Notes under the pieces: model-generated | Database searches by the model: none | Seen by the model: only the letters and a program-made list of their open reading frames with translations | What the model was told of the DNA's origin: nothing | Program-made: the position numbers and the translations under genes | DNA from: an uncultured Gemmatimonadales bacterium | Lineage (GTDB): Bacteria > Gemmatimonadota > Gemmatimonadetes > Gemmatimonadales > GWC2-71-9 | Length of the DNA stretch: 64,000 nucleotides | Reading direction: 5' to 3' | NCBI GenBank assembly: GCA_963821525.1 | Contig: CAWGED010000018.1 | Span: forward strand, 259-64,258 | Part shown: positions 1 to 64,000 of the stretch, piece by piece | Position numbering within the stretch: position 1 is the stretch's first letter | How the letters are laid out: every line of letters begins with the position of its first letter

Positions 1-122
1 CCCGGAATGTTGGTCAGCGCTTTTGCCATGAGCGGCGTGACCGTGGGCTCCTGGGCGGCCAACCTGCCGGTAAGGGCGAGGCAGGCCAGCGATCCTGCCA
101 AGGCGATGTTCAAGGTGCGCAT
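1..122 (-). CDS. 5' end of a secreted-protein gene that continues past the left edge
   Basis: Minus-strand ATG at 120-122 with GGAGA 8 nt upstream; reads MRTLNIALAGSLACLALTGRLAAQEPTVTPLMAKALTNIPG (signal-peptide-like). Truncated by the window edge, so not in the ORF track. Confidence 0.4.
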   Translation of the reverse strand, partial: MRTLNIALAGSLACLALTGRLAAQEPTVTPLMAKALTNIP

Positions 123-324
123 CGTACAGTTCTCCATTGGGTGCCGGGCTACTCCTCGAACGGAGCTTCCATCAGGAAATCTACCGTCCCTACGGCCGCT
201 TGTAGCCCGGCACAAAATGGCAGTCAGCTTCGCGTAGCCTGGGCATCCAGCTCCGATTTTCAGCTTCTCGCTGACCTCGCCGCAGGATCCTACCCGATCG
301 CCAAACCAACGTCCAGCCTCGGAG

Positions 325-678
325 GTGTCCAATCAACCCCCGCGTCCTGCTGCAGAGTTCCGGGCTGCTCGTCGTTTCCGATGTCTTCATGACCTTCGCC
401 TGGTACGCTCACCTGCTAGCAACCTCAGCGGGAGCCCGTGGTATGTCGCGGCCATCGCCAGCTGGGGCGTGGCACTTCTCGGTACCTGTTCAAGTCCCAG
501 CCAACGGATCGGCTACACCGCGTTGAGCCTCGGCCAGCTCAAGATCATGCAGGAAGTGATCACGCTGGTTGTCTTCGTTCCGTTCGCGGTGTTTTACATG
601 CGCCAGCCGATCCGGCTGGACTATCTATCAGCGGGACTTTGCATCCTGGGGGCGGTGTGCTTTCTGTTTCGGCGGTAG
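325..678 (+). pseudogene. DUF486-type small DMT-like membrane protein, reading frame broken several times
   Basis: ORF 325-678 ends LGQLKIMQEVITLVVFVPFAVFYMRQPIRLDYLSAGLCILGAVCFLF. Family-like blocks FMTFAWYAHL, PWYVAAIASWGVALL, QVPAN and RIGY lie in different frames between 386 and 520. Confidence 0.6.
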
Positions 679-695
679 GTGTGGAGAGCGGCGAG

Positions 696-802
696 AGCCG
701 TCAGCCGTCAGAAAACCAATAGCGTAAGCCTGTTCGTCCAGCTTACGGCTTGAGGCTTACGGCGGTTATCTAAAGACGGCTAATGGCTGATGGCTGAATG
801 GC
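696..802. repeat. heptamer-array palindrome (AGCCGTC x2 ... GACGGCT AATGGCT GATGGCT GAATGGC) with inner hairpin CGTAAGC-N11-GCTTACG
   Basis: Read directly; the arms are reverse-complementary 7-nt word arrays. Lies just downstream of the DUF486 stop. Confidence 0.6.
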
Positions 803-822
803 CGATGATGGACTTGAACCCC
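799..822 (-). repeat. tRNA-Val 3'-end-like fragment
   Basis: TGGCCGATGATGGACTTGAACCCC matches 22 of 24 nt of 11887-11910 (3' acceptor/T-arm of the intact tRNA-Val), same orientation. Confidence 0.5.
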
Positions 823-890
823 ATCTGGGCTCCGTTCATGCCGACCCCTGGGGGAGGACCCGGCGAAGCAATCGAGAAGGGGGTGGACCG

Positions 891-1342
891 ATGGATTCCC
901 GCCTGTTGATGACATTGCAGGTCGTGGTCATGGGCGCACAGAAGATCGGCGCCACACCTCTTGGTACTCGTGTTTTCGTACCGATAGGAAGCGGCGACTT
1001 CGAGGGCCCACGGCTGCGTGGAAAAGTGCTGCCTGGCGGTGGTGATTGGACCCTGCTCCGGGGAGAACGGCGTCCTCGAGCTGGACTTACGGCTGACGCT
1101 CGAGACGGATGACGGCGCCCTGATTCACATGCGGTCCTTCGGCCTTCGCCACGGACCACCCCGAAGTGATCGCAGCGCTCGGCCGGGCAAGAGCGTCGAC
1201 TCCTCGACCTACTACTTCCGGACCACTCCTCGTTTCGAGCCCGGAGACCCGAGGTACGGGTTCCTCGAACCGCCTACTCGCCGTATCGAGCGGCGATCGG
1301 CGCGCCACAGGACCCGTTTACACAATTGACGAGATCCTGTGA
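891..1342 (+). pseudogene. DUF3237-family protein, frame broken at least 3-4 times
   Basis: ATG 891 follows GAAGGGGG. GATPLGTRVFVPIGSGDFEGPRLRGKVLPGGGDW is in the ORF 798 frame. GVLELDLRLTLETDDGALIHMRSFGLRHGPP and YYFRTTPRFEPGDPRYGFL are in the ORF 1018 frame. EVIAALGR and the C-terminus NRLLAVSSGDRRATGPVYTIDEIL (stop 1340-1342) are in the third frame. Confidence 0.6.
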
Positions 1343-1510
1343 GGGCCACGAGGACGATGCGCACTCGTCCCGCTCGAGAGTTCCGCTTCATTACTTGACG
1401 AAGGAAAGCCGATTCGGGAACGACGGATGACGCTCGGCAGGCGCGCCATCCGCCATGCGACGTTTGAACTTCCTTGACCTACCGAGAGCGACTTGAACCC
1501 CACGCGCAGC

Positions 1511-2705
1511 TCATTTTACGAAGAGCTGTGGCTGTTCCCAGGCGGCAAAGTGCCCGCCTTTGGCGACGGCGTTGAAATGGATGAGATTGTGGTAGGCGCG
1601 CGCGGTCCAACTCCGCGGCGCTTGGTAGACCTCTTCAGGGAAAACGCTAACGGCGGCCGGAACGGAGATGCTGAAGTCGTTGAAGAAGGCGCCCTTGTAT
1701 TCCCGATAGAGGCGAGCGCAGGACACGCCCGTGTTCGTCAACCAGGAGAGGGTGATGTTGTCGAGGATGTCGTCCCGTGTGAGGTCGCCGTAGGGCTCCC
1801 CATCGACAAAGAGTTTCACGATGTGCCCGTAGCTGGCTACGTCGTGGTCGATCATCCAGGCGGCAAGGGCGACGGGTGAGTCCGCCAACCCGTAAAGGGT
1901 TTGCGGGTGTGCGGCCATCATGATTTGCGTAGGGACGTGCTGGTAAAGGACGCCGATCTGGTCGTATGCCCGCTGCTCCTCAGCCGAGAGGCCGGCCGGC
2001 GGCGGCCCGCCGGATTGAAGCGCCTTGGAAACTTCAGCGGGCGCGGTACCGGGGAAGTTCACATGGATGCCGATCAACTCAGGAGGTGCCTGTAGAGCCA
2101 TCGCGTTCGTGACGAACCCACCCCAATCACCGCCTTGCGCCGCGAATCGGTTGTACCCGAGGCGCTTCATCAACTCCACCCACGCCCGCGCCATGCGAGC
2201 TGGGTCCCAACCCGGCGTAGTGGGCTTGCCTGAAAACCCGTAGCCGGCCATCGACGGGATCACCAGGTGGAAGGCGTCCGACGCGCTGCCGCCGTGAGCC
2301 GTGGGGTTGGTCAGCGGATCGATGATCTTCAGCTGCTCGATAGGCGAGCCCGGCCAGCCGTGGGTGACGATGAGCGGCATGGCATCTTCATGTCTCGACC
2401 GGACGTGAATGAAGTGGATATCCAGCCCGTCGATCTCGGTGATGAATTGGGGATGAGAGTTCAGTTCCGCCTCGCACCTTCGCCAGTTGTAATCGGTCGC
2501 CCAATACCGCGCGAGCGCTTGAATGAAGGCGAGTTGCACGCCCTGCGAGGGATCGGCAACGGTTTCCTTCTCCGGGAATCGCGTCGGCGTTGATACGCCG
2601 GCGCAATTCGGTAAGTTCCGCTTCCGGTACATTCACTTGAAACGGGCGAATCGCGGTCGTGTCTGCTGCCTGTCGGCTATCGGGTCTGGTAATGGTCTGG
2701 GCCAC
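1511..2705 (-). pseudogene. epoxide hydrolase (EHN N-terminal domain plus alpha/beta hydrolase), one frame break near 2590-2610
   Basis: ORF 1511-2632 carries HGWPGS, GGDWGG and [10 protein letters not shown]. The N-terminal [22 protein letters not shown] sits in the frame of ORF 2388-2909. GTG 2703-2705 is preceded by AAGGAGG; the 1195-nt span is not a multiple of 3. Confidence 0.75.
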
Positions 2706-2785
2706 GGTATCCTCCTTTGAGTGCGAAAGTGGTGGGGATGAGGAGGACGGCGCGCATTTGCCACGCGCCGTCTTCCCGTCTCGGA

Positions 2786-4021
2786 CTAGCGAAGCGACTT
2801 GAAGCCGCGCGCAGCTCCGACACGAAGAGTGCCGGTTGTTCCCATGCCGCGAAGTGTCCGCCGCGGTCGACCTCGTTGAAGTAGGCGAGGCCGGGGTAGA
2901 CCGCTCCACCCAGCTGCGCGGGGCAGCCCAGATCTCGCCGGGGAACGTCGTAAGCCGACGGGAACCGAGACCGCCGGAGGAGCCTGGCCGCTCGCAAGCG
3001 CTGCGGCCAGCGCTCGTCCGTCCTCCCAGTACGACCGGGCCGCCGAAGCTGCGGTGCCGGTCAGCCAGTACAGCGTGATGTTGTCGACGATGGTGTCCCG
3101 GGTGAGATTGCCCACGGGCTCGCCGTCGACGAACGCGCGGGAGATCTTGTAGTAGCTGTCCGTGTCGTGGTCGAGCAACCAGGCCGCCAGCGCGACGGGT
3201 GAATCCAGCAGGCCGTAGCCGATCGTCTGTGGCCGCGTTGCCATCTCGAGGAAGTAGCCGAAGCCGTCCTCCTGAACGTCGCGAGCGCCTTGGCCGCTGC
3301 GCGTTCCTGTTCGGATTCCTTGGGCAGTTGATCGCCGATTGCGAGCACCGCCGTGAGCAGGTTCATGTGGATGCCGACCAATCCTTCGACCGCCTGGCGG
3401 CCCATCAGGTCCGTGACGAGGGCACCCACGTCGCCGCCCTGGGCGACATAGCGGGTGTAGCCGAGGCGGTGCATCAGCTCCGCCCACGCGCGTGCGGTGC
3501 GGCCGGAGTCCCAGCCGAGCTCGGTCGGCTCACCCGAGAACCCGTAGCCCGGCAACGACGGCAGCACCAGGTGGAATGCGTCCCGGCGCGTGCCGCCGTG
3601 CGCGGTCGGGTCGGTCAGCGGACCGACGGTCTCGAGCAGCTCGATGACCGAGCCGGGCCAGCCATGGGTCATGATCAGCGGCAACGCGTTCTCATGCCGC
3701 GACCTGACGTGGATGAAGTGGATCTCCACGCCGTCGATCTCGGTCATGAACTGCGGCAACGCGTTCAGCTTGCGCCTCGGCACTTGCGCCAGTCGTACTC
3801 GGTCGCCCAGTAGCGGGCGAGCTCTGCAGCGTCGCGAGCTGCACGCCCTGCGACCGATCCTCGACGAGCTCCTGGTGGAGGCAAGCGCGTGGCCTCGATG
3901 CGCCGGCGCAGTTCGACAAGGTCCGCCTCCGGAACGTCCACGTGAAACGGACGAATACCGGGACTGGTGCCGGCCTGCTGTCGTGCCGCATCAGTCTGTG
4001 TGTTTCAGTCTTAGCAGTCAT
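2786..4021 (-). pseudogene. second epoxide hydrolase paralogue, at least five frame breaks
   Basis: ATG 4021 follows [113 protein letters not shown] and [13 protein letters not shown] are spread over three frames. Confidence 0.7.
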
Positions 4022-4377
4022 AGCTTCCACCTCCTGAAAAAAGCGCGAACACCCAGCTGGCAGCCGGCAACGGGAGCGGTGGCGGGACCAACAAAGCGAC
4101 GGCGATTGGGATCAGGCATGGTGGTCATGTCCATGCGCGGTGTGCGGTCAAGTGCCGGTCATGGCGAGGATCTCCTAGCACACTGATAGGAGGTCTGGGG
4201 GTGTACGGGACCCCTTCGAGTTGGTCACGGGCGCTCCTCGCCGGGAGGATTGTCCGTTGCGCATGTCCGATCCAATCGGATGCGCTACCAGAAGCGGGGG
4301 GAAACAAACTCTCGAAGGGTGGCGGCCCATCAATTGGACTTTGGACTATCATCTCGATGGGGTACCTCGGCGTGAGT

Positions 4378-4781
4378 CACGGCCGCAGGCCGGCGCGGAT
4401 CACACCCTGACTGACCTCCATGCGGGGAATTCCCTCTTTACTTTTGGTTGGAAATGGCGGCCAGAAGAATCGAACCCCCGCGCGGGGGTCTCGAATCGAC
4501 GGCGGAGACTTCTGTTACACGCATGGGCGATGAGGGACTTGACGCGAGGACGGAGGGCCAAGTGATCTCCAAGAGCCCGAAGCTGCTCCGAGATGCGGTC
4601 CTTGGCGGGGCCACTCTTGCCATGGCAGGCTGCGGCTGGATCGACATTGCAGCCGGGTCCAAAGTGAGGACGGTTTCCAAGTGAAAGCACCCATCCAACA
4701 CACAGTTCGCGTCAGGTAAATCCCGCGGCAAAGACCGTCACTGGACGCAACATTCGCGAGCACGGCCGCAGGCCGGCGCGG
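4378..4781 (+). repeat. exact 21-nt direct repeat pair CACGGCCGCAGGCCGGCGCGG (4378-4398 and 4761-4781)
   Basis: Both copies read directly. They bracket 362 nt of non-coding sequence containing two tRNA 3'-end-like fragments. Confidence 0.75.
4524..4542 (-). repeat. tRNA-Val 3'-end fragment (19 of 19 nt)
   Basis: TGGGCGATGAGGGACTTGA is identical to 11887-11905. The flank GACGCGAGGACGGAG resembles the flank of the copy at 10276-10292. Confidence 0.6.
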
Positions 4782-4789
4782 GGCTCCCC

Positions 4790-4864
4790 GTCAGCCGTCA
4801 GCCATAAGCCATAGGCTAAGGTTTACATTCGCCGAGCAGACAGCTGACGGCTGAGGGCTTACGC
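4790..4864. repeat. heptamer-array palindrome (GTCAGCC GTCAGCC ATAAGCC ATAGGCT ... CTGACGG CTGAGGG CTTACGC)
   Basis: Read directly. Same word family as 696-802 and 10594-10628. Confidence 0.55.
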
Positions 4865-5042
4865 TCCTTGACCAACGGACGATGAGGGGCTCGGGACCCG
4901 GCGGCGTCTCCCGCTTCCCCCGCCGCAGAGTCCTCTGTCGAAGCTCTCCGTCTGAAGGTTGCGCGATCCTGCCCCCGACGGTACTAATGGCTGGACCCGC
5001 TGACCCCTTGCCTCCGCACGTTCCCCACCTCGGAGGTCGCAG

Positions 5043-5186
5043 ATGGACAGTACTACAGGCCCGCCCGCTCCGGGTGCGACGGTTCTCACCCGCGCCCTGT
5101 GCCTGCTCATCCTGGCTCTGATGGCCGCCGCGGCCGGCTACGGCGCGACCATGGCGCTCCGCTACTTCCGCCAGATCGGTGTCTGA
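5043..5186 (+). CDS. 47-aa single-TM protein upstream of norC
   Basis: ATG 5043 lies 6 nt after GGAGG. Reads MDSTTGPPAPGATVLTRALCLLILALMAAAAGYGATMALRYFRQIGV and stops 12 nt before norC. Below the ORF-track length cut-off. Confidence 0.45.
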   Translation: MDSTTGPPAPGATVLTRALCLLILALMAAAAGYGATMALRYFRQIGV

Positions 5187-5198
5187 CCCGGGGGGTCC

Positions 5199-6014
5199 AT
5201 GAACAAACGACAGACGCGGGCATTTTTTCTTGGTTCCACCGCTCTCTTCTCGCTGGTCTTTCTCGCTCTCACAATCGACAGCCACCGACAGTTCGCCACG
5301 CTGACCCATGCCGACCAGATCACGCCGGAGGTCGTCGCCGGGAAGCATGTGTGGCACCGAAAGAACTGCATCAACTGCCACACTCTCCTCGGCGAGGGCG
5401 CGTATTACGCCCCCGACCTGACCAAGATCGCCGAGCAGCGGGGAGCGCCCTACTTGCGCGCCTTCCTGGCCGATCCCTCCAAGTTTTACAACGAGGAGCG
5501 GGACCGGCGCCTCATGCCGAACCTGAAACTGTCGGCCCAGGAGATCGACGAGGTGATCGCCTTCCTGACCTGGGTGGGGAAGATCGACAACCATGGCTGG
5601 CCTCCTCGGCCCATCATGGTCTCCGGAGCTGCGATTCCGGGCAGCAACGTCGGCGGGGCGGTTCCGCAGGCGGCCTCGGATGATCCGGTGGCAATCGGGC
5701 AGGCGCTCTTCAGCCAGTCGCCACCGGGGTGCTTTGCCTGTCACTCGACCGCGACCGGCGTGAACCTGGTGGGCCCGTCATTGGCGGGGATCGCCGCGAC
5801 GGCAGCGGCACGCATCGGCGCCGCGGACTACCACGGCAAGGCGACCGACGCGGCAAGCTACATCCACGAGTCGATCCTGGATCCCAACGCCGACCTGGTT
5901 CCCGGGCCGACCTTCTCGAGCAACGGCCAGTCCATGATGCCGCCGGGCTTCGGCCAGTCGCTCCAGCCGGCCCAGGTGGATGCGCTGGTGGCCTACCTCA
6001 TGACTCTCAAGTAG
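5199..6014 (+). CDS. norC: nitric-oxide reductase subunit C fused to a second c-type cytochrome domain
   Basis: TM anchor FFLGSTALFSLVFLALTI, then haem-c motifs CINCH (NorC-like part) and CFACH (extra class-I cytochrome c domain). Directly precedes norB. Confidence 0.8.
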   Translation: MNKRQTRAFFLGSTALFSLVFLALTIDSHRQFATLTHADQITPEVVAGKHVWHRKNCINCHTLLGEGAYYAPDLTKIAEQRGAPYLRAFLADPSKFYNEERDRRLMPNLKLSAQEIDEVIAFLTWVGKIDNHGWPPRPIMVSGAAIPGSNVGGAVPQAASDDPVAIGQALFSQSPPGCFACHSTATGVNLVGPSLAGIAATAAARIGAADYHGKATDAASYIHESILDPNADLVPGPTFSSNGQSMMPPGFGQSLQPAQVDALVAYLMTLK

Positions 6015-6026
6015 CAAGGAGCGGAG

Positions 6027-7393
6027 ATGCGCTATCGCACGCAGACCGTCGCCTACGCCTACTTCGTCGTGGCCCTGCTGCTCTATGGACTGCAGATGGT
6101 GTTCGGCATTCTCTCCATCGCCAAGTACCTGGGACCCGACCCGATCAAGGCATTCCTGCCGTTTGACGTGAGTAAGGAGATCCACACCAACCTGCTCATC
6201 GTGTGGGTGCTGACCGGGTTCATGGGCGCCACCTATTGGCTGGTGCCGGAGGAGTCGCGGAGCGAGCTCCACTCGCCGCGGCTCGCCTACTGGCAGCTCG
6301 GCCTGTGGACTACCGCGGGGGTGACCGCTGTGGTGGGCTACCTGTTCCGGTGGACCGAGGGGAACAAGCTGCTGGAGCAGCCGATGCCGGTGAAGTTGGC
6401 GATCGTCGTCGTGATGCTGATGTTCCTGTACAACATCGGAATGACCATCTGGAAGGTGAAACGCTTCACCACTACGCTGGGCGTGCTGCTGGCAGGGCTG
6501 GCCCTCACCGCCGTCCTCTACCTGCCGGCGCTATTCACCTTCGACAACTACACCGTCAGCATCTACTACCGGTGGTGGACCGTCCACCTGTGGGTTGAGG
6601 GGGTGTGGGAGATGGTGCAGGGCGCGCTCCTGGCCTACCTGCTGATCCGACTCTCCGGAGCGGACCGGGAGGTGATGGAGAAATGGCTCTACGTGATCGT
6701 CGGGCTCACCTTCATCGCCGGGATCCTCGGCACGGCGCACCACTACTTCTGGATCGGAGTGCCGAGTTACTGGCAGGCCATCGGCGGGGTCTTCAGCGCG
6801 CTCGAACCGCTGGCCTTCCTGGGGATGGCGATCTATGCCTACATGGCCATTCGGCGCTCCGGGCCCGCTCACCCCAACCGTCTTGCGCTTCACTGGACCA
6901 TCGGAAGCGCGGTGTTCTCCGCCCTGGAGCCGGGATTCTGGGACTGGCCCACACCTGGCCTTCGGTGAACAAGTGGACCCACGGCACCATGATCACCGCG
7001 ATGCACGGGCACATGGCCTTCTTCGGAGCGTATGTGATGATCGTGCTGGCGATGATTACCTACGCGGCGCCCGGGCTGTTCGGTCACGACCAGGAGGCGG
7101 GAGAGTCGCCGACTGGAATCTGGGCGTTTTGGCTGCAGATGGGCGGGATGTTCGGGATGACGATGGCGTTCGCCGCGGCGGGAATCGGCCAGACCTACCT
7201 GGAGCGCATCATGGGCCTCGGGTACCTCGAGACCCAGCACAAGATTCAGGTGCATTTTCTCATGGTGCTTGGCACCGGGTTGTTGTTCAGCCTCGGTGTC
7301 GGGCTTTTCCTCTACGACTTCTTCTTCCTGGCGCCCCGGCGTCGCGGTTCACCTGCGGCTTGGCCGGCCGTCGCGACTGAGTCACAGGGTTGA
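6027..7393 (+). CDS. norB: nitric-oxide reductase subunit B (haem-copper oxidase family), one frame break at about 6926
   Basis: WWTVHLWVEGVWE and GTAHHYFW are in ORF 6027-6968. NKWTHGTMITAMHGHMAFFGAY is in ORF 6605-7393. The frames rejoin if CTGGAG at 6924-6929 were CTGGGAG. Confidence 0.8.
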
Positions 7394-7397
7394 TGCC

Positions 7398-8234
7398 ATG
7401 CACCCGCAGCGACTAGCGACGCTCTCGCGCACGCTCCCGGATGGGCTCCGCCATCCGGACGGGGGGGAGCCTTTTTACCTCCCGGTTGGAAACGAGATCG
7501 CGGTCTTCGGGGAGTGCCACCGGAGGGGGCTGGCGGTCATGCTCAAGGGGCCAACGGGATGCGGCAAGACCCGGTTCGTGGAGCACATGGCCTGGCGCCT
7601 CAAACGGCCGCTCGTGACGGTGGCCTGCCACGACGATCTCTCGGCCAGCGATCTGACCGGGCGCTGGCTGATACGGGGCGGCGAAACCGAGTGGCAGGAT
7701 GGTCCCCTCGCACGCGCGGCGCGACTGGGGGCGATCTGCTACCTCGACGAGGTGGTAGAGGCCCGCCAGGATGTGATCGTCGTGATTCACCCACTTACCG
7801 ACGATCGCCGAATGCTGCCGATCGAAAAGACCGGCGAGCTGGTCGAGGCTGCGCCGGGGTTTCAGCTGGTCGTCTCCTACAATCCCGGTTACCAGCACGT
7901 GCTCAAGGATCTCAAGCCGAGCACCCGGCAGCGATTTGTGGCCCTCGAATTCGATTTCCCTCCCGCCGACCTCGAGCGCCGGGTGGTCATGCACGAAGGG
8001 GGCGTGGACGACGCGACCGCCGGAGCGTTGGTGGAGCTGGCGGGCCGGATTCGGCGGCTTCGGGACCGGGGGCTGGCCGAGGTGCCCAGCAGTCGGCTCC
8101 TCGTGGCGACGGCCCGGCTCATCAGCGGTGGCATCGCCCCGACCGAGTCTTGCCGGGTTGCCCTCCTGGCGCCGCTCACTGATGACCCCGATCTGCTCGC
8201 TGCTATCGACGACCTGATCACCGCGAGTTTCTGA
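7398..8234 (+). CDS. norQ: NorQ/CbbQ-type MoxR AAA+ ATPase
   Basis: Walker A GPTGCGKT and Walker B ICYLDEV. Internal ATG 7398 of ORF 7269-8234 lies 4 nt after the norB stop. Confidence 0.85.
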   Translation: MHPQRLATLSRTLPDGLRHPDGGEPFYLPVGNEIAVFGECHRRGLAVMLKGPTGCGKTRFVEHMAWRLKRPLVTVACHDDLSASDLTGRWLIRGGETEWQDGPLARAARLGAICYLDEVVEARQDVIVVIHPLTDDRRMLPIEKTGELVEAAPGFQLVVSYNPGYQHVLKDLKPSTRQRFVALEFDFPPADLERRVVMHEGGVDDATAGALVELAGRIRRLRDRGLAEVPSSRLLVATARLISGGIAPTESCRVALLAPLTDDPDLLAAIDDLITASF

Positions 8235-8238
8235 TCCG

Positions 8239-10239
8239 GTGGCGGAGCCCGAAGACGTCATCGCCGAAGCTGCCCTGCATGCCACGCGCCTGGCACGCGA
8301 GCTATGGGCCCGACGGGTGGCGCGGGTCGCGGAACAACGACCCGGATTGCAGGACCTGAGACGGCGCCTGGAGCTCTTCGTCGCCGCGGTCTTCCCCGAG
8401 GCTCCGGAAATCGGGACCGCGGAACCACCACCACCGCCGAGTTTCCTCGCACGCCTGGCCCGTCACCGCACATCCCATTTGTACAGTCCGCACGCCCTGG
8501 CTTCGATGGACGGCGTGCGAATCAGGCTCCCCGGGCGTCTCGATTCTCTCCCGCCGGGGCAGATCGCGGACCGATACCGGCTTCTGGCACTGGAGCAAGC
8601 GGCGCGTGCCCACCGTGGTACGAGGGCCGTCCTTCCCGCCGGGGATGCGATGCTTCGGGATCTCTACCTGCTCGCCGAAGCTGCCGCGATCGACGCAACG
8701 CTGGTGCGCATGTTCCCTCGGTTTGCTGCGGCTCTCAGTGAGGCCCGGCGGGAAGCTGCGGACACCAGGGCGGTCGTTCGCCAGCCCTCCCATCAGGAGA
8801 TCGCGGTCGAGACCCTGGTGCGGGGACTGCTTGCCGCGGATCCAGCACTGCCGCCGGCGCCGTTCGTCGTCGCAGAAACCTCGGAGACCTCGCGCCAATG
8901 GGCTGAGACACACCGGCTGAAGCTGGCGGGCCTGGGCGGTCCCTATCGGGGCGTAACGCCGGTCCCACTTTGGGGTGCGATGGACGACGCGTTCGAGGCC
9001 CCTGCGACGGCCGCGCCAGGTGGAACCGACGAAAACCTCTCTCCGCCCGGCCGGAGCCGAATTCTTCCCAGACGTCCGCGCATCCGAGAGGCTTCCGAGG
9101 ATGAGGACGATTCCGAGCCCGGTACTTGGATGGTGCGGGCCGATGATCTGCAAGAGAAGGCCGAAGACCCGGCCGGGCTCCAGCGTCCCGCCGATCGGGA
9201 TCAGCAGGCGGACGCCGGAGAGCTCGCGGACGCACTGTCGGAGTTGCCCGAGGCGCGCCTGGTCCGGACGCCGGCGGCGGTGTCCGAGGTACTGGCGGGA
9301 GCCGACCCGATCCCCCGCGCACCGGGGCGCCCGGTCGGAGCCGAGCCGCGCGGCCTGGCCTATCCGGAGTGGGACTGCCGGGCGGGAGCTTATCGGGCTC
9401 GCGCCGCGGTTGTCCGGGAGCGGGTGGCCGAGGCGGGAAGCAACGTGTGGGTGGAAGCCATGCTGCGCCGGCATTCGTCCATGATCCGCACGGTCCGCCG
9501 GGACTTCGAGCGCCTCCGTCCGCGGCGCACGCTCCTTCGGCGCCAGCGGGAGGGTGCCGATCTGGATGTGGATGCACTGGTCGCGGCCCACGCCGATCGC
9601 CGTGGCGGGGGCGTAGCAGATGACCGATTCTATGTCGACACTCGGCCCGTGCGACGTGACGCGGCGATCGCCTTGTTGGTCGACGCAAGTGCATCCACCG
9701 ATGGGTGGGTCGCCGGCGACCGGCGAATCATCGACGTGGAGAAGGAGGCGTTGCTCATCGTCGGCGAAGCGCTCGCCTCACTGGGCGATCCGCACGCGGT
9801 GCTGGCCTTCGCAAGTTCAGGGCCTTCCCGAGTCACCGTCCGGGTGCTCAAGCGCTTCGACGAGGCCGCTGGAGGCGGAGACGTACTCCGCCGGATCGCA
9901 GGCCTCGAGCCGGATGGTTACACCCGCGTCGGTGCAGCGCTCCGGCACGTCACCGCGGGGCTTGTGCGCCAGCCGGTGCGGCATCGGTTGCTGCTACTCC
10001 TCTCCGACGGGCGGCCGAACGATGTGGACGAGTACGAGGGACGCTACGGCATTGAAGACACCCGCATGGCAGTAGCCGAGGCCCGGCGCCAGGCTGTCCA
10101 CGTCTTCTGCCTCACGGTGGACCGAGAAGCCCCCCGGTACGCGCCCCGGATCTTCGACCGGGGCTTCGCGGTGCTCTCCCGGGCGGAGCGCCTTCCCAGT
10201 GTTCTGACCACCCTCCTGCGCGACCTAGTGCGGGGGTGA
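8239..10239 (+). CDS. norD: NorD-type activation protein with C-terminal von Willebrand A domain
   Basis: 666 aa; VWA/MIDAS-like LLVDASASTDGW ... LLLLSDGRPND. Follows norQ. Confidence 0.8.
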   Translation: MAEPEDVIAEAALHATRLARELWARRVARVAEQRPGLQDLRRRLELFVAAVFPEAPEIGTAEPPPPPSFLARLARHRTSHLYSPHALASMDGVRIRLPGRLDSLPPGQIADRYRLLALEQAARAHRGTRAVLPAGDAMLRDLYLLAEAAAIDATLVRMFPRFAAALSEARREAADTRAVVRQPSHQEIAVETLVRGLLAADPALPPAPFVVAETSETSRQWAETHRLKLAGLGGPYRGVTPVPLWGAMDDAFEAPATAAPGGTDENLSPPGRSRILPRRPRIREASEDEDDSEPGTWMVRADDLQEKAEDPAGLQRPADRDQQADAGELADALSELPEARLVRTPAAVSEVLAGADPIPRAPGRPVGAEPRGLAYPEWDCRAGAYRARAAVVRERVAEAGSNVWVEAMLRRHSSMIRTVRRDFERLRPRRTLLRRQREGADLDVDALVAAHADRRGGGVADDRFYVDTRPVRRDAAIALLVDASASTDGWVAGDRRIIDVEKEALLIVGEALASLGDPHAVLAFASSGPSRVTVRVLKRFDEAAGGGDVLRRIAGLEPDGYTRVGAALRHVTAGLVRQPVRHRLLLLLSDGRPNDVDEYEGRYGIEDTRMAVAEARRQAVHVFCLTVDREAPRYAPRIFDRGFAVLSRAERLPSVLTTLLRDLVRG

Positions 10240-10275
10240 CCTGGGTGATTTCGAGGTGGTTGACGTCATGCGATC

Positions 10276-10292
10276 GGCGATGAGGGACTTGA
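10276..10292 (-). repeat. tRNA-Val 3'-end fragment (17 of 17 nt)
   Basis: GGCGATGAGGGACTTGA is identical to 11889-11905. The extended similarity GGCGATGAGGGACTTGAYGCGARG.CGGAG is shared with 4526-4558. Confidence 0.6.
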
Positions 10293-10380
10293 TGCGAAGC
10301 GGAGCGAGCACCGCCGCAGACCCGCGCGGCTCCACCCCCGACCTCGCTGGATTTCCCTATTTGTCGGCGCAACATTGCCA

Positions 10381-10421
10381 GCAAAAACAATCGACCCTCC
10401 GATTCATTGCCAGAGGGTCGA
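10381..10421 (-). terminator. hairpin plus U-tract downstream of the degenerate tRNA copy
   Basis: Stem TCGACCCTC/GAGGGTCGA. On the minus strand it is followed by TTGTTTTTGC. Confidence 0.5.
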
Positions 10422-10453
10422 CCACGTCTCTACCGCTAACCGCTAATCGCTAA

Positions 10454-10525
10454 TGAGCGATGAGGGACTTGAACCCCCGGCCTCGCATGTGAGGCGCGTG
10501 CTCTAACCAGCTGGGCTAATCGCCC
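10454..10525 (-). pseudogene. degenerate tRNA-Val(CAC)-like copy (72 nt)
   Basis: Aligns over its full length with 11887-11960. It has a 2-nt deletion in the 3' anticodon stem, a D-stem C-A mismatch and a G-T in the acceptor stem. Confidence 0.65.
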
Positions 10526-10593
10526 AGTCCAATCTTCGGCATTGTTTGCGGGAACAGGATTGGTGGATCTCCTGCTGCTTTTGCGATGGCCTC

Positions 10594-10628
10594 GTCAGCC
10601 GTCAGCAAAATGACATTAGCCCTAAGCC
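10594..10628. repeat. one-armed heptamer array (GTCAGCC GTCAGCA AAATGAC ATTAGCC CTAAGCC)
   Basis: Read directly. Same word family as 696-802 and 4790-4864. Confidence 0.5.
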
Positions 10629-10707
10629 ACGACCTCACTCGTCCTTCACGGCCCCTTCATCCCCTAATGCTAGCTTCTGATCAGAATGAACCAGCAAAGG
10701 GGGCTCC

Positions 10708-11202
10708 ATGTCTATCAATCCCGCGCATCTTCACCTCGCGCTGAACCATCTCCCAGTACTCGGCGTCCTGTTCGGCACTATCCTGCTCGCCGTCGGTCTC
10801 TGGCGCCGGAACGACACGATTCGGCGGACCAGCCTCGTTGTCCTGCTGTTGACGGGGGCAGCAGCAGGCGCGGTTTACCTGACCGGCGAACCGGCTGAAG
10901 AGTTGATAGAGAACGCGGCTGTGGTGTCGGAAAGACGGATCGAGCGGCATGAAGACGCCGCCGCCGTGGCCACCTCCGGGGCGGCTCTTCTCGGTGTGGC
11001 CGCTCTCCTGCTCCTCTGGCGTTCGCGCCGTACCGGGTCGATGCCATCGACCTTGCTCCTGGCGACCTTTGGTTTGGCGGTGCTGACGACGGTGCTGATG
11101 GCCTGGACCGCGAACCTTGGAGGGCAGATCCGGCATTCGGAGATCACCACTGCCGGCGTGACGTCGACCGAGGCCGCGACACCCGACGACGCGGACGAGT
11201 GA
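10708..11202 (+). CDS. hypothetical polytopic membrane protein with conserved His residues
   Basis: SD AAAGGGGG. Four hydrophobic segments; HLHLALNHLP, ERHED and IRHSE. Lies between two tRNA-Val copies next to the nor operon. Confidence 0.7.
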   Translation: MSINPAHLHLALNHLPVLGVLFGTILLAVGLWRRNDTIRRTSLVVLLLTGAAAGAVYLTGEPAEELIENAAVVSERRIERHEDAAAVATSGAALLGVAALLLLWRSRRTGSMPSTLLLATFGLAVLTTVLMAWTANLGGQIRHSEITTAGVTSTEAATPDDADE

Positions 11203-11242
11203 GCGGCAAGCCCGGCCCTCACGATCGAGTGGCCATAAGCCC

Positions 11243-11282
11243 GGAAATCAATCGACCCTCCGATCCACAACCGGAGGGTCGA
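11243..11282 (-). terminator. hairpin downstream of the truncated tRNA copy (paralogue of 10381-10421)
   Basis: Stem TCGACCCTCCG/CGGAGGGTCGA. On the minus strand it is followed by TTGATTTCC. Confidence 0.4.
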
Positions 11283-11322
11283 CTAGACCGCTACTCGCTG
11301 ATAGCTAACCGCTAACCACCAA

Positions 11323-11395
11323 TGGGCGATGAGGGACTTGAACCCCCGACCTCGCGCATGTGAAGCGCGCGCTCTATCGCCGCTATAGCCAGCTG
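11323..11395 (-). pseudogene. truncated tRNA-Val(CAC)-like copy lacking the 5' acceptor strand
   Basis: The 3' 53 nt are near-identical to the intact gene (anticodon loop TTCACAT). The D-region carries a 12-nt insertion, and no GGGCGAT 5' strand is present. Confidence 0.65.
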
Positions 11396-11591
11396 GCGCG
11401 CGGTTGATTTCCTGGTGCTCCCCCACAACACCAAGGCAACCCAAACAGCGCTCGTCTCACTGGACGGCCCCTTAGCGGATCGCTCAGGCTACGACCGCGA
11501 CGCATCCCCCTGGTGGTCGGCGTGTGGCCTGCTGTGACCGGGCAGCCGTGCAGACCAGGGGGTCGGGCCCGTCCCGACCAACCCAAGACTC

Positions 11592-11750
11592 TCAGCAGGC
11601 GCTTACCTGATAGGTGCAGTACCCGCCGCCAGTGCCACGCCCGCCGACCGGGTCACGCTTCGGCGTGAGGTCTCGCAGAGTTTTCTTAGTGAGGGTCAGA
11701 CGCTTAGCCTTTTTCTGTCGGGTGCTGAGCGATTTGCCGCGCTTGGTCAT
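11592..11750 (-). CDS. 52-aa basic peptide with GG-leader-like architecture (possible RiPP/bacteriocin precursor)
   Basis: ATG 11748-11750 lies 4 nt after GGAGG, with TACAAT 11 nt upstream of the ATG. Reads MTKRGKSLSTRQKKAKRLTLTKKTLRDLTPKRDPVGGRGTGGGYCTYQVSAC. Below the ORF-track cut-off. Confidence 0.45.
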   Translation of the reverse strand: MTKRGKSLSTRQKKAKRLTLTKKTLRDLTPKRDPVGGRGTGGGYCTYQVSAC

Positions 11751-11845
11751 ACGGCCTCCAGATTGTAAGGATTTAACGGTCGTAGTCAGAGATCGCGAAC
11801 GGGCGGGGAAACCCGACAGCCTTCATTGACAGGATCGGAAAGGAG

Positions 11846-11880
11846 AAAGCCCCGCAAAACTCTGCGGGGCTTTCTTTTTG
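11846..11880 (+). terminator. canonical intrinsic terminator shape, T-tract on the plus strand
   Basis: Stem AAAGCCCCGCA/TGCGGGGCTTT, loop AAACTC, then CTTTTT. Sits 7 nt from the 3' end of the minus-strand tRNA-Val, so it may act bidirectionally. Confidence 0.6.
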
Positions 11881-11886
11881 CAAACA

Positions 11887-11960
11887 TGGGCGATGAGGGA
11901 CTTGAACCCCCGACCTCGCGCATGTGAGGCGCGCGCTCTAACCAGCTGAGCTAATCGCCC
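11887..11960 (-). tRNA. tRNA-Val (anticodon CAC)
   Basis: 74-nt cloverleaf: acceptor GGGCGAT/ATCGCCC, D arm GCTC-AGCTGGTTA-GAGC, anticodon arm CGCGC-CTCACAT-GCGCG, T arm GGGGG-TTCAAGT-CCCTC. CCA is not encoded. Confidence 0.9.
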
Positions 11961-11979
11961 GGTCCAAGGGGCCGAAACT

Positions 11980-12945
11980 CTAACCGGATGTCGCCAAGGC
12001 GGCAAGCACCTCGCCGGCCGTTACCGCGGCGACCCCGCGTTTCCCTACCGCAACGCCCGCCGCCACCGCCGCGAGACGTGCCGCTTCAAGGGTGGACGCT
12101 CCGGCCGCGAGTCCCATCGCCACCCATGCCGTAGCCGTGTCTCCCGCGCCCGAGATGTCGAACACCTCCCGGGCCCGGGCATGAATTCGCGTCATCCGTC
12201 CCTCGCCCGCGACGAGCAGCATCCCATCGCTGCCCAGGGTGATCAGCAATTCCTCGGCTCCGACCCGCCTCCGGACTGCCGCCAGCGCCTCTTCCCGCCG
12301 CAGATCGACGCCCGAACCCATCGCCGCAATCAACTCGCGCCTGTTGGGCTTGAAGACCGTCGCCCCGGAGTAGTCGAAGAAGTGGCGGAACTTGGGATCC
12401 ACCACGATCGGAATCCCGCGTTGCTTCGCCGCAGCGATCAGAAGCTTGATGAGTGGCGCGCTGCACACGCCCTTGTCGTAGTCCTGAAAGACCAGCACCT
12501 GGGCTTCGGCGAGAGCATCAGATGCCGCGGCCGCGAGCTGCGCCCGGTCTTCCGCCGATACTTCGGCCTCACGCTCTTCGTCGATCCTCACCACCTGCTG
12601 GCCGCGCGCGACGACTCGGGTCTTGTTGGTCGTCGGTCGATCCCGCACCGTCAGCATGAGGTCCCTGACCCGCGCTCCCGCCACCGCTGCCCGCAACTCG
12701 GCGCCCGGCGCGTCCTCGGCAACCACGCCGACCAGCGCACAGGTCCCGCCTCCAGCGGTGACATTGGCCGCGACGTTGGCCGCTCCACCCGGCGTCACTC
12801 GCCGTTCCGCGATGCGAACCACCGGCACCGGCGCCTCGGGCGAGAGTCGCTCCGCTTCTCCCATGAGGTGCCGGTCCAGCATCGCGTCTCCCACGACCAG
12901 CACCCGGACTCCGCGGATCGCGGCGACCAGCTCCCGCTCAGTCAT
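11980..12945 (-). CDS. PfkB-family sugar kinase, D-glycero-beta-D-manno-heptose-7-phosphate kinase-like (RfaE domain I)
   Basis: GGAANVAANV and DISGAGDT motifs. The internal ATG at 12945 (MTERELVAAIRGVRVLVVGDAMLD) overlaps the upstream stop. Confidence 0.75.
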   Translation of the reverse strand: MTERELVAAIRGVRVLVVGDAMLDRHLMGEAERLSPEAPVPVVRIAERRVTPGGAANVAANVTAGGGTCALVGVVAEDAPGAELRAAVAGARVRDLMLTVRDRPTTNKTRVVARGQQVVRIDEEREAEVSAEDRAQLAAAASDALAEAQVLVFQDYDKGVCSAPLIKLLIAAAKQRGIPIVVDPKFRHFFDYSGATVFKPNRRELIAAMGSGVDLRREEALAAVRRRVGAEELLITLGSDGMLLVAGEGRMTRIHARAREVFDISGAGDTATAWVAMGLAAGASTLEAARLAAVAAGVAVGKRGVAAVTAGEVLAALATSG

Positions 12946-14446
12946 GCAGGACTCCAGCGCTCGAGAAGCCGAGGGTGACGCCGATCTTGCCCACGAAGCG
13001 ATCGTCGGTCTTACCGGATTGGTTGCCGGCATTGGTCACGTGGTGATAGCCGGCGCTCGCGCTTAGGCGGATTGGACCTTGGGCTCCGGTTATTCCAACC
13101 GCGGCGCGATAGGTCTTCTCTACCGTGCCGATGAAGAGAGTCGGCGTGTTCCCCCGCGCGTTTCCCGAAGGGAAGGGATCCTCGATGCTTCCCTCACCTT
13201 GACGGGAAAGTGTCAGCTCGGGCGTCACCAGCCAGTGACGGGTCACGGGCGCGGTTGCGAAGAACGAAAGCTGGTCATTGTCATCGAAATTGCGTCCGAC
13301 GCCGACTCCCGCATCGGTGAAATTCTCGAACGGATCCGAGGACCGGAACGCGAGACTCGACGCCTGAGTGTAAAGCGCTCGCCAGGCGACGCTGCGAAAC
13401 AACGGGCCAAAGGCGGCAATGGTAAAGGCGTAGCGATCGGGCGGTGTGTCCGGTCCGTTGCGATCCTTGTACTGGATGTCGTCAACCGCGAGCTGGAAGG
13501 CGAGCGTCGTGCGCTGGAGAAACCGCCACTGGAGATCGAGCCCGACCAGCACGTTGCCATCGTCTCCTATGCCGTACTCGTTGGCCAGGAGCAACAGGGT
13601 GACGGGATTGCGGAACCTGGCATCGAACGAACGGTCCACTCCCGAGAGGACTGTCGTCTCCCACAGTGCGATGTTGAGCCTTCCCGTGAGCTGCGAGGAG
13701 AGGCGGTGGGCGAAGAAGTAACGCTTGACGACCTGGTTCAGGGTGTCATTCTCGTCGCGAAGCTGTGAAGCCTGGGCCAGGAGCTTCAGCTGTTTGTTCC
13801 CGACTTCGAGCTGCAGGGTGGGGCGCCCGTACCCGAAGGCGCTGAGCGGCACGCCGTAGACGCCCTGCGGTCCCCAGTGCTGGTCCATCTGGCCGTAGAA
13901 GGCGCTGACCCATTTGAATTGGGCGGTGAGATATGCCTCGACCATGCGGCCGGTGACATCCACGTCCTTCCGTCCTGGCCAGTCCGGGTCATCGGGCAGG
14001 CGAGTCTCGATGGCGGGCCGGCTCACCAGGCCCACGTTGCCGAAGACGCCGGTCAGTCCCAGCTCGACGTAAGGCTGGATTCCGTCGGTACCGGCAGGAT
14101 GGACCATGTCCCGTCGCGCATCGCTGTAGGCCTGACCTCCCGCCCGCGGCTCCACCTTCCAGCGCGCCTTGTCCCCCGGATCGGCAAAGGCGTCGAGCAG
14201 CTCCCGAACCATGGCGGTGTCGCGAGCGGTACCCGCGGAATCGACCTTGGCGAGGGCGCGCACGGCGTCAATCCGCCGGAACGGTCTTACCATCGGCGAT
14301 GGGTCCTCGATTTCGCCCAGCGCGATCAGGTGCTCGATCGCCGGGAGACGGGGGTCGTCGAGTGGGATGTATGGCGATGCCTGGGCAGACGCGTGGGAAC
14401 CGCAGATCGCGATTGCGACCGCGGCGGTCAGGATCGGGCGAGGCAT
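12938..14446 (-). CDS. outer-membrane protein, tentatively capsule-assembly Wzi-like
   Basis: Signal peptide AAVAIAICGSHASAQA, N-terminal YIPLDDPRLPAIEHLIALGEIEDPSPMVRPFRR, and a long beta-rich body. Confidence 0.6.
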   Translation of the reverse strand: MPRPILTAAVAIAICGSHASAQASPYIPLDDPRLPAIEHLIALGEIEDPSPMVRPFRRIDAVRALAKVDSAGTARDTAMVRELLDAFADPGDKARWKVEPRAGGQAYSDARRDMVHPAGTDGIQPYVELGLTGVFGNVGLVSRPAIETRLPDDPDWPGRKDVDVTGRMVEAYLTAQFKWVSAFYGQMDQHWGPQGVYGVPLSAFGYGRPTLQLEVGNKQLKLLAQASQLRDENDTLNQVVKRYFFAHRLSSQLTGRLNIALWETTVLSGVDRSFDARFRNPVTLLLLANEYGIGDDGNVLVGLDLQWRFLQRTTLAFQLAVDDIQYKDRNGPDTPPDRYAFTIAAFGPLFRSVAWRALYTQASSLAFRSSDPFENFTDAGVGVGRNFDDNDQLSFFATAPVTRHWLVTPELTLSRQGEGSIEDPFPSGNARGNTPTLFIGTVEKTYRAAVGITGAQGPIRLSASAGYHHVTNAGNQSGKTDDRFVGKIGVTLGFSSAGVLHD

Positions 14447-14469
14447 GGGCGGAAGCTAAGGCCCCGGGG

Positions 14470-14760
14470 GGGAGACGGAAGACGGAAGAGGTGTCAGGGA
14501 TAAGGGGTCAGGTGTCAGGGGGTGTGGTGAACGGCGAACGGTGAACAGTGAACGGGGAACAGGGAACGGGGAACTGAAGAGGCACCTCATCCCGAGGCGC
14601 GAAGCGACGAGGGACCTAACCTCCTTACCTTGGCGCCAAGGTTCGGGATAGTAGGTCCCTCGCTTCGCTCGGGATGAGGTGTCCTCTACCTTCGCGTTCG
14701 CCCGTTCCCCGTTCCCCGTTCCCCGTTCCCGCTTTCCCGTCTCCCGTCTGCCGTCTCCCG
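14470..14760. repeat. composite palindrome: heptamer arms (GGGAGAC, GGTGTCA, GGTGAAC, GGGGAAC | GTTCCCC x4, GTCTCCC) around a 99-nt conserved hairpin core (14583-14681)
   Basis: Core is CACCTCATCCCGAGGCGCGAAGCGACGAGGGACCTAAC ... CCTTGGCGCCAAGG ... TAGGTCCCTCGCTTCGCTCGGGATGAGGTG. Fills a divergent intergenic region. Confidence 0.8.
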
Positions 14761-14776
14761 CTTTATCTTCCCGCCC

Positions 14777-15787
14777 ATGTCCTTCCGGATCGAGTCCACC
14801 CGCGGCGGCGTGGTCGAGTCCATCCATCGGGTTTCCGCGGCGGTGGTGGATGCCAAAGGCCGGCTGGTGGCCTCGGCGGGCGATCCCACCCTCGTGACAT
14901 TCTGGCGCTCCGCGGCCAAGCCGTTCCAGGCCATGGCGCTGGTGAAGGACGGTGCCGCGGACCGGTGGCATTTCGACGAGCGGGCGCTCGCTCTGGCCTG
15001 CGCCTCCCACTCCAGTGAGCCGATCCACCGCGAGCTCGCCGAGTCGATGCTGCAGCAAGTCGGGCTCACGGAGAGCGCCCTGGCCTGCGGCCCCCATCCA
15101 CCGTTGGGGCCGGCCATTGCGGAGGCAGTCGTGCGGCACGGGATCACCATGTCGCCCTGCTGGAGCAACTGCTCGGGGAAGCACGCCGGAATGCTGGCGC
15201 TGGCGCGGCATCACGAGTGGCCCATCGCGGGGTATCAGAGTCAGGGCCATCCGGTGCAGGAGCGGATCCTCCAGGAAGTCATCCGCTGGACCGGCGTCCC
15301 CTCGGAACAATTGCTGCAAGCCGTGGATGGATGTACCACTGTATGCTTCGGCCTGCCGCTCGAGGCGATGGCACTGGCCTATGCCCGGTTTGCGGCGAGC
15401 AAGGAGACGGCGGCGGTGCGGCTCCGGACAGCGATGGTGCGCCATCCTGACCTGGTAGGGGGGAGCGGGCGGCCCTGCACCGATATCATGACCGCCGGCG
15501 CGGGACGCCTGGTCGCGAAGATCGGAGCCGACGGGATCTACTGCGCCGGTGTTGTTCCGGGTGGACTGGGCGTCGCGATCAAGGTGGAAGACGGAGACAT
15601 GCGGTCCTCATCGGTTGCCCTGATCGGCGTGCTGAGACAGTTGGAGGCCAAGCTGCCGCTGAAGCTCGATCTGGCCAACCCGCCGGAAGCGGTCGCGCGA
15701 CACGCCGAAATGGTCACCCGGAATACCCGGGGCACGGTTACCGGCACGACACGGGCAGCAGGAGATCTGCATTTTCCAGGGCACTAG
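14777..15787 (+). CDS. asparaginase II family protein (PF06089-like)
   Basis: 336 aa; VESIHRVSAAVVD, FWRSAAKPFQA and CSGKHAGMLA. Confidence 0.75.
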   Translation: MSFRIESTRGGVVESIHRVSAAVVDAKGRLVASAGDPTLVTFWRSAAKPFQAMALVKDGAADRWHFDERALALACASHSSEPIHRELAESMLQQVGLTESALACGPHPPLGPAIAEAVVRHGITMSPCWSNCSGKHAGMLALARHHEWPIAGYQSQGHPVQERILQEVIRWTGVPSEQLLQAVDGCTTVCFGLPLEAMALAYARFAASKETAAVRLRTAMVRHPDLVGGSGRPCTDIMTAGAGRLVAKIGADGIYCAGVVPGGLGVAIKVEDGDMRSSSVALIGVLRQLEAKLPLKLDLANPPEAVARHAEMVTRNTRGTVTGTTRAAGDLHFPGH

Positions 15788-15832
15788 CTGCGGGAGCCGG
15801 GTTGGATCACCGTCCGGCGGGAGCCTATCCTG

Positions 15833-16477
15833 ATGGCGAAGCACGACAATCTCGATCAGCCCACACTGCACCTGGTGCGTTTCGCCGCCGCGATCGCACA
15901 AGGCTACGAGCCCGAGCTGCGGGAACGCGCGGCACCGCTCAAGACCGCGCAGGTGCCGGTCCCCTGGGTGGAGGAGCTGCTGCTCCAGTCGGTCCTGATG
16001 GTCGGCTATCCGAGGACCCTGATCGCCTTCGGCGTATGGCGGAAGGTGGGACGGGTACCGGCGCCGCCCATGGATCCCGACGCCGATTACCAGCGCGTGC
16101 CGGAATGGACCAAGCGGGGTGAGGAGACCTGTGCCCGGATCTACGGCGACAACTACCGGAAGCTCCGGGAGAACATCAAGGAGCTGCACCCCGCCATGGA
16201 TCTCTGGATGGTGACCGAAGGCTACGGCCGGACGATGGCGCGCCCGGGACTGGATCTGCTCCGGCGCGAGCTGTGCACCGTGGCCCAGATGGCGGTGCTC
16301 GAGGCACCCCGTCAGCTCCATTCTCACCTCCGCGGAGCGCTCCACGCCGGCGGCAGCTTCGAGCAGGTGGATGGTGTCCTGTCCGTGGTCAATCCGCTCT
16401 TGTCCTACGATCAGTGGAAAAAGGTGAAGGAGCTGTGGAATGGGGTGAAGGAGGCGTGGGTGGAAGGTGGTCGATAG
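15833..16477 (+). CDS. carboxymuconolactone decarboxylase (CMD/AhpD-like) family protein
   Basis: 214 aa with two CMD-like halves (ELLLQSVLMVGYPRTL; ELCTVAQMAVLEAPRQLHSHLRGAL). The stop TAG lies inside the heptamer array. Confidence 0.6.
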   Translation: MAKHDNLDQPTLHLVRFAAAIAQGYEPELRERAAPLKTAQVPVPWVEELLLQSVLMVGYPRTLIAFGVWRKVGRVPAPPMDPDADYQRVPEWTKRGEETCARIYGDNYRKLRENIKELHPAMDLWMVTEGYGRTMARPGLDLLRRELCTVAQMAVLEAPRQLHSHLRGALHAGGSFEQVDGVLSVVNPLLSYDQWKKVKELWNGVKEAWVEGGR

Positions 16478-16614
16478 TCTATGGTCGTTAGTCGATAGTC
16501 GATGGTCGAGGTAGTCGATGGTCCTGGGACGTGGGCCATGAATATTGTTACTACGTCTCACGTCTCACGTCTCACGCCTCTTGTCCCACCGACTCCAGAC
16601 TGACGACTCCGACC
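16469..16614. repeat. heptamer-array palindrome (GTCGATA/GTCTATG/GTCGTTA/GTCGATG ... ACGTCTC x3 ... GACTCCA GACTGAC GACTCC)
   Basis: Read directly; ends 2 nt before the obg ATG. Confidence 0.6.
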
Positions 16615-16615
16615 A

Positions 16616-17656
16616 ATGTTCATCGACCACGCCATCGTCAAAGTCACCGCCGGGACCGGTGGCAGCGGCGCGTGCTCCTTCGCCCGGTTCAAGTACCGGC
16701 CCAAGGGTGGGCCTGACGGGGGGGATGGAGGACGCGGCGGGTCGGTTTACGTGCGGGCGGACGGCAACCTCGCGACACTGCTCGACTACCGCTATCGCAC
16801 CGACTGGAAGGCGGAACGAGCGCAGCACGGGAAGGGGAAAAACCAGACCGGCGCCTCGTCCGACGACGTGTACCTGCCGGTCCCGCCCGGAACCGTACTC
16901 AAGGATGTGAGCACCGGCAAAACGATAGGCGAAGTCCTGGCGTCGGGCGACGAGGTGCTGGTCGCCAAGGGAGGACGAGGCGGACGAGGTAATGCGCGCT
17001 TCGCCACGGCGACCCATCAGTCGCCGCGGGAATGGGAGCCGGGTGAAGAAGGCGAAGCACTGGAAATCGAGCTTACCCTCAAGCTGATCGCCGACGTGGG
17101 GCTGGTGGGAGAGCCCAATGCCGGAAAGAGCACCCTGCTCTCTGTAATCTCCGCGGCTCGGCCCAAGATCGCCGACTATCCGTTCACGACCCTCGCCCCC
17201 AACCTCGGCGTGGTGGGCTTGAGCGGGCACCGCACCTTCGTCGTCGCGGACATTCCCGGTATCATCGAGGGCGCTCACCAGGGCAAGGGGCTCGGCCTTC
17301 GCTTTCTGCAGCATGTCGAGCGCACTCGACTGCTCGCCTTCCTGGTTCCGCTCGATGCTCAAGATCCCCAGGCCGTCTATGAGGGGCTTCGCAAGGAGAT
17401 CCGGCTCTACAGCGATGCACTCTATCAAAAGCCCCATGTCGTCGTGCTATCCAAGCGGGACCTGCTGCCCGCTGGAGACCCGCTGCCGGCGCTGGAGCTG
17501 GACGACGCCCGCGGTGTCGTCACCGTTTCTTCCGCCGCGGGGACCGGCCTCGAGGAGTTGAAGGAGTACTTGTGGAAAGCGGTGAGCGAAGTGAGAGGAG
17601 AAGAGGCTGCAGCCGGACCAGATGAATTGGGAGTGGAGGAGGAATGGGAGACCTAG
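16616..17656 (+). CDS. obg: GTPase Obg/CgtA
   Basis: MFIDHAIVKVTAGTGGSGACSF..GGPDGGDGGRGGSVY, G1 GEPNAGKST, G3 DIPGIIEGA. Confidence 0.95.
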   Translation: MFIDHAIVKVTAGTGGSGACSFARFKYRPKGGPDGGDGGRGGSVYVRADGNLATLLDYRYRTDWKAERAQHGKGKNQTGASSDDVYLPVPPGTVLKDVSTGKTIGEVLASGDEVLVAKGGRGGRGNARFATATHQSPREWEPGEEGEALEIELTLKLIADVGLVGEPNAGKSTLLSVISAARPKIADYPFTTLAPNLGVVGLSGHRTFVVADIPGIIEGAHQGKGLGLRFLQHVERTRLLAFLVPLDAQDPQAVYEGLRKEIRLYSDALYQKPHVVVLSKRDLLPAGDPLPALELDDARGVVTVSSAAGTGLEELKEYLWKAVSEVRGEEAAAGPDELGVEEEWET

Positions 17657-18834
17657 ACGACGAACGGGCCATGTATCTGGCCATTGCGATGACACCGGGC
17701 ATTGGTCCCCATCGTCTCGCCACGCTGCTTCAAGCCTGCACCACGTCACTCGGCGCCCATTCGGCGCCGTTCTCGTTTTTAAGTGCCTTGCCCGGGTTTT
17801 CCCGTGCCGCGGCAACGGCGGTGCGCGAGGCACGCGTCGAGGAAGGGCACCGCCTGTTGCGACAGGCCGAGGAGATGGGCGCTCGCGTGATGACGCTTCT
17901 GGATTCGGACTATCCCGCGTTGCTCCACACCATCGGCGAGCCACCGCCCGTGATCTTTCTCCTTGGCAATTGCGGCCTGTTGGATTGTCCCGCGGTTGCG
18001 ATCGTAGGCAGCCGGGACCACTCGCCATACGGGGCCGAGGTTTGCCGAACGTTGGCGACGGCCGCGGCGCGGCGTGGCATCGTGGTCATCAGCGGGATGG
18101 CGAGGGGTCTCGATGCCGTGGGACACATAGCGGCGCTGGACGCTGGCGGAGGCACCATCGGCGTTCTGGGTAACGGTCTGGGTGTGGTGTATCCCGCGGC
18201 CAACCGCGCGCTTTACGAGCGGGTGGCCACCCACGGACTGCTACTCACGGAGTTCCCGCCCGGCGAGCGACCCAGCGTGTACACCTTCCCGAGACGGAAT
18301 CGGCTGATCAGCGCGCTCGCGCGAGCCACGGTCGTGGTCGAAGCAGCTTCAGGCTCAGGTGCCTTGATCACGGCCGACGCCGCCCTGGAGCAGGGACGGG
18401 ACGTCCTGGCGGTCCCGGGAAACATCACCAGCCACACATCCGTCGGTACCAACCGCCTGATCCGGGATGGGGCGGTTCCGGTATTGGACACGGCGGACCT
18501 GCTGGGGTTGTATCCCGAGGCGGACAAGACGGACAGGGCGGACAAGACGGACGGGGCGGGCAAGGCGGACGAGGCGGGTGTGTCTCCCAATGACCACGGA
18601 GCAACGAACCACCGAACCGTCGAACCGCCCGAGCCTGACCTCACCCTCACTCCCACCGAGCAGCGGATCCTTGGCGTGATGGGTACAGGGCCGGCGCTGG
18701 TGGACGAGCTCGCGGCTCGGGCGGAGGTGCCGGTTCCCGAAGCCTTGTCGGCCTTGTTCACGCTGGAGCTGGCGGGTCGGGTGGAGCAATGGGCAGGCGG
18801 GCTGTTTGCGAGGGCGAGTGCAGTGCGGCACTAG
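17644..18834 (+). CDS. dprA: DNA-processing protein DprA
   Basis: AIVGSRDHSPYG..ISGMARGLD..FPRRNRLISAL. Contains an in-frame 9-nt repeat tract at 18520-18582. Confidence 0.9.
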   Translation: MGDLDDERAMYLAIAMTPGIGPHRLATLLQACTTSLGAHSAPFSFLSALPGFSRAAATAVREARVEEGHRLLRQAEEMGARVMTLLDSDYPALLHTIGEPPPVIFLLGNCGLLDCPAVAIVGSRDHSPYGAEVCRTLATAAARRGIVVISGMARGLDAVGHIAALDAGGGTIGVLGNGLGVVYPAANRALYERVATHGLLLTEFPPGERPSVYTFPRRNRLISALARATVVVEAASGSGALITADAALEQGRDVLAVPGNITSHTSVGTNRLIRDGAVPVLDTADLLGLYPEADKTDRADKTDGAGKADEAGVSPNDHGATNHRTVEPPEPDLTLTPTEQRILGVMGTGPALVDELAARAEVPVPEALSALFTLELAGRVEQWAGGLFARASAVRH

Positions 18835-18884
18835 CTGAGGGACGGCGGTTCCTCGGGTTCGCGGGTTTCACGCTTCTTCAATAC

Positions 18885-19140
18885 GGGAGAAGGGAGAAGG
18901 GAGACGGGAGACGGGAGAGGGGAAAAGGACGCAGGCGAAGGGTGAACAGTGAACGGTGAACAGGTGGCCGTCCTTGGCGCCAGGGTCAGGATAGTAGGTC
19001 CCTCGCTTTGCTCGGGATGAGGTGCTTCTACATTCGCGTTCCCCGTTCCCCGTTCCCCGTTCCCCGTTCCCCGTTCCCGTCTCCCATCTCCCGTCTCCCG
19101 TCTCCCGTCTTCCACCTCCCGTCTTCCGTCTCCCGTCTCC
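18885..19140. repeat. composite palindrome with half of the conserved core (18972-19024)
   Basis: Left arm GGGAGAA/GGGAGAC/GGTGAAC arrays; right arm GTTCCCC x4 then GTCTCCC-type x8. The core right half is CCTTGGCGCCAGGGTCAGGATAGTAGGTCCCTCGCTTTGCTCGGGATGAGGTG. Confidence 0.8.
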
Positions 19141-19156
19141 CGTCTTACCCTTCAGC

Positions 19157-20257
19157 ATGCACCTCTACATCCACGTCCCGTTCTGCGCCCGGCGCTGCAG
19201 CTACTGCGATTTCGCGATCGCGGTGAGACGGAACGTGCCTTCCGCCCTGTATGTCCAGCGAGTTCTGGAGGAATGGGGCACCTGGGAGGAGCATCCCGCC
19301 TGGGGCGACTCGCCCACCCTGGATACGGTGTACTTGGGCGGCGGTACGCCGTCCCTTCTCGAGCCCGAACTCATTGGGAAACTGCTCGAGACGGTGGACC
19401 GGTCTCGCGGCATCGTGTCCGGGGCGGAAATCACGCTCGAGGCCAACCCCGACGACGTGGACGCAAAGCGAGCCGCCTCGTGGCGTGCCGCGGGTGTGAA
19501 CCGGGTCTCCCTCGGCGTGCAGTCGTTCGAGCCGCTGGTCCTGCGTTGGATGCATCGCACTCACACCAGGGAGCAGGTGCCGGCGGCGGTCGCGGCGCTT
19601 CGCAAGGCGGGAATCGAGAATCTCTCGCTGGATCTCATCTTCGGACTCCCGTCGGAGCTGCAGCGGAACTGGGAGGCGGACCTCGCGGGCGCACTCGCGC
19701 TGTCGCCCGACCATCTCTCGATCTACGGTCTCACGGTCGAGTCTCACACGCCGCTCATGCACTGGATCGAGCGGGGAGAAACCCGGCCGGCGCCGGAGTC
19801 TGGTTTTGTCGAGCAGTTCCTCGCCACGCATGCCCGGCTCTCCGAATCTGGATTCGACCACTACGAGGTCTCCAACTACGCTCGTCCCGGATACCGTGCG
19901 GCCCATAACTCGGCCTACTGGCGGCGAGCACCGTATGTGGGACTCGGTCCATCCGCCCACAGTGGCCTGGGCAACGAACGGCGCTGGAACCTCCGTGAAT
20001 GGGCCGCCTACGACTCGGCCCTCGAACGAGGCGAATCTGTGATAGCGGGCCGCGAGCTGTTGACCGAATCTGCCCTTCGTCTGGAGGCGTTGTACCTCGG
20101 TCTGCGTACCACCGAAGGATTGCCGGAGCCCACAGTGCCTGCCGGGCAGGCAACTAGTTGGATTGATGCAGGTTGGATGGAACGGGAAAGGGGCCGTCTT
20201 CGGCTCACGCCGGAGGGCTGGCTCCGGCTCGACGCGTTGGTAGCGGAGATTGCTTGA
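19157..20257 (+). CDS. hemW: radical SAM haem chaperone HemW (HemN-like)
   Basis: MHLYIHVPFCARRCSYCDF (CxxxCxxC). ATG 19157; the upstream part of ORF 19022 is translated repeat. Confidence 0.85.
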   Translation: MHLYIHVPFCARRCSYCDFAIAVRRNVPSALYVQRVLEEWGTWEEHPAWGDSPTLDTVYLGGGTPSLLEPELIGKLLETVDRSRGIVSGAEITLEANPDDVDAKRAASWRAAGVNRVSLGVQSFEPLVLRWMHRTHTREQVPAAVAALRKAGIENLSLDLIFGLPSELQRNWEADLAGALALSPDHLSIYGLTVESHTPLMHWIERGETRPAPESGFVEQFLATHARLSESGFDHYEVSNYARPGYRAAHNSAYWRRAPYVGLGPSAHSGLGNERRWNLREWAAYDSALERGESVIAGRELLTESALRLEALYLGLRTTEGLPEPTVPAGQATSWIDAGWMERERGRLRLTPEGWLRLDALVAEIA

Positions 20258-20277
20258 GAATAGGTTAAATTATTGCC

Positions 20278-21315
20278 ATGCCTTCGCATGACCCTCTGAA
20301 TGACCGCCAGGCCAGGGTGCTTGAAGCGGTCATCCAGGCCTTCATCCAGACCGCCGAGCCAGCGGCCAGTCAGGCCGTGGTGCAGCGGAGCGGGCTGGGA
20401 GTCTCCTCGGCGACCGTTCGCAACACGATGAGCGAGCTGGAGGAGAAGGGATATCTCTACCATCCGCACGCGTCGGCCGGCCGGATTCCCACCGATCAGG
20501 CATACCGCTGGTACGTGGACAACCTGATGCGGCTCTCTCCTCCCAGCCGGGAAGAGCGAGACCTCATCAAGTTGGAGATGCCTTCGACCCGCACCGCCGT
20601 CGAGGAAATCCTGCGCCGCGCGGCCCAGGTCCTTGGTGTGCTGACTCAGGAGCTCGGAGTCGCGGTGGGTCCGTCTTTCGATCAGGTCGTCCTCGAGCGG
20701 GTTGATCTCGCCCAGGTGGCGACCGACCGGCTGCTGCTCGTACTCAACCTGAGAAGCGGTACGGTACGGACGATCTTCGTTCAGGTACCGGGAATGATCG
20801 CGTCGGACAGCATGCAGCGTGTAGCACAGATTCTGAACGAGCGGCTGGCGGGCCTCTCTCTCAAGGACATTCGTGCGTCTCTGGGAGACCGACTCCGGGA
20901 TGCAGATCAATCGGAGAGCGGCCGCGAGTTGCTGAACATTTTCATCGCCGAGGCGGAAGAACTGTTCGGCCTGGGCTCCGCCCCTGAAGCGGTCATGCTG
21001 GGCAGCGCTCAGATGCTGGCGGAGCAGCCCGAGTTCGCTTCCAACGACCGGATGCGCGAGCTGCTGGATCTGACAGAACGCCGGGACCGCCTGCACCGTG
21101 CACTGGAAGTGCGGCAGACGAAAGGCCTCACCATCACCATCGGGGGAGAAAACACCGACCCGCGATTCGCCGGTTTCACGCTGGTGACATCGGCCTATCG
21201 GACGGGAGACTTGAGTGGCGTCATCGGCGTCATCGGGCCAACCCGGATGCCCTATGACAAGATCATCGGGCTGGTGGACCATACCAGCCGACTGGTGGAA
21301 GGATTGATGGAGTGA
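20278..21315 (+). CDS. hrcA: heat-inducible transcription repressor HrcA
   Basis: 345 aa; winged-helix N-terminus with [18 protein letters not shown]. Confidence 0.9.
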
Positions 21316-22436
21316 GCGAGTTCTACGAAATGCTCGGCGTGGCGCGGGACGCGTCCGAAGCCGAAATCAAGAAAGCCTATCGGAAGCTCGCGCTCGAGCT
21401 TCATCCGGATCGGAATCCCGACCCGGCCGCCGAGGCACGCTTCAAGGAGATCACCGAGGCCTACGAGGTCCTGCGGGATCCCCAGAAGCGGGCGACGTAC
21501 GACCGGTACGGCAAAGCCGGCGTCGGTGGAGGTGGAGGCTTCGGCGGATTCCACCACGTCGATCTGAGCGAAGCGCTCAACATCTTCATGCGGGACTTTG
21601 GCGGCTTCGACTCTCTCTTCGGCGGCGGAGCGCGAGCCCAGGCCGAGGCGCGACGGGGCCAGGATATCCGGGTGACGGTGAAGCTCTCGCTCACCGAAGT
21701 GGCCACGGGTGCCAAACGGAACGTGAAATTGAAGTCCCTGGTGCGCTGCTCCGCCTGTGTGGGCTCAGGCGCGCTCAGAGGCACCGGCTCCGTCGCTTGT
21801 ACCACTTGTGGTGGAAGTGGCGAGGTCCGGCGAGCCGCACGCAGCATGTTCGGCCAGTTCGTGTCGGTGTCACCTTGTCCTACCTGTGCGGGTGAAGGGC
21901 GAATCATCACGACGCCATGCGAAGTCTGCCGTGGGGAGGGCAGGGTCCGGGAAGACAAGACGGTCCAGGTCGATATCCCTCCGGGTGTATCCGAGCAGAA
22001 CTATCTGACGCTGCGAGGGCACGGAGCTGCCGGTCCGCGCAACGGTCCCGCAGGTGACCTGCTGGTCATGATCGAGGTGAAGCCGGACGAGCGGTGGCAG
22101 CGCGACGGAGACAACCTGGTCATCGACCTGCCGCTTTCGTTTTCTCAGGCGGCACTGGGACTCTCGATTGCGGTGCCGACTCCCTATGGAGACGAGCAGG
22201 TCAGCGTGCCGTCGGGAACTCAGGGGGGCACGGTGCTGCGGCTCAAAGGCAAAGGACTGCCGCGGCTGGGGCAGGGTGGTACTGGCGATCTGTTGATTCG
22301 AACCAATGTCTGGACCCCCGAGCAGCTGACCGAGGAGCAGGGGCAGTTATTCCGGCAGCTGGCCCGGGTTGAGGGCGACCCTCCCAAACAGCATGTAGGG
22401 TGGTGGAGCAAGCTCAAGGAAGCGCTGGGCGCGTGA
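21312..22436 (+). CDS. dnaJ: molecular chaperone DnaJ
   Basis: J domain with HPD, G/F-rich linker, four CxxCxGxG zinc-finger repeats. Confidence 0.95.
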
Positions 22437-23266
22437 CTTGGTACTCGATCGAGGTACATGCCACGCCCGACCGGCGGGACGCTGTTGCCGCCTGGCTGGT
22501 AGGGCGGACGGGACAAGCGGTCGAGGAGCGGGCAGACGGCACCCTGGTTTCCTTCGCGCTCGATCTGGCTTCGGCCGACGCACTCGAGCGGGATCTAGCT
22601 GCCGCGCACGGTTCGGACATCCCCATGGCCCACCGCGAGGAGCCGGAGGTGGACTGGACTACCGCCTGGCGCAGTGGTCTCACCGCGCGACGGGTCGGCC
22701 GGTTCAACCTCGTTCCTTCCTGGCTGAGGGCCGACCCCGCACCCGGCGAGGTGGTAATCGTCATCGATCCGGAGATGGCGTTCGGCAGTGGGGAACACGG
22801 CTCGACTCGCGCCGCACTGCTGTTGCTCGAGCGTTTCGTGCGCCCCGGCGACACCGTGCTCGATCTCGGGACGGGAAGCGGAATCCTGACCATCGCGGCC
22901 AAGAAGATGGGTGCCGGCTGTGCCGTCGGTGTCGAGGTCGATGAAGATTCCCTCGAGGTGGCCGCTGCCAACGCCGGCCGTAACGGTCTGGCCGGGCAGG
23001 TCACCTTTCTCCAGGGAGACGCCGCGCAGATCACGCCGCTGCTCGCCCCAGCCGATGTCATCGTCTCGAATATCCTGCGACTCATCAACGCGGCGCTGTT
23101 GCCCGAGGTCCATGATGCGATCCGACCTGGTGGCATCGCGATCTTCTCCGGTATGGAGCTGAGCGAGGCAGAAGAGTTCCGTGCGCCTCTGCTGGAAGCA
23201 GGCTTCGAAGTGGTTGATGAAGTCGTTGACGAGACCTGGTGGGCGGTGGCCGCGCGGCGTCCGTGA
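22433..23266 (+). CDS. prmA: ribosomal protein L11 methyltransferase
   Basis: [11 protein letters not shown]-terminus, SAM motif [18 protein letters not shown] 22433 overlaps the dnaJ stop. Confidence 0.8.
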
Positions 23267-23976
23267 TTACCCTGTTCGCGGCGCCGGGAAGCCTGCAGGC
23301 CGGCGCCACCATCGAGCTGGACGATGCGGAGGCGCACCACCTGAAGGTGCGGCGAGGCCAAGCGGGACAGCGGGTGCGACTGGTTGATGGTTCGGGAACC
23401 GTTGGTGAGGCGCTGCTGGAGATGCGCCCGGCGGGAATTCAAGCCGTCGTCGCGTCGGTGACCCGGGTGGACAATCCAGTTCCTCTCACCCTCGCGGTCG
23501 GCGCCGGCGATCGGGACCGCTTCGCTCTCCTGGTCGAGAAAGCGGTAGAGCTGGGCGCAACCGAGATCGCGCCGCTCGAAGTGGAGCGCGCCGTGGCGGT
23601 CGCCACCCGGTTGCGGGAACGAAATCTGGATTCACTCCGCCGCCGGGCGCGGGAAGCGATGAAGCAGTGCGGCAGCGCCTGGGAACTCACCCTGCAGGAG
23701 CCCCAGCGTCTGGAGGATTTCCTCGCCCAGCCGCGCACCGGGGCAGCCTGGCTCGCGAATCCCGAAGGCGAAGCGCTGGTTGAGCTGGATGCCTCCGAGG
23801 CGGTGACAGTGGCGATCGGCCCCGAGGGTGGCTTCACCGAGTCAGAGTCGAAAGAATTCCTGAACGCTGGATTCCGCCCGGTGTCACTCGGGCCGTACAC
23901 CATGCGTTTCGAGACGGCCGGACTCGTGGCAATGGCGGCAGTGTGGCAGGCTCGTCGGAGAGGTGAACATGGCTGA
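23263..23976 (+). CDS. rsmE: 16S rRNA (uracil1498-N3)-methyltransferase
   Basis: PUA-like N-terminus AEAHHLKVRR, C-terminal SPOUT knot IGPEGGFTESE. GTGA overlap with prmA. Confidence 0.8.
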   Translation: MITLFAAPGSLQAGATIELDDAEAHHLKVRRGQAGQRVRLVDGSGTVGEALLEMRPAGIQAVVASVTRVDNPVPLTLAVGAGDRDRFALLVEKAVELGATEIAPLEVERAVAVATRLRERNLDSLRRRAREAMKQCGSAWELTLQEPQRLEDFLAQPRTGAAWLANPEGEALVELDASEAVTVAIGPEGGFTESESKEFLNAGFRPVSLGPYTMRFETAGLVAMAAVWQARRRGEHG

Positions 23977-24313
23977 CTGCATCTTCTGCAAGGTCGCAAC
24001 AGGAGAGATTCCCGCGCGCATCGTCCGCCGCACTCCCGATGCCGTGGCCTTCTACGATCTTCAGCCCCAGGCACCGACTCACGTGCTGGTGATTCCAACC
24101 AAGCACCTCGGTGCGGTGCGGGATGCCAAAGGGCCCGACCTCGTTCTTCTGGGCAAGCTGCTCTCATTTGCCTCGGAGGTCGCCAGCGAGCTGGGACTCG
24201 ATGCCCAGGGTTACCGGCTGGTAAGCAATACCGGGCCGGATGGAGGACAGTCCGTGTTTCACCTGCATTTCCATCTGCTCGGCGGACGCAAGATGACCTG
24301 GCCTCCTGGGTGA
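23969..24313 (+). CDS. HIT-family nucleotide hydrolase
   Basis: CIFCKV and histidine triad HLHFHLLGG. Confidence 0.85.
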   Translation: MADCIFCKVATGEIPARIVRRTPDAVAFYDLQPQAPTHVLVIPTKHLGAVRDAKGPDLVLLGKLLSFASEVASELGLDAQGYRLVSNTGPDGGQSVFHLHFHLLGGRKMTWPPG

Positions 24314-24316
24314 GAC

Positions 24317-24763
24317 GTGCAGCCACTTAGTCTCCGTGACACACTTCAGGCGAGAATGAACGCAGCCCGTAAGGCCGGGGACAAAAACCTGGTGCTCGTG
24401 CTGGGGACCACTCTCGCCGCGATCAAGAACAGGGAGCTGGATCTCGGACGGGCGGCCAACGACCCTGAAGTGGTGGACATTCTCCGCAAAGGGGTGAAGA
24501 CCCGGAAGGAATCGGTCGAGCAGTTCACCACGGCGAAGCGGCAGGATCTGGCAGACAAGGAGGCGGCGGAGATCCGGATCCTGGAGCAGTTCCTCCCTCC
24601 GGCAGTGGATCCCGCAGAAATCCGCGCAGCGGTTCGTGCGGCGATCGCGGCTGGAGCCACCGACATCGGCCGGGTCATGCAGGCGGTCATGCCGCAATTC
24701 AAGGGACGGGTGGATGGCAAGGACCTCAATGGCATCGTCCGCGAGGAGTTGAAGGCGGGATGA
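24317..24763 (+). CDS. GatB/YqeY domain protein
   Basis: 148 aa, with the typical YqeY pattern AARKAGDK..LGTTLAAIKNRE. Confidence 0.75.
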   Translation: MQPLSLRDTLQARMNAARKAGDKNLVLVLGTTLAAIKNRELDLGRAANDPEVVDILRKGVKTRKESVEQFTTAKRQDLADKEAAEIRILEQFLPPAVDPAEIRAAVRAAIAAGATDIGRVMQAVMPQFKGRVDGKDLNGIVREELKAG

Positions 24764-27249
24764 CGGAGCAGGGTCACATAGCTTCCCCGCACGGGGTGCT
24801 GGTGTCCGCGGACGCCGGCACCCCGTTCGCGTTGGCGGAGGATGACGGATTTGAGGCGCTCGAGCTTCCGGCGGTCCTTGAGCGCGTAGCTGCCTATGCC
24901 GCGGGCCCGCTGGGTCATGAGGCGATTCTCGCGCGACGTCCCAGCGACGATGTCGCCTGGATTTCCGGTGAGCTGCAAACGGTCGCCGAGTTGGTGCGCC
25001 TGGTTCGCGAGAACCGCGGAGTAGCGGCGGAGCCGGTGCCTGAAGTCGACTCGGCGCTCTCGCGACTTCGGGTGGCGGGGAGTGTCCTCGAAGGCTCACA
25101 GCTTCTGGCGATCAGGCGCACGCTGGTCGCGTCGCGATTGGTGGTGGCGGAGCTGAAACGGGTAGCGGCCGACGCTCCGAGGACTGCCCTTTACGAGCGT
25201 CCCCTGCCGGAGAAAGGGCTCGAACGCAGGCTCACCCTCGCGTTCGATGATGACGGCCAGCTGCTCGACACGCGCCAGTCCCACGCTCGCCGCGGCACGA
25301 CGGGAAGTTCGCGCGGCGCGTGAGCGCCTGGTTCAGAAGCTGGATGGAATGCTGCGCCACCTGGGCGGCGAAGGGGCCGTCACACTGCGAGACGGTCGCT
25401 ATGTCATTCCAGTCGCTCGGGAGCTCCGAGGCAGGCCGGATGGCATTGTCCACGGAGAATCGGCCAGCGGCGCCACGCTCTTCATCGAGCCATCGGCTGT
25501 CATCGGGCTGGGTAACGAGCTGCGGGAAGCGGAGCTTCGCGCCGAGCGCGAAGAGTTGCAGGTCTATCGCGATCTCACCGAGCTGATTCGCCCAGAACGG
25601 GATGCCATTTCGGACATCCACTCGATGTGCGTGGCGGTGGACGATCTGGTCGCCCGGGCGCGCTATGCCGCGGCGGTCGAAGGCGAGGCTCCCGCAGTAG
25701 CGCTGGCCCCGGCGAGCCTCACCATCGTCAACGGGCGCCATCCGCTGCTGCTCGCGGCTGACATTCAGGATTCGAGTGCGGCCGGCCGCCGGCTGCCGAG
25801 CCGTCCGTGGTTCCCTTCGACCTGTCGCTCGATCCCGGTGAGCGCACCGTCCTGATCAGCGGGCCGAACACCGGTGGCAAATCTGTCTTGCTCAAGGCGG
25901 TCGGGTTGTGCTGCGCCCTCGCTCAGAGCGGAATCATTCCGCCGGTCGGTCCAGGGAGCAGCCTTCCCGTGTTTCGCCGCATCTTCGCCGACATCGGCGA
26001 CCGGCAATCGATTGCTGCGAGCCTTTCGACCTTCAGCGCCCATGTCGCGGTGCTGAGGCGGATCCTCGATCACGCCGATGACAGGACACTCGTGCTGCTG
26101 GATGAAATCGGTAGCGGAACCGATCCGGCTGAGGGCGCGGCACTGGCGGGCGCGGTGCTGTTGTCGCTGACACGGCGAGGAACGATCACCCTCGCGACCA
26201 CGCACCTCGGGGCTCTGAAGGAGCTCGCTTCCCGCGCGCCTGGTGTGGTGAACGCCTCGCTCCAGTTCGATTCGGCGACACTGCAACCCTCCTATCACTT
26301 CCAGAAGGGCGTGCCCGGCCGCTCCTACGGGCTTGCCATCGCGCGGCGGCTGGGGCTCCCTGAGTCGGTGCTCACCGAGGCCGAGCAGCAGATTCCCGAT
26401 GCCGAGCGAAACCTCGATGCGCTTCTGGCGTCGGTTGAGGAACGGCAGCGGGAGCAGACCCGGCGTGAGGCGGATCTCGAGGCCCGGGAATCTCAGGCCG
26501 AGGCGCTGCGTATCCAGCTGGAGTCTCAGGCTACGACCCAGGGAGCCCGCGAAGCCGAGCTCAAGCGCAAGGAGAAGGAGGCCGAGCGTTCGGCTCGGGA
26601 GCAATCACGCAGCTTGTTACTTGAGGCGCGCCAACGAGTCGAGGAAGCGCTCGCCAAGGCCCGCGAAGCAGGAGACGAGGCCGCGTCCCGCGAGGCGCGG
26701 CGTTTGGTGGAGGAAGCGGCGCGGATTGAGGGGGAGAAACTCGCTGCAATGGTGCAGGCGGGAGGGCGGCGAGGGCGGCGGGGCAGTGAAGACCTGGTCG
26801 AATATGGGGCTCGGGTGCGGCTGGAGGGCGGGGACGGCGGCAGGGTCATCGAACTGCGAGACGATGGTAAGGCAGTGGTTTCGGGTCGGTGCATGAAGCT
26901 GGTTGTGCCGGTCCGCGAAGCTGGTCGCCGTTGCGTCCGAACCCGGCCGCGGTATCGCATAGCCGCCCCTGCGCCCTTCCGCCCTGCCGCCTCCGAGCGC
27001 AGCGAGCGATTCGAGGTCGACCTCCGCGGTCTCACTGGTGAGGAAGCGGAGCAGGAGGTCCTCTCGGCCCTCGACGCCGCTGTGCTGGCCGAGCACCCCT
27101 ACCTTCGGATCATCCATGGCAAGGGGACCGGCGTGGTCCGGGATCGGGTACAGAAGGTGGTTGCCCGCGACCGGCGAGTCCGAAAGCATGCTTTCGCGCC
27201 GGCCAACCAGGGCGGCACCGGAGTCACCGTAGTGGAATTCGAGAGCTGA
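24760..27249 (+). CDS. mutS2: endonuclease MutS2, two frame breaks (about 25270 and 25762-25806)
   Basis: Three consecutive ORFs (24760-25323, 25247-25855, 25807-27249) give the N-domain, clamp, Walker A GPNTGGKS and the C-terminal Smr domain (LRIIHGKGTG). Confidence 0.85.
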
Positions 27250-27251
27250 CC

Positions 27252-29092
27252 GTGATCCCCGACGAGATCATCGAACAGATCCGCGACAGCGCGGACATCG
27301 TCGGCCTGATCGGCGAATCCACCGAGCTCAAGCGCACCGGCTCGGATTACCGGGGTCCGTGTCCGTTTCATGGGGGCACTCACCGCAATTTTGCGGTGAT
27401 TCCCAAGAAGGGCCGCTTCTATTGTTTTGTCTGCAAGGAGTCGGGAGACGTCTTCTCCTATCTCATGAAACGCTTCGGGATGGATTATCCCACGGCGGTG
27501 CGTGAGGTCGCCGGCCGGATGGGGATCGCGATCCCCGAACAGACCAGCCGGAGCGGGCCCGATCCCCGGGAGCCCTTGTTCTCGGCTGCTGCGGTCGCTC
27601 ATGACTGGTTTGCCCGGCAGCTCCGAGAGTCTCCCGAGGCCGAGGAGGCGCGCGCCTATCTCGGTACTCGCGGGACTCGATCTCGATACGGTCGGCCCGT
27701 TCGAGCTGGGCTACGCTCCTCGGGGGACCGCGTTCCTCGCCGCGATGGCCCAGCTGGGTCTCAAGGAGGCGGTGCTGTTGGAGGCGGGTCTCCTGGCCCA
27801 GCGCGATGACGGATCGACTGCCCCGCGGTTCCGTGGGCGTCTCTTGTTTCCGATCCATGATCTGCGCGGCCGGGTCGTGGGATTCGGGGGACGACTGCTG
27901 GGACCGGGAGAGCCGAAGTATCTCAACTCGCCCGAGACGCCGATCTACAAGAAGGGCACGATGCTGTACAACCTCCACGACGCGCGGCAGGCGATCCGCA
28001 AAGAGGAAAGCGTCGTCGTGGTCGAAGGATATTTCGATGTGCTGCGACTGGTCCTGGCCGGCTGCGAGAACGTGGTAGCTCCGCTTGGCACGGCGCTGAC
28101 TCCTGATCAGGCCGCACTGCTTCGCCGCTTCGCGCCGCAGGCCGTGCTGCTGCTGGACAGCGATACCGCCGGGCTCCGGGCCACGTTCCGTGCCGGCGAC
28201 GAGTTGCTGCGCCACGCCGTGCGGGTTCGGGTCGCGACGCTTCCAGCCGGAGAAGATCCTGACACTCTGGTCAAGAAGAGCGGACTCCCGGCGACTGAAC
28301 GCGGTGCTCAAGGATGCGATGGACGTGATGGAGCGGAAGATCCAGCTGCTCGAACGGAAGGGCTGGTTCACCGGCATCGAACACCGCCGCGACGCGCTGG
28401 ACCGCCTGCTCCCCACGATCAGGGCGGCCAAGGATCCGATCATGCGGGAGCTCTACCTCTCGCTGGTGTCCGAGCGGGCGGGTGTCGAGAAGCGGGTGCT
28501 GGAGCAGGAGGCCAACACGCAGCCATCGCAACCAACATTCACGCCCCGAGCCGAGGCTCCGGCACCGGCTTCCGCTTCTCCGGTACGGCGCGCACGACTC
28601 GGCCCGGAACGGCAGCTGGTCGGGCTCATGATCTTCAGCAAGGATTGTCGCGAGCGGGCTCGCGCCCAGGTTCGTCCCGAAACGCTGGAGAGCGGTGTCA
28701 CCCGCGAGTTGTACACTCTGCTGCTGGAGGGCGGAGACGCGGTGCCTGCTACGCCACCGGAGCAGGTCTCCGACGCGGGGCGCGCTCTGTGGACCGAATT
28801 GCTGGGCGTCGGTAGCCAGCTCGGCCCGCAGGCCCAGGATCAGCTCTTCGATGGAGTATGCCGCCGCCTCGAGGCGCGACCCTTCCGCCGCCGCCTCGCC
28901 GAACTCGATCGCGCCATCCGGCAGGCGCCTGAACCCAAGCCCTCGGCGCTGATCGAAGAGAAACTCCGGCTCGACAAGGAGCTGAGGGAGAAGTACCCAG
29001 AGGAGTATCGTCGCATCGTGTATGCAAGGCGAACCAATGCCCGCGGGTCGGGCCGACCGCAGCAACGCCGGCCCTTTCCATCCGACGCCTGA
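27252..29092 (+). CDS. dnaG: DNA primase, two frame breaks (about 27672 and about 28290)
   Basis: Zinc ribbon CPFHGGTHRNFAV..FYCFVC (ORF 27252), TOPRIM VVVVEGYFD..LLLDSDTAG (ORF 27502), C-terminal helical part (ORF 28190). Confidence 0.85.
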
Positions 29093-29123
29093 GCGAACGC
29101 ACTCATATGAAGGGAATTCGTTG

Positions 29124-29841
29124 ATGCATCCTGACATGGTGAAACTGCTGGACTTGCAGGAGAAGGATCTGGCTCTGGTGGAGGTGGACACTCGACTCGC
29201 CGCTATTCTGGCAGAGACCGCGCAGTTGGACAAAGAACTGGCGGAGGCGGAGCGGAGCCTGGAAAGCCGTCGCCGGTCGGCGGCCGAGGCGCTCCGCAAA
29301 CGCCAGGAATCGGAAACCAAGATCGAGAACTTCCGCCGCCTCCTCGAGCGACAACAGGCCCGCACCGATCAGTTGCGGGGTCAGCGGGAAATCCAGGCGG
29401 CGATGATCGAAATGGACCTTGCCCGCTCGGTGCTGGCGAAAGAGGAAAACGACTGGGCCCAGGCCGGTGATAACGTGATCGCTCAGGACGCCGCCACCCT
29501 CGCGGCTGAAAAAAAGCTGGAGGAGCAACGCGCCAGCCAGGCGGAAGCGCGTGAAGCGCTGGGCCAGCGCATGAGCGGGATTCAGGCTGAGCGCGACAGT
29601 GCGAAAGCCGCCCGCGACGCCTCGGCCGCCGAGGTCGAGCGTGCCTTGCGGCAGCGCTACGAGCGGTTGCGCGGGTCGCGGGTCGCGCGGGTGGTGGTTC
29701 CCCTCGTCGGAGCCGCCTGCGGTGCCTGCTTCACCACCGTGCCGCTCAATCGGCGCAGCCAGATTCGCTCCGGTAACGTGATCGACTGGTGCGAGAGCTG
29801 CGGTGTCATTCTGCTATTACGCGGACGATCAGGGTGGCTGA
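29124..29841 (+). CDS. coiled-coil C4 zinc-ribbon protein (COG1579/DUF164-like), probable frame break at about 29814
   Basis: ATG 29124 follows AAGGGA. Long coiled coil, then CGACFTTVP..CESCGVIL. A shift of one base gives YYADDQGG and a stop at 29839-29841, instead of read-through into recJ. Confidence 0.65.
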
Positions 29842-31612
29842 TCGTTCACCTCCGCCGCTTCGGTGGATTATCGAGGGCGCCGCCGATCCGGCTCGCGCCC
29901 TGGCTCTGGCTAACTCGCTGCGGCTGCCGATTCCCCTCGCCGCACTCCTGGTGCAGCGGGGTATCGACAGCGAAATCGCCGCGCGACGATTCCTCCGTCC
30001 CGCCCTGCAGGAACTCGCCGATCCTTACACTCTGGCCGGGATGGATCAGGCCGTCTCCCGGATCACCGAGGCGGTCCGCTCCGGCACCCGCATCATGGTC
30101 CACGGCGACTACGACGTGGATGGTCAGTGCGGAACCGCGATGCTCACCCGGGTCCTGCGCGCAGCAGGCGCGGACGTGCTTCCGTTCCTTCCCCATCGCC
30201 TGCGGGATGGTTACGACCTGGGGTCGGCCGGTGTCGCCGCTGCGCGGGAGGCCGGCGTCCGTCTCATCATTACCTGCGATTGCGGCATCACGGCGGTTGC
30301 CGCGGTGGAGCAGGCAAGAGCCGCAGGGATTGATGTCATCATCACCGACCATCACCTGCCCGGTCCCGAGCTTCCGGCGGCCGTCGCCATCATCAATCCA
30401 CAGCGTCCCGACGATCAATCCGACCTGAAGCAACTCTGCGGCACCGGTGTCGCTTTCAAGCTGGTGCAGGCGCTGGTTCCGGCGCTGGGATTGCCGGTCA
30501 ACCTGCCGTATCACCTGCTCGATCTGGTGGCCATGGCCACCATCGCCGACATCGTTCCGCTGACCGGCGAGAATCGCATCATGGTCCGGCACGGTCTCAA
30601 GCTCATTTCGGAGACGCGCTGGGTCGGGCTGCGCGCGCTGGTGAGAGTGGCCGGGCTCGAGGGCCGGGAGATCCGGTCGGGGCAGGTGGGATTCGTGCTT
30701 GGTCCCCGGCTCAATGCCGCCGGCCGGGTGGGCGACGCCCAGGACGGCCTCCGACTCCTGCTCACCGACGACGAGGCCGAAGCCGACAACCTGGCCCACC
30801 GGCTGGAAGGGCTCAACGTCCAGCGGCAGGCGCTCGATCAGCGCATTCTCGAAGAGGCCATCGCTCAGGTCGAACGCGAGGTCGATGCCGAACACACTCC
30901 CGCGTTTGTCCTCGCGGCCGAGGGATGGCATCCCGGGGTCGTGGGCATCGTCGCCTCGCGAGTCGTCGAACGCTACGGGCGGCCGACCTTTCTCGTCGCC
31001 TTCGAGGGCGACATCGGCAAAGGCTCGGGCCGCAGCATCTCCCGGTTCGACTTGCATGCAGCGCTGCAACGCTGCGGCGACCTGCTGGAGCGCTACGGCG
31101 GTCACCACATGGCGGCCGGCGTTACCTTGCGGCGCGATCGGCTCGAAGCCTTCCGCGAACGGTTCATCTCGGTGGCTCGGGAGTCGCTCGCTCCCGAAGA
31201 TCTGGGTCCCGAGCAGCGGGTGGACCTGGTGCTGGAACTCACCGAGGTGAGTGCCGATCTCGAACGGCTCTGCCGTCACCTCGAGCCCTGCGGCATGGGG
31301 AATCCCGCACCGGTCTTCGGTGTGCGCGGAGTTTCGCTGAATGGCGCGCGACGGGTCGGTGGCAGCCACTTGAGAGGGACTTTGGCCCACAGCTCCGTGA
31401 GACTCCCCGCCATCGGTTTCCAATGGGCCGACCGGGTCCCGTGGGTGGTGCAGGCTCCGGGCATTCCGCCGGTCGTGGATGTGGCCTTCCGGCTCGAGCA
31501 GCACACCTACATGGGGGAGACCGGCCTGCAGGCGCGGCTCATGGCGCTTGCGCCCAGTCCCGGTGCCGCCCCAGTCGAGGCGCCGGTGCCCGAAGTCGCG
31601 GGAGAGTCGTGA
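29834..31612 (+). CDS. recJ: single-stranded-DNA-specific exonuclease RecJ
   Basis: DHH motifs HGDYDVDG, ITCDCG and ITDHH; DHHA1 GGHHMAAG. Confidence 0.9.
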   Translation: MADRSPPPLRWIIEGAADPARALALANSLRLPIPLAALLVQRGIDSEIAARRFLRPALQELADPYTLAGMDQAVSRITEAVRSGTRIMVHGDYDVDGQCGTAMLTRVLRAAGADVLPFLPHRLRDGYDLGSAGVAAAREAGVRLIITCDCGITAVAAVEQARAAGIDVIITDHHLPGPELPAAVAIINPQRPDDQSDLKQLCGTGVAFKLVQALVPALGLPVNLPYHLLDLVAMATIADIVPLTGENRIMVRHGLKLISETRWVGLRALVRVAGLEGREIRSGQVGFVLGPRLNAAGRVGDAQDGLRLLLTDDEAEADNLAHRLEGLNVQRQALDQRILEEAIAQVEREVDAEHTPAFVLAAEGWHPGVVGIVASRVVERYGRPTFLVAFEGDIGKGSGRSISRFDLHAALQRCGDLLERYGGHHMAAGVTLRRDRLEAFRERFISVARESLAPEDLGPEQRVDLVLELTEVSADLERLCRHLEPCGMGNPAPVFGVRGVSLNGARRVGGSHLRGTLAHSSVRLPAIGFQWADRVPWVVQAPGIPPVVDVAFRLEQHTYMGETGLQARLMALAPSPGAAPVEAPVPEVAGES

Positions 31613-32124
31613 GAATCGTCGGTGGGATCTACGGCGGTCGCACGATCTTGTCTCCCCGGGATCCGCGGGTACGCCCCACGGCCGATCGGGTGCGGGAGGC
31701 CTGGATGAGCATTCTCCAGGACTCGCTCCCCGGCGCGCGAGTGGTAGATCTCTTTGCGGGAAGCGGTGCCTTGGGACTCGAGGCCCTATCCCGAGGCGCC
31801 GTGAGCGCGGACTTCGTGGAGCTGAACCAGCCCTCGCTCGCCGCACTCCGGGCCAACATCGACCGCCTGGGCGTTTCCGCCCAGGTTTCCGTCCACCGGG
31901 GCGATGCGCTGCGCTACGCCGAACGGCTGGCTCCGGGCAGCTACGATGTCGCCTTCGCCGACCCGCCCTATACCACCGGCCAGGCGGCCCGGCTGGTGGA
32001 GGGCTTCCGCAAGAGCGCTTTCGCCCGCATTCTCGGCGTAGAGCACCAGGCCGCTGAGCCGCTCCCGGGCGACGAAACCCGGCGTTATGGCGAGACAGCT
32101 CTCACTTTCTGCTACGCTCCATGA
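31609..32124 (+). CDS. rsmD: 16S rRNA (guanine966-N2)-methyltransferase
   Basis: VRIVGGIYGGR..RPTADRVREA..DLFAGSGALGLEALSRGA..FADPPY. GTGA overlap with recJ. Confidence 0.85.
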   Translation: MRIVGGIYGGRTILSPRDPRVRPTADRVREAWMSILQDSLPGARVVDLFAGSGALGLEALSRGAVSADFVELNQPSLAALRANIDRLGVSAQVSVHRGDALRYAERLAPGSYDVAFADPPYTTGQAARLVEGFRKSAFARILGVEHQAAEPLPGDETRRYGETALTFCYAP

Positions 32125-32603
32125 CACGTATCGCCGTCTATCCGGGCTCGTTCGACCCACCGACCCGGGGTCATACCGATCTGATTTCCCGTAGCCTGGC
32201 CCTCGCCGACCAGGTGATCGTCGCCATTGCGACCAACCCGAACAAGCAGCCTCTATTCAGTGTGGAAGAGCGGTTGACCATGCTGCGGGCGGCGACGGGG
32301 AATGAAGCGCGGGTCCGGTACGAATCATTCGAAGGACTGCTGGCGGACTTCGCCCGCAAAGTTGGAGCGCATATGATCGTGCGCGGGCTCCGGGCCGTCA
32401 GCGACTTCGAATACGAGTTCCAGATGGCGCTCATGAACCGGCAGCTGCATCCATCGCTCGAGACCGTGTTTCTGGTACCGAGCATCGAGACGACCTACGT
32501 CAGCTCGAGCCTGGTGCGAGAGGTGGCGCGATTCGGAGGTGATGTGGGAACGATGGTTCACCCGGCCGTGGCGGAGGCACTCCGCCGGCGCTTCGCCCGA
32601 TGA
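32121..32603 (+). CDS. coaD: pantetheine-phosphate adenylyltransferase
   Basis: [16 protein letters not shown] and ISSSLVREV-like motifs; 160 aa. Confidence 0.95.
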
Positions 32604-33529
32604 CGTTCCGCCAGGAGCTGGTGGAGCGCGCCAAGGGCCGCGGTGCCCGGATCCTTCTGCCCGAGGGCGCCGATCCACGGGTGCAGGCGGCGGCGCGCCG
32701 CCTCGAAAGTGAAGGCATACTCGAGCCGATCCTGATCGGTCCGGGTGGGATCGATCCCGCGCGGGATCCGCGAGTGTCCCAGGTGGCGCAACACCTTCGG
32801 GAGCGGCGGCCCGACCGGGTGCACGACGCCATCCACGCCATCGACCTGGCTAACGATCCGCTCCGTTTCGCCGCGGCACTGGTGGCGCTGGGGGAGGCCG
32901 ATGGCTGTGTCGCCGGAGCCACTCACACGACGGCCGACGTCCTGCGAGCTGCCCTCTGGGCGATCGGCCCGGAGCCGAGCGTCGGTGCGGTGAGCTCCGC
33001 ATTCTACATGGCGCTGCCCGATGGACGGGTCCTCACTTTCACCGATTGCGCGGTCATCCCGGAACCCACGCCGGCCCAGCTCGCCGACATCGCGCTCGCA
33101 GCCGCGCGCGATCGGAAGCGACTCGTCGGCGACGAGCCTCGGGTGGCATTCCTCTCCTACAGCACGAGAGGGAGTGCTGCCGGACCTCGAATCGACCGAG
33201 TTCGGGAAGCGGTGACAATTTTCCGCGGCCGGGCGCCCGAGATCGCCTGCGACGGTGAGCTTCAGGGAGACGCGGCGCTGGTTCCCGAGATCGCCCGGCG
33301 AAAGGCGCCGGACTCGGCACTCGGCGGTCGCGCCAACATCCTGGTGTTCCCCGATCTCGATGCGGGCAACATCGCATACAAACTGGTCCAGTCCCTGGCA
33401 GGAGCCACGGCCCTCGGCCCGATCCTGCAGGGGCTGGCCCATCCTATGAGTGACCTCTCGCGCGGGGCCAGTCCGGATGATATTGTCGAGGTGGCCGCGA
33501 TGATCAGCCTGCAGCGCGATCGTTCTTAA
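32600..33529 (+). CDS. pta: phosphate acetyltransferase (short PTA_PTB form)
   Basis: [34 protein letters not shown]. Confidence 0.8.
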
Positions 33530-33546
33530 CCTTGGGGAGGAGTGTG

Positions 33547-33879
33547 ATGGGCTTTTCGGCGACGAAGGATCGCGGCGTCTACATCGTGCATGTCGATGGA
33601 CAGCTGATCGTGGGAAACCGTCAGGAGCTGAAGGCCGCGGTCCAGGAGGCCCTGGACCAGGGTGAACGAAAATTCCTAATTGACTTTTCGCGGACCGGTT
33701 ACATCGATTCATCGGGTCTGGGTGCCCTGGTGTCGATTTCCAAGCGGGTCCGCGAGCAGAGTGGGGAGCTTCGCCTGTCGGGCCTCAACGAAGACTTGCG
33801 CTCGCTGTTCGAATTGACCAAACTGGACACCCTTTTCTCGATCGCCGAAACCGCCGAACAGGCACTGGGGTCCTATTGA
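33547..33879 (+). CDS. STAS-domain anti-sigma-factor antagonist (RsbV/SpoIIAA-like)
   Basis: ATG 33547 follows GGGGAGGAG. YIDSSGLGALV contains the phosphorylatable Ser context. Confidence 0.8.
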   Translation: MGFSATKDRGVYIVHVDGQLIVGNRQELKAAVQEALDQGERKFLIDFSRTGYIDSSGLGALVSISKRVREQSGELRLSGLNEDLRSLFELTKLDTLFSIAETAEQALGSY

Positions 33880-34355
33880 CGTCAATGGAACCAACCGCCG
33901 CGCTCCGCCTGTGCGTTCGCCGCCGCCGCCTTCCCGGGCCCAGCGGCTCCACAGTCGAGGTAAACCTGCGGGTGCCGAGCGATGTTGGTTGCATTGAAGA
34001 AGTGGTGGATCTCATTCTCCGGCATTGCTGCAGCGGCAACTGGTCTTCCCGCCGGCTGCGGTTCAATCTCCGGGTAGCGATCGCTGAAGCGCTGGCCAAT
34101 GCCATCGTCGCTGGAAACCGCGAGGACCGCTCGAAGTCGGTGGACGTTCACGCCGAGCTGTTCGCCGACAAGATCCGGATCCACGTGACCGATCAAGGGT
34201 CGGGATTCGATCCCGCCACCATCAGCGCCCCTCTGGACCCCGAAGAGCTCGACCGCCCCAATGGCCGCGGCATCTTCCTCATCAAGAACCTCGTCGACGA
34301 CGTCGTATTCAACCCTCAGGGGAACTCGATCTGCATGACGCTCCGCCGCCAGTAA
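33876..34355 (+). CDS. anti-sigma regulatory factor, Ser/Thr kinase (RsbW/SpoIIAB-like HATPase_c)
   Basis: N-box EALANAIVAGN and G-boxes DQGSGF, GRGIFLI. Confidence 0.75.
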   Translation: MTSMEPTAALRLCVRRRRLPGPSGSTVEVNLRVPSDVGCIEEVVDLILRHCCSGNWSSRRLRFNLRVAIAEALANAIVAGNREDRSKSVDVHAELFADKIRIHVTDQGSGFDPATISAPLDPEELDRPNGRGIFLIKNLVDDVVFNPQGNSICMTLRRQ

Positions 34356-34495
34356 CGGGGCTGGAGGCTGCGACTGACGCGCTGGGCACGCTTACCGGGG
34401 CCCGGCTTCGTCTGTGGCGTTATGACGGTCGTACCCTGCGGCCCTTCACCGGGAGCGATCCCGGCTGGAGCCCGGTAATTCCCAGGGAGCCGGGC

Positions 34496-35929
34496 TTGGT
34501 CCCCAGCAACGACGGGGGAGTCTGGCTCCAGCCCATTCTCGCCGCCGAAGGTTTCTGGCTCGAAGTCGCCGGGGTCCCCGAATCTCGCGCCGCTGTCCTT
34601 GGCCCCGATCTGGCCGCTCTCCTTGGCGTGGTTTTCAATACCGAGCGAGAGACCGGAGAACTCACCAACGAGCTGGCGGGCCGCTACGAGGAGATCGATC
34701 TCCTCTACGCCATCAGCGAAATCCTCGGCCATACCCTGCAATTCAAGGACGCTGCCCAGACCATCGTCCGCGAGGTGAGCGACGTGGTGGGAGCCCGTCG
34801 TGCCTCCATCATGGTGTGGGACGAGGAGTCAGGCCGGCTGGTGACCGTCGCGGCACGCGGCTTCTCGCTCGCCGAGGCGTCGCCGGTGGATCCCGAGGAT
34901 CCCAACTCGGTCGCGGCCCAGGTATTTCGCCAGCGGCGCATCATCAGCTTCGATCCCAACCAGCCGGCACTTCCGATTACCGCGGATCGCGCCACCCGGG
35001 ATTACCGCGGCGAATCCTTTCTCAGCATTCCCATCTGCTATGCCGCGCCGGGGCTCGGTTCCCGCTGCGTTGGCGTCATGAACCTCACCAACCGGCTCGG
35101 CGGGGAACCGTTCTCGGCGAGCGACCTCAAGCTGGTGTCGGCGGTAGCCAATCAGATCGGTGCCGCAATCGAGAACAGCCGGCTGGTGCAGCAGGACCTT
35201 CACCAACAGCGGGTCCGCCGCGAGCTGGAGCTGGCGCACGACCTCCAGCTCAAACTGCTGCCGTCTCCCGCGGTGCTGCAGGGCGACGCTCAAGTCGCCG
35301 CGATCTGCCGTCCCGTGGATTCAGTCGGAGGTGACTTCTACACCTTCAACCGGCTCGGCAACCAGCGGGTCGGTGTCATGCTGGGCGACGTCTCCTCGCA
35401 CGGCTTCTCCGCCGCACTGGTCATGGCGCTCGTCATGTCGGCGGCCGGTATCCATGCCGGAGCGGCCAACACCCCGGACGAAACCCTGGCGGCATTGCTC
35501 GAGAGTCTGGGGCCGGACCTCGCGACGACCGAGATGTTCCTCTCGGTTTTCTACGGGGTCCTGGATCCTCGCAACCGGCGGCTCACCTACGCCAACGCCG
35601 GACATCAGCACGCCTTCAAGCTGCCCAAGGACGGCCCGCCCGAGCGGCTTCCTACCACAGCACCGCCGCTCGGTCTCGCCTCGGCCGAGACAATCCGCCG
35701 CAACCAGGTGCCGTGGCTCCCGGGCGAGGACCTCCTGTGTCTCTGGACCGACGGCCTCGTCGATACGCGGGGCGAGGAAGGTGGCTTCACCGAGGAGTTG
35801 TTGCTGATAGAGCTTGGACGCCTGCGGGCTGAGTCGCCCGACAACATCGTACGCTCGGTGTTCGAGCTCGCCGATACCTTCACCGATCATCCGGCCGACG
35901 ATCGGACCTTGCTTGTCCTTCGCATCTGA
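34496..35929 (+). CDS. GAF-domain PP2C (SpoIIE/RsbU-type) phosphatase; true start probably upstream
   Basis: GAF region, then GGDFY..GDVSSHG..TDGLVD. The frame stays open and protein-like back to 34340 but has no ATG or GTG there. Confidence 0.75.
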   Translation: MVPSNDGGVWLQPILAAEGFWLEVAGVPESRAAVLGPDLAALLGVVFNTERETGELTNELAGRYEEIDLLYAISEILGHTLQFKDAAQTIVREVSDVVGARRASIMVWDEESGRLVTVAARGFSLAEASPVDPEDPNSVAAQVFRQRRIISFDPNQPALPITADRATRDYRGESFLSIPICYAAPGLGSRCVGVMNLTNRLGGEPFSASDLKLVSAVANQIGAAIENSRLVQQDLHQQRVRRELELAHDLQLKLLPSPAVLQGDAQVAAICRPVDSVGGDFYTFNRLGNQRVGVMLGDVSSHGFSAALVMALVMSAAGIHAGAANTPDETLAALLESLGPDLATTEMFLSVFYGVLDPRNRRLTYANAGHQHAFKLPKDGPPERLPTTAPPLGLASAETIRRNQVPWLPGEDLLCLWTDGLVDTRGEEGGFTEELLLIELGRLRAESPDNIVRSVFELADTFTDHPADDRTLLVLRI

Positions 35930-36710
35930 CCGACCGCGGAAAGCCAAGAAGCGCCTCGGCCAGCACTTCCTTTCTGATCCTCGAATCCTGGCCCGCATCG
36001 CCGATGCGGTTGCTCCGGCGTCCGAGGAAACGGTTCTGGAGATCGGTCCGGGCCCCGGAGGACTCACCGAGGCCCTCGCCAAGCGAACGAAGCGGCTGAT
36101 TTGCATCGAGAAGGATCGGGACCTCGTTCCAGCGCTGAGGCAGCGGTTCCCTGCGGTCGAGGTCGTTGAGGCCGACGCGCTCAAGACTGATTGGCACGAG
36201 CTGGTGGGTGCTGGTCCCTTCGTCATCGCGGGCAACATCCCCTACAACATCACGTCGCCACTCATTGATCTGGCGCTAACGCCTCCGCGGCCGAGGCGTG
36301 TGGTGTATCTGGTGCAGAAGGAGGTGGCGGAACGACTCAGCGCCAAGCCGGGCGGAGCGGAGTACGGGGCGTTGACGGTCGGGGTGAGCGCGGTCGCGCG
36401 AGTCGAACGCCTCTTCACGGTGCCCGCCGGAGCGTTTCATCCCAGGCCGGCCGTGGATTCCGCGGTCGTGCGACTGACACCGCTCGATTCTCCGCCTCTG
36501 GCGGACGACCAGGTGCTGAGCTTTCGACGCTTCGTGGTAGGCCTATTTGGGTTTCGGCGGAAGCAGCTGATCAGAGGGATTCGAGAGTTGACAGGCCTTC
36601 CCGCCGAGCGAGTGGCCGCCATTCTCGATCAGGTCGGAATCACCAAGGAGACCCGACCGCAGGAGCTGACGCCGGCACAGTTCCTCGCCCTTCATGCGGT
36701 CCTGCGGTAA
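35913..36710 (+). CDS. rsmA: 16S rRNA dimethyladenosine transferase
   Basis: KKRLGQHFL..EIGPGPGGLT..GNIPYNITS. The only candidate start is TTG 35913, so the start is uncertain. Confidence 0.8.
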   Translation: MSFASDRPRKAKKRLGQHFLSDPRILARIADAVAPASEETVLEIGPGPGGLTEALAKRTKRLICIEKDRDLVPALRQRFPAVEVVEADALKTDWHELVGAGPFVIAGNIPYNITSPLIDLALTPPRPRRVVYLVQKEVAERLSAKPGGAEYGALTVGVSAVARVERLFTVPAGAFHPRPAVDSAVVRLTPLDSPPLADDQVLSFRRFVVGLFGFRRKQLIRGIRELTGLPAERVAAILDQVGITKETRPQELTPAQFLALHAVLR

Positions 36711-36724
36711 CCCGCAATGAATCT

Positions 36725-36898
36725 AAAACGAAGCAGACGCAGAGGGCGTCAGAGCCACCGAGGGCTACGTTGTCCGGCGCCAGCCCCGCAGAAGACCAGT
36801 ACCACCAGGCGCACGTGTAGGAATCTGCTTCCTTATTGCTTCGTGACCTTTGTGGTGTCTGTCGGAGCCCCTCGTGCCCTCTGCGTCTCTGCGTTTCC
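36725..36898. repeat. long imperfect palindrome (AACGAAGCAGACGCAGAGGGC ... GCCCTCTGCGTCTCTGCGTTTCC)
   Basis: Arms of about 35 nt read directly, with about 100 nt between them. Confidence 0.6.
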
Positions 36899-36941
36899 TT
36901 TCTGAAAGCTCCCTTGCCAACCGGGTTTGGAGGGCGGCTCG

Positions 36942-36970
36942 TTGCCCGGGCAGGGACGTGGCGCTAGATT
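36942..36970 (+). promoter_or_regulatory. possible sigma70-type promoter of rex (TTGCCC-17-TAGATT)
   Basis: Hexamers read directly; the -10 abuts the Rex box. Weak evidence. Confidence 0.3.
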
Positions 36971-36987
36971 TGTGAAACATTTCACAA
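36970..36987 (+). promoter_or_regulatory. Rex operator
   Basis: TTGTGAAACATTTCACAA is a perfect match to the TTGTGAA-N4-TTCACAA consensus, 4 nt upstream of the rex ATG. Confidence 0.75.
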
Positions 36988-36991
36988 AACG

Positions 36992-37612
36992 ATGCGCAAG
37001 ATCGCCGATTCGACCATTCGACGTCTCTCGCTCTACCTGCGATTCCTCGAGGAGTTCGAGGAGCAGGGGACGGAAACGGTAAGCTCCGAGGCCCTCGCGG
37101 CGCGGGGTGGGACGACCTCCGCCCAGGTCCGGAAAGACCTCTCGTTCTTCGGATCGTTCGGCAAGCGCGGGCTGGGCTACTCCGTCCCCGAGCTCCTGCA
37201 CCGGCTGCGTGAAATCCTGGGCCTGGGCCGGCGCTATCGGGTGGCAGTCATCGGCGCCGGGAAGATGGGCAGTGCCCTGGTCCAGTACCACGGCTTCCAG
37301 CAACGCGGCTTCGACATCGTCGCCATCTTCGACGTAGACCCGGCCAAGATCGGCAAGCAATGGAACGGGCTCACCGTCCAGCCGATCGCCGATCTCGAGA
37401 AGACCCTCCGGGCCCAACCGGTAGACATCGCCGTACTCGTCACCCCAGTCGACGTCGCCCAGGGCATCACCGACCGCCTCGTCACCCTCGGCCTCAAGGC
37501 CATCCTCAACTTTGCCCCGGCCCAGCTGGCGGTGCCGGACGAGGTGGTGCTTAAGACGGTGAATTTGGCGTTGGAGCTGGAGACGCTGTCGTATGCGTTG
37601 ACAAACCGGTGA
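36992..37612 (+). CDS. rex: redox-sensing transcriptional repressor Rex
   Basis: RLSLYLRFL winged helix, Rossmann VAVIGAGKMG; 206 aa. Confidence 0.9.
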   Translation: MRKIADSTIRRLSLYLRFLEEFEEQGTETVSSEALAARGGTTSAQVRKDLSFFGSFGKRGLGYSVPELLHRLREILGLGRRYRVAVIGAGKMGSALVQYHGFQQRGFDIVAIFDVDPAKIGKQWNGLTVQPIADLEKTLRAQPVDIAVLVTPVDVAQGITDRLVTLGLKAILNFAPAQLAVPDEVVLKTVNLALELETLSYALTNR

Positions 37613-37614
37613 AA

Positions 37615-37640
37615 GGTGTCAGGGGTCAGGTGTCAGGGGG
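37615..37640. repeat. left heptamer array GGTGTCA GGGGTCA GGTGTCA GGGGG
   Basis: Reverse complement of 38125-38157. Overlaps the stop of the four-helix-bundle gene. Confidence 0.75.
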
Positions 37641-38037
37641 TTGAAGGTTGAGTGCGTTGCTGTCGTCGTTTTCGAAGAGCTGTGATGAGGCCTGCGAGCA
37701 TCCGCCCCAATTCCGTGGATTGCTGAAAGAATGCCGTAGTGTCCTGCTGGTTCACGTATCGAAGCCGTCCTGCCAGGATCACATGGGTTTCGAGCTCCAT
37801 CAGCGAACCTTTGGCGATGGAGAGGAACCGTAGGTAGTCACCCAGATGTGCCCGCCCATGACCTTCCGCCACATTAGCTGGAATTGAAACTGCTGCCTTC
37901 CTGATTTGAACAACCAGACCAAATCGCTCGTCTCTTGGGAGTTTTTGGGAGAGATGATAGCTCGTCTCCGCCAAGACTATCCCGCGCTGCCATACCTGCA
38001 GATCCCGATAGCTGCGAATGGAGGGTCGCATTTTCAA
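37633..38037 (-). CDS. four-helix-bundle protein (23S rRNA intervening-sequence / Avd-like family, TIGR02436-like)
   Basis: SYRDLQVWQ..IPANVAEGHGR..FLSIAKGSLMELETH. It is the only minus-strand gene in 14.8-56.5 kb. Confidence 0.8.
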   Translation of the reverse strand: MKMRPSIRSYRDLQVWQRGIVLAETSYHLSQKLPRDERFGLVVQIRKAAVSIPANVAEGHGRAHLGDYLRFLSIAKGSLMELETHVILAGRLRYVNQQDTTAFFQQSTELGRMLAGLITALRKRRQQRTQPSTP

Positions 38038-38124
38038 ATACCGAGCAAAGATCTCCGGAGAGTAGCTCGGAGCGGCAAGACAGCATCATCTCGAAAACGC
38101 CGGAGGGGTCACGAGTGTCGCACA

Positions 38125-38157
38125 CCCCTGACACCTGACCACCTGACCCCTGACCCC
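38125..38157. repeat. right heptamer array CCCCTGA CACCTGA CCACCTGA CCCCTGA CCCC
   Basis: Inverted partner of 37615-37640. Confidence 0.75.
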
Positions 38158-38172
38158 TTGTATTCTTTCACC

Positions 38173-39402
38173 GTGCCCCTCCACGTCACCTCAGAGATCG
38201 GCCGACTCGAAACGGTGCTGGTCCACACCCCCGGACCGGAACTCAAGGCGGTCACCCCGACCAATCGGGCGGACTATCTCTATGACGACATCATCGCCCT
38301 GGAGATCGCCCAACGGGAGCATCGGCGGTTCGTGTCGGTGTTGCAGCGTTTCGCCGAGGTCTGGCAGGTGAGCGATCTGCTTGCCGAGGTGTTGGAGCAG
38401 GGGGAGGCGAGGGAGTTCCTGACGACGCGGACGCTGGCGGTGGTGCCGTCGGAGCCGCTGGCGCGGCGGCTCGCTTCGTTGCCGCCCCGAGAGATTGTGC
38501 GGCTCCTGATCGAGGGAGACCAGGAGGAGGCGGGTCCCCTGGCCAAGGCACTCAACAGCGGCGGGTTCACCCTGCCACCCTTGCCCAATCTGTTTTTCCC
38601 CCGGGACATCGGCATGGTCATTGGGCGCCACGCCGTGGTGGGAGCCATGCGGCACCGGGTGCGGTGGACCGAGGAGCTGTTGATCGCGACTCTGTTCCGG
38701 TTCCATCCCGCGCTCGCCAACGACGGCCTGCTGTACGACGGATCCGAGGAGCAGCGCAACACCTACACGCTGGAGGGCGGGGACGTGCACCTGCTGCGGC
38801 CCGATCTCCTGGTCGTGGGCTTCAGCGAGCGCTCCTCACCCGCGGCGCTGGATCAACTCTGCGAGCTGGTCTTCGCGAGCACGACGGTCACCGACGTCAT
38901 CGTCGTGGTCATGCCCAAGGAACCAACCGCCATTCATCTCGACATGCTCTTCACCCAGGTGGATCACGAACTCTGCGTCGTCTACCCACCCTACTTCCTC
39001 GGCCCGGAGCGGCGGGCGGTGCTGCACCGTCGCAAGGGAGAAGAGGCGGTCCACGAGATGCCCGATTTCTTCGCCGCGGTCCGCGCGGTCGGTCTGCCGT
39101 TGCAGCCGGTGTTTGCCGGAGGGGCACGAAGGGTCAGCCAGGAGAGGGAGCAATGGACCTCGGGCTGCAACCTGATGGCGCTCCGTCCCGGTGTCGTGGT
39201 GAGCTACCGGCGGAACGAGGCCACGCTGGATGAGCTCAGGAAGACCGGGTTCCGTCTCGTCTCCAGCGTCGATTTCGTGGCGTTCGACGACTGGCTCGAC
39301 ACCAAGCACCGGACCGTAGTCACGATCGAAGGTGACGAGCTGGTCCGGGGCGGGGGCGGTCCGCGCTGCATGACGCTGCCGCTGCGTCGGGCCGAACCGT
39401 GA
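38173..39402 (+). CDS. arcA: arginine deiminase family protein
   Basis: HVTSEIGRLETVLVHTPGPEL N-terminus and C-terminal GGGGPRCMTLPL. Start is GTG 38173 (TTG 38158 is possible). Confidence 0.8.
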   Translation: MPLHVTSEIGRLETVLVHTPGPELKAVTPTNRADYLYDDIIALEIAQREHRRFVSVLQRFAEVWQVSDLLAEVLEQGEAREFLTTRTLAVVPSEPLARRLASLPPREIVRLLIEGDQEEAGPLAKALNSGGFTLPPLPNLFFPRDIGMVIGRHAVVGAMRHRVRWTEELLIATLFRFHPALANDGLLYDGSEEQRNTYTLEGGDVHLLRPDLLVVGFSERSSPAALDQLCELVFASTTVTDVIVVVMPKEPTAIHLDMLFTQVDHELCVVYPPYFLGPERRAVLHRRKGEEAVHEMPDFFAAVRAVGLPLQPVFAGGARRVSQEREQWTSGCNLMALRPGVVVSYRRNEATLDELRKTGFRLVSSVDFVAFDDWLDTKHRTVVTIEGDELVRGGGGPRCMTLPLRRAEP

Positions 39403-40256
39403 ACGGCCTCACGGCGTATCCGGCGCGGACCCTGGTCGAGCGCGCGCTCGATCTGCTGTTGGTGGAGCCCTGTGGCGCGGACCGGTTATCGCGCGAGGTG
39501 CTGGGTCTCCCCAACGCGCCGCGGGCTGTCGCGGAACGTCTCGCGGTGGCGCTGCTGGGTGCCGATCCGCGGATCCACCGGCTGAATGATGGACGCTGGG
39601 CGGTGGTGGCGGAGGTGCAGGGGTCTCCGCTGATCGAGGAGTGCGCCTTTGCCGTGGTGGATTGCGAGACGACTGGAGTGCGCGCCGCCGGCTCCGATCG
39701 GATTACTGACATCGCGGTGGTGGTAGTTCAGGGGGCGAGACGCGAGCTGGTCTTCGAGTCGCTGGTGAATCCGGGCTTTCCGATTCCGACCTGGATCACC
39801 GGAATCACCGGCATCACCGATACCATGGTCCGTAACGCCCCACCCTTCGAGGAGATCGCGGAACAGCTCCTCGCCGCACTCGCCGGGCGGGTTTTCGTCG
39901 CGCACAATGCCCGTTTCGACTGGCGCTTCGTGGCCGCGGAGGTACGCCGCTCGAGCGATCTGGCGATGGATGGACCTCACATCTGTACCGTCCGGCTCGC
40001 CCGACGGCTCTTGCCGCATCTCCAATCGCGCAGCCTGGACAGCCTGACCTACTACTTCGGTCTCACCAATCCGGCGCGTCACCGTGCGACTGGTGATGCG
40101 TTAGCCACCGCGGAGCTCTTGAGCCGATTGCTTGAGCTGGCGCGGGACGCCGGGGCAAGGACTCTTTCGGATCTGGAAGGGATGATGTCGGGCAGAGGAG
40201 TTCCGGGTTCCGAGTTCCGAGTACGGAGGAAGAGATCCGCCCTACCTCGGTACTAG
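39399..40256 (+). CDS. DnaQ-like 3'-5' exonuclease domain protein
   Basis: ExoI VVDCETTG, ExoII VAHNARFD, ExoIII HRATGDA. The last 18 aa are encoded by the heptamer array. Confidence 0.8.
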   Translation: MNGLTAYPARTLVERALDLLLVEPCGADRLSREVLGLPNAPRAVAERLAVALLGADPRIHRLNDGRWAVVAEVQGSPLIEECAFAVVDCETTGVRAAGSDRITDIAVVVVQGARRELVFESLVNPGFPIPTWITGITGITDTMVRNAPPFEEIAEQLLAALAGRVFVAHNARFDWRFVAAEVRRSSDLAMDGPHICTVRLARRLLPHLQSRSLDSLTYYFGLTNPARHRATGDALATAELLSRLLELARDAGARTLSDLEGMMSGRGVPGSEFRVRRKRSALPRY

Positions 40257-40350
40257 GTACGGTACCGTACGCCTCGGATCGCCGGAACTCGGAACTCGGA
40301 ACTAGTTTGTTGTTTCTGTACTAGGTACTCAGGTACTAGGTACTAGGTAC
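40199..40350. repeat. heptamer-array palindrome (GTTCCGG GTTCCGA GTTCCGA | CCGGAAC TCGGAAC TCGGAAC) around GTACGGTACCGTAC, plus a GTACTAG x4 array
   Basis: Read directly. The GTACTAG words recur at 56509-56608. Confidence 0.75.
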
Positions 40351-40358
40351 TATTAATC

Positions 40359-41351
40359 ATGAAACTGACGACCTCATTCACTCTCGGAACCTTCCGCTGC
40401 CATCTACTCGAGGGCGGCCGCCAACGGCTGGACGGCGGTGCCATGTTCGGCGTCGTCCCCAAGCCGCTCTGGTCCAAGAAGATTCCGGCCGATGAGCGCA
40501 ACCGGATTCCTCTCACCATGCGCTGTCTCCTGGTGGAGCATCCCGATGGCCTGGTCCTGATCGATACGGCGCTGGGCGACAAGGAAGATCCAAAGTTCAT
40601 CGATATCTACGGGGTCGAGAACGCCGGCAATCCGGGGCCCACACAGTTAGAGGATGCCTTGCGCGCCGCGGGGCACCAGCCCGAAGACGTGCGTTGGGTG
40701 ATCAATACCCATCTGCATTTTGATCATGCGGGGGGGAATACGATCAAGGCGAACGGGGCGAACCGGTCGGACCAGGCGGACGGAGCGTCGGGAAGCTTGT
40801 CCGCCCCGACCGCCTCGTCCGTCCAGCTCGCCTTCCCAAATGCCACCTACATCGTCCAGAAGAACGAACTCGAATTCGCCCGCCACACCAATGAGCGGAC
40901 GCGCGCGAGTTATCTGCCGCATAACTTCGAACCGGTGGCCCAGGCTGGGCGCTGGAAGCTGGTCGAGGGCGACGTGGAGCTGCTGCCCGGAATCTCGACC
41001 CGGCTCACGCCCGGCCATGTGCCCTGGCATCAGAGCATCGTCCTGTCGAGCGGCGGGGAGACGGCGATTTACCTGGGCGACCTCATCCCGACCAGCGCCC
41101 ACCTGCCGCTGGTCTACATCATGGGATACGACCTGGAGCCATTGCGGACCCTGGAATCGAAGCGGGCTCTGTTCCGGGAAGCACTGGCAGGGGACTGGCT
41201 CCTCATTTTCGAGCATGACGCCCAGGTGGCGATGGGGCGGGCGGTGCCGGATGGGACGGGGCGTCGGCCTCGGCGAAGTGGTGGCCAGCCCCAGGGCCTA
41301 GAACCAAGGGGAAGTGGCGCAACCGTTGACCCACCACAGGGTTCCCGCTAG
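40359..41351 (+). CDS. MBL-fold metallo-hydrolase
   Basis: THLHFDHAGGN motif. In-frame 9-nt repeat tract at 40749-40793. The C-terminal tail looks non-conserved. Confidence 0.8.
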   Translation: MKLTTSFTLGTFRCHLLEGGRQRLDGGAMFGVVPKPLWSKKIPADERNRIPLTMRCLLVEHPDGLVLIDTALGDKEDPKFIDIYGVENAGNPGPTQLEDALRAAGHQPEDVRWVINTHLHFDHAGGNTIKANGANRSDQADGASGSLSAPTASSVQLAFPNATYIVQKNELEFARHTNERTRASYLPHNFEPVAQAGRWKLVEGDVELLPGISTRLTPGHVPWHQSIVLSSGGETAIYLGDLIPTSAHLPLVYIMGYDLEPLRTLESKRALFREALAGDWLLIFEHDAQVAMGRAVPDGTGRRPRRSGGQPQGLEPRGSGATVDPPQGSR

Positions 41352-41513
41352 CTTTGCTCCCCAAGTGAGGGCCTCCGGGCTCTCCACCCCCAGCCCCCGC
41401 GATGGTCGCGGCGGCGCGAACGGGTCCTTGAGCAGCGCATCACGGCGGGGCCGACCCGTTCCGTCTCCTGTTCCCGGACACCCGAATTCGCCCTGGGTGT
41501 CCGGTTTCTTTTT
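41326..41513 (+). promoter_or_regulatory. candidate leader/attenuator of the infC-rpmI-rplT operon
   Basis: TTGACC-17-TAGCTT (41326-41354), about 120 nt of structured GC-rich RNA, then an intrinsic terminator ending 16 nt before the infC start region. Confidence 0.35.
41474..41513 (+). terminator. intrinsic terminator
   Basis: Stem CCGGACACCC/GGGTGTCCGG, 11-nt loop, then TTTCTTTTT. Confidence 0.75.
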
Positions 41514-41529
41514 GCCAGAGGTGTGAGGC

Positions 41530-42051
41530 CTGTCGACAAACGAGCGTGAACGTCGCGTCCGCGTGAATCGGATGATCCGCATCAGTCCCGTGCGGGTCAT
41601 CACCAACACGGGAGAGCAACTGGGGGTCCTGCCGATCGAAGAGGCCCTCGCCGCTGCTCAGGAGCGCGGACTGGATCTGGTGGAAGTGGCCCCGATGGCG
41701 CGGCCCCCCGTGGTCAAGATCATGGACTACGGGAAGTACAAGTTCGAAGAGGCCAAGGCGGCACGGGCGGCGAAGAAAAAGCAGCATGTGATCCAGATCA
41801 AGGAGGTGAAGTACCGGCCCGGGATCGACGATCACGACTTCGATTTCAAGACCCGGCATGCGCGGGAGTTCCTGACCGAGGGGAACAAGGTCAAGGTGAC
41901 CATGATGTTCCGCGGCCGGCAGATCGCGCATCTGGAGTTTGGCAAGGCGGTGATTGACCGAGTGGCCACCAGCCTGGCCGACATCGGCAAGATCGAGCAG
42001 GAGGCGAAGCTCGAGGGCCGCAACATGGTGATGGTGCTGGCGCCGAAATAG
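41530..42051 (+). CDS. infC: translation initiation factor IF-3 (probable CTG start; minimal ORF starts at GTG 41563)
   Basis: STNERERRVRVNRMIRISPVRVITNTGEQLGV..LDLVEV..MDYGKYKFE. In-frame stop at 41524; AGAGG lies 9 nt upstream of the CTG. Confidence 0.85.
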   Translation: MSTNERERRVRVNRMIRISPVRVITNTGEQLGVLPIEEALAAAQERGLDLVEVAPMARPPVVKIMDYGKYKFEEAKAARAAKKKQHVIQIKEVKYRPGIDDHDFDFKTRHAREFLTEGNKVKVTMMFRGRQIAHLEFGKAVIDRVATSLADIGKIEQEAKLEGRNMVMVLAPK

Positions 42052-42106
42052 ACGGTTGACGGAAAGACGGCTATGGCTTCGCCGGCCGTCTAACCGTCAA
42101 ACCGTC
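42051..42106. repeat. heptamer-array hairpin (GACGGTT GACGGAAA GACGGC | GCCGTCT AACCGTC AAACCGTC)
   Basis: Read directly; lies between infC and rpmI. Confidence 0.7.
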
Positions 42107-42139
42107 TGACTAGGAAATCGACGCTCAATAGGAGCTGCA

Positions 42140-42334
42140 ATGCCGAAAATGAAGACCAAGCGCGCCGCGATGAAGCGCTTCATCAGGACCGGGACGGGGA
42201 AGCTGAAGCGCTTCCACGCCAACCACACGCATATCCTGACGAAGAAGACGCGGAAGCGTAAGAACCGGCTCAAGAAGGCCGACTACGTGAGCTCGGCCGA
42301 TTTCCCGCGCGTGAACCGCCTGCTGCAGGCGTAG
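42140..42334 (+). CDS. rpmI: 50S ribosomal protein L35
   Basis: [14 protein letters not shown]...; 64 aa. Confidence 0.95.
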
Positions 42335-42346
42335 GAGGATTCCGCC

Positions 42347-42700
42347 ATGCCTCGCGTGAAGAGCAACGTCGCGCATCACGCGCGCAAGAAGAAGATCATG
42401 CAGGCGGCGAAGGGCGCCCGCGGTGCCCGGAGCAAGCTCTACAAGCCTGCCAAGGAGACCGTCGAGCGGGGCATGCAGTACGCCTACCGCGACCGGCGCA
42501 AGAAGAAGGGTGAGTTCCGCCGTCTGTGGATCACCCGGATCAACGCCGCCGCCCGGATGCACGGCTTCAACTACAGCGGCCTGATGGCGGCGCTCAAGAA
42601 GGCTGGCGTCGAGATCAACCGGAAGGTGCTGGCGGATCTCGCGGTGAAGGACATCGACGCCTTCGCCAAGATCACCGAAGTCGCCAAGGCGGCGAGCTAG
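42347..42700 (+). CDS. rplT: 50S ribosomal protein L20
   Basis: [27 protein letters not shown]. Confidence 0.95.
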
Positions 42701-42707
42701 AACAGCA

Positions 42708-42755
42708 GGTGTCAGGTGTCAGGGGCCAGGGGTCAGGTTGCTGGCCTCTGGCCCC
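42708..42755. repeat. heptamer array GGTGTCA GGTGTCA GGGGCCA GGGGTCA with hairpin GGGGCCAG...CTGGCCCC
   Basis: Read directly. Same word family as 37615-37640. Confidence 0.65.
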
Positions 42756-42790
42756 GTATCGTTTGACCCAATCCGTCACGTCCGTGCGCC

Positions 42791-43954
42791 ATGGCCAAAG
42801 CGGCTGATTACAAGGCTCTCACCGTCCTCGAGCCGATCGCTCGGGAGCTTGCGCGCATCCCGACGCTGGGGTCCGACGAGCTCGAGGCGCTCTACATCGA
42901 GCTGCTCGGCCGCAAGCAGGGAAGTCTGACGGCGGTTCTGAAGACGCTTCCCAGTCTGTCACCCGCAGAGAAGGCCCAGCTGGGGTCCGGCGCCAACGCG
43001 CTCAAGCGCGATCTCGAAACTGCGTTCGACGAGCGTCGCCAGGCGCTCAAGAGTGAGACTCATGCCCGGGCTCGTGAAGGTGTGGATCTCACCATGCCGG
43101 GACGCGGCCGCTGGGTTGGAGCGGAGCACCCCGTCACCCGGGTCACCGAGGAAATCGTCCAGATCTTCCACGGGCTGGGCTTCGCCCGCGCCACGGGACC
43201 GGAGATCGAAACCGAATGGTATAACTTCGGCGCTCTGAATTTCCCGCCCGATCACCCGGCGATGGACATGCACGACACGCTGTTCCTCGCCATCCCGGAG
43301 CGCCGGATCGTTCCCGACCGCCGAGCGAACCGCACCTCTGGAGTGGTGGAGACCCACGAGCGGCGGGCCAGCTCCGACAGGCGAAAGCCATCGGAAGGGC
43401 GCTTCCTGCTCCGGACCCATACTTCACCGGTACAGATCCGCACCCTGATGGCCCACAAGCCGCCGGTCCGGGTAGTGATTCCCGGCATGTGCTTCCGTAA
43501 GGATCCCTTCGATGCCTCACACGCGCCGGTCTTCGCCCAGATCGAGGGTCTGGTCGTCGATGAGGGGATCTCTTTCGTGGACTTGAAAGCCACCCTCAGC
43601 CACTTCGCGCAGGCTTTCTTCGGCAGCGACACATCGGTGCGGTTCCGGCCCTCGTTCTTTCCTTTCACCGAGCCGTCGGCCGAGATGGATGTCAGCTGCC
43701 GGATCTGCGGCGGGAGCGGATGCTCGGCCTGCAAGGGAACCGGCTGGATGGAGATCATGGGCGCCGGGATGGTGCATCCCGTGGTGCTGGAGAATTGCGG
43801 CATCGACCCCGATCGCTACACCGGTTTTGCCTTCGGGATGGGTCCGGCCCGAAGTGCGATGATCCGCTACGGAGTAAACGACATCCGGCTCTTCTACGAG
43901 GGCGACATGCGGTTTCTGGGTCAATTGTCGAAGCTACTAGGCGGTGAGCGGTGA
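42791..43954 (+). CDS. pheS: phenylalanine--tRNA ligase alpha subunit (with an insertion of about 30 aa)
   Basis: HPAMDMHDT..LLRTHTSPVQIR..FRPSFFPFTEPS..GAGMVHP. The stop lies inside the heptamer array. Confidence 0.9.
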   Translation: MAKAADYKALTVLEPIARELARIPTLGSDELEALYIELLGRKQGSLTAVLKTLPSLSPAEKAQLGSGANALKRDLETAFDERRQALKSETHARAREGVDLTMPGRGRWVGAEHPVTRVTEEIVQIFHGLGFARATGPEIETEWYNFGALNFPPDHPAMDMHDTLFLAIPERRIVPDRRANRTSGVVETHERRASSDRRKPSEGRFLLRTHTSPVQIRTLMAHKPPVRVVIPGMCFRKDPFDASHAPVFAQIEGLVVDEGISFVDLKATLSHFAQAFFGSDTSVRFRPSFFPFTEPSAEMDVSCRICGGSGCSACKGTGWMEIMGAGMVHPVVLENCGIDPDRYTGFAFGMGPARSAMIRYGVNDIRLFYEGDMRFLGQLSKLLGGER

Positions 43955-44081
43955 GCGGTAAGCGGTGAGCGGGCAATCGGCTGATCAACTTGGAGCGGCA
44001 TTGAGACAAGAATCGCGGAATTGGTAGGCAAACTGATCGGCGAAGCGGCCCGCTTACCGCTCGACCGCTCACCGCTCACGC
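43940..44081. repeat. heptamer-array palindrome (GCGGTGA GCGGTGA GCGGTAA GCGGTGA | TTACCGC TCGACCGC TCACCGC TCACGC)
   Basis: Read directly; the 75-nt spacer contains GCGGCATTGAG. Confidence 0.8.
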
Positions 44082-44092
44082 ATTTTCCAGTC

Positions 44093-46468
44093 ATGAACGT
44101 CTCCCGTCGCTGGCTCGAAGAATTCCTGCGCCGCCCGCTCGAGGCGAATGATCTCGCGCGCCGGCTGACTATGCTCGGGGCCGCGGTGGACGCGATCGAG
44201 CCGCTCCATCCCGGTCTGGAACAGGTCGTCATCGGGCTGGTCGAAACGGTGCGCCAGCATCCTAACGCCGACCGGCTGAGCCTCTGCGTGGTGAATGCCG
44301 GATCGGGGCAGACGCACAACGTGGTTTGCGGCGCTCCGAATGTCACCGCGGGGAAGAAGTATCCCTTCGCGCGGGTAGGAACGACGCTGCCCGGCGGACT
44401 CAAGCTCGAGAAGCGGAAGATCCGCGGCGAGACGTCCGAAGGAATGCTCTGTTCCGCGAGAGAGCTTGGACTCGGCGCCGACCACGAAGGGATTCTCGAG
44501 CTCGACACCGATGCTGCCCCCGGCACACCGTTACTCGAGGCGATTCCGCTAGCCGACGACCGCCTGGTGCTCGACATCTCGCCCAACCGGCCTGATCTCC
44601 TGGGACACAAGGGCATCGCGCGAGAGCTCGCCCACAGCTTCGCAGTTCCGTTCCGGCTCCCCACCATTCCGGGCGCGCCCGCCGATTCGATCGGTCCTCC
44701 ACGGCGTGAGGCTGGCCTCCGGACCGAGGTGGATGGCGTCGCGACCGGAACCGAGGATCCCGCAGGCTGTCCCCGGTTTCTGGGTGCGGTGTTGCGGGGG
44801 GTGAAGATCGCACCCTCGCCGAGATGGCTGGCGGATCGGCTGACGGCGGTGGGAGTTCGTCCCATCAACAATGTGGTTGATGCGACCAACTACGTGATGT
44901 TCGAGCTGAACCAGCCGATGCATGCCTACGATCTCGCCGACCTCAAGGGTGCCGAAGTCGTGGCTCGGCGCGCCTGGTCCGGTGAGAAGCTGGTCACCCT
45001 GGATGGGGTCGAGCGCAGCCTCACCACCGACATGACGGTCATCGCGGACGCAACCGGTGCCATCGGGATCGCGGGCGTGATGGGTGCCGCTCACGTGGAA
45101 GTGAAGGACAGTACGACCGACGTGTTCCTCGAGTGCGCCTGCTTCGACCCGCGCCGAGTCCGCCGGACCCGCCGGACGCTCAATCTCTCGACCGAGGCGA
45201 GCCATCGTTTCGAGCGCGGGATCGATCGCTGGGGTGGCCCGGACGCGCTGCGCCGCTGCATCGAGATCATCCAGGCCACGGCGGGAGGAACCGTTTCCGG
45301 TGAGCCGGTTGATGTCTGGCCCGAGGCGACCAATCCGCCACGGCTCTTCCTCCGAACCGAGCGGGTGAAGCAGGTACTGGGCGTCGATCTCAGTGTCGCC
45401 GACATCGAGAAATACCTGGTAGCCATCGGCTGCACCGTGCTCAACAAGCCCCAGGATCACCGTCTCGCGGTGGATGTGCCCGGGTGGCGTCCCGACCTGG
45501 CAACCGAGATCGATCTGGTGGAGGAGGTCGCCCGACTTCACGGCTACGACAATTTCCCCACCGAGCTGCGCGCTTTCCGCGTGGGTTCGTTCGAGGAAGA
45601 CCCGGTCGAGCCGGCCGCGGCGCGGGTGCGTCGCGGGCTCCTTGGCTGGGGACTCTACGAGGCGCAGTCGCTCTCCTTCGGAACGAAGGAGGACGAGTTC
45701 AGCGTCCCGCTCATGAATCCGCTCTCGGCTGAGGACGCATTCCTCCGGCGCACCCTGACCCCGGGCCTCAGCCGGTCGCTTCAGGCCAACTGGAGCCGTC
45801 ACGTGCGTGACGTTCGACTGTTCGAAATCGGTACCGTCTTCCGCCTTGGGGGCCCCGGAGAGCGGCCCCACGAGGAGCGGCGGGTTGCCGGGGTCGTCTC
45901 AGGAGCGAGGTCTCCCGCGCACTGGACTGCGGGGGGCGCCGCGCCCGACTATGACCAATGGGACCTGAAATCGCTCTTCGAGGCGGCCGTCGCTCTGGCG
46001 GTTCCCGGTGGACGTGTGCAAGTTGATACAGATGGGTGGGTTGCGGTCGCCCCCGAAGGCGGGAGGGTAGGCCGGGCTGGCCCGTTGGGGATTGAGGTTC
46101 CTCCCTGGGCTGCGTCTCCCTTCGGGTTCGAAGTCACGATTGATCCGTCGATCCGCCTGACTGGCAAGTTCGAGCCGTTGCCGGTAGTCCAGTCCGCGGG
46201 GCGCGATGTCGCTCTCGTGTTGCCGCCCGGCATCTCGAGTGCCCAGGTGATCGAGGTGCTTCGGAGTTCGGCAGGAACTCTGCTGGAATCGGCCGCAGTC
46301 TTCGACGAGTACAAGAACCCCGCCGCGGGATCCGGGCGGAGCGTGGCTTTTCACCTGGTGTTTCGCGCGGCGGATCGGACCCTGCGGGACGCGGAAGTGG
46401 ACGCGGCCGTAAGCCGGGCGGTGACGGCACTGGAGAGTGAGCTTGGCGCAAAACTACGAACGGCCTGA
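44093..46468 (+). CDS. pheT: phenylalanine--tRNA ligase beta subunit
   Basis: MNVSRRWLEEFL start, tRNA-binding domain, B3/4, B5 and FDX-ACB order; 791 aa. Confidence 0.9.
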   Translation: MNVSRRWLEEFLRRPLEANDLARRLTMLGAAVDAIEPLHPGLEQVVIGLVETVRQHPNADRLSLCVVNAGSGQTHNVVCGAPNVTAGKKYPFARVGTTLPGGLKLEKRKIRGETSEGMLCSARELGLGADHEGILELDTDAAPGTPLLEAIPLADDRLVLDISPNRPDLLGHKGIARELAHSFAVPFRLPTIPGAPADSIGPPRREAGLRTEVDGVATGTEDPAGCPRFLGAVLRGVKIAPSPRWLADRLTAVGVRPINNVVDATNYVMFELNQPMHAYDLADLKGAEVVARRAWSGEKLVTLDGVERSLTTDMTVIADATGAIGIAGVMGAAHVEVKDSTTDVFLECACFDPRRVRRTRRTLNLSTEASHRFERGIDRWGGPDALRRCIEIIQATAGGTVSGEPVDVWPEATNPPRLFLRTERVKQVLGVDLSVADIEKYLVAIGCTVLNKPQDHRLAVDVPGWRPDLATEIDLVEEVARLHGYDNFPTELRAFRVGSFEEDPVEPAAARVRRGLLGWGLYEAQSLSFGTKEDEFSVPLMNPLSAEDAFLRRTLTPGLSRSLQANWSRHVRDVRLFEIGTVFRLGGPGERPHEERRVAGVVSGARSPAHWTAGGAAPDYDQWDLKSLFEAAVALAVPGGRVQVDTDGWVAVAPEGGRVGRAGPLGIEVPPWAASPFGFEVTIDPSIRLTGKFEPLPVVQSAGRDVALVLPPGISSAQVIEVLRSSAGTLLESAAVFDEYKNPAAGSGRSVAFHLVFRAADRTLRDAEVDAAVSRAVTALESELGAKLRTA

Positions 46469-46754
46469 CGCTCGTCCGCTGAACGAGCTTGCCGAACTCC
46501 TCCAGCACGTTGGTGAGGAGCTCGCGGCTTGGCGCCGGCGATCGCTCAAGGCTGAAAGCGACGTGCAGGAGCTGAAGGCGAGGGGCGGTGTGCTGGTAGG
46601 TCCCGAGCTCATCCAGGCCCGGCAGCGAGTCATTGAACTCGAGCTGGAAAACCAGGCGCTGAGACGGCGGGTGGACGCGGCGGGTGAGCGGGTGCGGATG
46701 CTGGTAGACCGGTTGGCGTTCCTGGAGCAGGACGCCGGAGAGCTTGCCCCATGA
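46437..46754 (+). CDS. hypothetical coiled-coil protein upstream of zapA (ZapB-like role possible)
   Basis: 105 aa, heptad-rich (ELELENQALRRRV). Overlaps the pheT end and the zapA start. Confidence 0.5.
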   Translation: MSLAQNYERPDARPLNELAELLQHVGEELAAWRRRSLKAESDVQELKARGGVLVGPELIQARQRVIELELENQALRRRVDAAGERVRMLVDRLAFLEQDAGELAP

Positions 46755-47077
46755 GCACCGCCAAACACGCGGTCCGGGTAACGATCGGGGGCGAGGACTA
46801 CACGGTCCGCTCCGAGTTGCCCCCGGAGTACACCCGGGAGGTGGCGGCCTATGTGGACGCCGCACTGCGCCGGATCCGTGATATGATGCCGATGGTGGAG
46901 ACCCACAAGGCGGCCATACTGGCTGCCCTCGCCATCACCGACGAACTGTTTCAGGCACGCCGCGGCGACAGGGAGCATGCCGCGCGGATGCACGCGATGG
47001 CCGAGGACCTGGCCCGGCTGCTCCCGCCGTCCAAGCGGGGCCGCCGGACCACAGGGCCGCACTCCCTCAACGGTTGA
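46751..47077 (+). CDS. zapA: cell division protein ZapA
   Basis: VRVTIGGEDYTVRSE..AAILAALAITDEL. Confidence 0.8.
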   Translation: MSTAKHAVRVTIGGEDYTVRSELPPEYTREVAAYVDAALRRIRDMMPMVETHKAAILAALAITDELFQARRGDREHAARMHAMAEDLARLLPPSKRGRRTTGPHSLNG

Positions 47078-47150
47078 GTCTGCGGCGGACCGCGGTCCGC
47101 CGGCCTTCACCAACGCAGGCCCCTGAGGGGCGCTGCTGGAGATAGATCGC

Positions 47151-48728
47151 ATGCCGTCGTTTTTGATGCCGCTACTCGAGGGCGTGGCCGCCGGGGCGGT
47201 GGTCGCCTTCGTCTTCTTCTTCCTCTATAGCCGAACCCAGCGCAAGAGCGCGACTCGCACGCTCACGGCTGCCCGGTCGGAGGCCGAGCAGCTCGTGGCC
47301 GACGCCAGCCGCAAGGGCGCCGAGGCCCGTGCCGCCATCGTGCTCGAGGGCAAGATGGAAACGTTGCGGCTGCGGGAAGATCTGGAGAAAGAGTTCCAGA
47401 AGCGGCGCGAGGAGTGGGAACGCTTCGAGCGCCGGGCGGAGGATCGCGAGGCCGCGGTCGAACGGAAACTGGAGGAGCTGCAACGTCAGGAGCGCGGCCT
47501 TGCGGGACGCGAGGCGGGAATCACCCAGCGGGAGGATGGGCTCCGGCTGAGCGAAGCCGAGATCGCTCGTCTGGTCCAGGAGCAGCGAGGCAAGCTGGAG
47601 AGGATCGCGGGACTCAGCGCGGAAGAAGCCCGACGCGAGGTGCTGCAGAAAGCAGAGGACGAGTCGCGCGGCCAGGCGGCGGCGCTGGCCCGGGACATCA
47701 AGGAGCAGGCCAAGCGAAACGCCGACCGGGAAGCTCGGCGCATCCTCGCCATGGTGATCCAGCGCATCTCCGCCGAGTACACCGCCGAAAGCACGGTTTC
47801 CGCTGTAGCACTCCCCAGCGACGAAATGAAAGGTCGGATCATCGGCCGCGAGGGACGGAACATCCGCGCCTTCGAGCAGGCGACCGGGGTGGATGTCATC
47901 ATCGACGACACGCCCGACACCGTGATCGTGAGCTGCTTCGATCCGGTGCGCCGGGAGATCGCCCGGCGTTCGCTGGAAGCGCTCATCACCGATGGTCGCA
48001 TCCATCCCGGCCGGATCGAGGAGCTGGTCACCAAGGCGCAGACCGAAATTGCCCGGGAGATTCAGGAGGTGGGGGAGAAGGCGGCCTTCGAGGCCGGAGT
48101 GCACGGTCTTCATCCCGAGCTGGTCAAGCTGGTCGGCCGCATGAAGTACCGCACCTCGTACGGACAGAACATCCTCGAACACTCGAAGGAAGTGGCCTGG
48201 CTGGCGGGAATGATGGCCGCAGAGCTCAAGCTCGACGTGAAGCTGGCCAAGCGCGGAGCGCTGCTCCATGACGTGGGCAAGGTGCTGACCCACGAGAGCG
48301 AAGGCACCCACGTAGAGCTGGGCGTCGAGGTGGCACGCAAGTACGGCGAGAATGCCGCGGTGATCAACTGCATTCAGGCCCACCACGACGACGTGCCGCA
48401 CGAGAGCACCGAATCGGTCCTGGTCCAGGCCGCGGATGCCATCAGCGGCTCGCGTCCTGGCGCCAGACGCGAGGCGTTCGAGAGCTACGTCAAGCGGCTC
48501 ACCAAGCTGGAGGAGATCGCGACCGGGTTCGAAGGGGTGGAGAAGACCAGCGTCATTCAGGCCGGCCGGGAGATTCGCGTCATCGTGGTGCCCGAGAAGA
48601 TTGACGACGCAGCGGCGATGGTGCTGTCGGAGACGATCGCCAAGCGGATCGAGAACGAATTGCAGTACCCCGGCCAGATCAAGGTGGTGGTGATCAGGGA
48701 GACGCGCGCCGTGGGCATCGCGCGATGA
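47151..48728 (+). CDS. rny: ribonuclease Y
   Basis: N-terminal TM, coiled coil, KH ([15 protein letters not shown]), HD (LLHDVGK). Confidence 0.95.
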
Positions 48729-49633
48729 GCGCGCGCATCATCGACGGGGTGGCGATCGGAAAAGCGATCCGTGCCGAAGTCGCCGCCGACGTTGCCCGGC
48801 TCAAGGCGAAAGGTGTGACGCCGGGTCTGGCGGTGGTCCTGGTCGGAGAGAATCCCGCCAGCAAGGCCTATGTGGGAAGCAAGGAGAAGGCCTGCGTCGA
48901 AGCCGGAATGCACTCGGTCAAACTCGAGCTTCCGGTCGAAACCAGCGAGACCGAATTGCTTGCCGCGATCGACCGGTTGAACGCCGATCCCGCGGTGCAT
49001 GGCATCCTGGTCCAGCTGCCGCTGCCCAAGCAGATCAACTCCAGCCGGGTGCTCAATCGGGTCAATCCCGCCAAGGACGTGGACGGGTTTCATCCGGTGA
49101 ACGTTGGCAAGCTCGTGATCAGCGACCCGACCGCGTTGCGGCCCTGCACGCCATGGGGCGTGATCCAGATGCTGCTCCGCAGCAATATCGAGATCAAGGG
49201 CGCCCATGCCGTGGTGCTGGGCCGTTCGACCATCGTCGGCCGCCCGATGGCGAACCTGTTGATTCAGGACGGCCCTGGTGGGAATGCGACCGTCACCATC
49301 TGTCACTCTCGCACGCGGGATCTGCCCGCTGTCACCCGCAGCGCCGACATCTTGATCGCGGCGATCGGCAAAGCCGAGTTCGTGAAGGCCGACATGGTAC
49401 GTCCAGGCGCCGTAGTGATCGACGTCGGGATCAACCGGGTGGACGACCCGAGCAGGCCCCGCGGCTACCGGCTGACCGGCGATGTCGAATATGCCCCGGT
49501 CGCCGAGGTGGCCTCGGCCATCACGCCGGTGCCCGGCGGCGTTGGCCCGATGACCATCGCGATGCTGCTGGCGAACACAATCCAAGCCGTTGAATCAGAG
49601 CAATCGAAGATTGAAGATTCTCAGATTGATTAA
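48725..49633 (+). CDS. folD: bifunctional methylenetetrahydrofolate dehydrogenase/cyclohydrolase
   Basis: [29 protein letters not shown]. The last ~10 aa are encoded by the heptamer array. Confidence 0.95.
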
Positions 49634-49681
49634 TCTGCGGCATTGAGTCAATCTTCAATCTGAAATCTTCAATCTGAAATC
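49601..49681. repeat. heptamer-array palindrome (GAAGATT GAAGATT CTCAGATT | CAATCTT CAATCTG AAATCTT CAATCTG)
   Basis: Read directly; the centre contains GCGGCATTGAG. Confidence 0.75.
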
Positions 49682-49685
49682 ACCT

Positions 49686-50825
49686 GTGACCTCCCCCCTC
49701 ACCACCGACACTCCCTGGTCCGTCACGCAGGTCGCCCGCATGGCCCGGCGCTACATCGAGGCCGGCCTCGGCATGATCTGGATCCGGGGTGAGATCGCGG
49801 AAATCAAGATCTACCAGAGCGGTCACTGGTACTTCACCCTCAAGGATGCCGAGTGCCAGATCCGCGGGGTGATGTGGAAGAGCGACGCACAGCGATTCGG
49901 CTTGCCTCCCGCGGTGGGCGCCCAGGTCTTCGTCTTCGCCAAGCCGACCATCTGGGAGGAGCGAGGCGAATTCCGGCTCAGTGCCACAGAGATGCTGGTG
50001 ACCGACCGGCTGGGTCTCGAGCACCTCGAGCTGCAGAAGATCAAGGCCGCGCTCGAGAAGGATGGACTGTTCGATCCGTCGCGGAAGCGCTCGCTGCCCG
50101 AGTGGCCCTCCTGCATCGCCGTGGTGACCAGTCTGGATGGTGCTGCCTTGAGGGACATCATCACCGTGGCCCGGAAGCGCTGGCGCTCACTGGAAATCCG
50201 GGTGATCGGCGCCAAGGTCCAGGGTGCCGAAGCCGAGCTCGAAATGGTGCGAGCCCTCAAACTGGTCAATCGGCTGGAGGGAGTCTCGCTGTGTATCGTG
50301 GCCCGGGGCGGCGGTGGCAAAGAAGACCTCGCCGTCTTCAACAGCGAAAAAGTCTGCCGCGCGCTGGCACAAGTGAAGGTCCCCACCATCTCCGCTGTCG
50401 GGCATGAGACCGACGTGTCCTTCACTGATTTCGTGGCCGACTGCAGAGCTCCGACTCCTTCGGCGGCGATAGAGCTGGCGGTGCCGGACAGCGCCGAGCT
50501 GATCGATCGAGTCAACCATCTGGCTGTACGGCTTGCCAACGCGGTGGGGCAGGGAACCCGGCTCGCGGTCGAGCGACTGGAGCGTTCGGGAGATCGTCTG
50601 CACGCCGCCGTGACCAATCTCCTGGAGCGTCGTCAGCGCCAGGTGGACCGGCTCGGCGCGCAACTGGACGCATTGAGCCCGCTGAAGGTCCTTGAACGGG
50701 GGTTCGCCCTCCCCCGAGCCGAGGATGGCCGGGTGTTGCGCCGCGCCGCCGAATTCACTCCCGCCTTGTCGTTCCGGCTCCGCGTCATCGACGGCGAGGT
50801 CCCGGCCCGAGTGGAGGAGAATTGA
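49686..50825 (+). CDS. xseA: exodeoxyribonuclease VII large subunit
   Basis: OB fold WIRGEIAE..GHWYFTLKD, then the catalytic region ARGGGG.EDL..FN. Confidence 0.9.
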   Translation: MTSPLTTDTPWSVTQVARMARRYIEAGLGMIWIRGEIAEIKIYQSGHWYFTLKDAECQIRGVMWKSDAQRFGLPPAVGAQVFVFAKPTIWEERGEFRLSATEMLVTDRLGLEHLELQKIKAALEKDGLFDPSRKRSLPEWPSCIAVVTSLDGAALRDIITVARKRWRSLEIRVIGAKVQGAEAELEMVRALKLVNRLEGVSLCIVARGGGGKEDLAVFNSEKVCRALAQVKVPTISAVGHETDVSFTDFVADCRAPTPSAAIELAVPDSAELIDRVNHLAVRLANAVGQGTRLAVERLERSGDRLHAAVTNLLERRQRQVDRLGAQLDALSPLKVLERGFALPRAEDGRVLRRAAEFTPALSFRLRVIDGEVPARVEEN

Positions 50826-51073
50826 TGGCCGAGGAAAATCGCGCCGAGGAGACACCGACGCTGGCCGAAGACCTGCGCCGGCTCGAGGAGATCGTCCGGC
50901 GTCTCGAGTCCAATGACGGTGATCTGGATCAGGCGCTGGCGCTCTTCGAGGAGGGTGTCGCACGCCTGCGCAGCGCCAGGGCGAGGTTGTCGGGCGCAGA
51001 GGTGCGGGTGCGCAAAGTGGTCGCCGACGCGCGGGGTGCCTTGCGGATGGACGATCTCGACGGCGAGCAGTAA
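50822..51073 (+). CDS. xseB: exodeoxyribonuclease VII small subunit
   Basis: 83 aa; LEEIVRRLESNDGDLDQALALFEEGV. Confidence 0.9.
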   Translation: MMAEENRAEETPTLAEDLRRLEEIVRRLESNDGDLDQALALFEEGVARLRSARARLSGAEVRVRKVVADARGALRMDDLDGEQ

Positions 51074-51076
51074 TCG

Positions 51077-51982
51077 GTGCGCGAGGAGGACTCTGCCCGG
51101 GTGATCCTGGCCGAGGCGCGGGAGCGAACCGACGAGCTCCTTCAGGCGTGGGCCGAACGGATCAGGGGCATGGTGCCGGGCCGTACCGGAGAGGCGCTCG
51201 CCTACGCGATGAACACGCCGGGCAAGCGCGTCCGGGCCGCGTTGGTGCTCGCTGCCTACCGGTCGGTCGGTGGATTCTCACCCGCGATCGCCGCGGTGGC
51301 TGCCGCGGTCGAAACGGTGCACACCTACTCGCTGGTCCACGACGATCTGCCCTGCATGGACGACGACGACCTCCGTCGCGGGCGTCCCACCACCCACCGG
51401 GCATTCGACGTTCCTACCGCGACACGAGTCGGCCTGCTCATGGTGCCGGTTGCCGCTTTGGTGCTCGCCCAGGCGGCGCAGGATCTCCGCCTGCCTCCCG
51501 CGACCTCCGGCCGGGTGGCGCGTGAGCTGTTCGAGGCGAGCGGGATCCGCGGGATGGTCGGCGGCCAGTGGCTCGACCTCGAGGCCGAAGGCGCCGCCCT
51601 CGATCTGAAAGGGCTGACCGCCGTCCACGAAGGCAAGACGGGCGCGCTGATTCGTGCCGCGTGCGTCATGGGAGCGCTGGCGGCCGAGGCACCGGCGGCC
51701 GCCGTCAACGCACTCAGCTCCTATGGGCAGGACATCGGACTCGCCTTCCAGGTCGCCGATGACGTGCTCGACGCCACGGCCACCAGCGCCCAGCTCGGCA
51801 AGACCGCCGGCCGCGACGCGGCGCTTGCCAAGTCGACCTATGTGGGTCTGCTGGGCGTAGAAGGAGCCCGGAAAGAGGCGCGAAGCCTGGCGAACCGGGC
51901 AGTCAAACACTTGCAGCGGGCCGGTTTCGCCTCGGGCTCGTTGGAGGCGTTGGCGGAGTATATTGTAACGAGACAGTCTTGA
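51077..51982 (+). CDS. ispA: polyprenyl (farnesyl/geranylgeranyl) diphosphate synthase
   Basis: FARM HDDLPCMDDDDLRRG and SARM FQVADDVLD. Confidence 0.85.
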   Translation: MREEDSARVILAEARERTDELLQAWAERIRGMVPGRTGEALAYAMNTPGKRVRAALVLAAYRSVGGFSPAIAAVAAAVETVHTYSLVHDDLPCMDDDDLRRGRPTTHRAFDVPTATRVGLLMVPVAALVLAQAAQDLRLPPATSGRVARELFEASGIRGMVGGQWLDLEAEGAALDLKGLTAVHEGKTGALIRAACVMGALAAEAPAAAVNALSSYGQDIGLAFQVADDVLDATATSAQLGKTAGRDAALAKSTYVGLLGVEGARKEARSLANRAVKHLQRAGFASGSLEALAEYIVTRQS

Positions 51983-51994
51983 GGCGAGGAGGCA

Positions 51995-52076
51995 GGAAGT
52001 AGGGGGTGGGGAATGGGGAGTAGGGCGTCAGCTTGAGCTTGGGAGCAAGCCCTACTCCCTACACCCTATTCGCTAC
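51995..52076. repeat. heptamer-array palindrome (GGAAGTA GGGGGTG GGGAATG GGGAGTA GGGCGTC | GCCCTAC TCCCTAC ACCCTAT TCGCTAC)
   Basis: Read directly. Confidence 0.7.
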
Positions 52077-52101
52077 AACCTGCCGTGCCCAAACCCAAAA
52101 C

Positions 52102-54000
52102 ATGACCCTTCTTCCATCCATCCACAGCCCCGCCGATCTCAAGGCCATCCCCCGGGAGCAACTCCCCGAGCTGGCCCAGGAGATTCGCACTCGGCTGATC
52201 GAATGTGTCTCCCTGACGGGTGGTCACATCGGCGCCAGCCTGGGAACCGTGGAGCTGGCCATCGCGCTCTTGTACGAGTTCGATTCCCCGCACGACAAGA
52301 TCCTGTGGGATGTGGGACACCAGGCATACGCGTGGAAGCTGCTGACCGGCCGCAACGATCGCTTCCCCACACTGCGGCAGACCGATGGAGTCTCCGGCTT
52401 TCTCAAGCGGGACGAGAGCGAGCACGACCAGTTCGGCGCGGGACACGCGGCCACCGCCATGTCGGCGGCACTGGGGATGGCCACGGCCCGCGACCTCAAG
52501 GGCGAGAACTACAAGGTCGTTGCCGTGGTAGGAGACGGTGCGCTCACGTCGGGTCTCAGCTACGAGGGGATGAATAACGCCGGTCACTCCGACCGGGACA
52601 TCATCCTGATCGTGAACGACAACGGGATGTCGATTTCTCCCAATGTCGGCGCCATCAGCAAGACACTGGGCGCCATCGTCGCGATGCCGGTCACCAACCG
52701 GTTCCGGGAGCGGCTCAAGCATTTCACCATCCGGCTGAGCCACGTCTTCGGTGAAGGTGTGGTGGACTTCGCCAAGAACGTGGAGGAGAGCGCCAAGAAT
52801 CTCTTCTCCGAAGGAATGCTGTTCGAGGAGCTGGGCTTTCGCTACTTCGGTCCGATTGACGGGCACGATATCAAGAAGCTGTCGGATACCTTGCGCTTCG
52901 TGAAAGGAATGTCGGGCCCCCGCGTGGTCCACGTGCTCACGGAGAAGGGGAAGGGCTTCGCCTTCGCCGAATCGAATCGGGAGAAGTGGCACGGTCTCGC
53001 CGCCTACGATCCGGTGACCGGCGAAGCGCGGAAGAAATCTTCCGGCCCTCCCACCTGGACCCAGGTATTCGGCGATGCCATCTCGGCACTCGCGGCCGAT
53101 CATCCGGATCTGGTGGCGATCACCGCCGCGATGCCCAGCGGCACGGGAACCAACATCTTCCAGAAGAAGTGGCCCAACCGGTTCTTCGACGTCGGGATCG
53201 CCGAAGGCCACGCGGTCACTTTTGCCGGTGGGCTCGCGACTCAAGGTGTCCGGCCCATCGTCGCGATCTATAGCACGTTCCTGCAACGGGCGTACGACAA
53301 CATCATCCACGACATCGCGGTCCAGCACCTTCCGGTGATCTTCTGCATGGACCGCGCTGGCCTGGTGGGCGAAGATGGCCAGACCCACATGGGGCTCTAC
53401 GACATCGCTTACATGCTGGCGGTGCCGGGGATGACGGTGACGGCGCCCAAGGATGGCGATGAGCTGGCGGGCCTGCTCAAGACTGCTCTGACTCACGATG
53501 GCGGTCCCTTCTGCACCCGGTACCCCCGGGACAAGGCGCCGGCCGATCCGCGTCCCGTCGCCGAGGTGGAGCCGGTGCCTTATGGGACGTGGGAGATTCT
53601 GCGCCGCGGCAAGGACCTCGCGATTCTCGCCGTGGGTACGATGGTCCAGCCGGCCCTCGCCGCGGCCGAGACCCTGGCCTCCGAAGGGCTCGATTGCGCA
53701 GTGGTGAACTGCCGCTTCCTCAAGCCGCTCGACGCCGGCACCCTGGGCGAGCTGACCCAGGAGTACCGCACCTTCGTGACCATCGAGGAAGGCACCGTGG
53801 TGAACGGGTTCGGCGCTTACCTCTCCGAGGTCATGCAGACCACCTATCCCGAGGCGCGAGTCATCGCACTCGGCGTCCCCGACAGACTGATCGAACAGGC
53901 CCCGCGTGCCGAGCAGCTCGAAATGTTCGGGCTCACGGCGCAGGGCATCGCCCGCCGGATCCGCACGCTGTCCAGCGAGGAGAGCATCGCCGCCCGATGA
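52102..54000 (+). CDS. dxs: 1-deoxy-D-xylulose-5-phosphate synthase
   Basis: GGHIGASLG..WDVGHQAY..GDGALTSG..GIAEGHAV. ATG 52102; the upstream part of ORF 52033 is repeat. Confidence 0.95.
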   Translation: MTLLPSIHSPADLKAIPREQLPELAQEIRTRLIECVSLTGGHIGASLGTVELAIALLYEFDSPHDKILWDVGHQAYAWKLLTGRNDRFPTLRQTDGVSGFLKRDESEHDQFGAGHAATAMSAALGMATARDLKGENYKVVAVVGDGALTSGLSYEGMNNAGHSDRDIILIVNDNGMSISPNVGAISKTLGAIVAMPVTNRFRERLKHFTIRLSHVFGEGVVDFAKNVEESAKNLFSEGMLFEELGFRYFGPIDGHDIKKLSDTLRFVKGMSGPRVVHVLTEKGKGFAFAESNREKWHGLAAYDPVTGEARKKSSGPPTWTQVFGDAISALAADHPDLVAITAAMPSGTGTNIFQKKWPNRFFDVGIAEGHAVTFAGGLATQGVRPIVAIYSTFLQRAYDNIIHDIAVQHLPVIFCMDRAGLVGEDGQTHMGLYDIAYMLAVPGMTVTAPKDGDELAGLLKTALTHDGGPFCTRYPRDKAPADPRPVAEVEPVPYGTWEILRRGKDLAILAVGTMVQPALAAAETLASEGLDCAVVNCRFLKPLDAGTLGELTQEYRTFVTIEEGTVVNGFGAYLSEVMQTTYPEARVIALGVPDRLIEQAPRAEQLEMFGLTAQGIARRIRTLSSEESIAAR

Positions 54001-54866
54001 AGGTCGGAGTGGTCGGAAACCCGCGATACGCCGACCTCAAGGCGGTGCTGCAACAGTTGTCTCGCGAAGCGCCGTCGCGTGGCATCTCGCTGGTTACCGA
54101 GCCCAGTCTCACGCCTCTCTGGGACCTGAACCTCCCCCTGCTGGACGAAGTACCCGTGGATGCGCTCCTCACCTTTGGTGGGGACGGTACCTTGCTCCGC
54201 GGCATGCGGCTGCTCAATGGCCGCGAGGCTCCGATCCTGGGAGTCAATTTCGGCCGGGTCGGATTTCTCACCACCGCCGACCGCGACGGACTGATCCCCG
54301 CGCTCGATGCGCTGGTGTCGGGGCGCTATGTCCTCGAGCGCCGTCTGGTCCTCGTCGCCTCGATCATCAGCGACGGCGGCGGAGTCCGGAGCGAGCAGAT
54401 GGCGCTCAACGACGTCGCGATCCACAAGAGCGGCGTCGCCCGGGTCATCCGGGTGCGGGTCACGGTAGACGGTGAAAACGTCGGTCCTTACAGTGCGGAC
54501 GGGATCGTGGTCGCGACTCCAACCGGCTCGACCGCCTACTCGCTTAGTGCCGGTGGTCCCATCGTAGTACCGGGCGTCGAAGCCATGATTGTCACACCGG
54601 TCTGCGCTCATACCCTCGCGGTTCGCCCTCTCGTGGTGCCCGCCGACTCGGTCATCTGTATCGAGCCTCTCGCCCCGGGGACGGATGACATTCTTCTCTC
54701 CTATGACGGTCAGGTCGGTACTATGGTGGCCCTGGGAGATCGGGTGTATGTGCGACGCGCACCCAGCGCGGCATTGTTGATCCGAATCGGGCAGGAAGGC
54801 TACTTCTCCCGGATGCGGCAGAAGCTGGGCTGGGGAGATCTCTCCGAACGGGAAGTCATCCGGTGA
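53997..54866 (+). CDS. nadK: NAD kinase
   Basis: TFGGDGTLL..NFGRVGFL..ATPTGSTAYSLSAGGP. ATGA overlap with dxs. Confidence 0.9.
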   Translation: MKVGVVGNPRYADLKAVLQQLSREAPSRGISLVTEPSLTPLWDLNLPLLDEVPVDALLTFGGDGTLLRGMRLLNGREAPILGVNFGRVGFLTTADRDGLIPALDALVSGRYVLERRLVLVASIISDGGGVRSEQMALNDVAIHKSGVARVIRVRVTVDGENVGPYSADGIVVATPTGSTAYSLSAGGPIVVPGVEAMIVTPVCAHTLAVRPLVVPADSVICIEPLAPGTDDILLSYDGQVGTMVALGDRVYVRRAPSAALLIRIGQEGYFSRMRQKLGWGDLSEREVIR

Positions 54867-56517
54867 TTTCCGAGCTCCGCGTTCGGGACCTCGCCACCAT
54901 TTCCGAAGTCGTCCTCCAACTCGGCTCCGGCCTCAACGTCCTCACCGGTGAGACCGGTGCGGGAAAGTCCATGCTGGTGGACGCGATGGCGCTCCTGTTG
55001 GGCGAGCGGGCCGACAGCAGCATGGTGCGGCCTGGGGCCGGGCGGGCCATCGTCGAGGGAGCATTCGAGCTGACGGATCCGGCTCTCCGGCGCCGCCTCG
55101 ATGCTGCCGGGCTCGATTCCGAGGATGACCGCTGATCATTCGCCGCGAGGTTTCCAGCGACGGGCGATCCAGGGCCTGGATCAACGGCAGTCCGACGACG
55201 GTCGCCATGCTGGGTCGGATCGGAGCCCTGCTCGTAGATCTGCACGGCCAGCACGAGACCCAATCGCTGCTTCACGCCGAGGCACAGCGCGACATCCTGG
55301 ATGCCTTCGCGGATGCGATGGCTGAACGGGCCGCGCTGGCCGAAACGCACGCCGCGGCGACCACGCTGGCCAACGAAGAAGCCGCTCTCATCGCCCGGCG
55401 CGACGAGGCGCTGCGCCGGGCCGACTACCTGCGCCACGTGGTGGACGAGATCGATCGGGCGAAGCTCAAGAGTGGGGAAGACGAAAGCCTCGACGCCGAA
55501 GCGCGCCGGTTGAATCACGCCGGAACGCTGGGTGAGCAGGCTCGGAAATTGGGCGGGCTGCTGGATGACGAAGAGGCCGGTGTGCTCCACGCCCTCGGTC
55601 AGGCTGACCGGCTCCTGGGCCAGCTCGATAAGGTGGATCCCGGGGTGACGCCGTGGCGGGAGCTGCTGGACACCGCCTACAACAATCTTTCGGAACTCGC
55701 GCGCCTGGCCGCTGAGTACGCCGAGTCGGTGCAGGAGGATCCGGCGCGCCTCGCGGAGATCGAACGCCGGCGCGACGTGCTGTTCCGGCTGCGGCAGAAA
55801 CACGGGGCGACGATCGAGGCGATCCTCGACACCCGCCGCCAGGCCGCGGCCGAGCTGGAGCTGCTCGATACGGCCGAGACCGACCTCCGCGCCATCGCGG
55901 CTCGCCGTACCGCGCTGGATGCGACGCTAAAGAGTGCCGCCGGGGCGCTCAGCACCAAGCGAAACGACGCGTCGGGCCGGCTCTCCCGCGCGGTCAACCG
56001 AATGCTGCCCGCGCTCGGATTGCCAGGCGGGAAGTTCTCTCTCGAACTGTCGCCGCTTTCAACGATTCAGGCGCAGGGGCAGGAATCCGTCGTCTTCATG
56101 GTACGGCTCAACGAGGGCATGGAGTGGCGTCCGCTCGCGCGCTCCGCATCGGGCGGAGAATTGTCCCGCCTCATGCTCGCACTGAAGGTCGTCCTTGCTC
56201 GGCACGACGCCGTTCCGACTCTCATCTTCGACGAGCTGGATCAGGGGGTCGGCGGCGAGGTGGGTGCGCAGGTAGGGAGTGCCTTGGCCCAGGTCGCCGA
56301 GCGGCGGCAGGTTCTCGTGATCACCCATCTCCCTCAGATTGCGGCCCGCGCCACCCGGCACCTCGTCGTGTCCAAGCAGGCCCGGCAGGGAATCGCGACC
56401 AGCGACGTGGAAGTGATCCACGGCGAAGACCGCATTACTGAGCTGGCGAGGATGTTGGGGGATGCGGATGCCGATACGGCAAGGCGGCATGCTCAAGCAA
56501 TGCTTGAGAGTACCTAG
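54863..56517 (+). CDS. recN: DNA repair protein RecN, one frame break at about 55131
   Basis: Walker A GETGAGKS (ORF 54863). LIIRREVSSDGRSRAWINGSPTTV..LHGQHETQSLL and the signature SGGELSR with Walker B LIFDELD are in the ORF 55207 frame. Confidence 0.9.
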
Positions 56518-56608
56518 TACCTAGTACCGAGTACCGAGAGTCGGCTCGAGGACTCGCGGGGCAGGAGAGCTGCAGTTACTAGGTACTCGGTACTAGGTAC
56601 CCGGTACT
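56509..56608. repeat. heptamer-array palindrome (AGTACCT AGTACCT AGTACCG AGTACCG | TTACTAG GTACTCG GTACTAG GTACCCG GTACT)
   Basis: Read directly. Lies between convergent recN and the outer-membrane gene. Confidence 0.75.
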
Positions 56609-58195
56609 ATTGCCAAAACCTCCGATAAAACCGAATCGCCCCCCGGACCGTTTCCGATCCCGGAACCCGACCCCCAGTCGCACTCAGTACTCGCTCATAG
56701 GTCAGCGTCGCATCGATCGGCAGGCCGCACTTGCCGTTCTGGCACTCGTGCGCCGCACGACCCACATACGTGAGACCGGCGGTGAACGAGGTGGCGCTGC
56801 GGGCGGATTCCTGGGCGAGGAGCCCGGCGCTCACTCCGGAGATCACGTCGCTCGACTGCGAGGTAGCTCGCCGAGCCTTCCGCTTCATGCCAGTAGGAAA
56901 CTCCGGCCGTGATCGCGAGTTGTGGTGCCAGCCGGAAGAACGGTTGAGCACTCAGCGAGTAGAGATCGCCAGGATCGAGTGTCACTCTCGAGGAGCGATT
57001 GGCAAATGGAATCGGTTGGTCGGGTGGCGTCACCCGCAGGGCGCGGTCGCTGGAGAAACGACGCTGATAGTTTCCGATCAGCCGGGCGCCGATGCGGCCG
57101 TAGCCCAGGTCGGCGGTGAGGCCGCCATGCACCTCGTACCGTTTGTTTCCCGTGCCGACGTCCAGAAAATTCAGTGGATCCTCGGCCTTCCCGGTGGGCA
57201 GCACGACAGACCCCTCGGCGACGACACGGACTCCGCCGAGTCCCTTCTTCCCGTCCCAATCGTCTATCAGGGTGTAGACGGCTCCGATCTCCACGTCGCC
57301 GATCTGTGAGAGCTGCGCCTCTTGCAAGGGAAATCCCTGGACCGGACCGAAGGGATTGGAAACGAAAGCGTTGATGTCGTTGGCAGAAAGCCGGCCTGTG
57401 GGAAGCGGCACTATCGACGTAAAGCCCTGGCACGTTGAGGCCGGTGGGATTTGACAACGTGTCCTGGAGATCGCTGATGCTTTCAAGCACCGCGACACCA
57501 GCGGTGCTGGTATCGACCGGCAGGAATGGGGAAGCGGTAACAGGATCGTTGCTGACGGCGCCCAGACGAGACCGCAGCGCAGCTGCCTGTTGCTCTACGG
57601 CGCTCGCATGATTCCGGAGTGGCGAGCCCGGAGGCCCATAGGCTCCGTTAGAGATATTCGTGCGCAGGGTGTTCAGGGCCTGATCGAAGTCGGTGAAAAA
57701 CTGCTGTGCGGCTGATTGGCCCGGTCCTGTCCCGAGGGTCGGGTGGGCGGGATTGAATCCGGCGTTAGCGGTCGTGGAGTCCAGTTGGAATCGGGCCTGG
57801 ACCCTGGTGGTGACGATTGGAATGTTGGTGAAGAGGGTCAGTCCGCGCGTCAGGCCAACCGCGAACCCGAGGCCTGCGGTAGTCACCGTGACTCCACCGT
57901 TGGCCACCTGCTTGCCAAGATTGATCTGGTATGCGCTATTCCCGATGATGGCGCCGATGGCCGTGTCGGCCGTGATCAGGTCGGGCCAGAAGCTGCTGCC
58001 CAGGGCCGGGCGGGAGAAATCGGCGAGGTAGTCCTGCTCGTTGCCGTTCAGGAAGCGGGAATTGTAGCTCGTCCAATCGCCGGAGAGCGTGAATCGAACC
58101 ACGCCCCTCGGTACGCCGATCGGTTCCAATTGTGCCTGAGAGGGCTGGGCGCCGAGCGCGATTCCCCCCACCACCAGCCACACCAGATGCTTCAA
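56607..58195 (-). CDS. putative outer-membrane protein, two frame breaks (about 57425 and 56850-56880)
   Basis: Signal peptide LKHLVWLVVGGIALGAQPSQAQ (TTG 58195). Beta-rich body continues through ORFs 56885-58252, 56695-57498 and 56607-56951. Confidence 0.6.
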
Positions 58196-58221
58196 GCAGC
58201 CTCCAGGGAGATGGATAGTCG

Positions 58222-59364
58222 GTGAGCCCTCACGCGCCCAAGGCCCTCGCAACTTCGCTGTTTCAAAGGGTCTTTGCCAGTCAACCCACCGTCTTCGCTT
58301 CGGCGCCCGGGCGGGTGAATTTGATAGGGGAACACACCGACTACAATGGCGGGCCCGCCCTGCCTTTTGCGATCGAGCGGCGCACCGTCATAGCCGCCGC
58401 TCCAGCGCCGGCCTGGCAGGCGGTCTCGACCGTGGACGGCACGCCGCATCTCCTCGATCCGTCGGGACCTCCCGCCGGCGGGTGGACCGACTACCTGCGT
58501 GGCGTGATCAGGGTCCTGCAGCGGGAAAAACTGGCTCCGACCGGTGGCAGGATCGCGGTCGCCAGCTCCATCCCCATCGGCGCGGGACTCTCTTCTTCGG
58601 CCGCGCTCGCGGTAAGCCTCGCCAAGGCTCTCACCATGCTCTCCGGGCGAAGGGCGCCTCCGCCCCTCCTCGCCGAGCTTGCCTACCGAGCCGAACACGA
58701 TGAGGTCGGCGTGCGCTGTGGCCGGATGGACCAGACGATCGCCGCACTGGCGACCCGGGAGAGCGCGCTGCTGTTCGAATCAGCGACGGGCGAAGTGAGA
58801 CGGGTTCCACTGCTGGGACGGATCATCGTGATGGAGACCGGCGTCGAGCGGCGGCTGACCGATGGACAATACAACCAGCGCCGCAAGGAGTGCGAAGAAG
58901 CAATCAGTCTGCTTGCCGACCAGGAGCTTCACGTGCCATCGCTCGCGGCCATATCTCCGGAAGGCATGCCCCAGGTCGAGCGCCTGTTGCCTGTCCCCTG
59001 GTTGCTCCGGGCTCGCCACGTCGTGGGGGAGACCCAGCGCACCCGCACCGCCGCCTCGGCCCTCATGATGGGAGACCGAAATACTCTGGGCCGCATTCTC
59101 TTCGAGGGGCACGCATCACTGCGAGATAACTACCAGTGCAGCTGCCCCGAGGCGGATCTCCTGGTCGAGTCCGCGCGAACTCACGGCGCCATCGGCGCGC
59201 GACTCACCGGTGCCGGATGGGGAGGTGCCGTGATTCTGCTGACGCCTCCCGGCCACGAGGCACGAATCGTAGCCGAGGCCAGCGATGAGTTTCGGAAGGC
59301 CTTTGGAAGGTTTCCAGAGATCTGGCAGACGAGAGCGATGGGCGGGGTGAGGGCGGGCGGGTAG
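58222..59364 (+). CDS. galK: galactokinase
   Basis: APGRVNLIGEHTDYNGG and the GHMP motif PIGAGLSSSAAL. Confidence 0.9.
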   Translation: MSPHAPKALATSLFQRVFASQPTVFASAPGRVNLIGEHTDYNGGPALPFAIERRTVIAAAPAPAWQAVSTVDGTPHLLDPSGPPAGGWTDYLRGVIRVLQREKLAPTGGRIAVASSIPIGAGLSSSAALAVSLAKALTMLSGRRAPPPLLAELAYRAEHDEVGVRCGRMDQTIAALATRESALLFESATGEVRRVPLLGRIIVMETGVERRLTDGQYNQRRKECEEAISLLADQELHVPSLAAISPEGMPQVERLLPVPWLLRARHVVGETQRTRTAASALMMGDRNTLGRILFEGHASLRDNYQCSCPEADLLVESARTHGAIGARLTGAGWGGAVILLTPPGHEARIVAEASDEFRKAFGRFPEIWQTRAMGGVRAGG

Positions 59365-59368
59365 GCCA

Positions 59369-59564
59369 CAAAAGCGGGAAAAGGGAACAGGGAAAGCGGC
59401 GATACTGTGAAATTCACCTCATCCCGAGGAGCGAAGCGACGAGGGATCTAGCCTACCGGCCTACGCGCCTGACCCAGGACGGTAGATCCCTCGCTTCGCT
59501 CGGGATGAGGTGACTCGTGCTCGAGTCTTGCCCGCTCCGTTCCCCGTTCCCTGTTCCCGCTTTT
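59369..59564. repeat. composite palindrome with the full conserved core (59415-59512)
   Basis: Arms are AAAAGCGGGAAAAGGGAACAGGGAAAGCGG | CCCGCTCCGTTCCCCGTTCCCTGTTCCCGCTTTT. Core is CACCTCATCCCGAGGAGCGAAGCGACGAGGGATCTA ... TAGATCCCTCGCTTCGCTCGGGATGAGGTG. Confidence 0.8.
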
Positions 59565-60363
59565 AACTGTCCTCCCTTCCCATCCTCCACTTTATGAGCG
59601 CTGCCGCCAGTCCCGGCGCAATCCGGTTCAGCCAGAGCAGCGACCTCATCCATCGGGGCAAAACAAGTTCGCGTTTCCTTCCCTCCATCGCCTGCACGAT
59701 GAGCCGTGCCGCTTCAGCGGCTGGAAACGGTTGCGACCCGTGTCGTCGAGCCGAGTCTCCCATGGCGGTACCGGCTGGACCCACCGCATTCCGTCGCAGC
59801 GCTGTATCCCCGACCCAGTGCGGCAGCACCATCAGGATATCGGGCTTCCCGGGCTCCAGCTCCATCCGGAGCGAATCGAAGAAGCCATGCAGTGCATGCT
59901 TGGCGCCGGCGTAACCGGTGTGGAGCGGCACGCCGATCCGGCCCTGGAGCGAGGAGATGACGGTGATGAGTCCCTGGCTTTGACGCAGGTGGGGCAGAGC
60001 GGCGTGAGTGCAATAGACCGCAGAGAGATAGTTCACCGCGATGAGTCGCGCGAACAAGGTGGGATCGGTCACCTCGTCCAATCGGGCCCACATGCCCAGT
60101 CCGGCACAGAGCACCAGGTGATCGAGCCGCCCGAATTGATCGACGCTGCGCTGGATCAGGAGGCGGCATGAGCCGAGGTCGCTGAGGTCCCCCGGGAGGA
60201 TCAGCGCGTCGGGCTGCGAAGCAAGCTTGGCCGTTTCCTCGAGGCCCTTTACACTGCGCGCGGCGAGAACGAGCCGGAAACCTTGACCGGCAAGTGCGAC
60301 CGCCAGCTCCCGGCCGAGGCCGGACGAGGCGCCGGTAACAATCGCAACCGGCCCGCTTTCCAC
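59563..60363 (-). CDS. classical short-chain dehydrogenase/reductase (candidate acyl/alkyl-DHAP reductase)
   Basis: TGASSGLG and YAGAKHAL. The GTG start immediately follows the stop of the upstream flavoenzyme gene. Confidence 0.8.
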   Translation of the reverse strand: MESGPVAIVTGASSGLGRELAVALAGQGFRLVLAARSVKGLEETAKLASQPDALILPGDLSDLGSCRLLIQRSVDQFGRLDHLVLCAGLGMWARLDEVTDPTLFARLIAVNYLSAVYCTHAALPHLRQSQGLITVISSLQGRIGVPLHTGYAGAKHALHGFFDSLRMELEPGKPDILMVLPHWVGDTALRRNAVGPAGTAMGDSARRHGSQPFPAAEAARLIVQAMEGRKRELVLPRWMRSLLWLNRIAPGLAAALIKWRMGREDS

Positions 60364-62088
60364 CTAGCCGGCGCTCCCGCCCCGATCGAACGCGCTCACC
60401 ACCGGCTCGGCGAGTCCCCAGGCCTCGAGCGGGCGCTCCGATGGCAGGATCTTTCCCGGATTCATGATCGAGCGGGGATCGAGGCCCTCCTTGAGGGCTC
60501 GCACGGCGGTGACTCCCGCGGGACTGATGTCTTCGGTGATCCACGGCAGGTGCTCTGTTCCCACGGCGTGGTGATGAGAAAGCGTCGCCCCACCCGCAAG
60601 GAAAGAATCCTCCGCAGCCTTCTTGATGTAGAGATACTGCTCCAGTCCCCGATCGGCCTGCTGCAAACATCCGAAGGTGAAGTAGAGACTCGCGCCGGTG
60701 CGATAGGCGTGACTGACGTGGCAGCCCACGTAGGATTTCACCCCGGTGCGGCGAACGGCTGTCTCGATGGCGCTCAGGGTCGAGTGGTAGAGCGGCAGCA
60801 GGTTGCTCCAGACCGTCGCCGTCTCACTGACATCGGCCATCATGTTCCGGTCCATCACCCAGTCGCGGAGATAAGGGAAGTCGTATTTCCCGCGCTCGAA
60901 CGAACGGCCTGGTTCGGTGCCGAGGGCGAAACCGCCGTGGCGGCGATAGATCTCACTCACTCTGCGGTGAAGCTCGGGGCAAGTCTGCCGGTCTCCCTCG
61001 AAAACATTGAGCATCAGCGCCGAACGACTGAAATCGAAGTGTCTTACCCTCTTGAGATAGTTCTTGACCACTTTGCCGAGCAGTGCCTTGAGCGGCGGAG
61101 CCGCGGTCTTGTACGCGAATGACAGGGCGGTCTTGGCCGGGTCGTTGAGCCGGGTGACCGTCGGGATGCAGTCGGCTTCAACGCAGGCGCGGATGGCGTG
61201 GACTCCATCCTCGAAGTTCGGGAAGAGATATCCGTACGGCAGCCGGACCTCGGGAATCCGGTGCACCTGCATGATTGCTTCAGTGATCACGCCGAGTGTG
61301 CCCTCGCTGCCGATGCAGAAATGCTTGACGTCGATCCCGTTGGAAGAGCGGGGAACCGTGCGCGTCTCGATCGTGCCGCTCGGCGTCACCATGCGAAGAG
61401 CCACGACCATGTCTTCGATCTTGCCGTAGCGGTCGCTTTGCATGCCGGCCGAACGGGTCGCGATCCAGCCGCCCAGGGTCGAGAAGAGGAACGAGTCGGG
61501 GAAGTGGCCGAGGGTGAAGCCCTGCGCGTTGAGCTGCTGCTCCATGTGCGGGCCCATCACGCCGGCCTGGATCCGCGCCGTACCCGACACGGCGTCTACC
61601 TCCAGGACCCGGTCCATGCGGCGAAGGTCCAGTACGACGACCATCCGGCTTTCGTCATGAGCAGCCTCGACACAGCCCGCGATGTTGGACCCGGCCCCGA
61701 AGGGAATCAGGACCACGTCGTGGTCTGCGGCTGCGGCGACCAGCGTCGCCACCTCGGCCTCGTTCTCGGGGTAGATCACTCCATCCGGCGCCGCATCGAC
61801 GATTCCCCGGCGAAGGCGCCAGAGGTCCCGAAAGCTCTTGCCGTAGGCGTGGACCAGCCGTTCGCGTTTGGTGGTGGAGAAGCGCTCGCCGCCGAGCGAC
61901 GCATTGATGGCCGCACGGAATGCCGCGTTGGTTCTTGGAGGTGGGAGGGAGATGTCATCGAATGAAACGGGAGGCGTGCGTGTCGCCTCTCCGGTCATCC
62001 CAACGGAGTCCCGGATGAACGGCCAGAGCTCCGGCTTGTCGGAGATGTCAAACTCCGTCTGCTCGTCTCCCCAGCCCCACCATTTCAT
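60364..62088 (-). CDS. FAD-linked oxidase, alkyldihydroxyacetone-phosphate synthase-like
   Basis: MKWWGWGDE N-terminus, PCMH-type FAD domain VVLIPFGAGSNIAGC, long C-terminal cap. The start is taken at M36 of ORF 60364-62193. Confidence 0.75.
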   Translation of the reverse strand: MKWWGWGDEQTEFDISDKPELWPFIRDSVGMTGEATRTPPVSFDDISLPPPRTNAAFRAAINASLGGERFSTTKRERLVHAYGKSFRDLWRLRRGIVDAAPDGVIYPENEAEVATLVAAAADHDVVLIPFGAGSNIAGCVEAAHDESRMVVVLDLRRMDRVLEVDAVSGTARIQAGVMGPHMEQQLNAQGFTLGHFPDSFLFSTLGGWIATRSAGMQSDRYGKIEDMVVALRMVTPSGTIETRTVPRSSNGIDVKHFCIGSEGTLGVITEAIMQVHRIPEVRLPYGYLFPNFEDGVHAIRACVEADCIPTVTRLNDPAKTALSFAYKTAAPPLKALLGKVVKNYLKRVRHFDFSRSALMLNVFEGDRQTCPELHRRVSEIYRRHGGFALGTEPGRSFERGKYDFPYLRDWVMDRNMMADVSETATVWSNLLPLYHSTLSAIETAVRRTGVKSYVGCHVSHAYRTGASLYFTFGCLQQADRGLEQYLYIKKAAEDSFLAGGATLSHHHAVGTEHLPWITEDISPAGVTAVRALKEGLDPRSIMNPGKILPSERPLEAWGLAEPVVSAFDRGGSAG

Positions 62089-62740
62089 GTGGGTCGGTCC
62101 CGATGCCATGCTTGGCGCGCTCCCGCAGCTTGTGGACGCTCGTTTCGAGCTCTTCGGTGATGCGACGATAGGTAGCGAATGGTGTTTCGGCATCGCCCAT
62201 TGCGATCGGTTCTACCGGCGGGCCGAAGTGGACTTTGATATGACGGGGCCGCATGAACCAGTTGTTCTTGCGCCAGGCGCGGTAGGTCCCGTCGATGTAG
62301 GCCGGCACCAGCGGCAAGCCCAGCGTGGTCGAGACGACCGCCGGTCCCCGCTTGAACGGCTGCATCTCACCGGTGGGGGTCCGTGTCCCCTCAGGAAAAA
62401 TGATCAGCGCCCTGCCGCCCCCGTCCAGGAACCGCTTACACGCCTCGATGTGGGCCATCAACTGGCGCTGGGTCGCCCGCCGCTCCAGCGGAATCAGGTT
62501 GAACAGGAGGTTCGCGGCCGATTGCAGCCGGTTCCCGAAGAAGTAGTCCTGCGCCGCGACCATGGCGAAGTCGGTGAAGGGCCGCCCGCTCGCCAGCATG
62601 AGGGCGACCACGTCCATGTGACTCGCGTGGTTGCTGCACAGGATGAAGGGCCGGTCCGGGAGGTGTTCCTGCCCGAAGACATGCAACGGACAGTAGAGCC
62701 GGAACACCAGTCGGCTGAAGGCCTGAAACATCCAGGCCAT
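62048..62740 (-). CDS. PlsC/GPAT-family acyltransferase (candidate DHAP acyltransferase)
   Basis: HX4D block NHASHMD and FPEGTR block. Confidence 0.8.
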   Translation of the reverse strand: MAWMFQAFSRLVFRLYCPLHVFGQEHLPDRPFILCSNHASHMDVVALMLASGRPFTDFAMVAAQDYFFGNRLQSAANLLFNLIPLERRATQRQLMAHIEACKRFLDGGGRALIIFPEGTRTPTGEMQPFKRGPAVVSTTLGLPLVPAYIDGTYRAWRKNNWFMRPRHIKVHFGPPVEPIAMGDAETPFATYRRITEELETSVHKLRERAKHGIGTDPHEMVGLGRRADGV

Positions 62741-62743
62741 GTG

Positions 62744-63913
62744 CTACCTCCCGTACTTCACGTGGGCCAGGGCGAACTCGTTCGAGGCGATGGCGCCGCC
62801 CAGCGACAGCTCGAGCGCGAGCGCCGCGGCGCACACGATCTCGGCGAGACGCTTGGAGGAGCCGTCGCCGGTGCAACCGAGCAGCTCCAGGTTGCGGCGC
62901 TGGGCGGCGAGCCGGGTTCCCCCGCCCACCGTACCGACGCTGATCGAAGGCATGGAGAGCGTGGCGTACAGGTCGCCGCCATTCTGCACCTCGTAGTTCA
63001 CCAGGCCCAGACAATTCTCGACGACACAGGCCACGTCCTGCCCGGTGGCGAGGTAGATCGCGGCCAGCCCGTTGGCGACGTGCATGTTGAGCCCCATTAC
63101 CCCGGCCAGTTGAGAGGCGCGGGTGCACTGGGTCCACCCATCCACGAACGCCTGTGCGGTGGTGCGAACCACGCGACGGAGCGCCTTGGCCGAGACCATG
63201 GCACTCGCGATCACCTGGTGGCCCCGCCCGAGCAGCAGGGTACGGGCTGCGGGATTCTTATCGCCGTTGAAGTTGGACTCGATGAGGAAGCGGAAGGTCG
63301 AGCCCCGATAGTGCTCGCTGATGTAGTGGCAGGCCGCGTGACTCGCGAGGGTCACCATGTTCTGGCCGGCCGCGTCCGCCGTGTTGTAGACAAAGTCGAG
63401 TAGGACGCTGTTGTGCACGACATACTTGTCTACCCGGATCAGCTTCCCATGCCGCGTGGTCGACTCGGCCGCCCGGCGGATCGCGGGCATCTCGGCCTCG
63501 ATCCAGGTAAGGAACGGCTGACAGGCGTCTACGTCGGGGAAGATGAAGACGGGGCTGCGGGACACCTCCTGCTTCAGGTGGCGGGTCAGGATGCCGCCCG
63601 AGAGCGAGGTGAGATAGGCGCCGCGGGTCATCGAGATCGCCAGAGTTCCTTCCACCGTGCAGAGTGGCACGTAGTAGGTACCCTCCGCGTAGCTCCCGCG
63701 GACTACCAGCGGTCCGGCCACCGCGAGCGGCAGGCCGACGTAGCCGACGTGATTCTCGATGATCCCCTTGAGCTGTTCCGGAGGATCGGGAGGAAGTTCA
63801 TCCAGCATCACACCGGTCTTCTGCTCCAGCCAGGCACGGCGCAGCTCCATATCGGCTGCGGTATAGCCCCTGGGCAGGAGAGTAGACTGGGCGACGGGGG
63901 TCGTAGGTGGCAT
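62744..63913 (-). CDS. class-I-type HMG-CoA reductase-like protein (catalytic domain only)
   Basis: ENHVGYVGLP, DAAGQNM, YLATGQD, GTVGGGT and a C-terminal His (LAHVKYGR). Confidence 0.8.
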   Translation of the reverse strand: MPPTTPVAQSTLLPRGYTAADMELRRAWLEQKTGVMLDELPPDPPEQLKGIIENHVGYVGLPLAVAGPLVVRGSYAEGTYYVPLCTVEGTLAISMTRGAYLTSLSGGILTRHLKQEVSRSPVFIFPDVDACQPFLTWIEAEMPAIRRAAESTTRHGKLIRVDKYVVHNSVLLDFVYNTADAAGQNMVTLASHAACHYISEHYRGSTFRFLIESNFNGDKNPAARTLLLGRGHQVIASAMVSAKALRRVVRTTAQAFVDGWTQCTRASQLAGVMGLNMHVANGLAAIYLATGQDVACVVENCLGLVNYEVQNGGDLYATLSMPSISVGTVGGGTRLAAQRRNLELLGCTGDGSSKRLAEIVCAAALALELSLGGAIASNEFALAHVKYGR

Positions 63914-64000
63914 TTATTCGGACTGAGCAGGTGAGGCTGGAAGATAGCCTAGACGGCGGAGTGGCGGTAAGCCTGTCGCACGAGCGAAGGCGGAAGGCGG

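Follow-up and report, generated by a model that had tools for sequence, protein, structure and literature searches.

The intergenic hairpins of a 64,000 nt stretch of chromosome (the window) from a soil bacterium of the Gemmatimonadota, with a GC content of 65%, and the cassettes that carry S23p genes appear, with a probability that we put at roughly 0.5, to be a single class of element, in which the forms lacking an open reading frame (ORF) are non-coding, derive from the cassettes or are otherwise related to them, and are prone to slippage and processed as RNA. The most informative feature of the window is a palindrome carrying a PF05635/S23p gene, which an earlier note on this sequence had missed; the remaining 13 palindromes are ORF-less hairpins. 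All are listed below by position in the window, with arms separated by a slash; none has an assigned strand, except for the S23p gene.

696-807: palindrome; outer arms AGCCGTC x2 / GGCTRAT x4 (TRF), inner pair GTAAGCC / GGCTTAC, C-rich arm first; fold dG -48.5, z -3.1
4788-4862: palindrome; CCGTCAG x2 (plus CCATAAG) / CTGACGG-type, C-rich arm first; z -3.9 / -5.0
14466-14764: composite nested palindrome in a divergent gap; fold dG -181.6, z -9.7
14583-14681: REPIN-like core element at the centre of the 14466-14764 palindrome; families D7, D14
16469-16614: hairpin, CMD-obg gap; GTCGATR array / ACGTCTC x3 with a GACGACT/CCGACC tail; z -2.6
18881-19148: nested palindrome upstream of hemW; z -4.9 / -6.7
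37608-38157: full S23p cassette, rex-arginine deiminase gap, with the gene in the loop; left arm GGTGTCA/GGGGTCA (37608-37641), right arm TGACACC/TGACCCC (38125-38157)
37633-38037, minus strand: S23p gene (PF05635 / TIGR02436), antisense to both neighbours
40198-40354: palindrome; (GAGTTCC)x3.5 / (CGGAACT)x3, then direct (GTACTAG)x5; z -5.1
42049-42108: hairpin, infC-rpmI gap, starting from the infC stop codon; GACGGTT-type / AACCGTC-type; z -7.6
42705-42755: hairpin, rplT-pheS gap; left arm GGTGTCA GGTGTCA GGGGCCA GGGGTCA; z -5.0
43938-44081: palindrome, pheS-pheT gap; (GCGGTGA)x4.6, 78-nt loop, (TCACCGC)x4; z -11.8
49601-49681: palindrome; GAAGATT / AATCTTC/AATCTGA; z -2.7 / -4.4
51993-52082: palindrome; GGRAGTA/GGGGAAT / CCCTACT-type; z -6.7
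56507-56610: palindrome between convergent genes; AGTACCT/AGTACCG / GGTACTN; families I11, I15; z -4.8
59370-59562: palindrome between convergent genes; (GGGAAMA)n, core element, (GTTCCCY)n; families D7, D13, D14; z -9.5 / -11.0

Using a detector that requires at least three copies and a lag identity of at least 85%, 25 period-7 tandem arrays were found across the window, 24 of them outside called genes, compared with 0.2 on average, and never more than one, in 20 dinucleotide-preserving shuffles; for periods of 5, 6 and 8-12, the window contained 0-3 arrays, which is the shuffle level and represents no excess. Identity at lag 7 reaches 0.313 in the non-coding sequence against a background of about 0.27, a peak that is absent from the coding sequence of the window. 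An inverted partner, defined as the reverse-complement word in at least two tandem copies no more than 300 nt away, was present for 16 of the 25 arrays, as opposed to one in 25 when a control zone 1000-1300 nt away was searched, and at all 13 loci folded the resulting hairpin was more stable than its own shuffles (z from -2.6 to -11.8). The observation is confirmed: these are genuine intergenic arrays, peculiar to period 7 and paired, and TRF calls one at every locus named in the earlier note. The proposal in that note of a fixed plan, with a 7-mer array, a spacer and an array of the reverse-complement word, in which the word itself changes between loci, is upheld, as is the recurrence of the families GTCAGCC, GGTGTCA, GGGAGAC/GGGGAAC and GGTACTA. 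The estimate that 13 of 15 gaps carry such a structure was too high: on a rough gene map, the region from 14 to 60 kb has some 20 gaps of 60 nt or more, about 12 of which carry a palindrome. The G-rich arm comes first in 11 of the window's palindromes and the C-rich arm in three. Rfam families searched across the whole window matched only tRNAs, leaving the palindromes without a match, and no rRNA was found in it; all of the palindromes lie between protein coding genes, rather than in a 23S rRNA helix.

Alignment of orthologous gaps reveals that both the words and the copy numbers vary among relatives, with array lengths shifting in 7-nt steps among near-identical strains and the word being replaceable at a single gap. 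Among strains with identical DprA, the CMD-obg gap is 124, 138 or 145 nt long, and the gap upstream of hemW 263, 270, 305 or 319 nt; these lengths vary by multiples of 7, and the arrays are slippage-prone, one of the suggestions originally made for them. The word in the CMD-obg gap is GTCGATG/CATCGAC or GGGTCTT/AAGACCC according to species. At this locus the array first reported in the window is present, but its arms are only partly complementary, whilst the orthologous gap of a relative (L087) retains complementary arms. The palindrome upstream of hemW has the order (GGGAGAN)x6 (GTGAACR)x3, half a core element, (GTTCCCC)x6 (GTCTCCC)x10, and its arms are of unequal length. In the divergent gap at 14466-14764, between genes for a Wzi-like protein (minus strand) and asparaginase II (plus strand), a left arm of GGAGACG-, GGTGTCA- and GTGAACR/GGGAACR-type arrays faces a right arm of (GTTCCCC)n followed by (GTCTCCC)n, and C-rich arrays in the sense orientation adjoin both start codons; the orthologous gaps differ in their number of 7-nt units and in a central deletion of 59 nt.

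The left arm of the 40198-40354 palindrome is found inside the 3' end of an RNase T-like ORF. The earlier note needs correcting at 40318-40354, a direct (GTACTAG)x5 array that stops 4 nt short of the next ATG and whose left partner has decayed in the window; one relative (L192) retains the GAGTACC partner of its GGTACTC array, whilst another (L191) has GACGGTT/AACCGTC at this site instead. The infC-rpmI hairpin is kept in relatives with small changes, and the rplT-pheS hairpin is also kept. Between pheS and pheT, the left arm includes the pheS stop codon, and 6 nt separate the right arm from the pheT ATG (44087); relatives have GGTCGAT/ATCGACC in this gap, a hybrid of both words, or a single arm.

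Three palindromes also carry a conserved core element of around 100 nt (14583-14681, half a copy at 18968-19024, and 59415-59512), which the earlier note overlooked. It comprises two inverted arms, CACCTCATCCCGAG..GCGAAGC..GAGGGACCT, and copies are found in relatives and in other phyla. The core is a repeat family distinct from the heptamer arms, and it is only the core, not the arms, that acts as a dispersed sequence family.

The two arrays at 37615 and 38125 had been correctly recognised as inverted arms, without it being noticed that they enclose a gene. The product of this gene matches PF05635 (E 5e-34) and TIGR02436 (E 1e-31), as well as PDB 2GSC, the structure of XCC0516 (E 1.7e-25); S23p is the 23S rRNA intervening-sequence protein, a four-helix bundle. 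It evolves under purifying selection (dN/dS 0.11-0.16), the value being 0.11 when the window S23p is compared with an 83%-identical allele. Arm copy number in the rex-arginine deiminase gap differs between related contigs, and in some of these the gap holds another S23p allele, whose arms are of the GGGAGTA word: although the nucleotide identity of the flanking genes is 90-98% (98% in L179), the S23p alleles share just 51-53% identity and have different arm words. The word of the ORF-less palindrome at 51993-52082 also flanks this alternative allele (L177, L179) and S23p genes on viral contigs (L196-L198).

Inverted heptamer arms are the rule around S23p genes across phyla. At 80 metagenomic S23p loci, array density falls about 50-fold with distance, from 3.99 per kb at up to 200 nt from the gene to 0.08 per kb beyond; the arrays, which flank the genes as inverted arms, are found upstream at 60 loci, downstream at 54 and on both sides at 43. 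The 5' arm is nearly always G-rich (43 of 44 paired arms). The same pattern recurs in Nostoc, Calothrix, Geminocystis, Picosynechococcus and Stanieria plasmids, in about eight of 11 S23p loci on viral contigs, and, in Azospirillum (A. lipoferum plasmid AZO_p2), in a genuine intervening sequence of the 23S rRNA, where heptamer arms accompany the S23p ORF; in Gemmatirosa, the units flanking S23p are 8 nt long. Insertion and exchange involve the arms and the gene together, as a unit that extends exactly from a stop codon to the next start codon: in Picosynechococcus PCC 7003 they lie between cmr2 and cmr3, where PCC 7002 has an empty 12-nt junction. Furthermore, the repeat word co-varies with the S23p clade, with protein identity falling from 58.5% for loci that share a word family to 50.3% for those that do not (permutation p < 0.001). 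The median S23p-flanking arm has about 4.5 units, and the arms form duplexes averaging -58 kcal/mol. The stability of the sense and antisense RNAs did not differ (n = 43, p = 0.63), and duplex stability therefore gives no specific pointer to selection at the RNA level.

If the window hairpins do belong with these cassettes, the full-length form would be a G-rich heptamer arm followed by an S23p gene and a complementary C-rich arm, which may be equated with the unit forming the 'intervening sequences' of 23S rRNA. The ORF-less hairpins would relate to it as the short, ORF-less rRNA intervening sequences do to those bearing an ORF. They may be cotranscribed with their neighbours and fold into stems estimated at 20-60 bp, and are probably processed as double-stranded RNA; by analogy with rRNA intervening sequences, the stems might be cut by RNase III, or could otherwise punctuate the transcript. 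Slippage at replication, along with arm-to-arm template switching or selection for pairing, would keep the arms repetitive and complementary. As an S23p gene is present in only one of the 14 palindromes, the proposed descent of the others from cassettes rests on their architecture, polarity and placement and on some of their words: GGTGTCA, GGGAGTA and GGGAACA, which are used by ORF-less arrays, also flank S23p alleles in the same population or in other taxa. The absence of an ORF is compatible with membership of the class, because rRNA intervening sequences lacking one exist. Against this reading, most words in the window are without a known S23p partner, arm lengths are frequently unequal, as at 18881-19148, and the palindromes are sporadic across Gemmatimonadota lineages, as neutral or selfish DNA would be; in addition, 1.2 Mb of unrelated loci contained around 60 arrays, none of them next to a further S23p gene.

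The palindromes might instead be a functionless by-product of mutation, in which 7-nt polymerase slippage is combined with fold-back or quasi-palindrome template switching and the S23p cassette is a mere carrier or inhabitant. This is a possibility that we consider rather doubtful. It would account for the copy number changes in steps of 7 nt, the unequal arms and central deletions, the word replacement and hybrid arms at the same gap in close relatives, the sporadic occupancy of gaps and the lack of sense/antisense asymmetry, and it draws on the 7-nt polymerase contact proposed by Mrazek et al. 2007, as cited in PMC4679880. However, slippage alone leaves the 43:1 bias towards a leading G-rich arm unexplained, and the by-product account likewise fails to explain the 50-fold clustering at one gene family, the persistence of GGTGTCA among S23p proteins of around 58% identity, the exact abutment on stop and start codons, or the joint insertion of arms and gene into an array-free site.

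We judge it very unlikely that the palindromes have nothing to do with S23p and serve as mRNA hairpins of a REP-like or terminator-like kind, maintained by selection for ending or stabilising the transcript before them. They do begin at, or a few nucleotides from, stop codons and have stable stems, and in Xanthomonas transcripts start and stop more commonly at such repeats (PMC4692102). Yet a terminator scan of 37001-57000 flagged only 42722-42755 among nine palindromes, corresponding to the rplT-pheS hairpin with its 15-bp stem and weak T-tail; moreover, strand asymmetry is absent, other hairpins are found between pheS and pheT and within infC-rpmI-rplT, and 14466-14764 fills a divergent promoter gap, where it can terminate neither gene. 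As a proposal of terminators, the original idea of RNA 3' ends is not borne out by this simple scan. An unlikely, though less remote, explanation is that the arrays are candidate protein binding sites, with one heptamer per footprint of a pentameric S23p or a Csp-like single-strand binder, tuning translation initiation or DNA transactions, the hairpin being secondary. Consistent with this are the covariation of word and S23p clade, the median arm of around 4.5 units alongside an S23p pentamer in PDB 2GSC (five chains), the C-rich arrays adjoining start codons, and, in Beggiatoaceae and Nostoc, the heptamer arrays that immediately precede start codons (PMC4679880; bioRxiv 10.1101/2022.06.06.494920). 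Nevertheless, the window has many words and a single S23p gene in 64 kb, and the near-universal inverted pairing would be superfluous in simple binding arrays.

REP/REPIN systems consist of many short, non-coding intergenic hairpins and a few RAYT (IS200/IS605-like) genes that are themselves flanked by the repeats. REPs conserve sequence and do not form tandem arrays, and RAYT is a nuclease/transposase, whereas we know of no catalytic activity of S23p. The combination of a repeat-flanked protein gene with ORF-less hairpins makes REP/RAYT a useful analogy for their possible relation to S23p; the window arms, tandem arrays in which period and architecture are conserved but sequence is not, do not fit the dispersed sequence family expected of REP/REPIN. 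With intrinsic terminators, the palindromes share GC-rich hairpins after stop codons, but they differ in lacking a U-tract (weakly present at 42755), in their long loops and in their operon-internal or divergent-gap positions.

Cyanobacterial tandem heptanucleotide repeats are known as STRR. Like these and other heptanucleotide simple sequence repeats (SSRs), the window arrays are head-to-tail 7-nt copies, intergenic, more abundant than expected by chance and than repeats of other unit lengths, and polymorphic in copy number between strains, with many words, as in cyanobacteria; unlike them as described, which is as direct arrays, they show inverted pairing, G-first polarity and a link to S23p. 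The S23p-bearing 23S rRNA intervening sequences of Coxiella, Leptospira and Azospirillum also have terminal inverted repeats enclosing a PF05635 gene, and the window palindromes similarly form a long stem from terminal inverted repeats. In Coxiella, the stem of the intervening sequence is made of inverted repeats and carries heptamers whose copy number varies between strains, and RNase III cuts the element out (PMC4990558); the window elements differ from the rRNA examples in lying between protein coding genes, in 13 of the 14 being without an ORF, and in that their RNase III processing is putative.

The view that the organisation was undescribed has to be abandoned, and the search for known families, although negative in Rfam, finds close counterparts in the literature. 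Heptanucleotide SSRs are the most over-represented class of long SSR in many bacteria, according to Mrazek et al. 2007 as cited in PMC4679880 and PMC4692102, and Rehm et al. 2015 described 70-75 convergent, inverted GGGAATC array pairs per Xanthomonas genome, near or overlapping stop codons and typically of around four units, the type being conserved between species while lengths change; these were read as G-quadruplex formers (PMC4692102). The S23p gene XCC0516 adjoins an array of that genome's dominant word, an adjacency tabulated but undiscussed by Rehm et al. 2015 (PMC4692102). The window resembles Xanthomonas in its inverted heptamer pairs hugging stop codons, and differs in that many words, most without G-tracts, take the place of the one word that dominates each Xanthomonas genome. 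Four or more consecutive units with a G3 tract, as expected of a G-quadruplex, are present in the GGGAGAC and GGGGAAC arrays, whilst the GTCGATR, GAGTTCC, GCGGTGA, GAAGATT, GACGGTT and AGTACCT arrays lack them. The repeat type itself is already known, and the architecture it shares with S23p cassettes may offer a testable origin for this unexplained class of bacterial repeat.

Period-7 arrays were recovered with TRF at all of the loci where the earlier note had described intergenic palindromes with arms of tandem 7-nt words. A uniform detector found 25 such arrays in the window, 24 of which are intergenic, as opposed to 0.2 in dinucleotide shuffles, with periods 5, 6 and 8-12 being at background by the same measure; the lag-7 autocorrelation peaks outside genes only. 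The reverse-complement word was found in tandem within 300 nt of 16 of the 25 arrays, and 1-1.3 kb away from one, whilst each of the 13 loci that were folded gives a hairpin exceeding its shuffles in stability (z -2.6 to -11.8). Given these array, autocorrelation, arm-pairing and fold results, the original observation stands, and the feature is both real and striking. The proportion of gaps first reported to carry such a palindrome (13 of 15) was too generous: on a rough gene map, it is approximately 12 of around 20, counting gaps 60 nt or longer. The density of arrays, 0.39 per kb, is five to nine times that of the comparison sets. In Obg-centred loci of other phyla, totalling 1.04 Mb, there were 47 arrays of period 7, compared with two of period 8 and nine of period 9, and some of these are clear heptamer-arm palindromes (L020, L040 and L060).

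The window is a chromosomal stretch of 65% GC. Most of its housekeeping genes lie on the plus strand; they include those for asparaginase II, obg, dprA, hemW, hrcA, dnaJ, prmA, rex and infC-rpmI-rplT-pheS-pheT. Obg is 62-82% identical to the proteins of Gemmatimonadaceae/Gemmatimonadales MAGs, the gene order ansA-cmd-obg-dprA-hemW-hrcA-dnaJ is kept across the Gemmatimonadota, and soil metagenomes contain close relatives, with DprA identities of ~91% and ~88%. In the relatives L081-L086, around 5.6 kb that is absent from the window lies between dprA and hemW (~11276-16897), encoding an outer-membrane beta-barrel and a 1,600 aa Ser/Thr kinase that bears Big_2 and RCC1 repeats; the heptamer palindrome remains beside hemW. 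The window has two tRNA-Val CAC genes (10453-10526 and 11887-11960), several partial copies of the tRNA-Val 3' end (GGCGATGAGGGACTTGAACCCCCG; 790-817, 4515-4542, 10265-10292 and 11314-11382) and a 21-nt exact repeat shared by 4378-4398 and 4761-4781, which together resemble scars left by integration events that recurred at tRNA-Val. At 10431-10455 and ~11304-11320, the 3' ends of the tRNAs are adjoined by short direct arrays of the heptamer ACCGCTA. Two epoxide-hydrolase paralogues (EHN plus alpha/beta hydrolase fold; 73-79% DNA identity) lie in tandem at 1511-2632 (-) and 2786-3783 (-), the second being split over two reading frames and hence probably a pseudogene.

The heptamer palindromes are fast-evolving elements, rather than deeply conserved sites. 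Amongst contigs encoding identical DprA proteins, the cmd-obg gap is 124, 138 or 145 nt long, and that upstream of hemW 263, 270, 305 or 319 nt, such that the differences correspond to whole 7-nt units; the arrays slip in steps of 7 nt. One orthologous gap has a 59-nt deletion in the palindrome centre. The proposal that the word changes whilst the architecture is kept also holds between species at a single site, where GTCGATG/CATCGAC is replaced by GGGTCTT/AAGACCC with the arms still complementary. The pheS-pheT gap contains GCGGTGA/TCACCGC in the window; in relatives with identical L20 proteins it has GGTCGAT/ATCGACC (L191), a hybrid of both (L192) or one arm alone, and the gap that follows the gene for the RNase T-like protein has either GAGTTCC/GGAACTC or GACGGTT/AACCGTC. 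Palindromes are sporadic across more distant Gemmatimonadota, with the dprA-hemW gap occupied in five of 12 lineages, by a different word in each. Four to six direct GGTACTM units form an array that ends 4-8 nt before the ATG of a metallo-beta-lactamase-fold gene (40318-40354 in the window; L188-L195 in relatives). Most of the eight relatives compared retain this array, even where the adjoining palindrome has been replaced, and it is absent or decayed in L188; it is a candidate 5' UTR element.

Separate from the heptamer arms is a REPIN-like palindromic element of ~100 nt, the arms of which have a GCGAAGC mini-hairpin motif (CATCCCGAGCGAAGCGAGGGA). It occupies the exact centre of three heptamer palindromes, and a 59-nt deletion in its middle distinguishes strains; related copies are carried by other phyla.

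Copies of the REPIN-like element (window positions unless a comparison locus is named)
14583-14681, copy
18968-19024, half copy
59415-59512, copy
L081-L087, copies in these comparison loci
L095:1731-1753, copy
L025:15294-15316, copy

One palindrome has arms that are far apart (37608-37641 and 38125-38157) and surround a 134 aa gene on the minus strand (37633-38037). This matches PF05635, the '23S rRNA intervening-sequence protein' family (S23p; E 5e-34), and TIGR02436, 'four helix bundle protein'; amongst solved structures the closest is that of XCC0516, a pentamer from Xanthomonas campestris. A dN/dS of 0.11-0.16 indicates purifying selection on S23p. The arrangement of G-rich arm, S23p gene and complementary C-rich arm is here termed a cassette, and the other 13 palindromes of the window ORF-less hairpins. 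Across 80 metagenomic loci with homologues 45-60% identical, the density of period-7 arrays is 3.99 per kb up to 200 nt from the S23p gene, compared with 0.08 per kb farther off. They are found upstream at 60 loci, downstream at 54 and on both sides at 43, those on either side being mutual reverse complements. The left arm typically begins ~10 nt or less from the stop codon of the upstream gene, and the right arm is directly followed by the ATG of the downstream gene. The G-rich arm comes first in 43 of 44 pairs, a strand-symmetric property, and by 11 to 3 amongst the palindromes of the window. A search for S23p remnants in the window and 87 other loci returned only the one gene and a weak match in L009, and PADLOC gave no defence-system match for S23p.

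The same association is found in cultured organisms, with heptamer arms around S23p in Nostoc edaphicum (GGGAACA/TGTTCCC), Calothrix (GGGTGTA/TACACCC), Geminocystis, Picosynechococcus (between cmr2 and cmr3), Nostoc PCC 7120 and Stanieria; XCC0516 itself adjoins one of the Xanthomonas GGGAATC arrays. Approximately eight of 11 viral-contig S23p loci have the pattern, and a replicon of Azospirillum lipoferum carries a true 23S rRNA intervening sequence, the stem of which is built of heptamers. The Coxiella intervening sequence has an inverted-repeat stem with strain-variable GACAGAT repeats and is cleaved by RNase III (PMC4990558). In the cultured Gemmatimonadota Gemmatirosa kalamazoonensis, an S23p homologue on plasmid 1 (L186:22545-23091) is flanked by arrays of 8-nt units (GGGCAGGA), hence the period is not absolutely fixed. 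One viral contig has an ORF-less palindrome (L202:519-637; GGTGGCG/CGCCACT) that precedes, by ~250 nt, an S23p cassette with another word, GGCTTGG/CTAAGCC.

The arms and the gene travel together, and direct evidence shows them entering stop-start junctions within operons as a single unit. In Picosynechococcus PCC 7003 they are located in a type III-B CRISPR operon, with cmr2/cas10 on one side and cmr3 on the other (L172), whereas PCC 7002, the flanks of which are 92.7% identical, has no arrays at this site and a stop-start junction of 12 nt (L185). Where S23p genes occur in cas operons, they have been interpreted as functional associates of CRISPR-Cas (PMC3936711); the Picosynechococcus case suggests that they may instead be inserted cassettes. 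Similarly, the rex and arginine-deiminase genes of related contigs are 90-98% identical to those of the window at the nucleotide level (98% in L179), yet the S23p proteins encoded between them (L177:3618-4034 and L179:670-1065) are only 51-53% identical to that at 37633-38037, with arms using GGGAGTA/CCCTACT instead. This is cassette replacement at a fixed site within one species-level population; cassettes are inserted and exchanged as units. Word family tracks S23p clade, with protein identity of 58.5% within families and 50.3% between them (permutation p < 0.001). GGTGTCA persists amongst S23p proteins only ~58% identical; by contrast, the words of ORF-less gaps change between species with ~90% identical DprA.

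We infer that the ORF-less hairpins are linked to the S23p cassettes. Both have the same arm architecture, G-first polarity and nesting, both lie immediately against stop and start codons, and some words are shared: GGTGTCA recurs at 14490-14523 and 42705-42738 (repeat family D12), GGGAGTA at 51993-52082 is the word of the alternative rex-gap allele and of viral-contig cassettes, and GGGAACA-type words flank the N. edaphicum S23p gene on a plasmid that also has ORF-less (GGGAACA)n arrays. Against this, S23p genes are seldom beside arrays in general, and most words of the window are without a known S23p partner.

These elements fill stop-start junctions within operons, such as pheS-pheT; they would be cotranscribed with their neighbours and would fold into long stems, which by analogy with rRNA intervening sequences may be cut by RNase III, or at the least punctuate the transcript structurally. 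No difference was seen between arm duplexes in the sense and the antisense orientation, which neither supports nor excludes an RNA function; complementarity may therefore be kept at the DNA level through arm-to-arm template switching, a known mechanism for quasi-palindromes, rather than by selection on RNA. The G-first polarity could conceivably keep C-rich RNA from Rho until its pairing partner is made, Rho being known to prefer RNA that is rich in C and poor in G. Intrinsic termination was rejected for most loci, the elements not being classical terminators, and an Rfam scan of the window at gathering thresholds found tRNAs only. Many words contain TGA or TAG, but GGGAGAC, GTTCCCC and GGTGTCA do not, hence the supply of stop codons in all three frames was rejected as a general explanation, as was G-quadruplex formation, since most words lack G3 tracts.

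The earlier note knew of no description of the organisation. The repeat class is already known: according to the summaries in PMC4679880 and PMC4692102, heptanucleotide repeats were the commonest long SSR class in most of the genomes surveyed by Mrazek et al. 2007, who proposed polymerase slippage. Xanthomonas GGGAATC arrays, typically of four units, include 70-75 convergent inverted pairs per genome and have a bias towards positions at stop codons or overlapping them (Rehm et al. 2015, PMC4692102); heptamer arrays lie directly upstream of start codons in Beggiatoaceae, cyanobacteria and Bacteroidetes (PMC4679880), and likewise in Nostoc (bioRxiv 10.1101/2022.06.06.494920), whilst families of 4-5 heptanucleotide repeats have been described in Geobacter. 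None of these descriptions explains the arrays. Neither the present organisation nor its connection with S23p cassettes has been described, as far as searched: in a literature of which coverage was partial, such that earlier accounts may exist, we found no description of heptamer repeats in Gemmatimonadota, nor of the S23p-heptamer association other than the Coxiella note.

The bacterial excess of heptanucleotide repeats has been reported since at least 2007, and the S23p family is widespread and structurally solved. These data connect the two, with large effect sizes replicated in metagenomes, cultured cyanobacteria, a true rRNA intervening sequence and viral contigs, and suggest a concrete, testable origin for the repeats and a role for S23p; were the ORF-less hairpins the non-coding members of the system, both could be tested. 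In practical terms, the elements break short-read assemblies, many S23p contigs being 0.5-5 kb long. Tentatively, at a probability of about 0.3, pentameric S23p may be a sequence-specific trans-acting partner that reads around five 7-nt units, and binds, maintains or spreads the hairpins. S23p and the hairpins would then be a two-component system and the source of the heptanucleotide excess in bacteria, including the cyanobacterial STRR and Xanthomonas GGGAATC arrays, the proposed analogue being the RAYT proteins and their REPINs.

Follow-up and report, generated by a model that had tools for sequence, protein, structure and literature searches.

A minus-strand operon (59563-63913) in a 64,000-nucleotide stretch of DNA from a soil Gemmatimonadales bacterium (the window) encodes, in order, an HMG-CoA reductase (HMGR)-like protein, a PlsC-type acyltransferase, an AGPS and a classical SDR. 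We consider it likely that the operon serves to build 1-O-alkyl-sn-glycerol-3-phosphate de novo along the DHAP ("peroxisomal-type") route. In this pathway an FcrA-type enzyme would reduce long-chain acyl-CoA with 2 NADPH to a fatty alcohol, as suggested by its signature residues, clade and synteny, FcrA-type activity having been demonstrated only in a distant family member. The short PlsC-like acyltransferase would convert DHAP to 1-acyl-DHAP, and AGPS, assigned to its family by sequence and catalytic residues, would create the ether bond of 1-O-alkyl-DHAP by putting the fatty alcohol in place of the acyl group. Reduction of the C2 keto group by the SDR with NADPH would complete the sequence.

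Organization of the operon

The four-gene minus-strand cluster of the preliminary description was recovered with every open reading frame where it had been placed (Table 1), and the tight coupling described there is likewise seen. The GGGAGG Shine-Dalgarno sequence of the acyltransferase gene adjoins the TAG stop codon of the fcrA-like gene (62744-62746), which we treat as an overlap of the two elements; this is translational coupling. Only 3 nt separate that TAG from the acyltransferase ATG at 62740, the overlap between the acyltransferase and AGPS genes, previously put at ~40 nt, is 41 nt (62048-62088), and the GTG start of the SDR gene (60363) directly abuts the AGPS TAG (60364-60366). Co-expression of the four genes is implied by these overlapping and abutting stop and start codons. 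The longest flavoenzyme open reading frame begins at 62193; we place the agps start at the homologue-supported ATG at 62088 (MKWWGWG...) because residue 1 aligns across all related loci.

The convergent region downstream of the operon contains five inverted-repeat pairs, including ones with perfectly matching 15-nt and 11-nt arms. No T-tract terminator turned up there in a simple scan for terminators, and the region is a probable bidirectional terminator or operon end. On the other side, no sigma-70-like promoter was found in 63914-64000. Locus L001, which is 98% identical, has a tRNA-Leu gene and tandem repeats in the 460 bp upstream and lacks any other lipid gene there.

Table 1. Features of the operon and its flanks (window positions)
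Feature	Coordinates	Strand	Description
fcrA-like gene	62744-63913	minus	class-I HMGR fold, 389 aa, PF00368 E 4e-105
PlsC-type (HX4D) acyltransferase	62048-62740	minus	230 aa, PF01553 E 4e-20
agps	60364-62088	minus	574 aa, FAD-dependent, FAD_binding_4 + FAD-oxidase_C
classical SDR	59563-60363	minus	266 aa, GTG start, adh_short E 1e-38
GGGAGG Shine-Dalgarno of acyltransferase gene	62747-62752	minus	sequence read directly: GGGAGG TAG CAC ATG
convergent intergenic region galK (+) / SDR gene (-)	59365-59562		nested inverted repeats
operon 5' leader or promoter region	63914-64000	minus	cut by window end

The flavoenzyme and the SDR

The flavoenzyme matches Dictyostelium ADPS (2uuu) with E 5e-137 and, over its full length, Cavia AGPS (4bby) with E 3e-89; its best non-AGPS match (E 4e-30) is ~100 orders of magnitude worse than ADPS. 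Arg419, Tyr578 and His615-617 (the SHHH loop) are kept in the 4bby alignment. Judged by sequence, the protein is a genuine alkyl-DHAP (alkylglycerone-phosphate) synthase, and it groups with AGPS and not with lactate or glycolate oxidases.

The SDR scores 260.8 bits against NF004825 (cutoff 215) and carries GASSGLG, Ser138, Tyr151-x3-Lys155 and an invariant Arg36 after beta-2, and its adh_short match and GTG start agree with the classical SDR first described. Among solved structures the nearest are clavaldehyde dehydrogenase (2jah, the top match) and many 11-beta-HSD1 entries. In all complete cassettes an orthologue (31-44% identity) comes after AGPS or the acyltransferase, and we propose that the SDR is an NADPH-dependent acyl/alkyl-DHAP reductase that would yield 1-O-alkyl-sn-glycerol-3-phosphate.

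Conservation of the gene order

A survey of gene neighbourhoods, suggested with the preliminary description, finds the four genes co-occurring in order across phyla. Of the 19 GTDB loci that a search with the HMGR-like protein gave, 18 have the same genes in the same order; some loci are truncated at contig ends, and the Planctomycetota locus L016 has the first three genes only, with no SDR match. The genes also recur on further metagenome contigs, and the arrangement is therefore not due to chance. The full cassette order is found in Gemmatimonadales, Ignavibacteria, a Bacteroidetes MAG, Verrucomicrobiota (Verrucomicrobiales) and Marinimicrobia, and KSB1, where the contig breaks off after the acyltransferase gene, probably carries the cassette. 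The same operon is present in at least six bacterial phyla. The fcrA-like gene and AGPS are the only constant pair, since the acyltransferase is absent from L024 and L025 and the SDR from L016 and L024. At a Bdellovibrionota locus with the order acyltransferase-AGPS-SDR, a classical FAR (PF07993) lies two genes away and no HMGR-like gene was found in the 12.8-kb stretch examined; the FAR in place of the HMGR-like gene is a non-orthologous displacement.

The acyltransferase

The PlsC/GPAT-family acyltransferase first described does belong to PF01553 and carries NHASHMD, LIPLERR and FPEGTR, but it is short, PlsC-like and no GNPAT orthologue. T. maritima PlsC (TmPlsC; E 3.5e-17) is the sole relative with a solved structure, and its best database matches are lysophosphatidate acyltransferases. 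All but one of the 120 homologues listed are likewise short, at 171-290 aa, and belong to PF01553; the exception, P0302, is a 383-aa frameshift-derived fusion call. Residue 10 aligns to residue 54 of PlsC, so that an N-terminal stretch of PlsC is missing, which we take to be the membrane-anchoring two-helix motif of TmPlsC. The gene's neighbours in other phyla are AGPS, the orthologous SDR or both. Guided only by the logic of the pathway and the gene context, we propose that the enzyme is a DHAP acyltransferase making 1-acyl-DHAP, the weakest of our assignments.

With PlsC/AGPAT proteins as its closest family and structure matches (TIGR00530, T. maritima PlsC), the enzyme might instead act after the SDR in the same ether-lipid operon, as an AGPAT-like sn-2 acyltransferase of 1-O-alkyl-G3P, with acyl-DHAP coming from an enzyme encoded elsewhere. 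An outside supply of acyl-DHAP is apparently possible, since L024 and L025 combine fcrA-like and AGPS genes without any acyltransferase, and a Verrucomicrobiales cassette with two acyltransferases indicates that two acylation steps can be local. We nevertheless think this role unlikely. No acyl-DHAP formation is known for ordinary bacterial PlsB/PlsY/PlsC systems, so a dedicated DHAP acyltransferase would be the missing function, and the loss of the presumed membrane-anchor helices of TmPlsC fits a soluble substrate. Moreover, L030 has an orthologous acyltransferase-SDR pair without AGPS, which makes sense as a DHAP acyltransferase and acyl-DHAP reductase and none as an alkyl-G3P acyltransferase. 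Because the DHAP specificity that we favour is deduced indirectly, the "complete, self-contained" pathway of the preliminary description is best read as a working hypothesis, while its functional reading as a peroxisome-style ether-lipid operon is supported in silico.

The lipid product

From 1-O-alkyl-sn-glycerol-3-phosphate, completion to plasmanyl (alkyl-acyl) phospholipids would fall to housekeeping PlsC and head-group enzymes. The fatty alcohol and alkyl-DHAP derivatives might instead go into a product outside the membrane, for example a signalling lipid, neutral alkyl-diacylglycerols or wax-like storage lipids, and not into bulk plasmanyl phospholipids. This would recall M. xanthus, in which the AGPS route provides a minor share of the ether lipids and these include the neutral developmental lipid TG-1 (PMC9131029), and the discovery of FcrA in wax-ester synthesis (PMC11948995). 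Such a use is quite improbable here: neither the cassette nor the 64-kb window holds a WS/DGAT or other neutral-lipid gene, and the CDP-alcohol phosphatidyltransferase, PAP2 and MMPL genes beside related cassettes suggest that phospholipids of the membrane are handled.

The reductase

The HMGR-like protein scores 306.9 bits, below the equivalog cutoff of TIGR00533 (NCBIfam HMGR; 441.8). It keeps the catalytic residues E559, K691, D767 and H866 (human numbering) and has the substitutions S684E, K692N and K735Q, with which the HMG-carboxylate binders are lost, together with L862F. Glu684 and Phe862 are found in 121/121 close homologues and Asn692 in 119/121; position 735 is Lys in 32/121 in the alignment, which counts against an FcrA reading. 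FcrA is a class-I-HMGR-derived fatty acyl-CoA reductase characterised in 2025 (Grossi et al., ISME J 2025, PMC11948995) that reduces acyl-CoA and not HMG-CoA, and replacements of S684, K735 and L862 are its published discriminators.

With most FcrA-signature representatives the window protein shares only ~40% identity, much the same as with archaeal HMGR. In a neighbour-joining tree the canonical HMGRs (human, Methanothermococcus, Acidilobus) separate at 99/100, and the window protein falls within a 14-member AGPS-linked subclade (bootstrap 93/100), nearly all of whose members on long enough contigs adjoin AGPS. Both experimentally characterised FcrA proteins (CUS01882.1 and N. pharaonis) are absent from the tree, so FcrA clade membership rests on the signature residues and the separation from canonical HMGR. 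Fusions of some family members to acyl-activating (AMP-binding) and carrier (PP-binding) domains point to fatty-acyl substrates. The protein is probably, on these comparisons, an FcrA-type acyl-CoA reductase supplying the fatty alcohol. That role, first suggested in the preliminary description, gains in silico support from the FcrA substitutions, the AGPS synteny and the FAR displacement, but the enzyme can no longer be called a "new type of alcohol-forming reductase": FcrA is published, and a supply of alcohols for ether lipids by some FcrA was put forward in the same paper (PMC11948995).

The window carries ispA and dxs, which indicate the MEP route, the GHMP kinase neighbouring the operon is a galactokinase and not a mevalonate kinase, and no mevalonate-pathway gene was found near the operon within the 64 kb. 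That the gene encodes an ordinary HMG-CoA reductase (for mevalonate or HMG-CoA metabolism) merely lying beside an AGPS operon, as the strong PF00368 match, the four catalytic residues and the source annotation of homologues as hydroxymethylglutaryl-CoA reductase might suggest, is hardly credible given the replaced carboxylate binders and aromatic residue 862, the score under the cutoff, the 99/100 split, the AGPS adjacency kept across at least six phyla and these isoprenoid genes.

Relation to known systems

Like Pb-FcrA (CUS01882.1) and N. pharaonis FcrA (PMC11948995), the window protein has a class-I HMGR fold with the catalytic Glu, Lys, Asp and His, Glu for Ser684, a non-Lys residue for Lys735 and a bulky aromatic for Leu862, and is encoded in a genome region using the MEP route. 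Unlike them, it consists of the core domain only, without Lad or ACP extension, has Phe and not Trp at 862 and an extra, near-invariant K692N, and belongs to a distinct subclade linked to AGPS instead of WS/DGAT.

The four predicted activities are those of the eukaryotic peroxisomal pathway (FAR1/2, GNPAT, AGPS, DHRS7B/PexRAP), of which AGPS is a true homologue with catalytic residues kept and the last enzyme is, as DHRS7B, a classical SDR; the window replaces FAR by a non-homologous fold, its acyltransferase differs from GNPAT, and there is no organelle. Myxobacterial ElbD/elb (ACS-ACP-FAR-AT multidomain) also couples acyl activation or reduction with an AGPAT-like acyltransferase for bacterial alkyl ether lipids, and the AMP-binding and PP-binding fusions above are similar, but elb lacks AGPS and has another reductase fold and a different ether-forming chemistry.

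The M. xanthus operon MXAN_1676-MXAN_1675-MXAN_1674 encodes AGPS, a FAR-GNPAT fusion ('FARAT') and an NAD-dependent epimerase family protein. Both operons combine AGPS with an alcohol-forming reductase, an HX4D acyltransferase and an NAD(P)-dependent reductase, for the same predicted DHAP-route chemistry. They differ in gene order, in the reductase (HMGR-fold in the window, Rossmann-fold FAR, PF07993, in M. xanthus), in the acyltransferase (free-standing, PlsC-like and 230 aa versus a GNPAT-like domain fused to FAR) and in the last enzyme (a classical versus an extended, epimerase-type SDR). The conserved fcrA-acyltransferase-agps-SDR operon itself appears to be undescribed and, by this analogy, would be the functional counterpart of MXAN_1676-1674, with an FcrA-type reductase replacing the Rossmann-fold FAR.

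Organisation and limits of the cassette

The four minus-strand reading frames that the preliminary description had placed between 59563 and 63913 were all recovered exactly there in the window sequence, with the Pfam domains listed in the table. A GGGAGG sequence (62747-62752) overlaps the TAG stop codon of the HMGR-like gene, and the ATG of the acyltransferase gene (62740) lies 3 bases further on. The agps reading frame could begin at 62193; the ATG at 62088 (MKWWGWG...) is the point from which every homologue aligns, and we therefore place the start there, giving a 41-nt overlap with the acyltransferase gene. The stop codon of agps directly abuts the GTG start codon of the SDR gene. The G+C content of the cassette equals that of its flanks.

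Features of the cassette and its neighbourhood (window coordinates)
Feature	Position	Strand	Remarks
HMGR-like gene	62744-63913	minus	389 aa, TAG stop; PF00368 (HMG-CoA_red), E 4e-105
Acyltransferase gene	62048-62740	minus	230 aa, ATG at 62740; PF01553 (Acyltransferase), E 4e-20
agps	60364-62088	minus	TAG 60364-60366; FAD_binding_4 3e-37 and FAD-oxidase_C 2e-31 (Pfam)
SDR gene	59563-60363	minus	GTG start at 60363; adh_short, E 1e-38 (Pfam)
ispA (polyprenyl synthetase)	51077-51982	plus	window ORF scan
dxs	52033-54000	plus	window ORF scan
galK	58222-59364	plus	convergent with the operon; galactokinase signature PF10509

In L001, a near-identical locus from the closest related MAG (CAWHXS01; its HMGR-like protein is 98% identical to that of the window), the cassette is preceded by two-component regulator genes, a prephenate dehydrogenase gene, a tRNA-Leu gene and tandem repeats; because only unrelated genes and repeats are found there, additional upstream operon genes are ruled out in L001 and the operon is taken to comprise four genes. 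Between 7409 and 7958 of this locus, directly upstream of the fcrA-like gene, an oppositely oriented tRNA-Leu(taa) gene precedes a perfect tandem array, (TTCCGCCA) x 12.8, and additional repeats of 21, 25 and 39 nt. The end of the window (63940-64000) cuts the equivalent region; in L001 the stretch may have a regulatory role or be a hot spot for insertions.

Scanning 59000-64000 for promoters and terminators gave no promoter and one internal terminator-like match, below shuffled expectation, and an Rfam scan returned no regulatory RNA and three tRNAs only, all outside the cassette. The convergent gap of ~200 bp between galK and the SDR gene (59365-59562) is packed with five nested inverted repeats: its two ends carry G/A-rich arms of 32 nt, and further in are perfect arms of 15 and 11 nt. 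A structured repeat element seems a better description of it than a simple terminator.

The flavoenzyme is of the AGPS type

By its sequence, the flavoenzyme is identified as an AGPS (alkyl-DHAP synthase, EC 2.5.1.26). It matches the Dictyostelium alkyl-DHAP synthase (2uuu) over nearly its full length with an E value of 5e-137 and the mammalian (Cavia) AGPS (4bby) with 3e-89, whereas glycolate oxidase and D-lactate dehydrogenase, which rank highest among the other flavoenzymes, reach ~1e-30 and align over the FAD domain only. The AGPS-like assignment in the preliminary description thus holds, and the grouping with non-AGPS oxidases that it had named as evidence to the contrary was not seen. 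When residues are numbered as in Cavia by the 4bby alignment, Arg419, Tyr578 and the His615-617 loop are all kept (TVTRLND, ASLYFTF and LSHHHAVG). We take these to be the catalytic sites of Cavia AGPS, those of Nenci et al. 2012.

A candidate DHAP acyltransferase and a candidate acyl/alkyl-DHAP reductase

The acyltransferase, which has the HX4D and (F)xEGTR motifs in the forms NHASHMD and FPEGTR already read in its translation by the preliminary description, may work as a DHAP acyltransferase. GNPAT and the acyltransferase domain of FARAT are found in a large protein or in a FAR fusion, whereas the window protein has only 230 residues and does not qualify as an orthologue. Its sole solved relative is PlsC, and its best 120 homologues are short PF01553 proteins, none of them fused to a FAR; the single longer match, P0302 (383 aa, from locus L017), is a frameshift-derived fusion call of the HMGR-like protein and the acyltransferase. 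The protein lacks an N-terminal segment that is presumably the membrane anchor in the TmPlsC structure, an absence compatible with a soluble acceptor, and the occurrence of AT-AGPS-SDR and AT-SDR modules in other genomes (AT, acyltransferase) is at most suggestive of DHAP as that acceptor. The database matches of the protein are AGPAT-like, however, and its gene is absent from some relatives, so that a role as an sn-2 acyltransferase is a live, if rather unlikely, rival. The DHAP acyltransferase reading is the one retained here, and this step is the weakest link of the proposed pathway.

The SDR has the features of a classical member of its family, namely a TGxxxGxG-type motif, the catalytic Ser-Tyr-Lys residues and an NADPH-type Arg after beta-2. 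Indeed, GASSGLG, Ser138, Tyr151, Lys155 and Arg36 are invariant across seven cassette SDRs, and the SDRs of the cassette loci are orthologous, with 31-44% identity. Arg36 suggests NADPH as the cofactor. Among solved structures, clavaldehyde dehydrogenase (2jah, the best match) and 11-beta-HSD1 are the closest, the latter belonging, we assume, to an SDR branch close to DHRS7 and DHRS7B. We infer that the SDR is a candidate acyl/alkyl-DHAP reductase (EC 1.1.1.101; DHRS7B, Ayr1).

The HMGR-like protein has an FcrA-type active site

FcrA, a fatty acyl-CoA reductase derived from class I HMGR, has no activity on HMG-CoA and is insensitive to statin; it retains the catalytic Glu559, Lys691, Asp767 and His866 (human HMGR numbering), and in its pocket Ser684 is replaced by Glu (the criterion being an acidic residue), Lys735 (“Lys795” in the text of that paper) by assorted non-Lys residues and Leu862 by a bulky residue (PMC11948995). 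With human numbering rebuilt from the 2q1l alignment, the window protein and every one of its 121 close homologues (at least 57% identity) were seen to have all four catalytic residues, and the window protein has the substitutions S684E, K692N, K735Q and L862F. E684 and F862 are shared by every one of the 121 homologues and N692 by 119 of them, while position 735 is variable, with Lys in 32/121 by alignment. As read from these residues, the window protein, which by its PF00368 match has the class-I HMG-CoA-reductase fold, carries an FcrA-type active-site signature.

The same protein scores 306.9 bits against TIGR00533, the NCBIfam HMGR equivalog, for which the cutoff is 441.8, and with Ser684, Lys692 and Lys735 all replaced it falls outside the canonical HMG-CoA reductases (EC 1.1.1.34); despite its annotation and its intact catalytic residues, a true HMG-CoA reductase is a very unlikely reading. 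When 1.84 billion cluster representatives were searched exhaustively, the canonical S-K-K-L pattern was present in only four of the best 150 matches, one of them the Acidilobus HMGR, and the remainder were non-canonical. An unrooted neighbour-joining tree (100 bootstraps), built without the characterised FcrAs (CUS01882.1 and that of N. pharaonis), splits off the canonical HMGRs (human, Methanothermococcus and the four S-K-K-L matches) at 99/100 and places the window protein in a 14-member subclade at 93/100. Fatty-acyl substrates are also supported by other members of the family, which carry fused AMP-binding and phosphopantetheine-binding domains. One homologous cluster representative is from Alcanivorax, a wax-ester-producing genus.

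Fusion architectures of 800-1100 aa are common among the top HMGR-like representatives. Many proteins with the FcrA signature have a fused C-terminal kinase-like domain (APH / EcKL / choline-kinase fold), and others have DUF3419 or, at the N terminus, a PilZ domain as fusion partner; examples of FcrA-signature fusion proteins are P0140, P0142, P0152, P0161, P0218 and P0129. A fatty-alcohol kinase or a c-di-GMP-regulated reductase, to which the kinase-like and PilZ fusions would correspond, would be new.

Host genome and isoprenoid route

The window is from a Gemmatimonadales genome. Outside the cassette it consists of housekeeping chromosome, and HMGR-like proteins 96-98% identical to that of the window are found in four GTDB MAGs. 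The genes xseA-(xseB)-ispA-dxs (49686-54000, plus strand) stand in their classic arrangement 6 kb from the gene annotated as HMG-CoA reductase. The presence of ispA and dxs indicates the MEP route to isoprenoids, and no mevalonate-pathway genes were found in the 64-kb window. This block serves as an internal control, showing a genome region that serves the MEP route despite the nearby “HMG-CoA reductase” annotation.

The neighbouring GHMP kinase was considered as a mevalonate kinase and ruled out, since it has a galactokinase signature and lies convergently on the other strand. A wax-ester role for the cassette was set aside because no WS/DGAT was found among the window ORFs scanned, which cover part of the window. 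The ORFs after dxs resemble NAD kinase and recN. The latter appears split at 54863-56517 (plus strand) into ORFs 54863-55135 (90 aa) and 55207-56517 (436 aa, SMC_N match), either by a frameshift or pseudogene formation or by an assembly indel. Three tRNA genes are clustered at 10454-11960 (minus strand); the one at 11323-11382 (60 nt), at 30.1 bits against an Rfam threshold of 29, may be truncated or degenerate.

Conservation and variants of the cassette

Synteny is the strongest new evidence. Searches by tblastn with the four window proteins found the identical gene order in Gemmatimonadales, in about a dozen Ignavibacteria MAGs and in one Bacteroidetes MAG, and the first three cassette genes in a Planctomycetota MAG. 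Moreover, gene tables of homologue loci show the complete cassette on a 9-Mb contig; it is also complete in Marinimicrobia and on the contig of the homologue P0122, and in KSB1 the contig stops after the acyltransferase gene. In Verrucomicrobiales (L021 / L022, 3347-13081) the complete cassette is followed, right after the SDR gene, by a fifth gene.

That fifth gene encodes a second PF01553 acyltransferase of 218 aa, 26% identical to the first, and the cassette is preceded by MMPL transporter and PAP2 phosphatase genes; these loci may encode a full route to alkyl-acyl-glycerol plus export. In the Gemmatimonadales MAG MFD06229.bin.2.149 (L017, 8001-12369) all four genes appear as split or shifted tblastn segments, and the splits look like long-read assembly frameshifts, not real pseudogenes.

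The set of partner genes varies. The distant subclade members P0123, P0121 and P0126 are encoded in an HMGR-like and AGPS pair, with or without an SDR and without the acyltransferase, and two FcrA-signature proteins outside the subclade adjoin an ACP or a CDP-alcohol phosphatidyltransferase gene instead, both on short contigs. In a Bdellovibrionota MAG (L029, 5198-12762), reached with the acyltransferase as the starting point, the AT-AGPS-SDR core is present with a classical PF07993 FAR (560 aa) two genes away on the other strand, and no HMGR-like gene occurs within the 12.8-kb stretch examined; compared with the FcrA-type enzyme of the cassette, this FAR is a non-orthologous displacement of the alcohol supplier. 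Upstream of this core lies a CDP-alcohol phosphatidyltransferase gene, and its AGPS, called as two genes, may be frameshifted. An orthologous AT-SDR pair also occurs alone, without AGPS or reductase, beside lgt (L030, 6001-7546), where it may form a bacterial acyl-DHAP route to lysophosphatidate.

Discussion

In the proposed pathway, the FcrA-like enzyme would supply the fatty alcohol, the PlsC-like acyltransferase would make acyl-DHAP, AGPS would give 1-O-alkyl-DHAP and the SDR, presumably with NADPH, would reduce this to 1-O-alkyl-G3P, from which housekeeping enzymes would complete plasmanyl phospholipids. The AGPS identity and the FcrA-type signature are read from sequence; the product steps are inferred. 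The ether-lipid function suggested in the preliminary description is well supported by comparative genomics, through the FcrA signature, the AGPS identity and the synteny, although the description of FcrA in 2025 (PMC11948995) has pre-empted the “new type” of reductase that it envisaged.

In its chemistry the proposed route follows the peroxisomal pathway of eukaryotes. Among bacteria, its closest precedent is an M. xanthus operon made up of MXAN_1676 (AGPS), MXAN_1675 (a FAR-GNPAT fusion) and MXAN_1674 (NAD-dependent epimerase family) (PMC9131029, PMC13012113). AGPS is common to both, but all three accessory proteins differ, the cassette having an HMGR-fold reductase, a free-standing PlsC-like acyltransferase and a classical SDR; it is analogous to the M. 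xanthus-type operon with another architecture. Grossi et al. suggested that some FcrAs serve ether-lipid synthesis, citing a neighbouring plsC-like gene in Coxiella and, in Ca. Promineifilum, AGPS at a distance of nine genes (PMC11948995). Our literature search found no paper on a conserved fcrA-AT-agps-SDR operon, and recent environmental surveys of ether-lipid genes screen only elbD, agps and ger/plsA, not this cassette. What is new is the operon architecture, a putative AGPS-dedicated FcrA subclade and the spread over many mostly uncultured phyla.

Of the genomic evidence available to date, this cassette gives the strongest backing to the idea of Grossi et al. that ether-lipid synthesis draws on FcrA. 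It also offers a clean case of non-orthologous displacement, an HMGR-fold reductase against a Rossmann-fold FAR around a conserved AT-AGPS-SDR core, and a caution against taking a bacterial “HMG-CoA reductase” annotation as a sign of a mevalonate pathway. As a four-gene unit it would be a convenient part for ether-lipid engineering in E. coli.

Bacterial non-isoprenoid ether lipids are in wide use as environmental biomarkers and matter for the debate on the “lipid divide”. Little is yet known of the organisms and pathways that produce them, and the cassette provides a compact, testable DHAP-route gene set in at least six mostly uncultured phyla. We give an even chance to the broader proposal that the AGPS-linked E684/N692/F862 proteins are a dedicated ether-lipid branch of FcrA, and that fcrA-AT-agps-SDR is a self-sufficient, horizontally spread module endowing ester-lipid bacteria with 1-O-alkyl glycerolipids. 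If it is true, Gemmatimonadota, Ignavibacteria, Verrucomicrobiota, Marinimicrobia and possibly Planctomycetota and KSB1 would be hitherto overlooked sources, independent of oxygen, of the non-isoprenoid alkylglycerol ethers known from soils and sediments.
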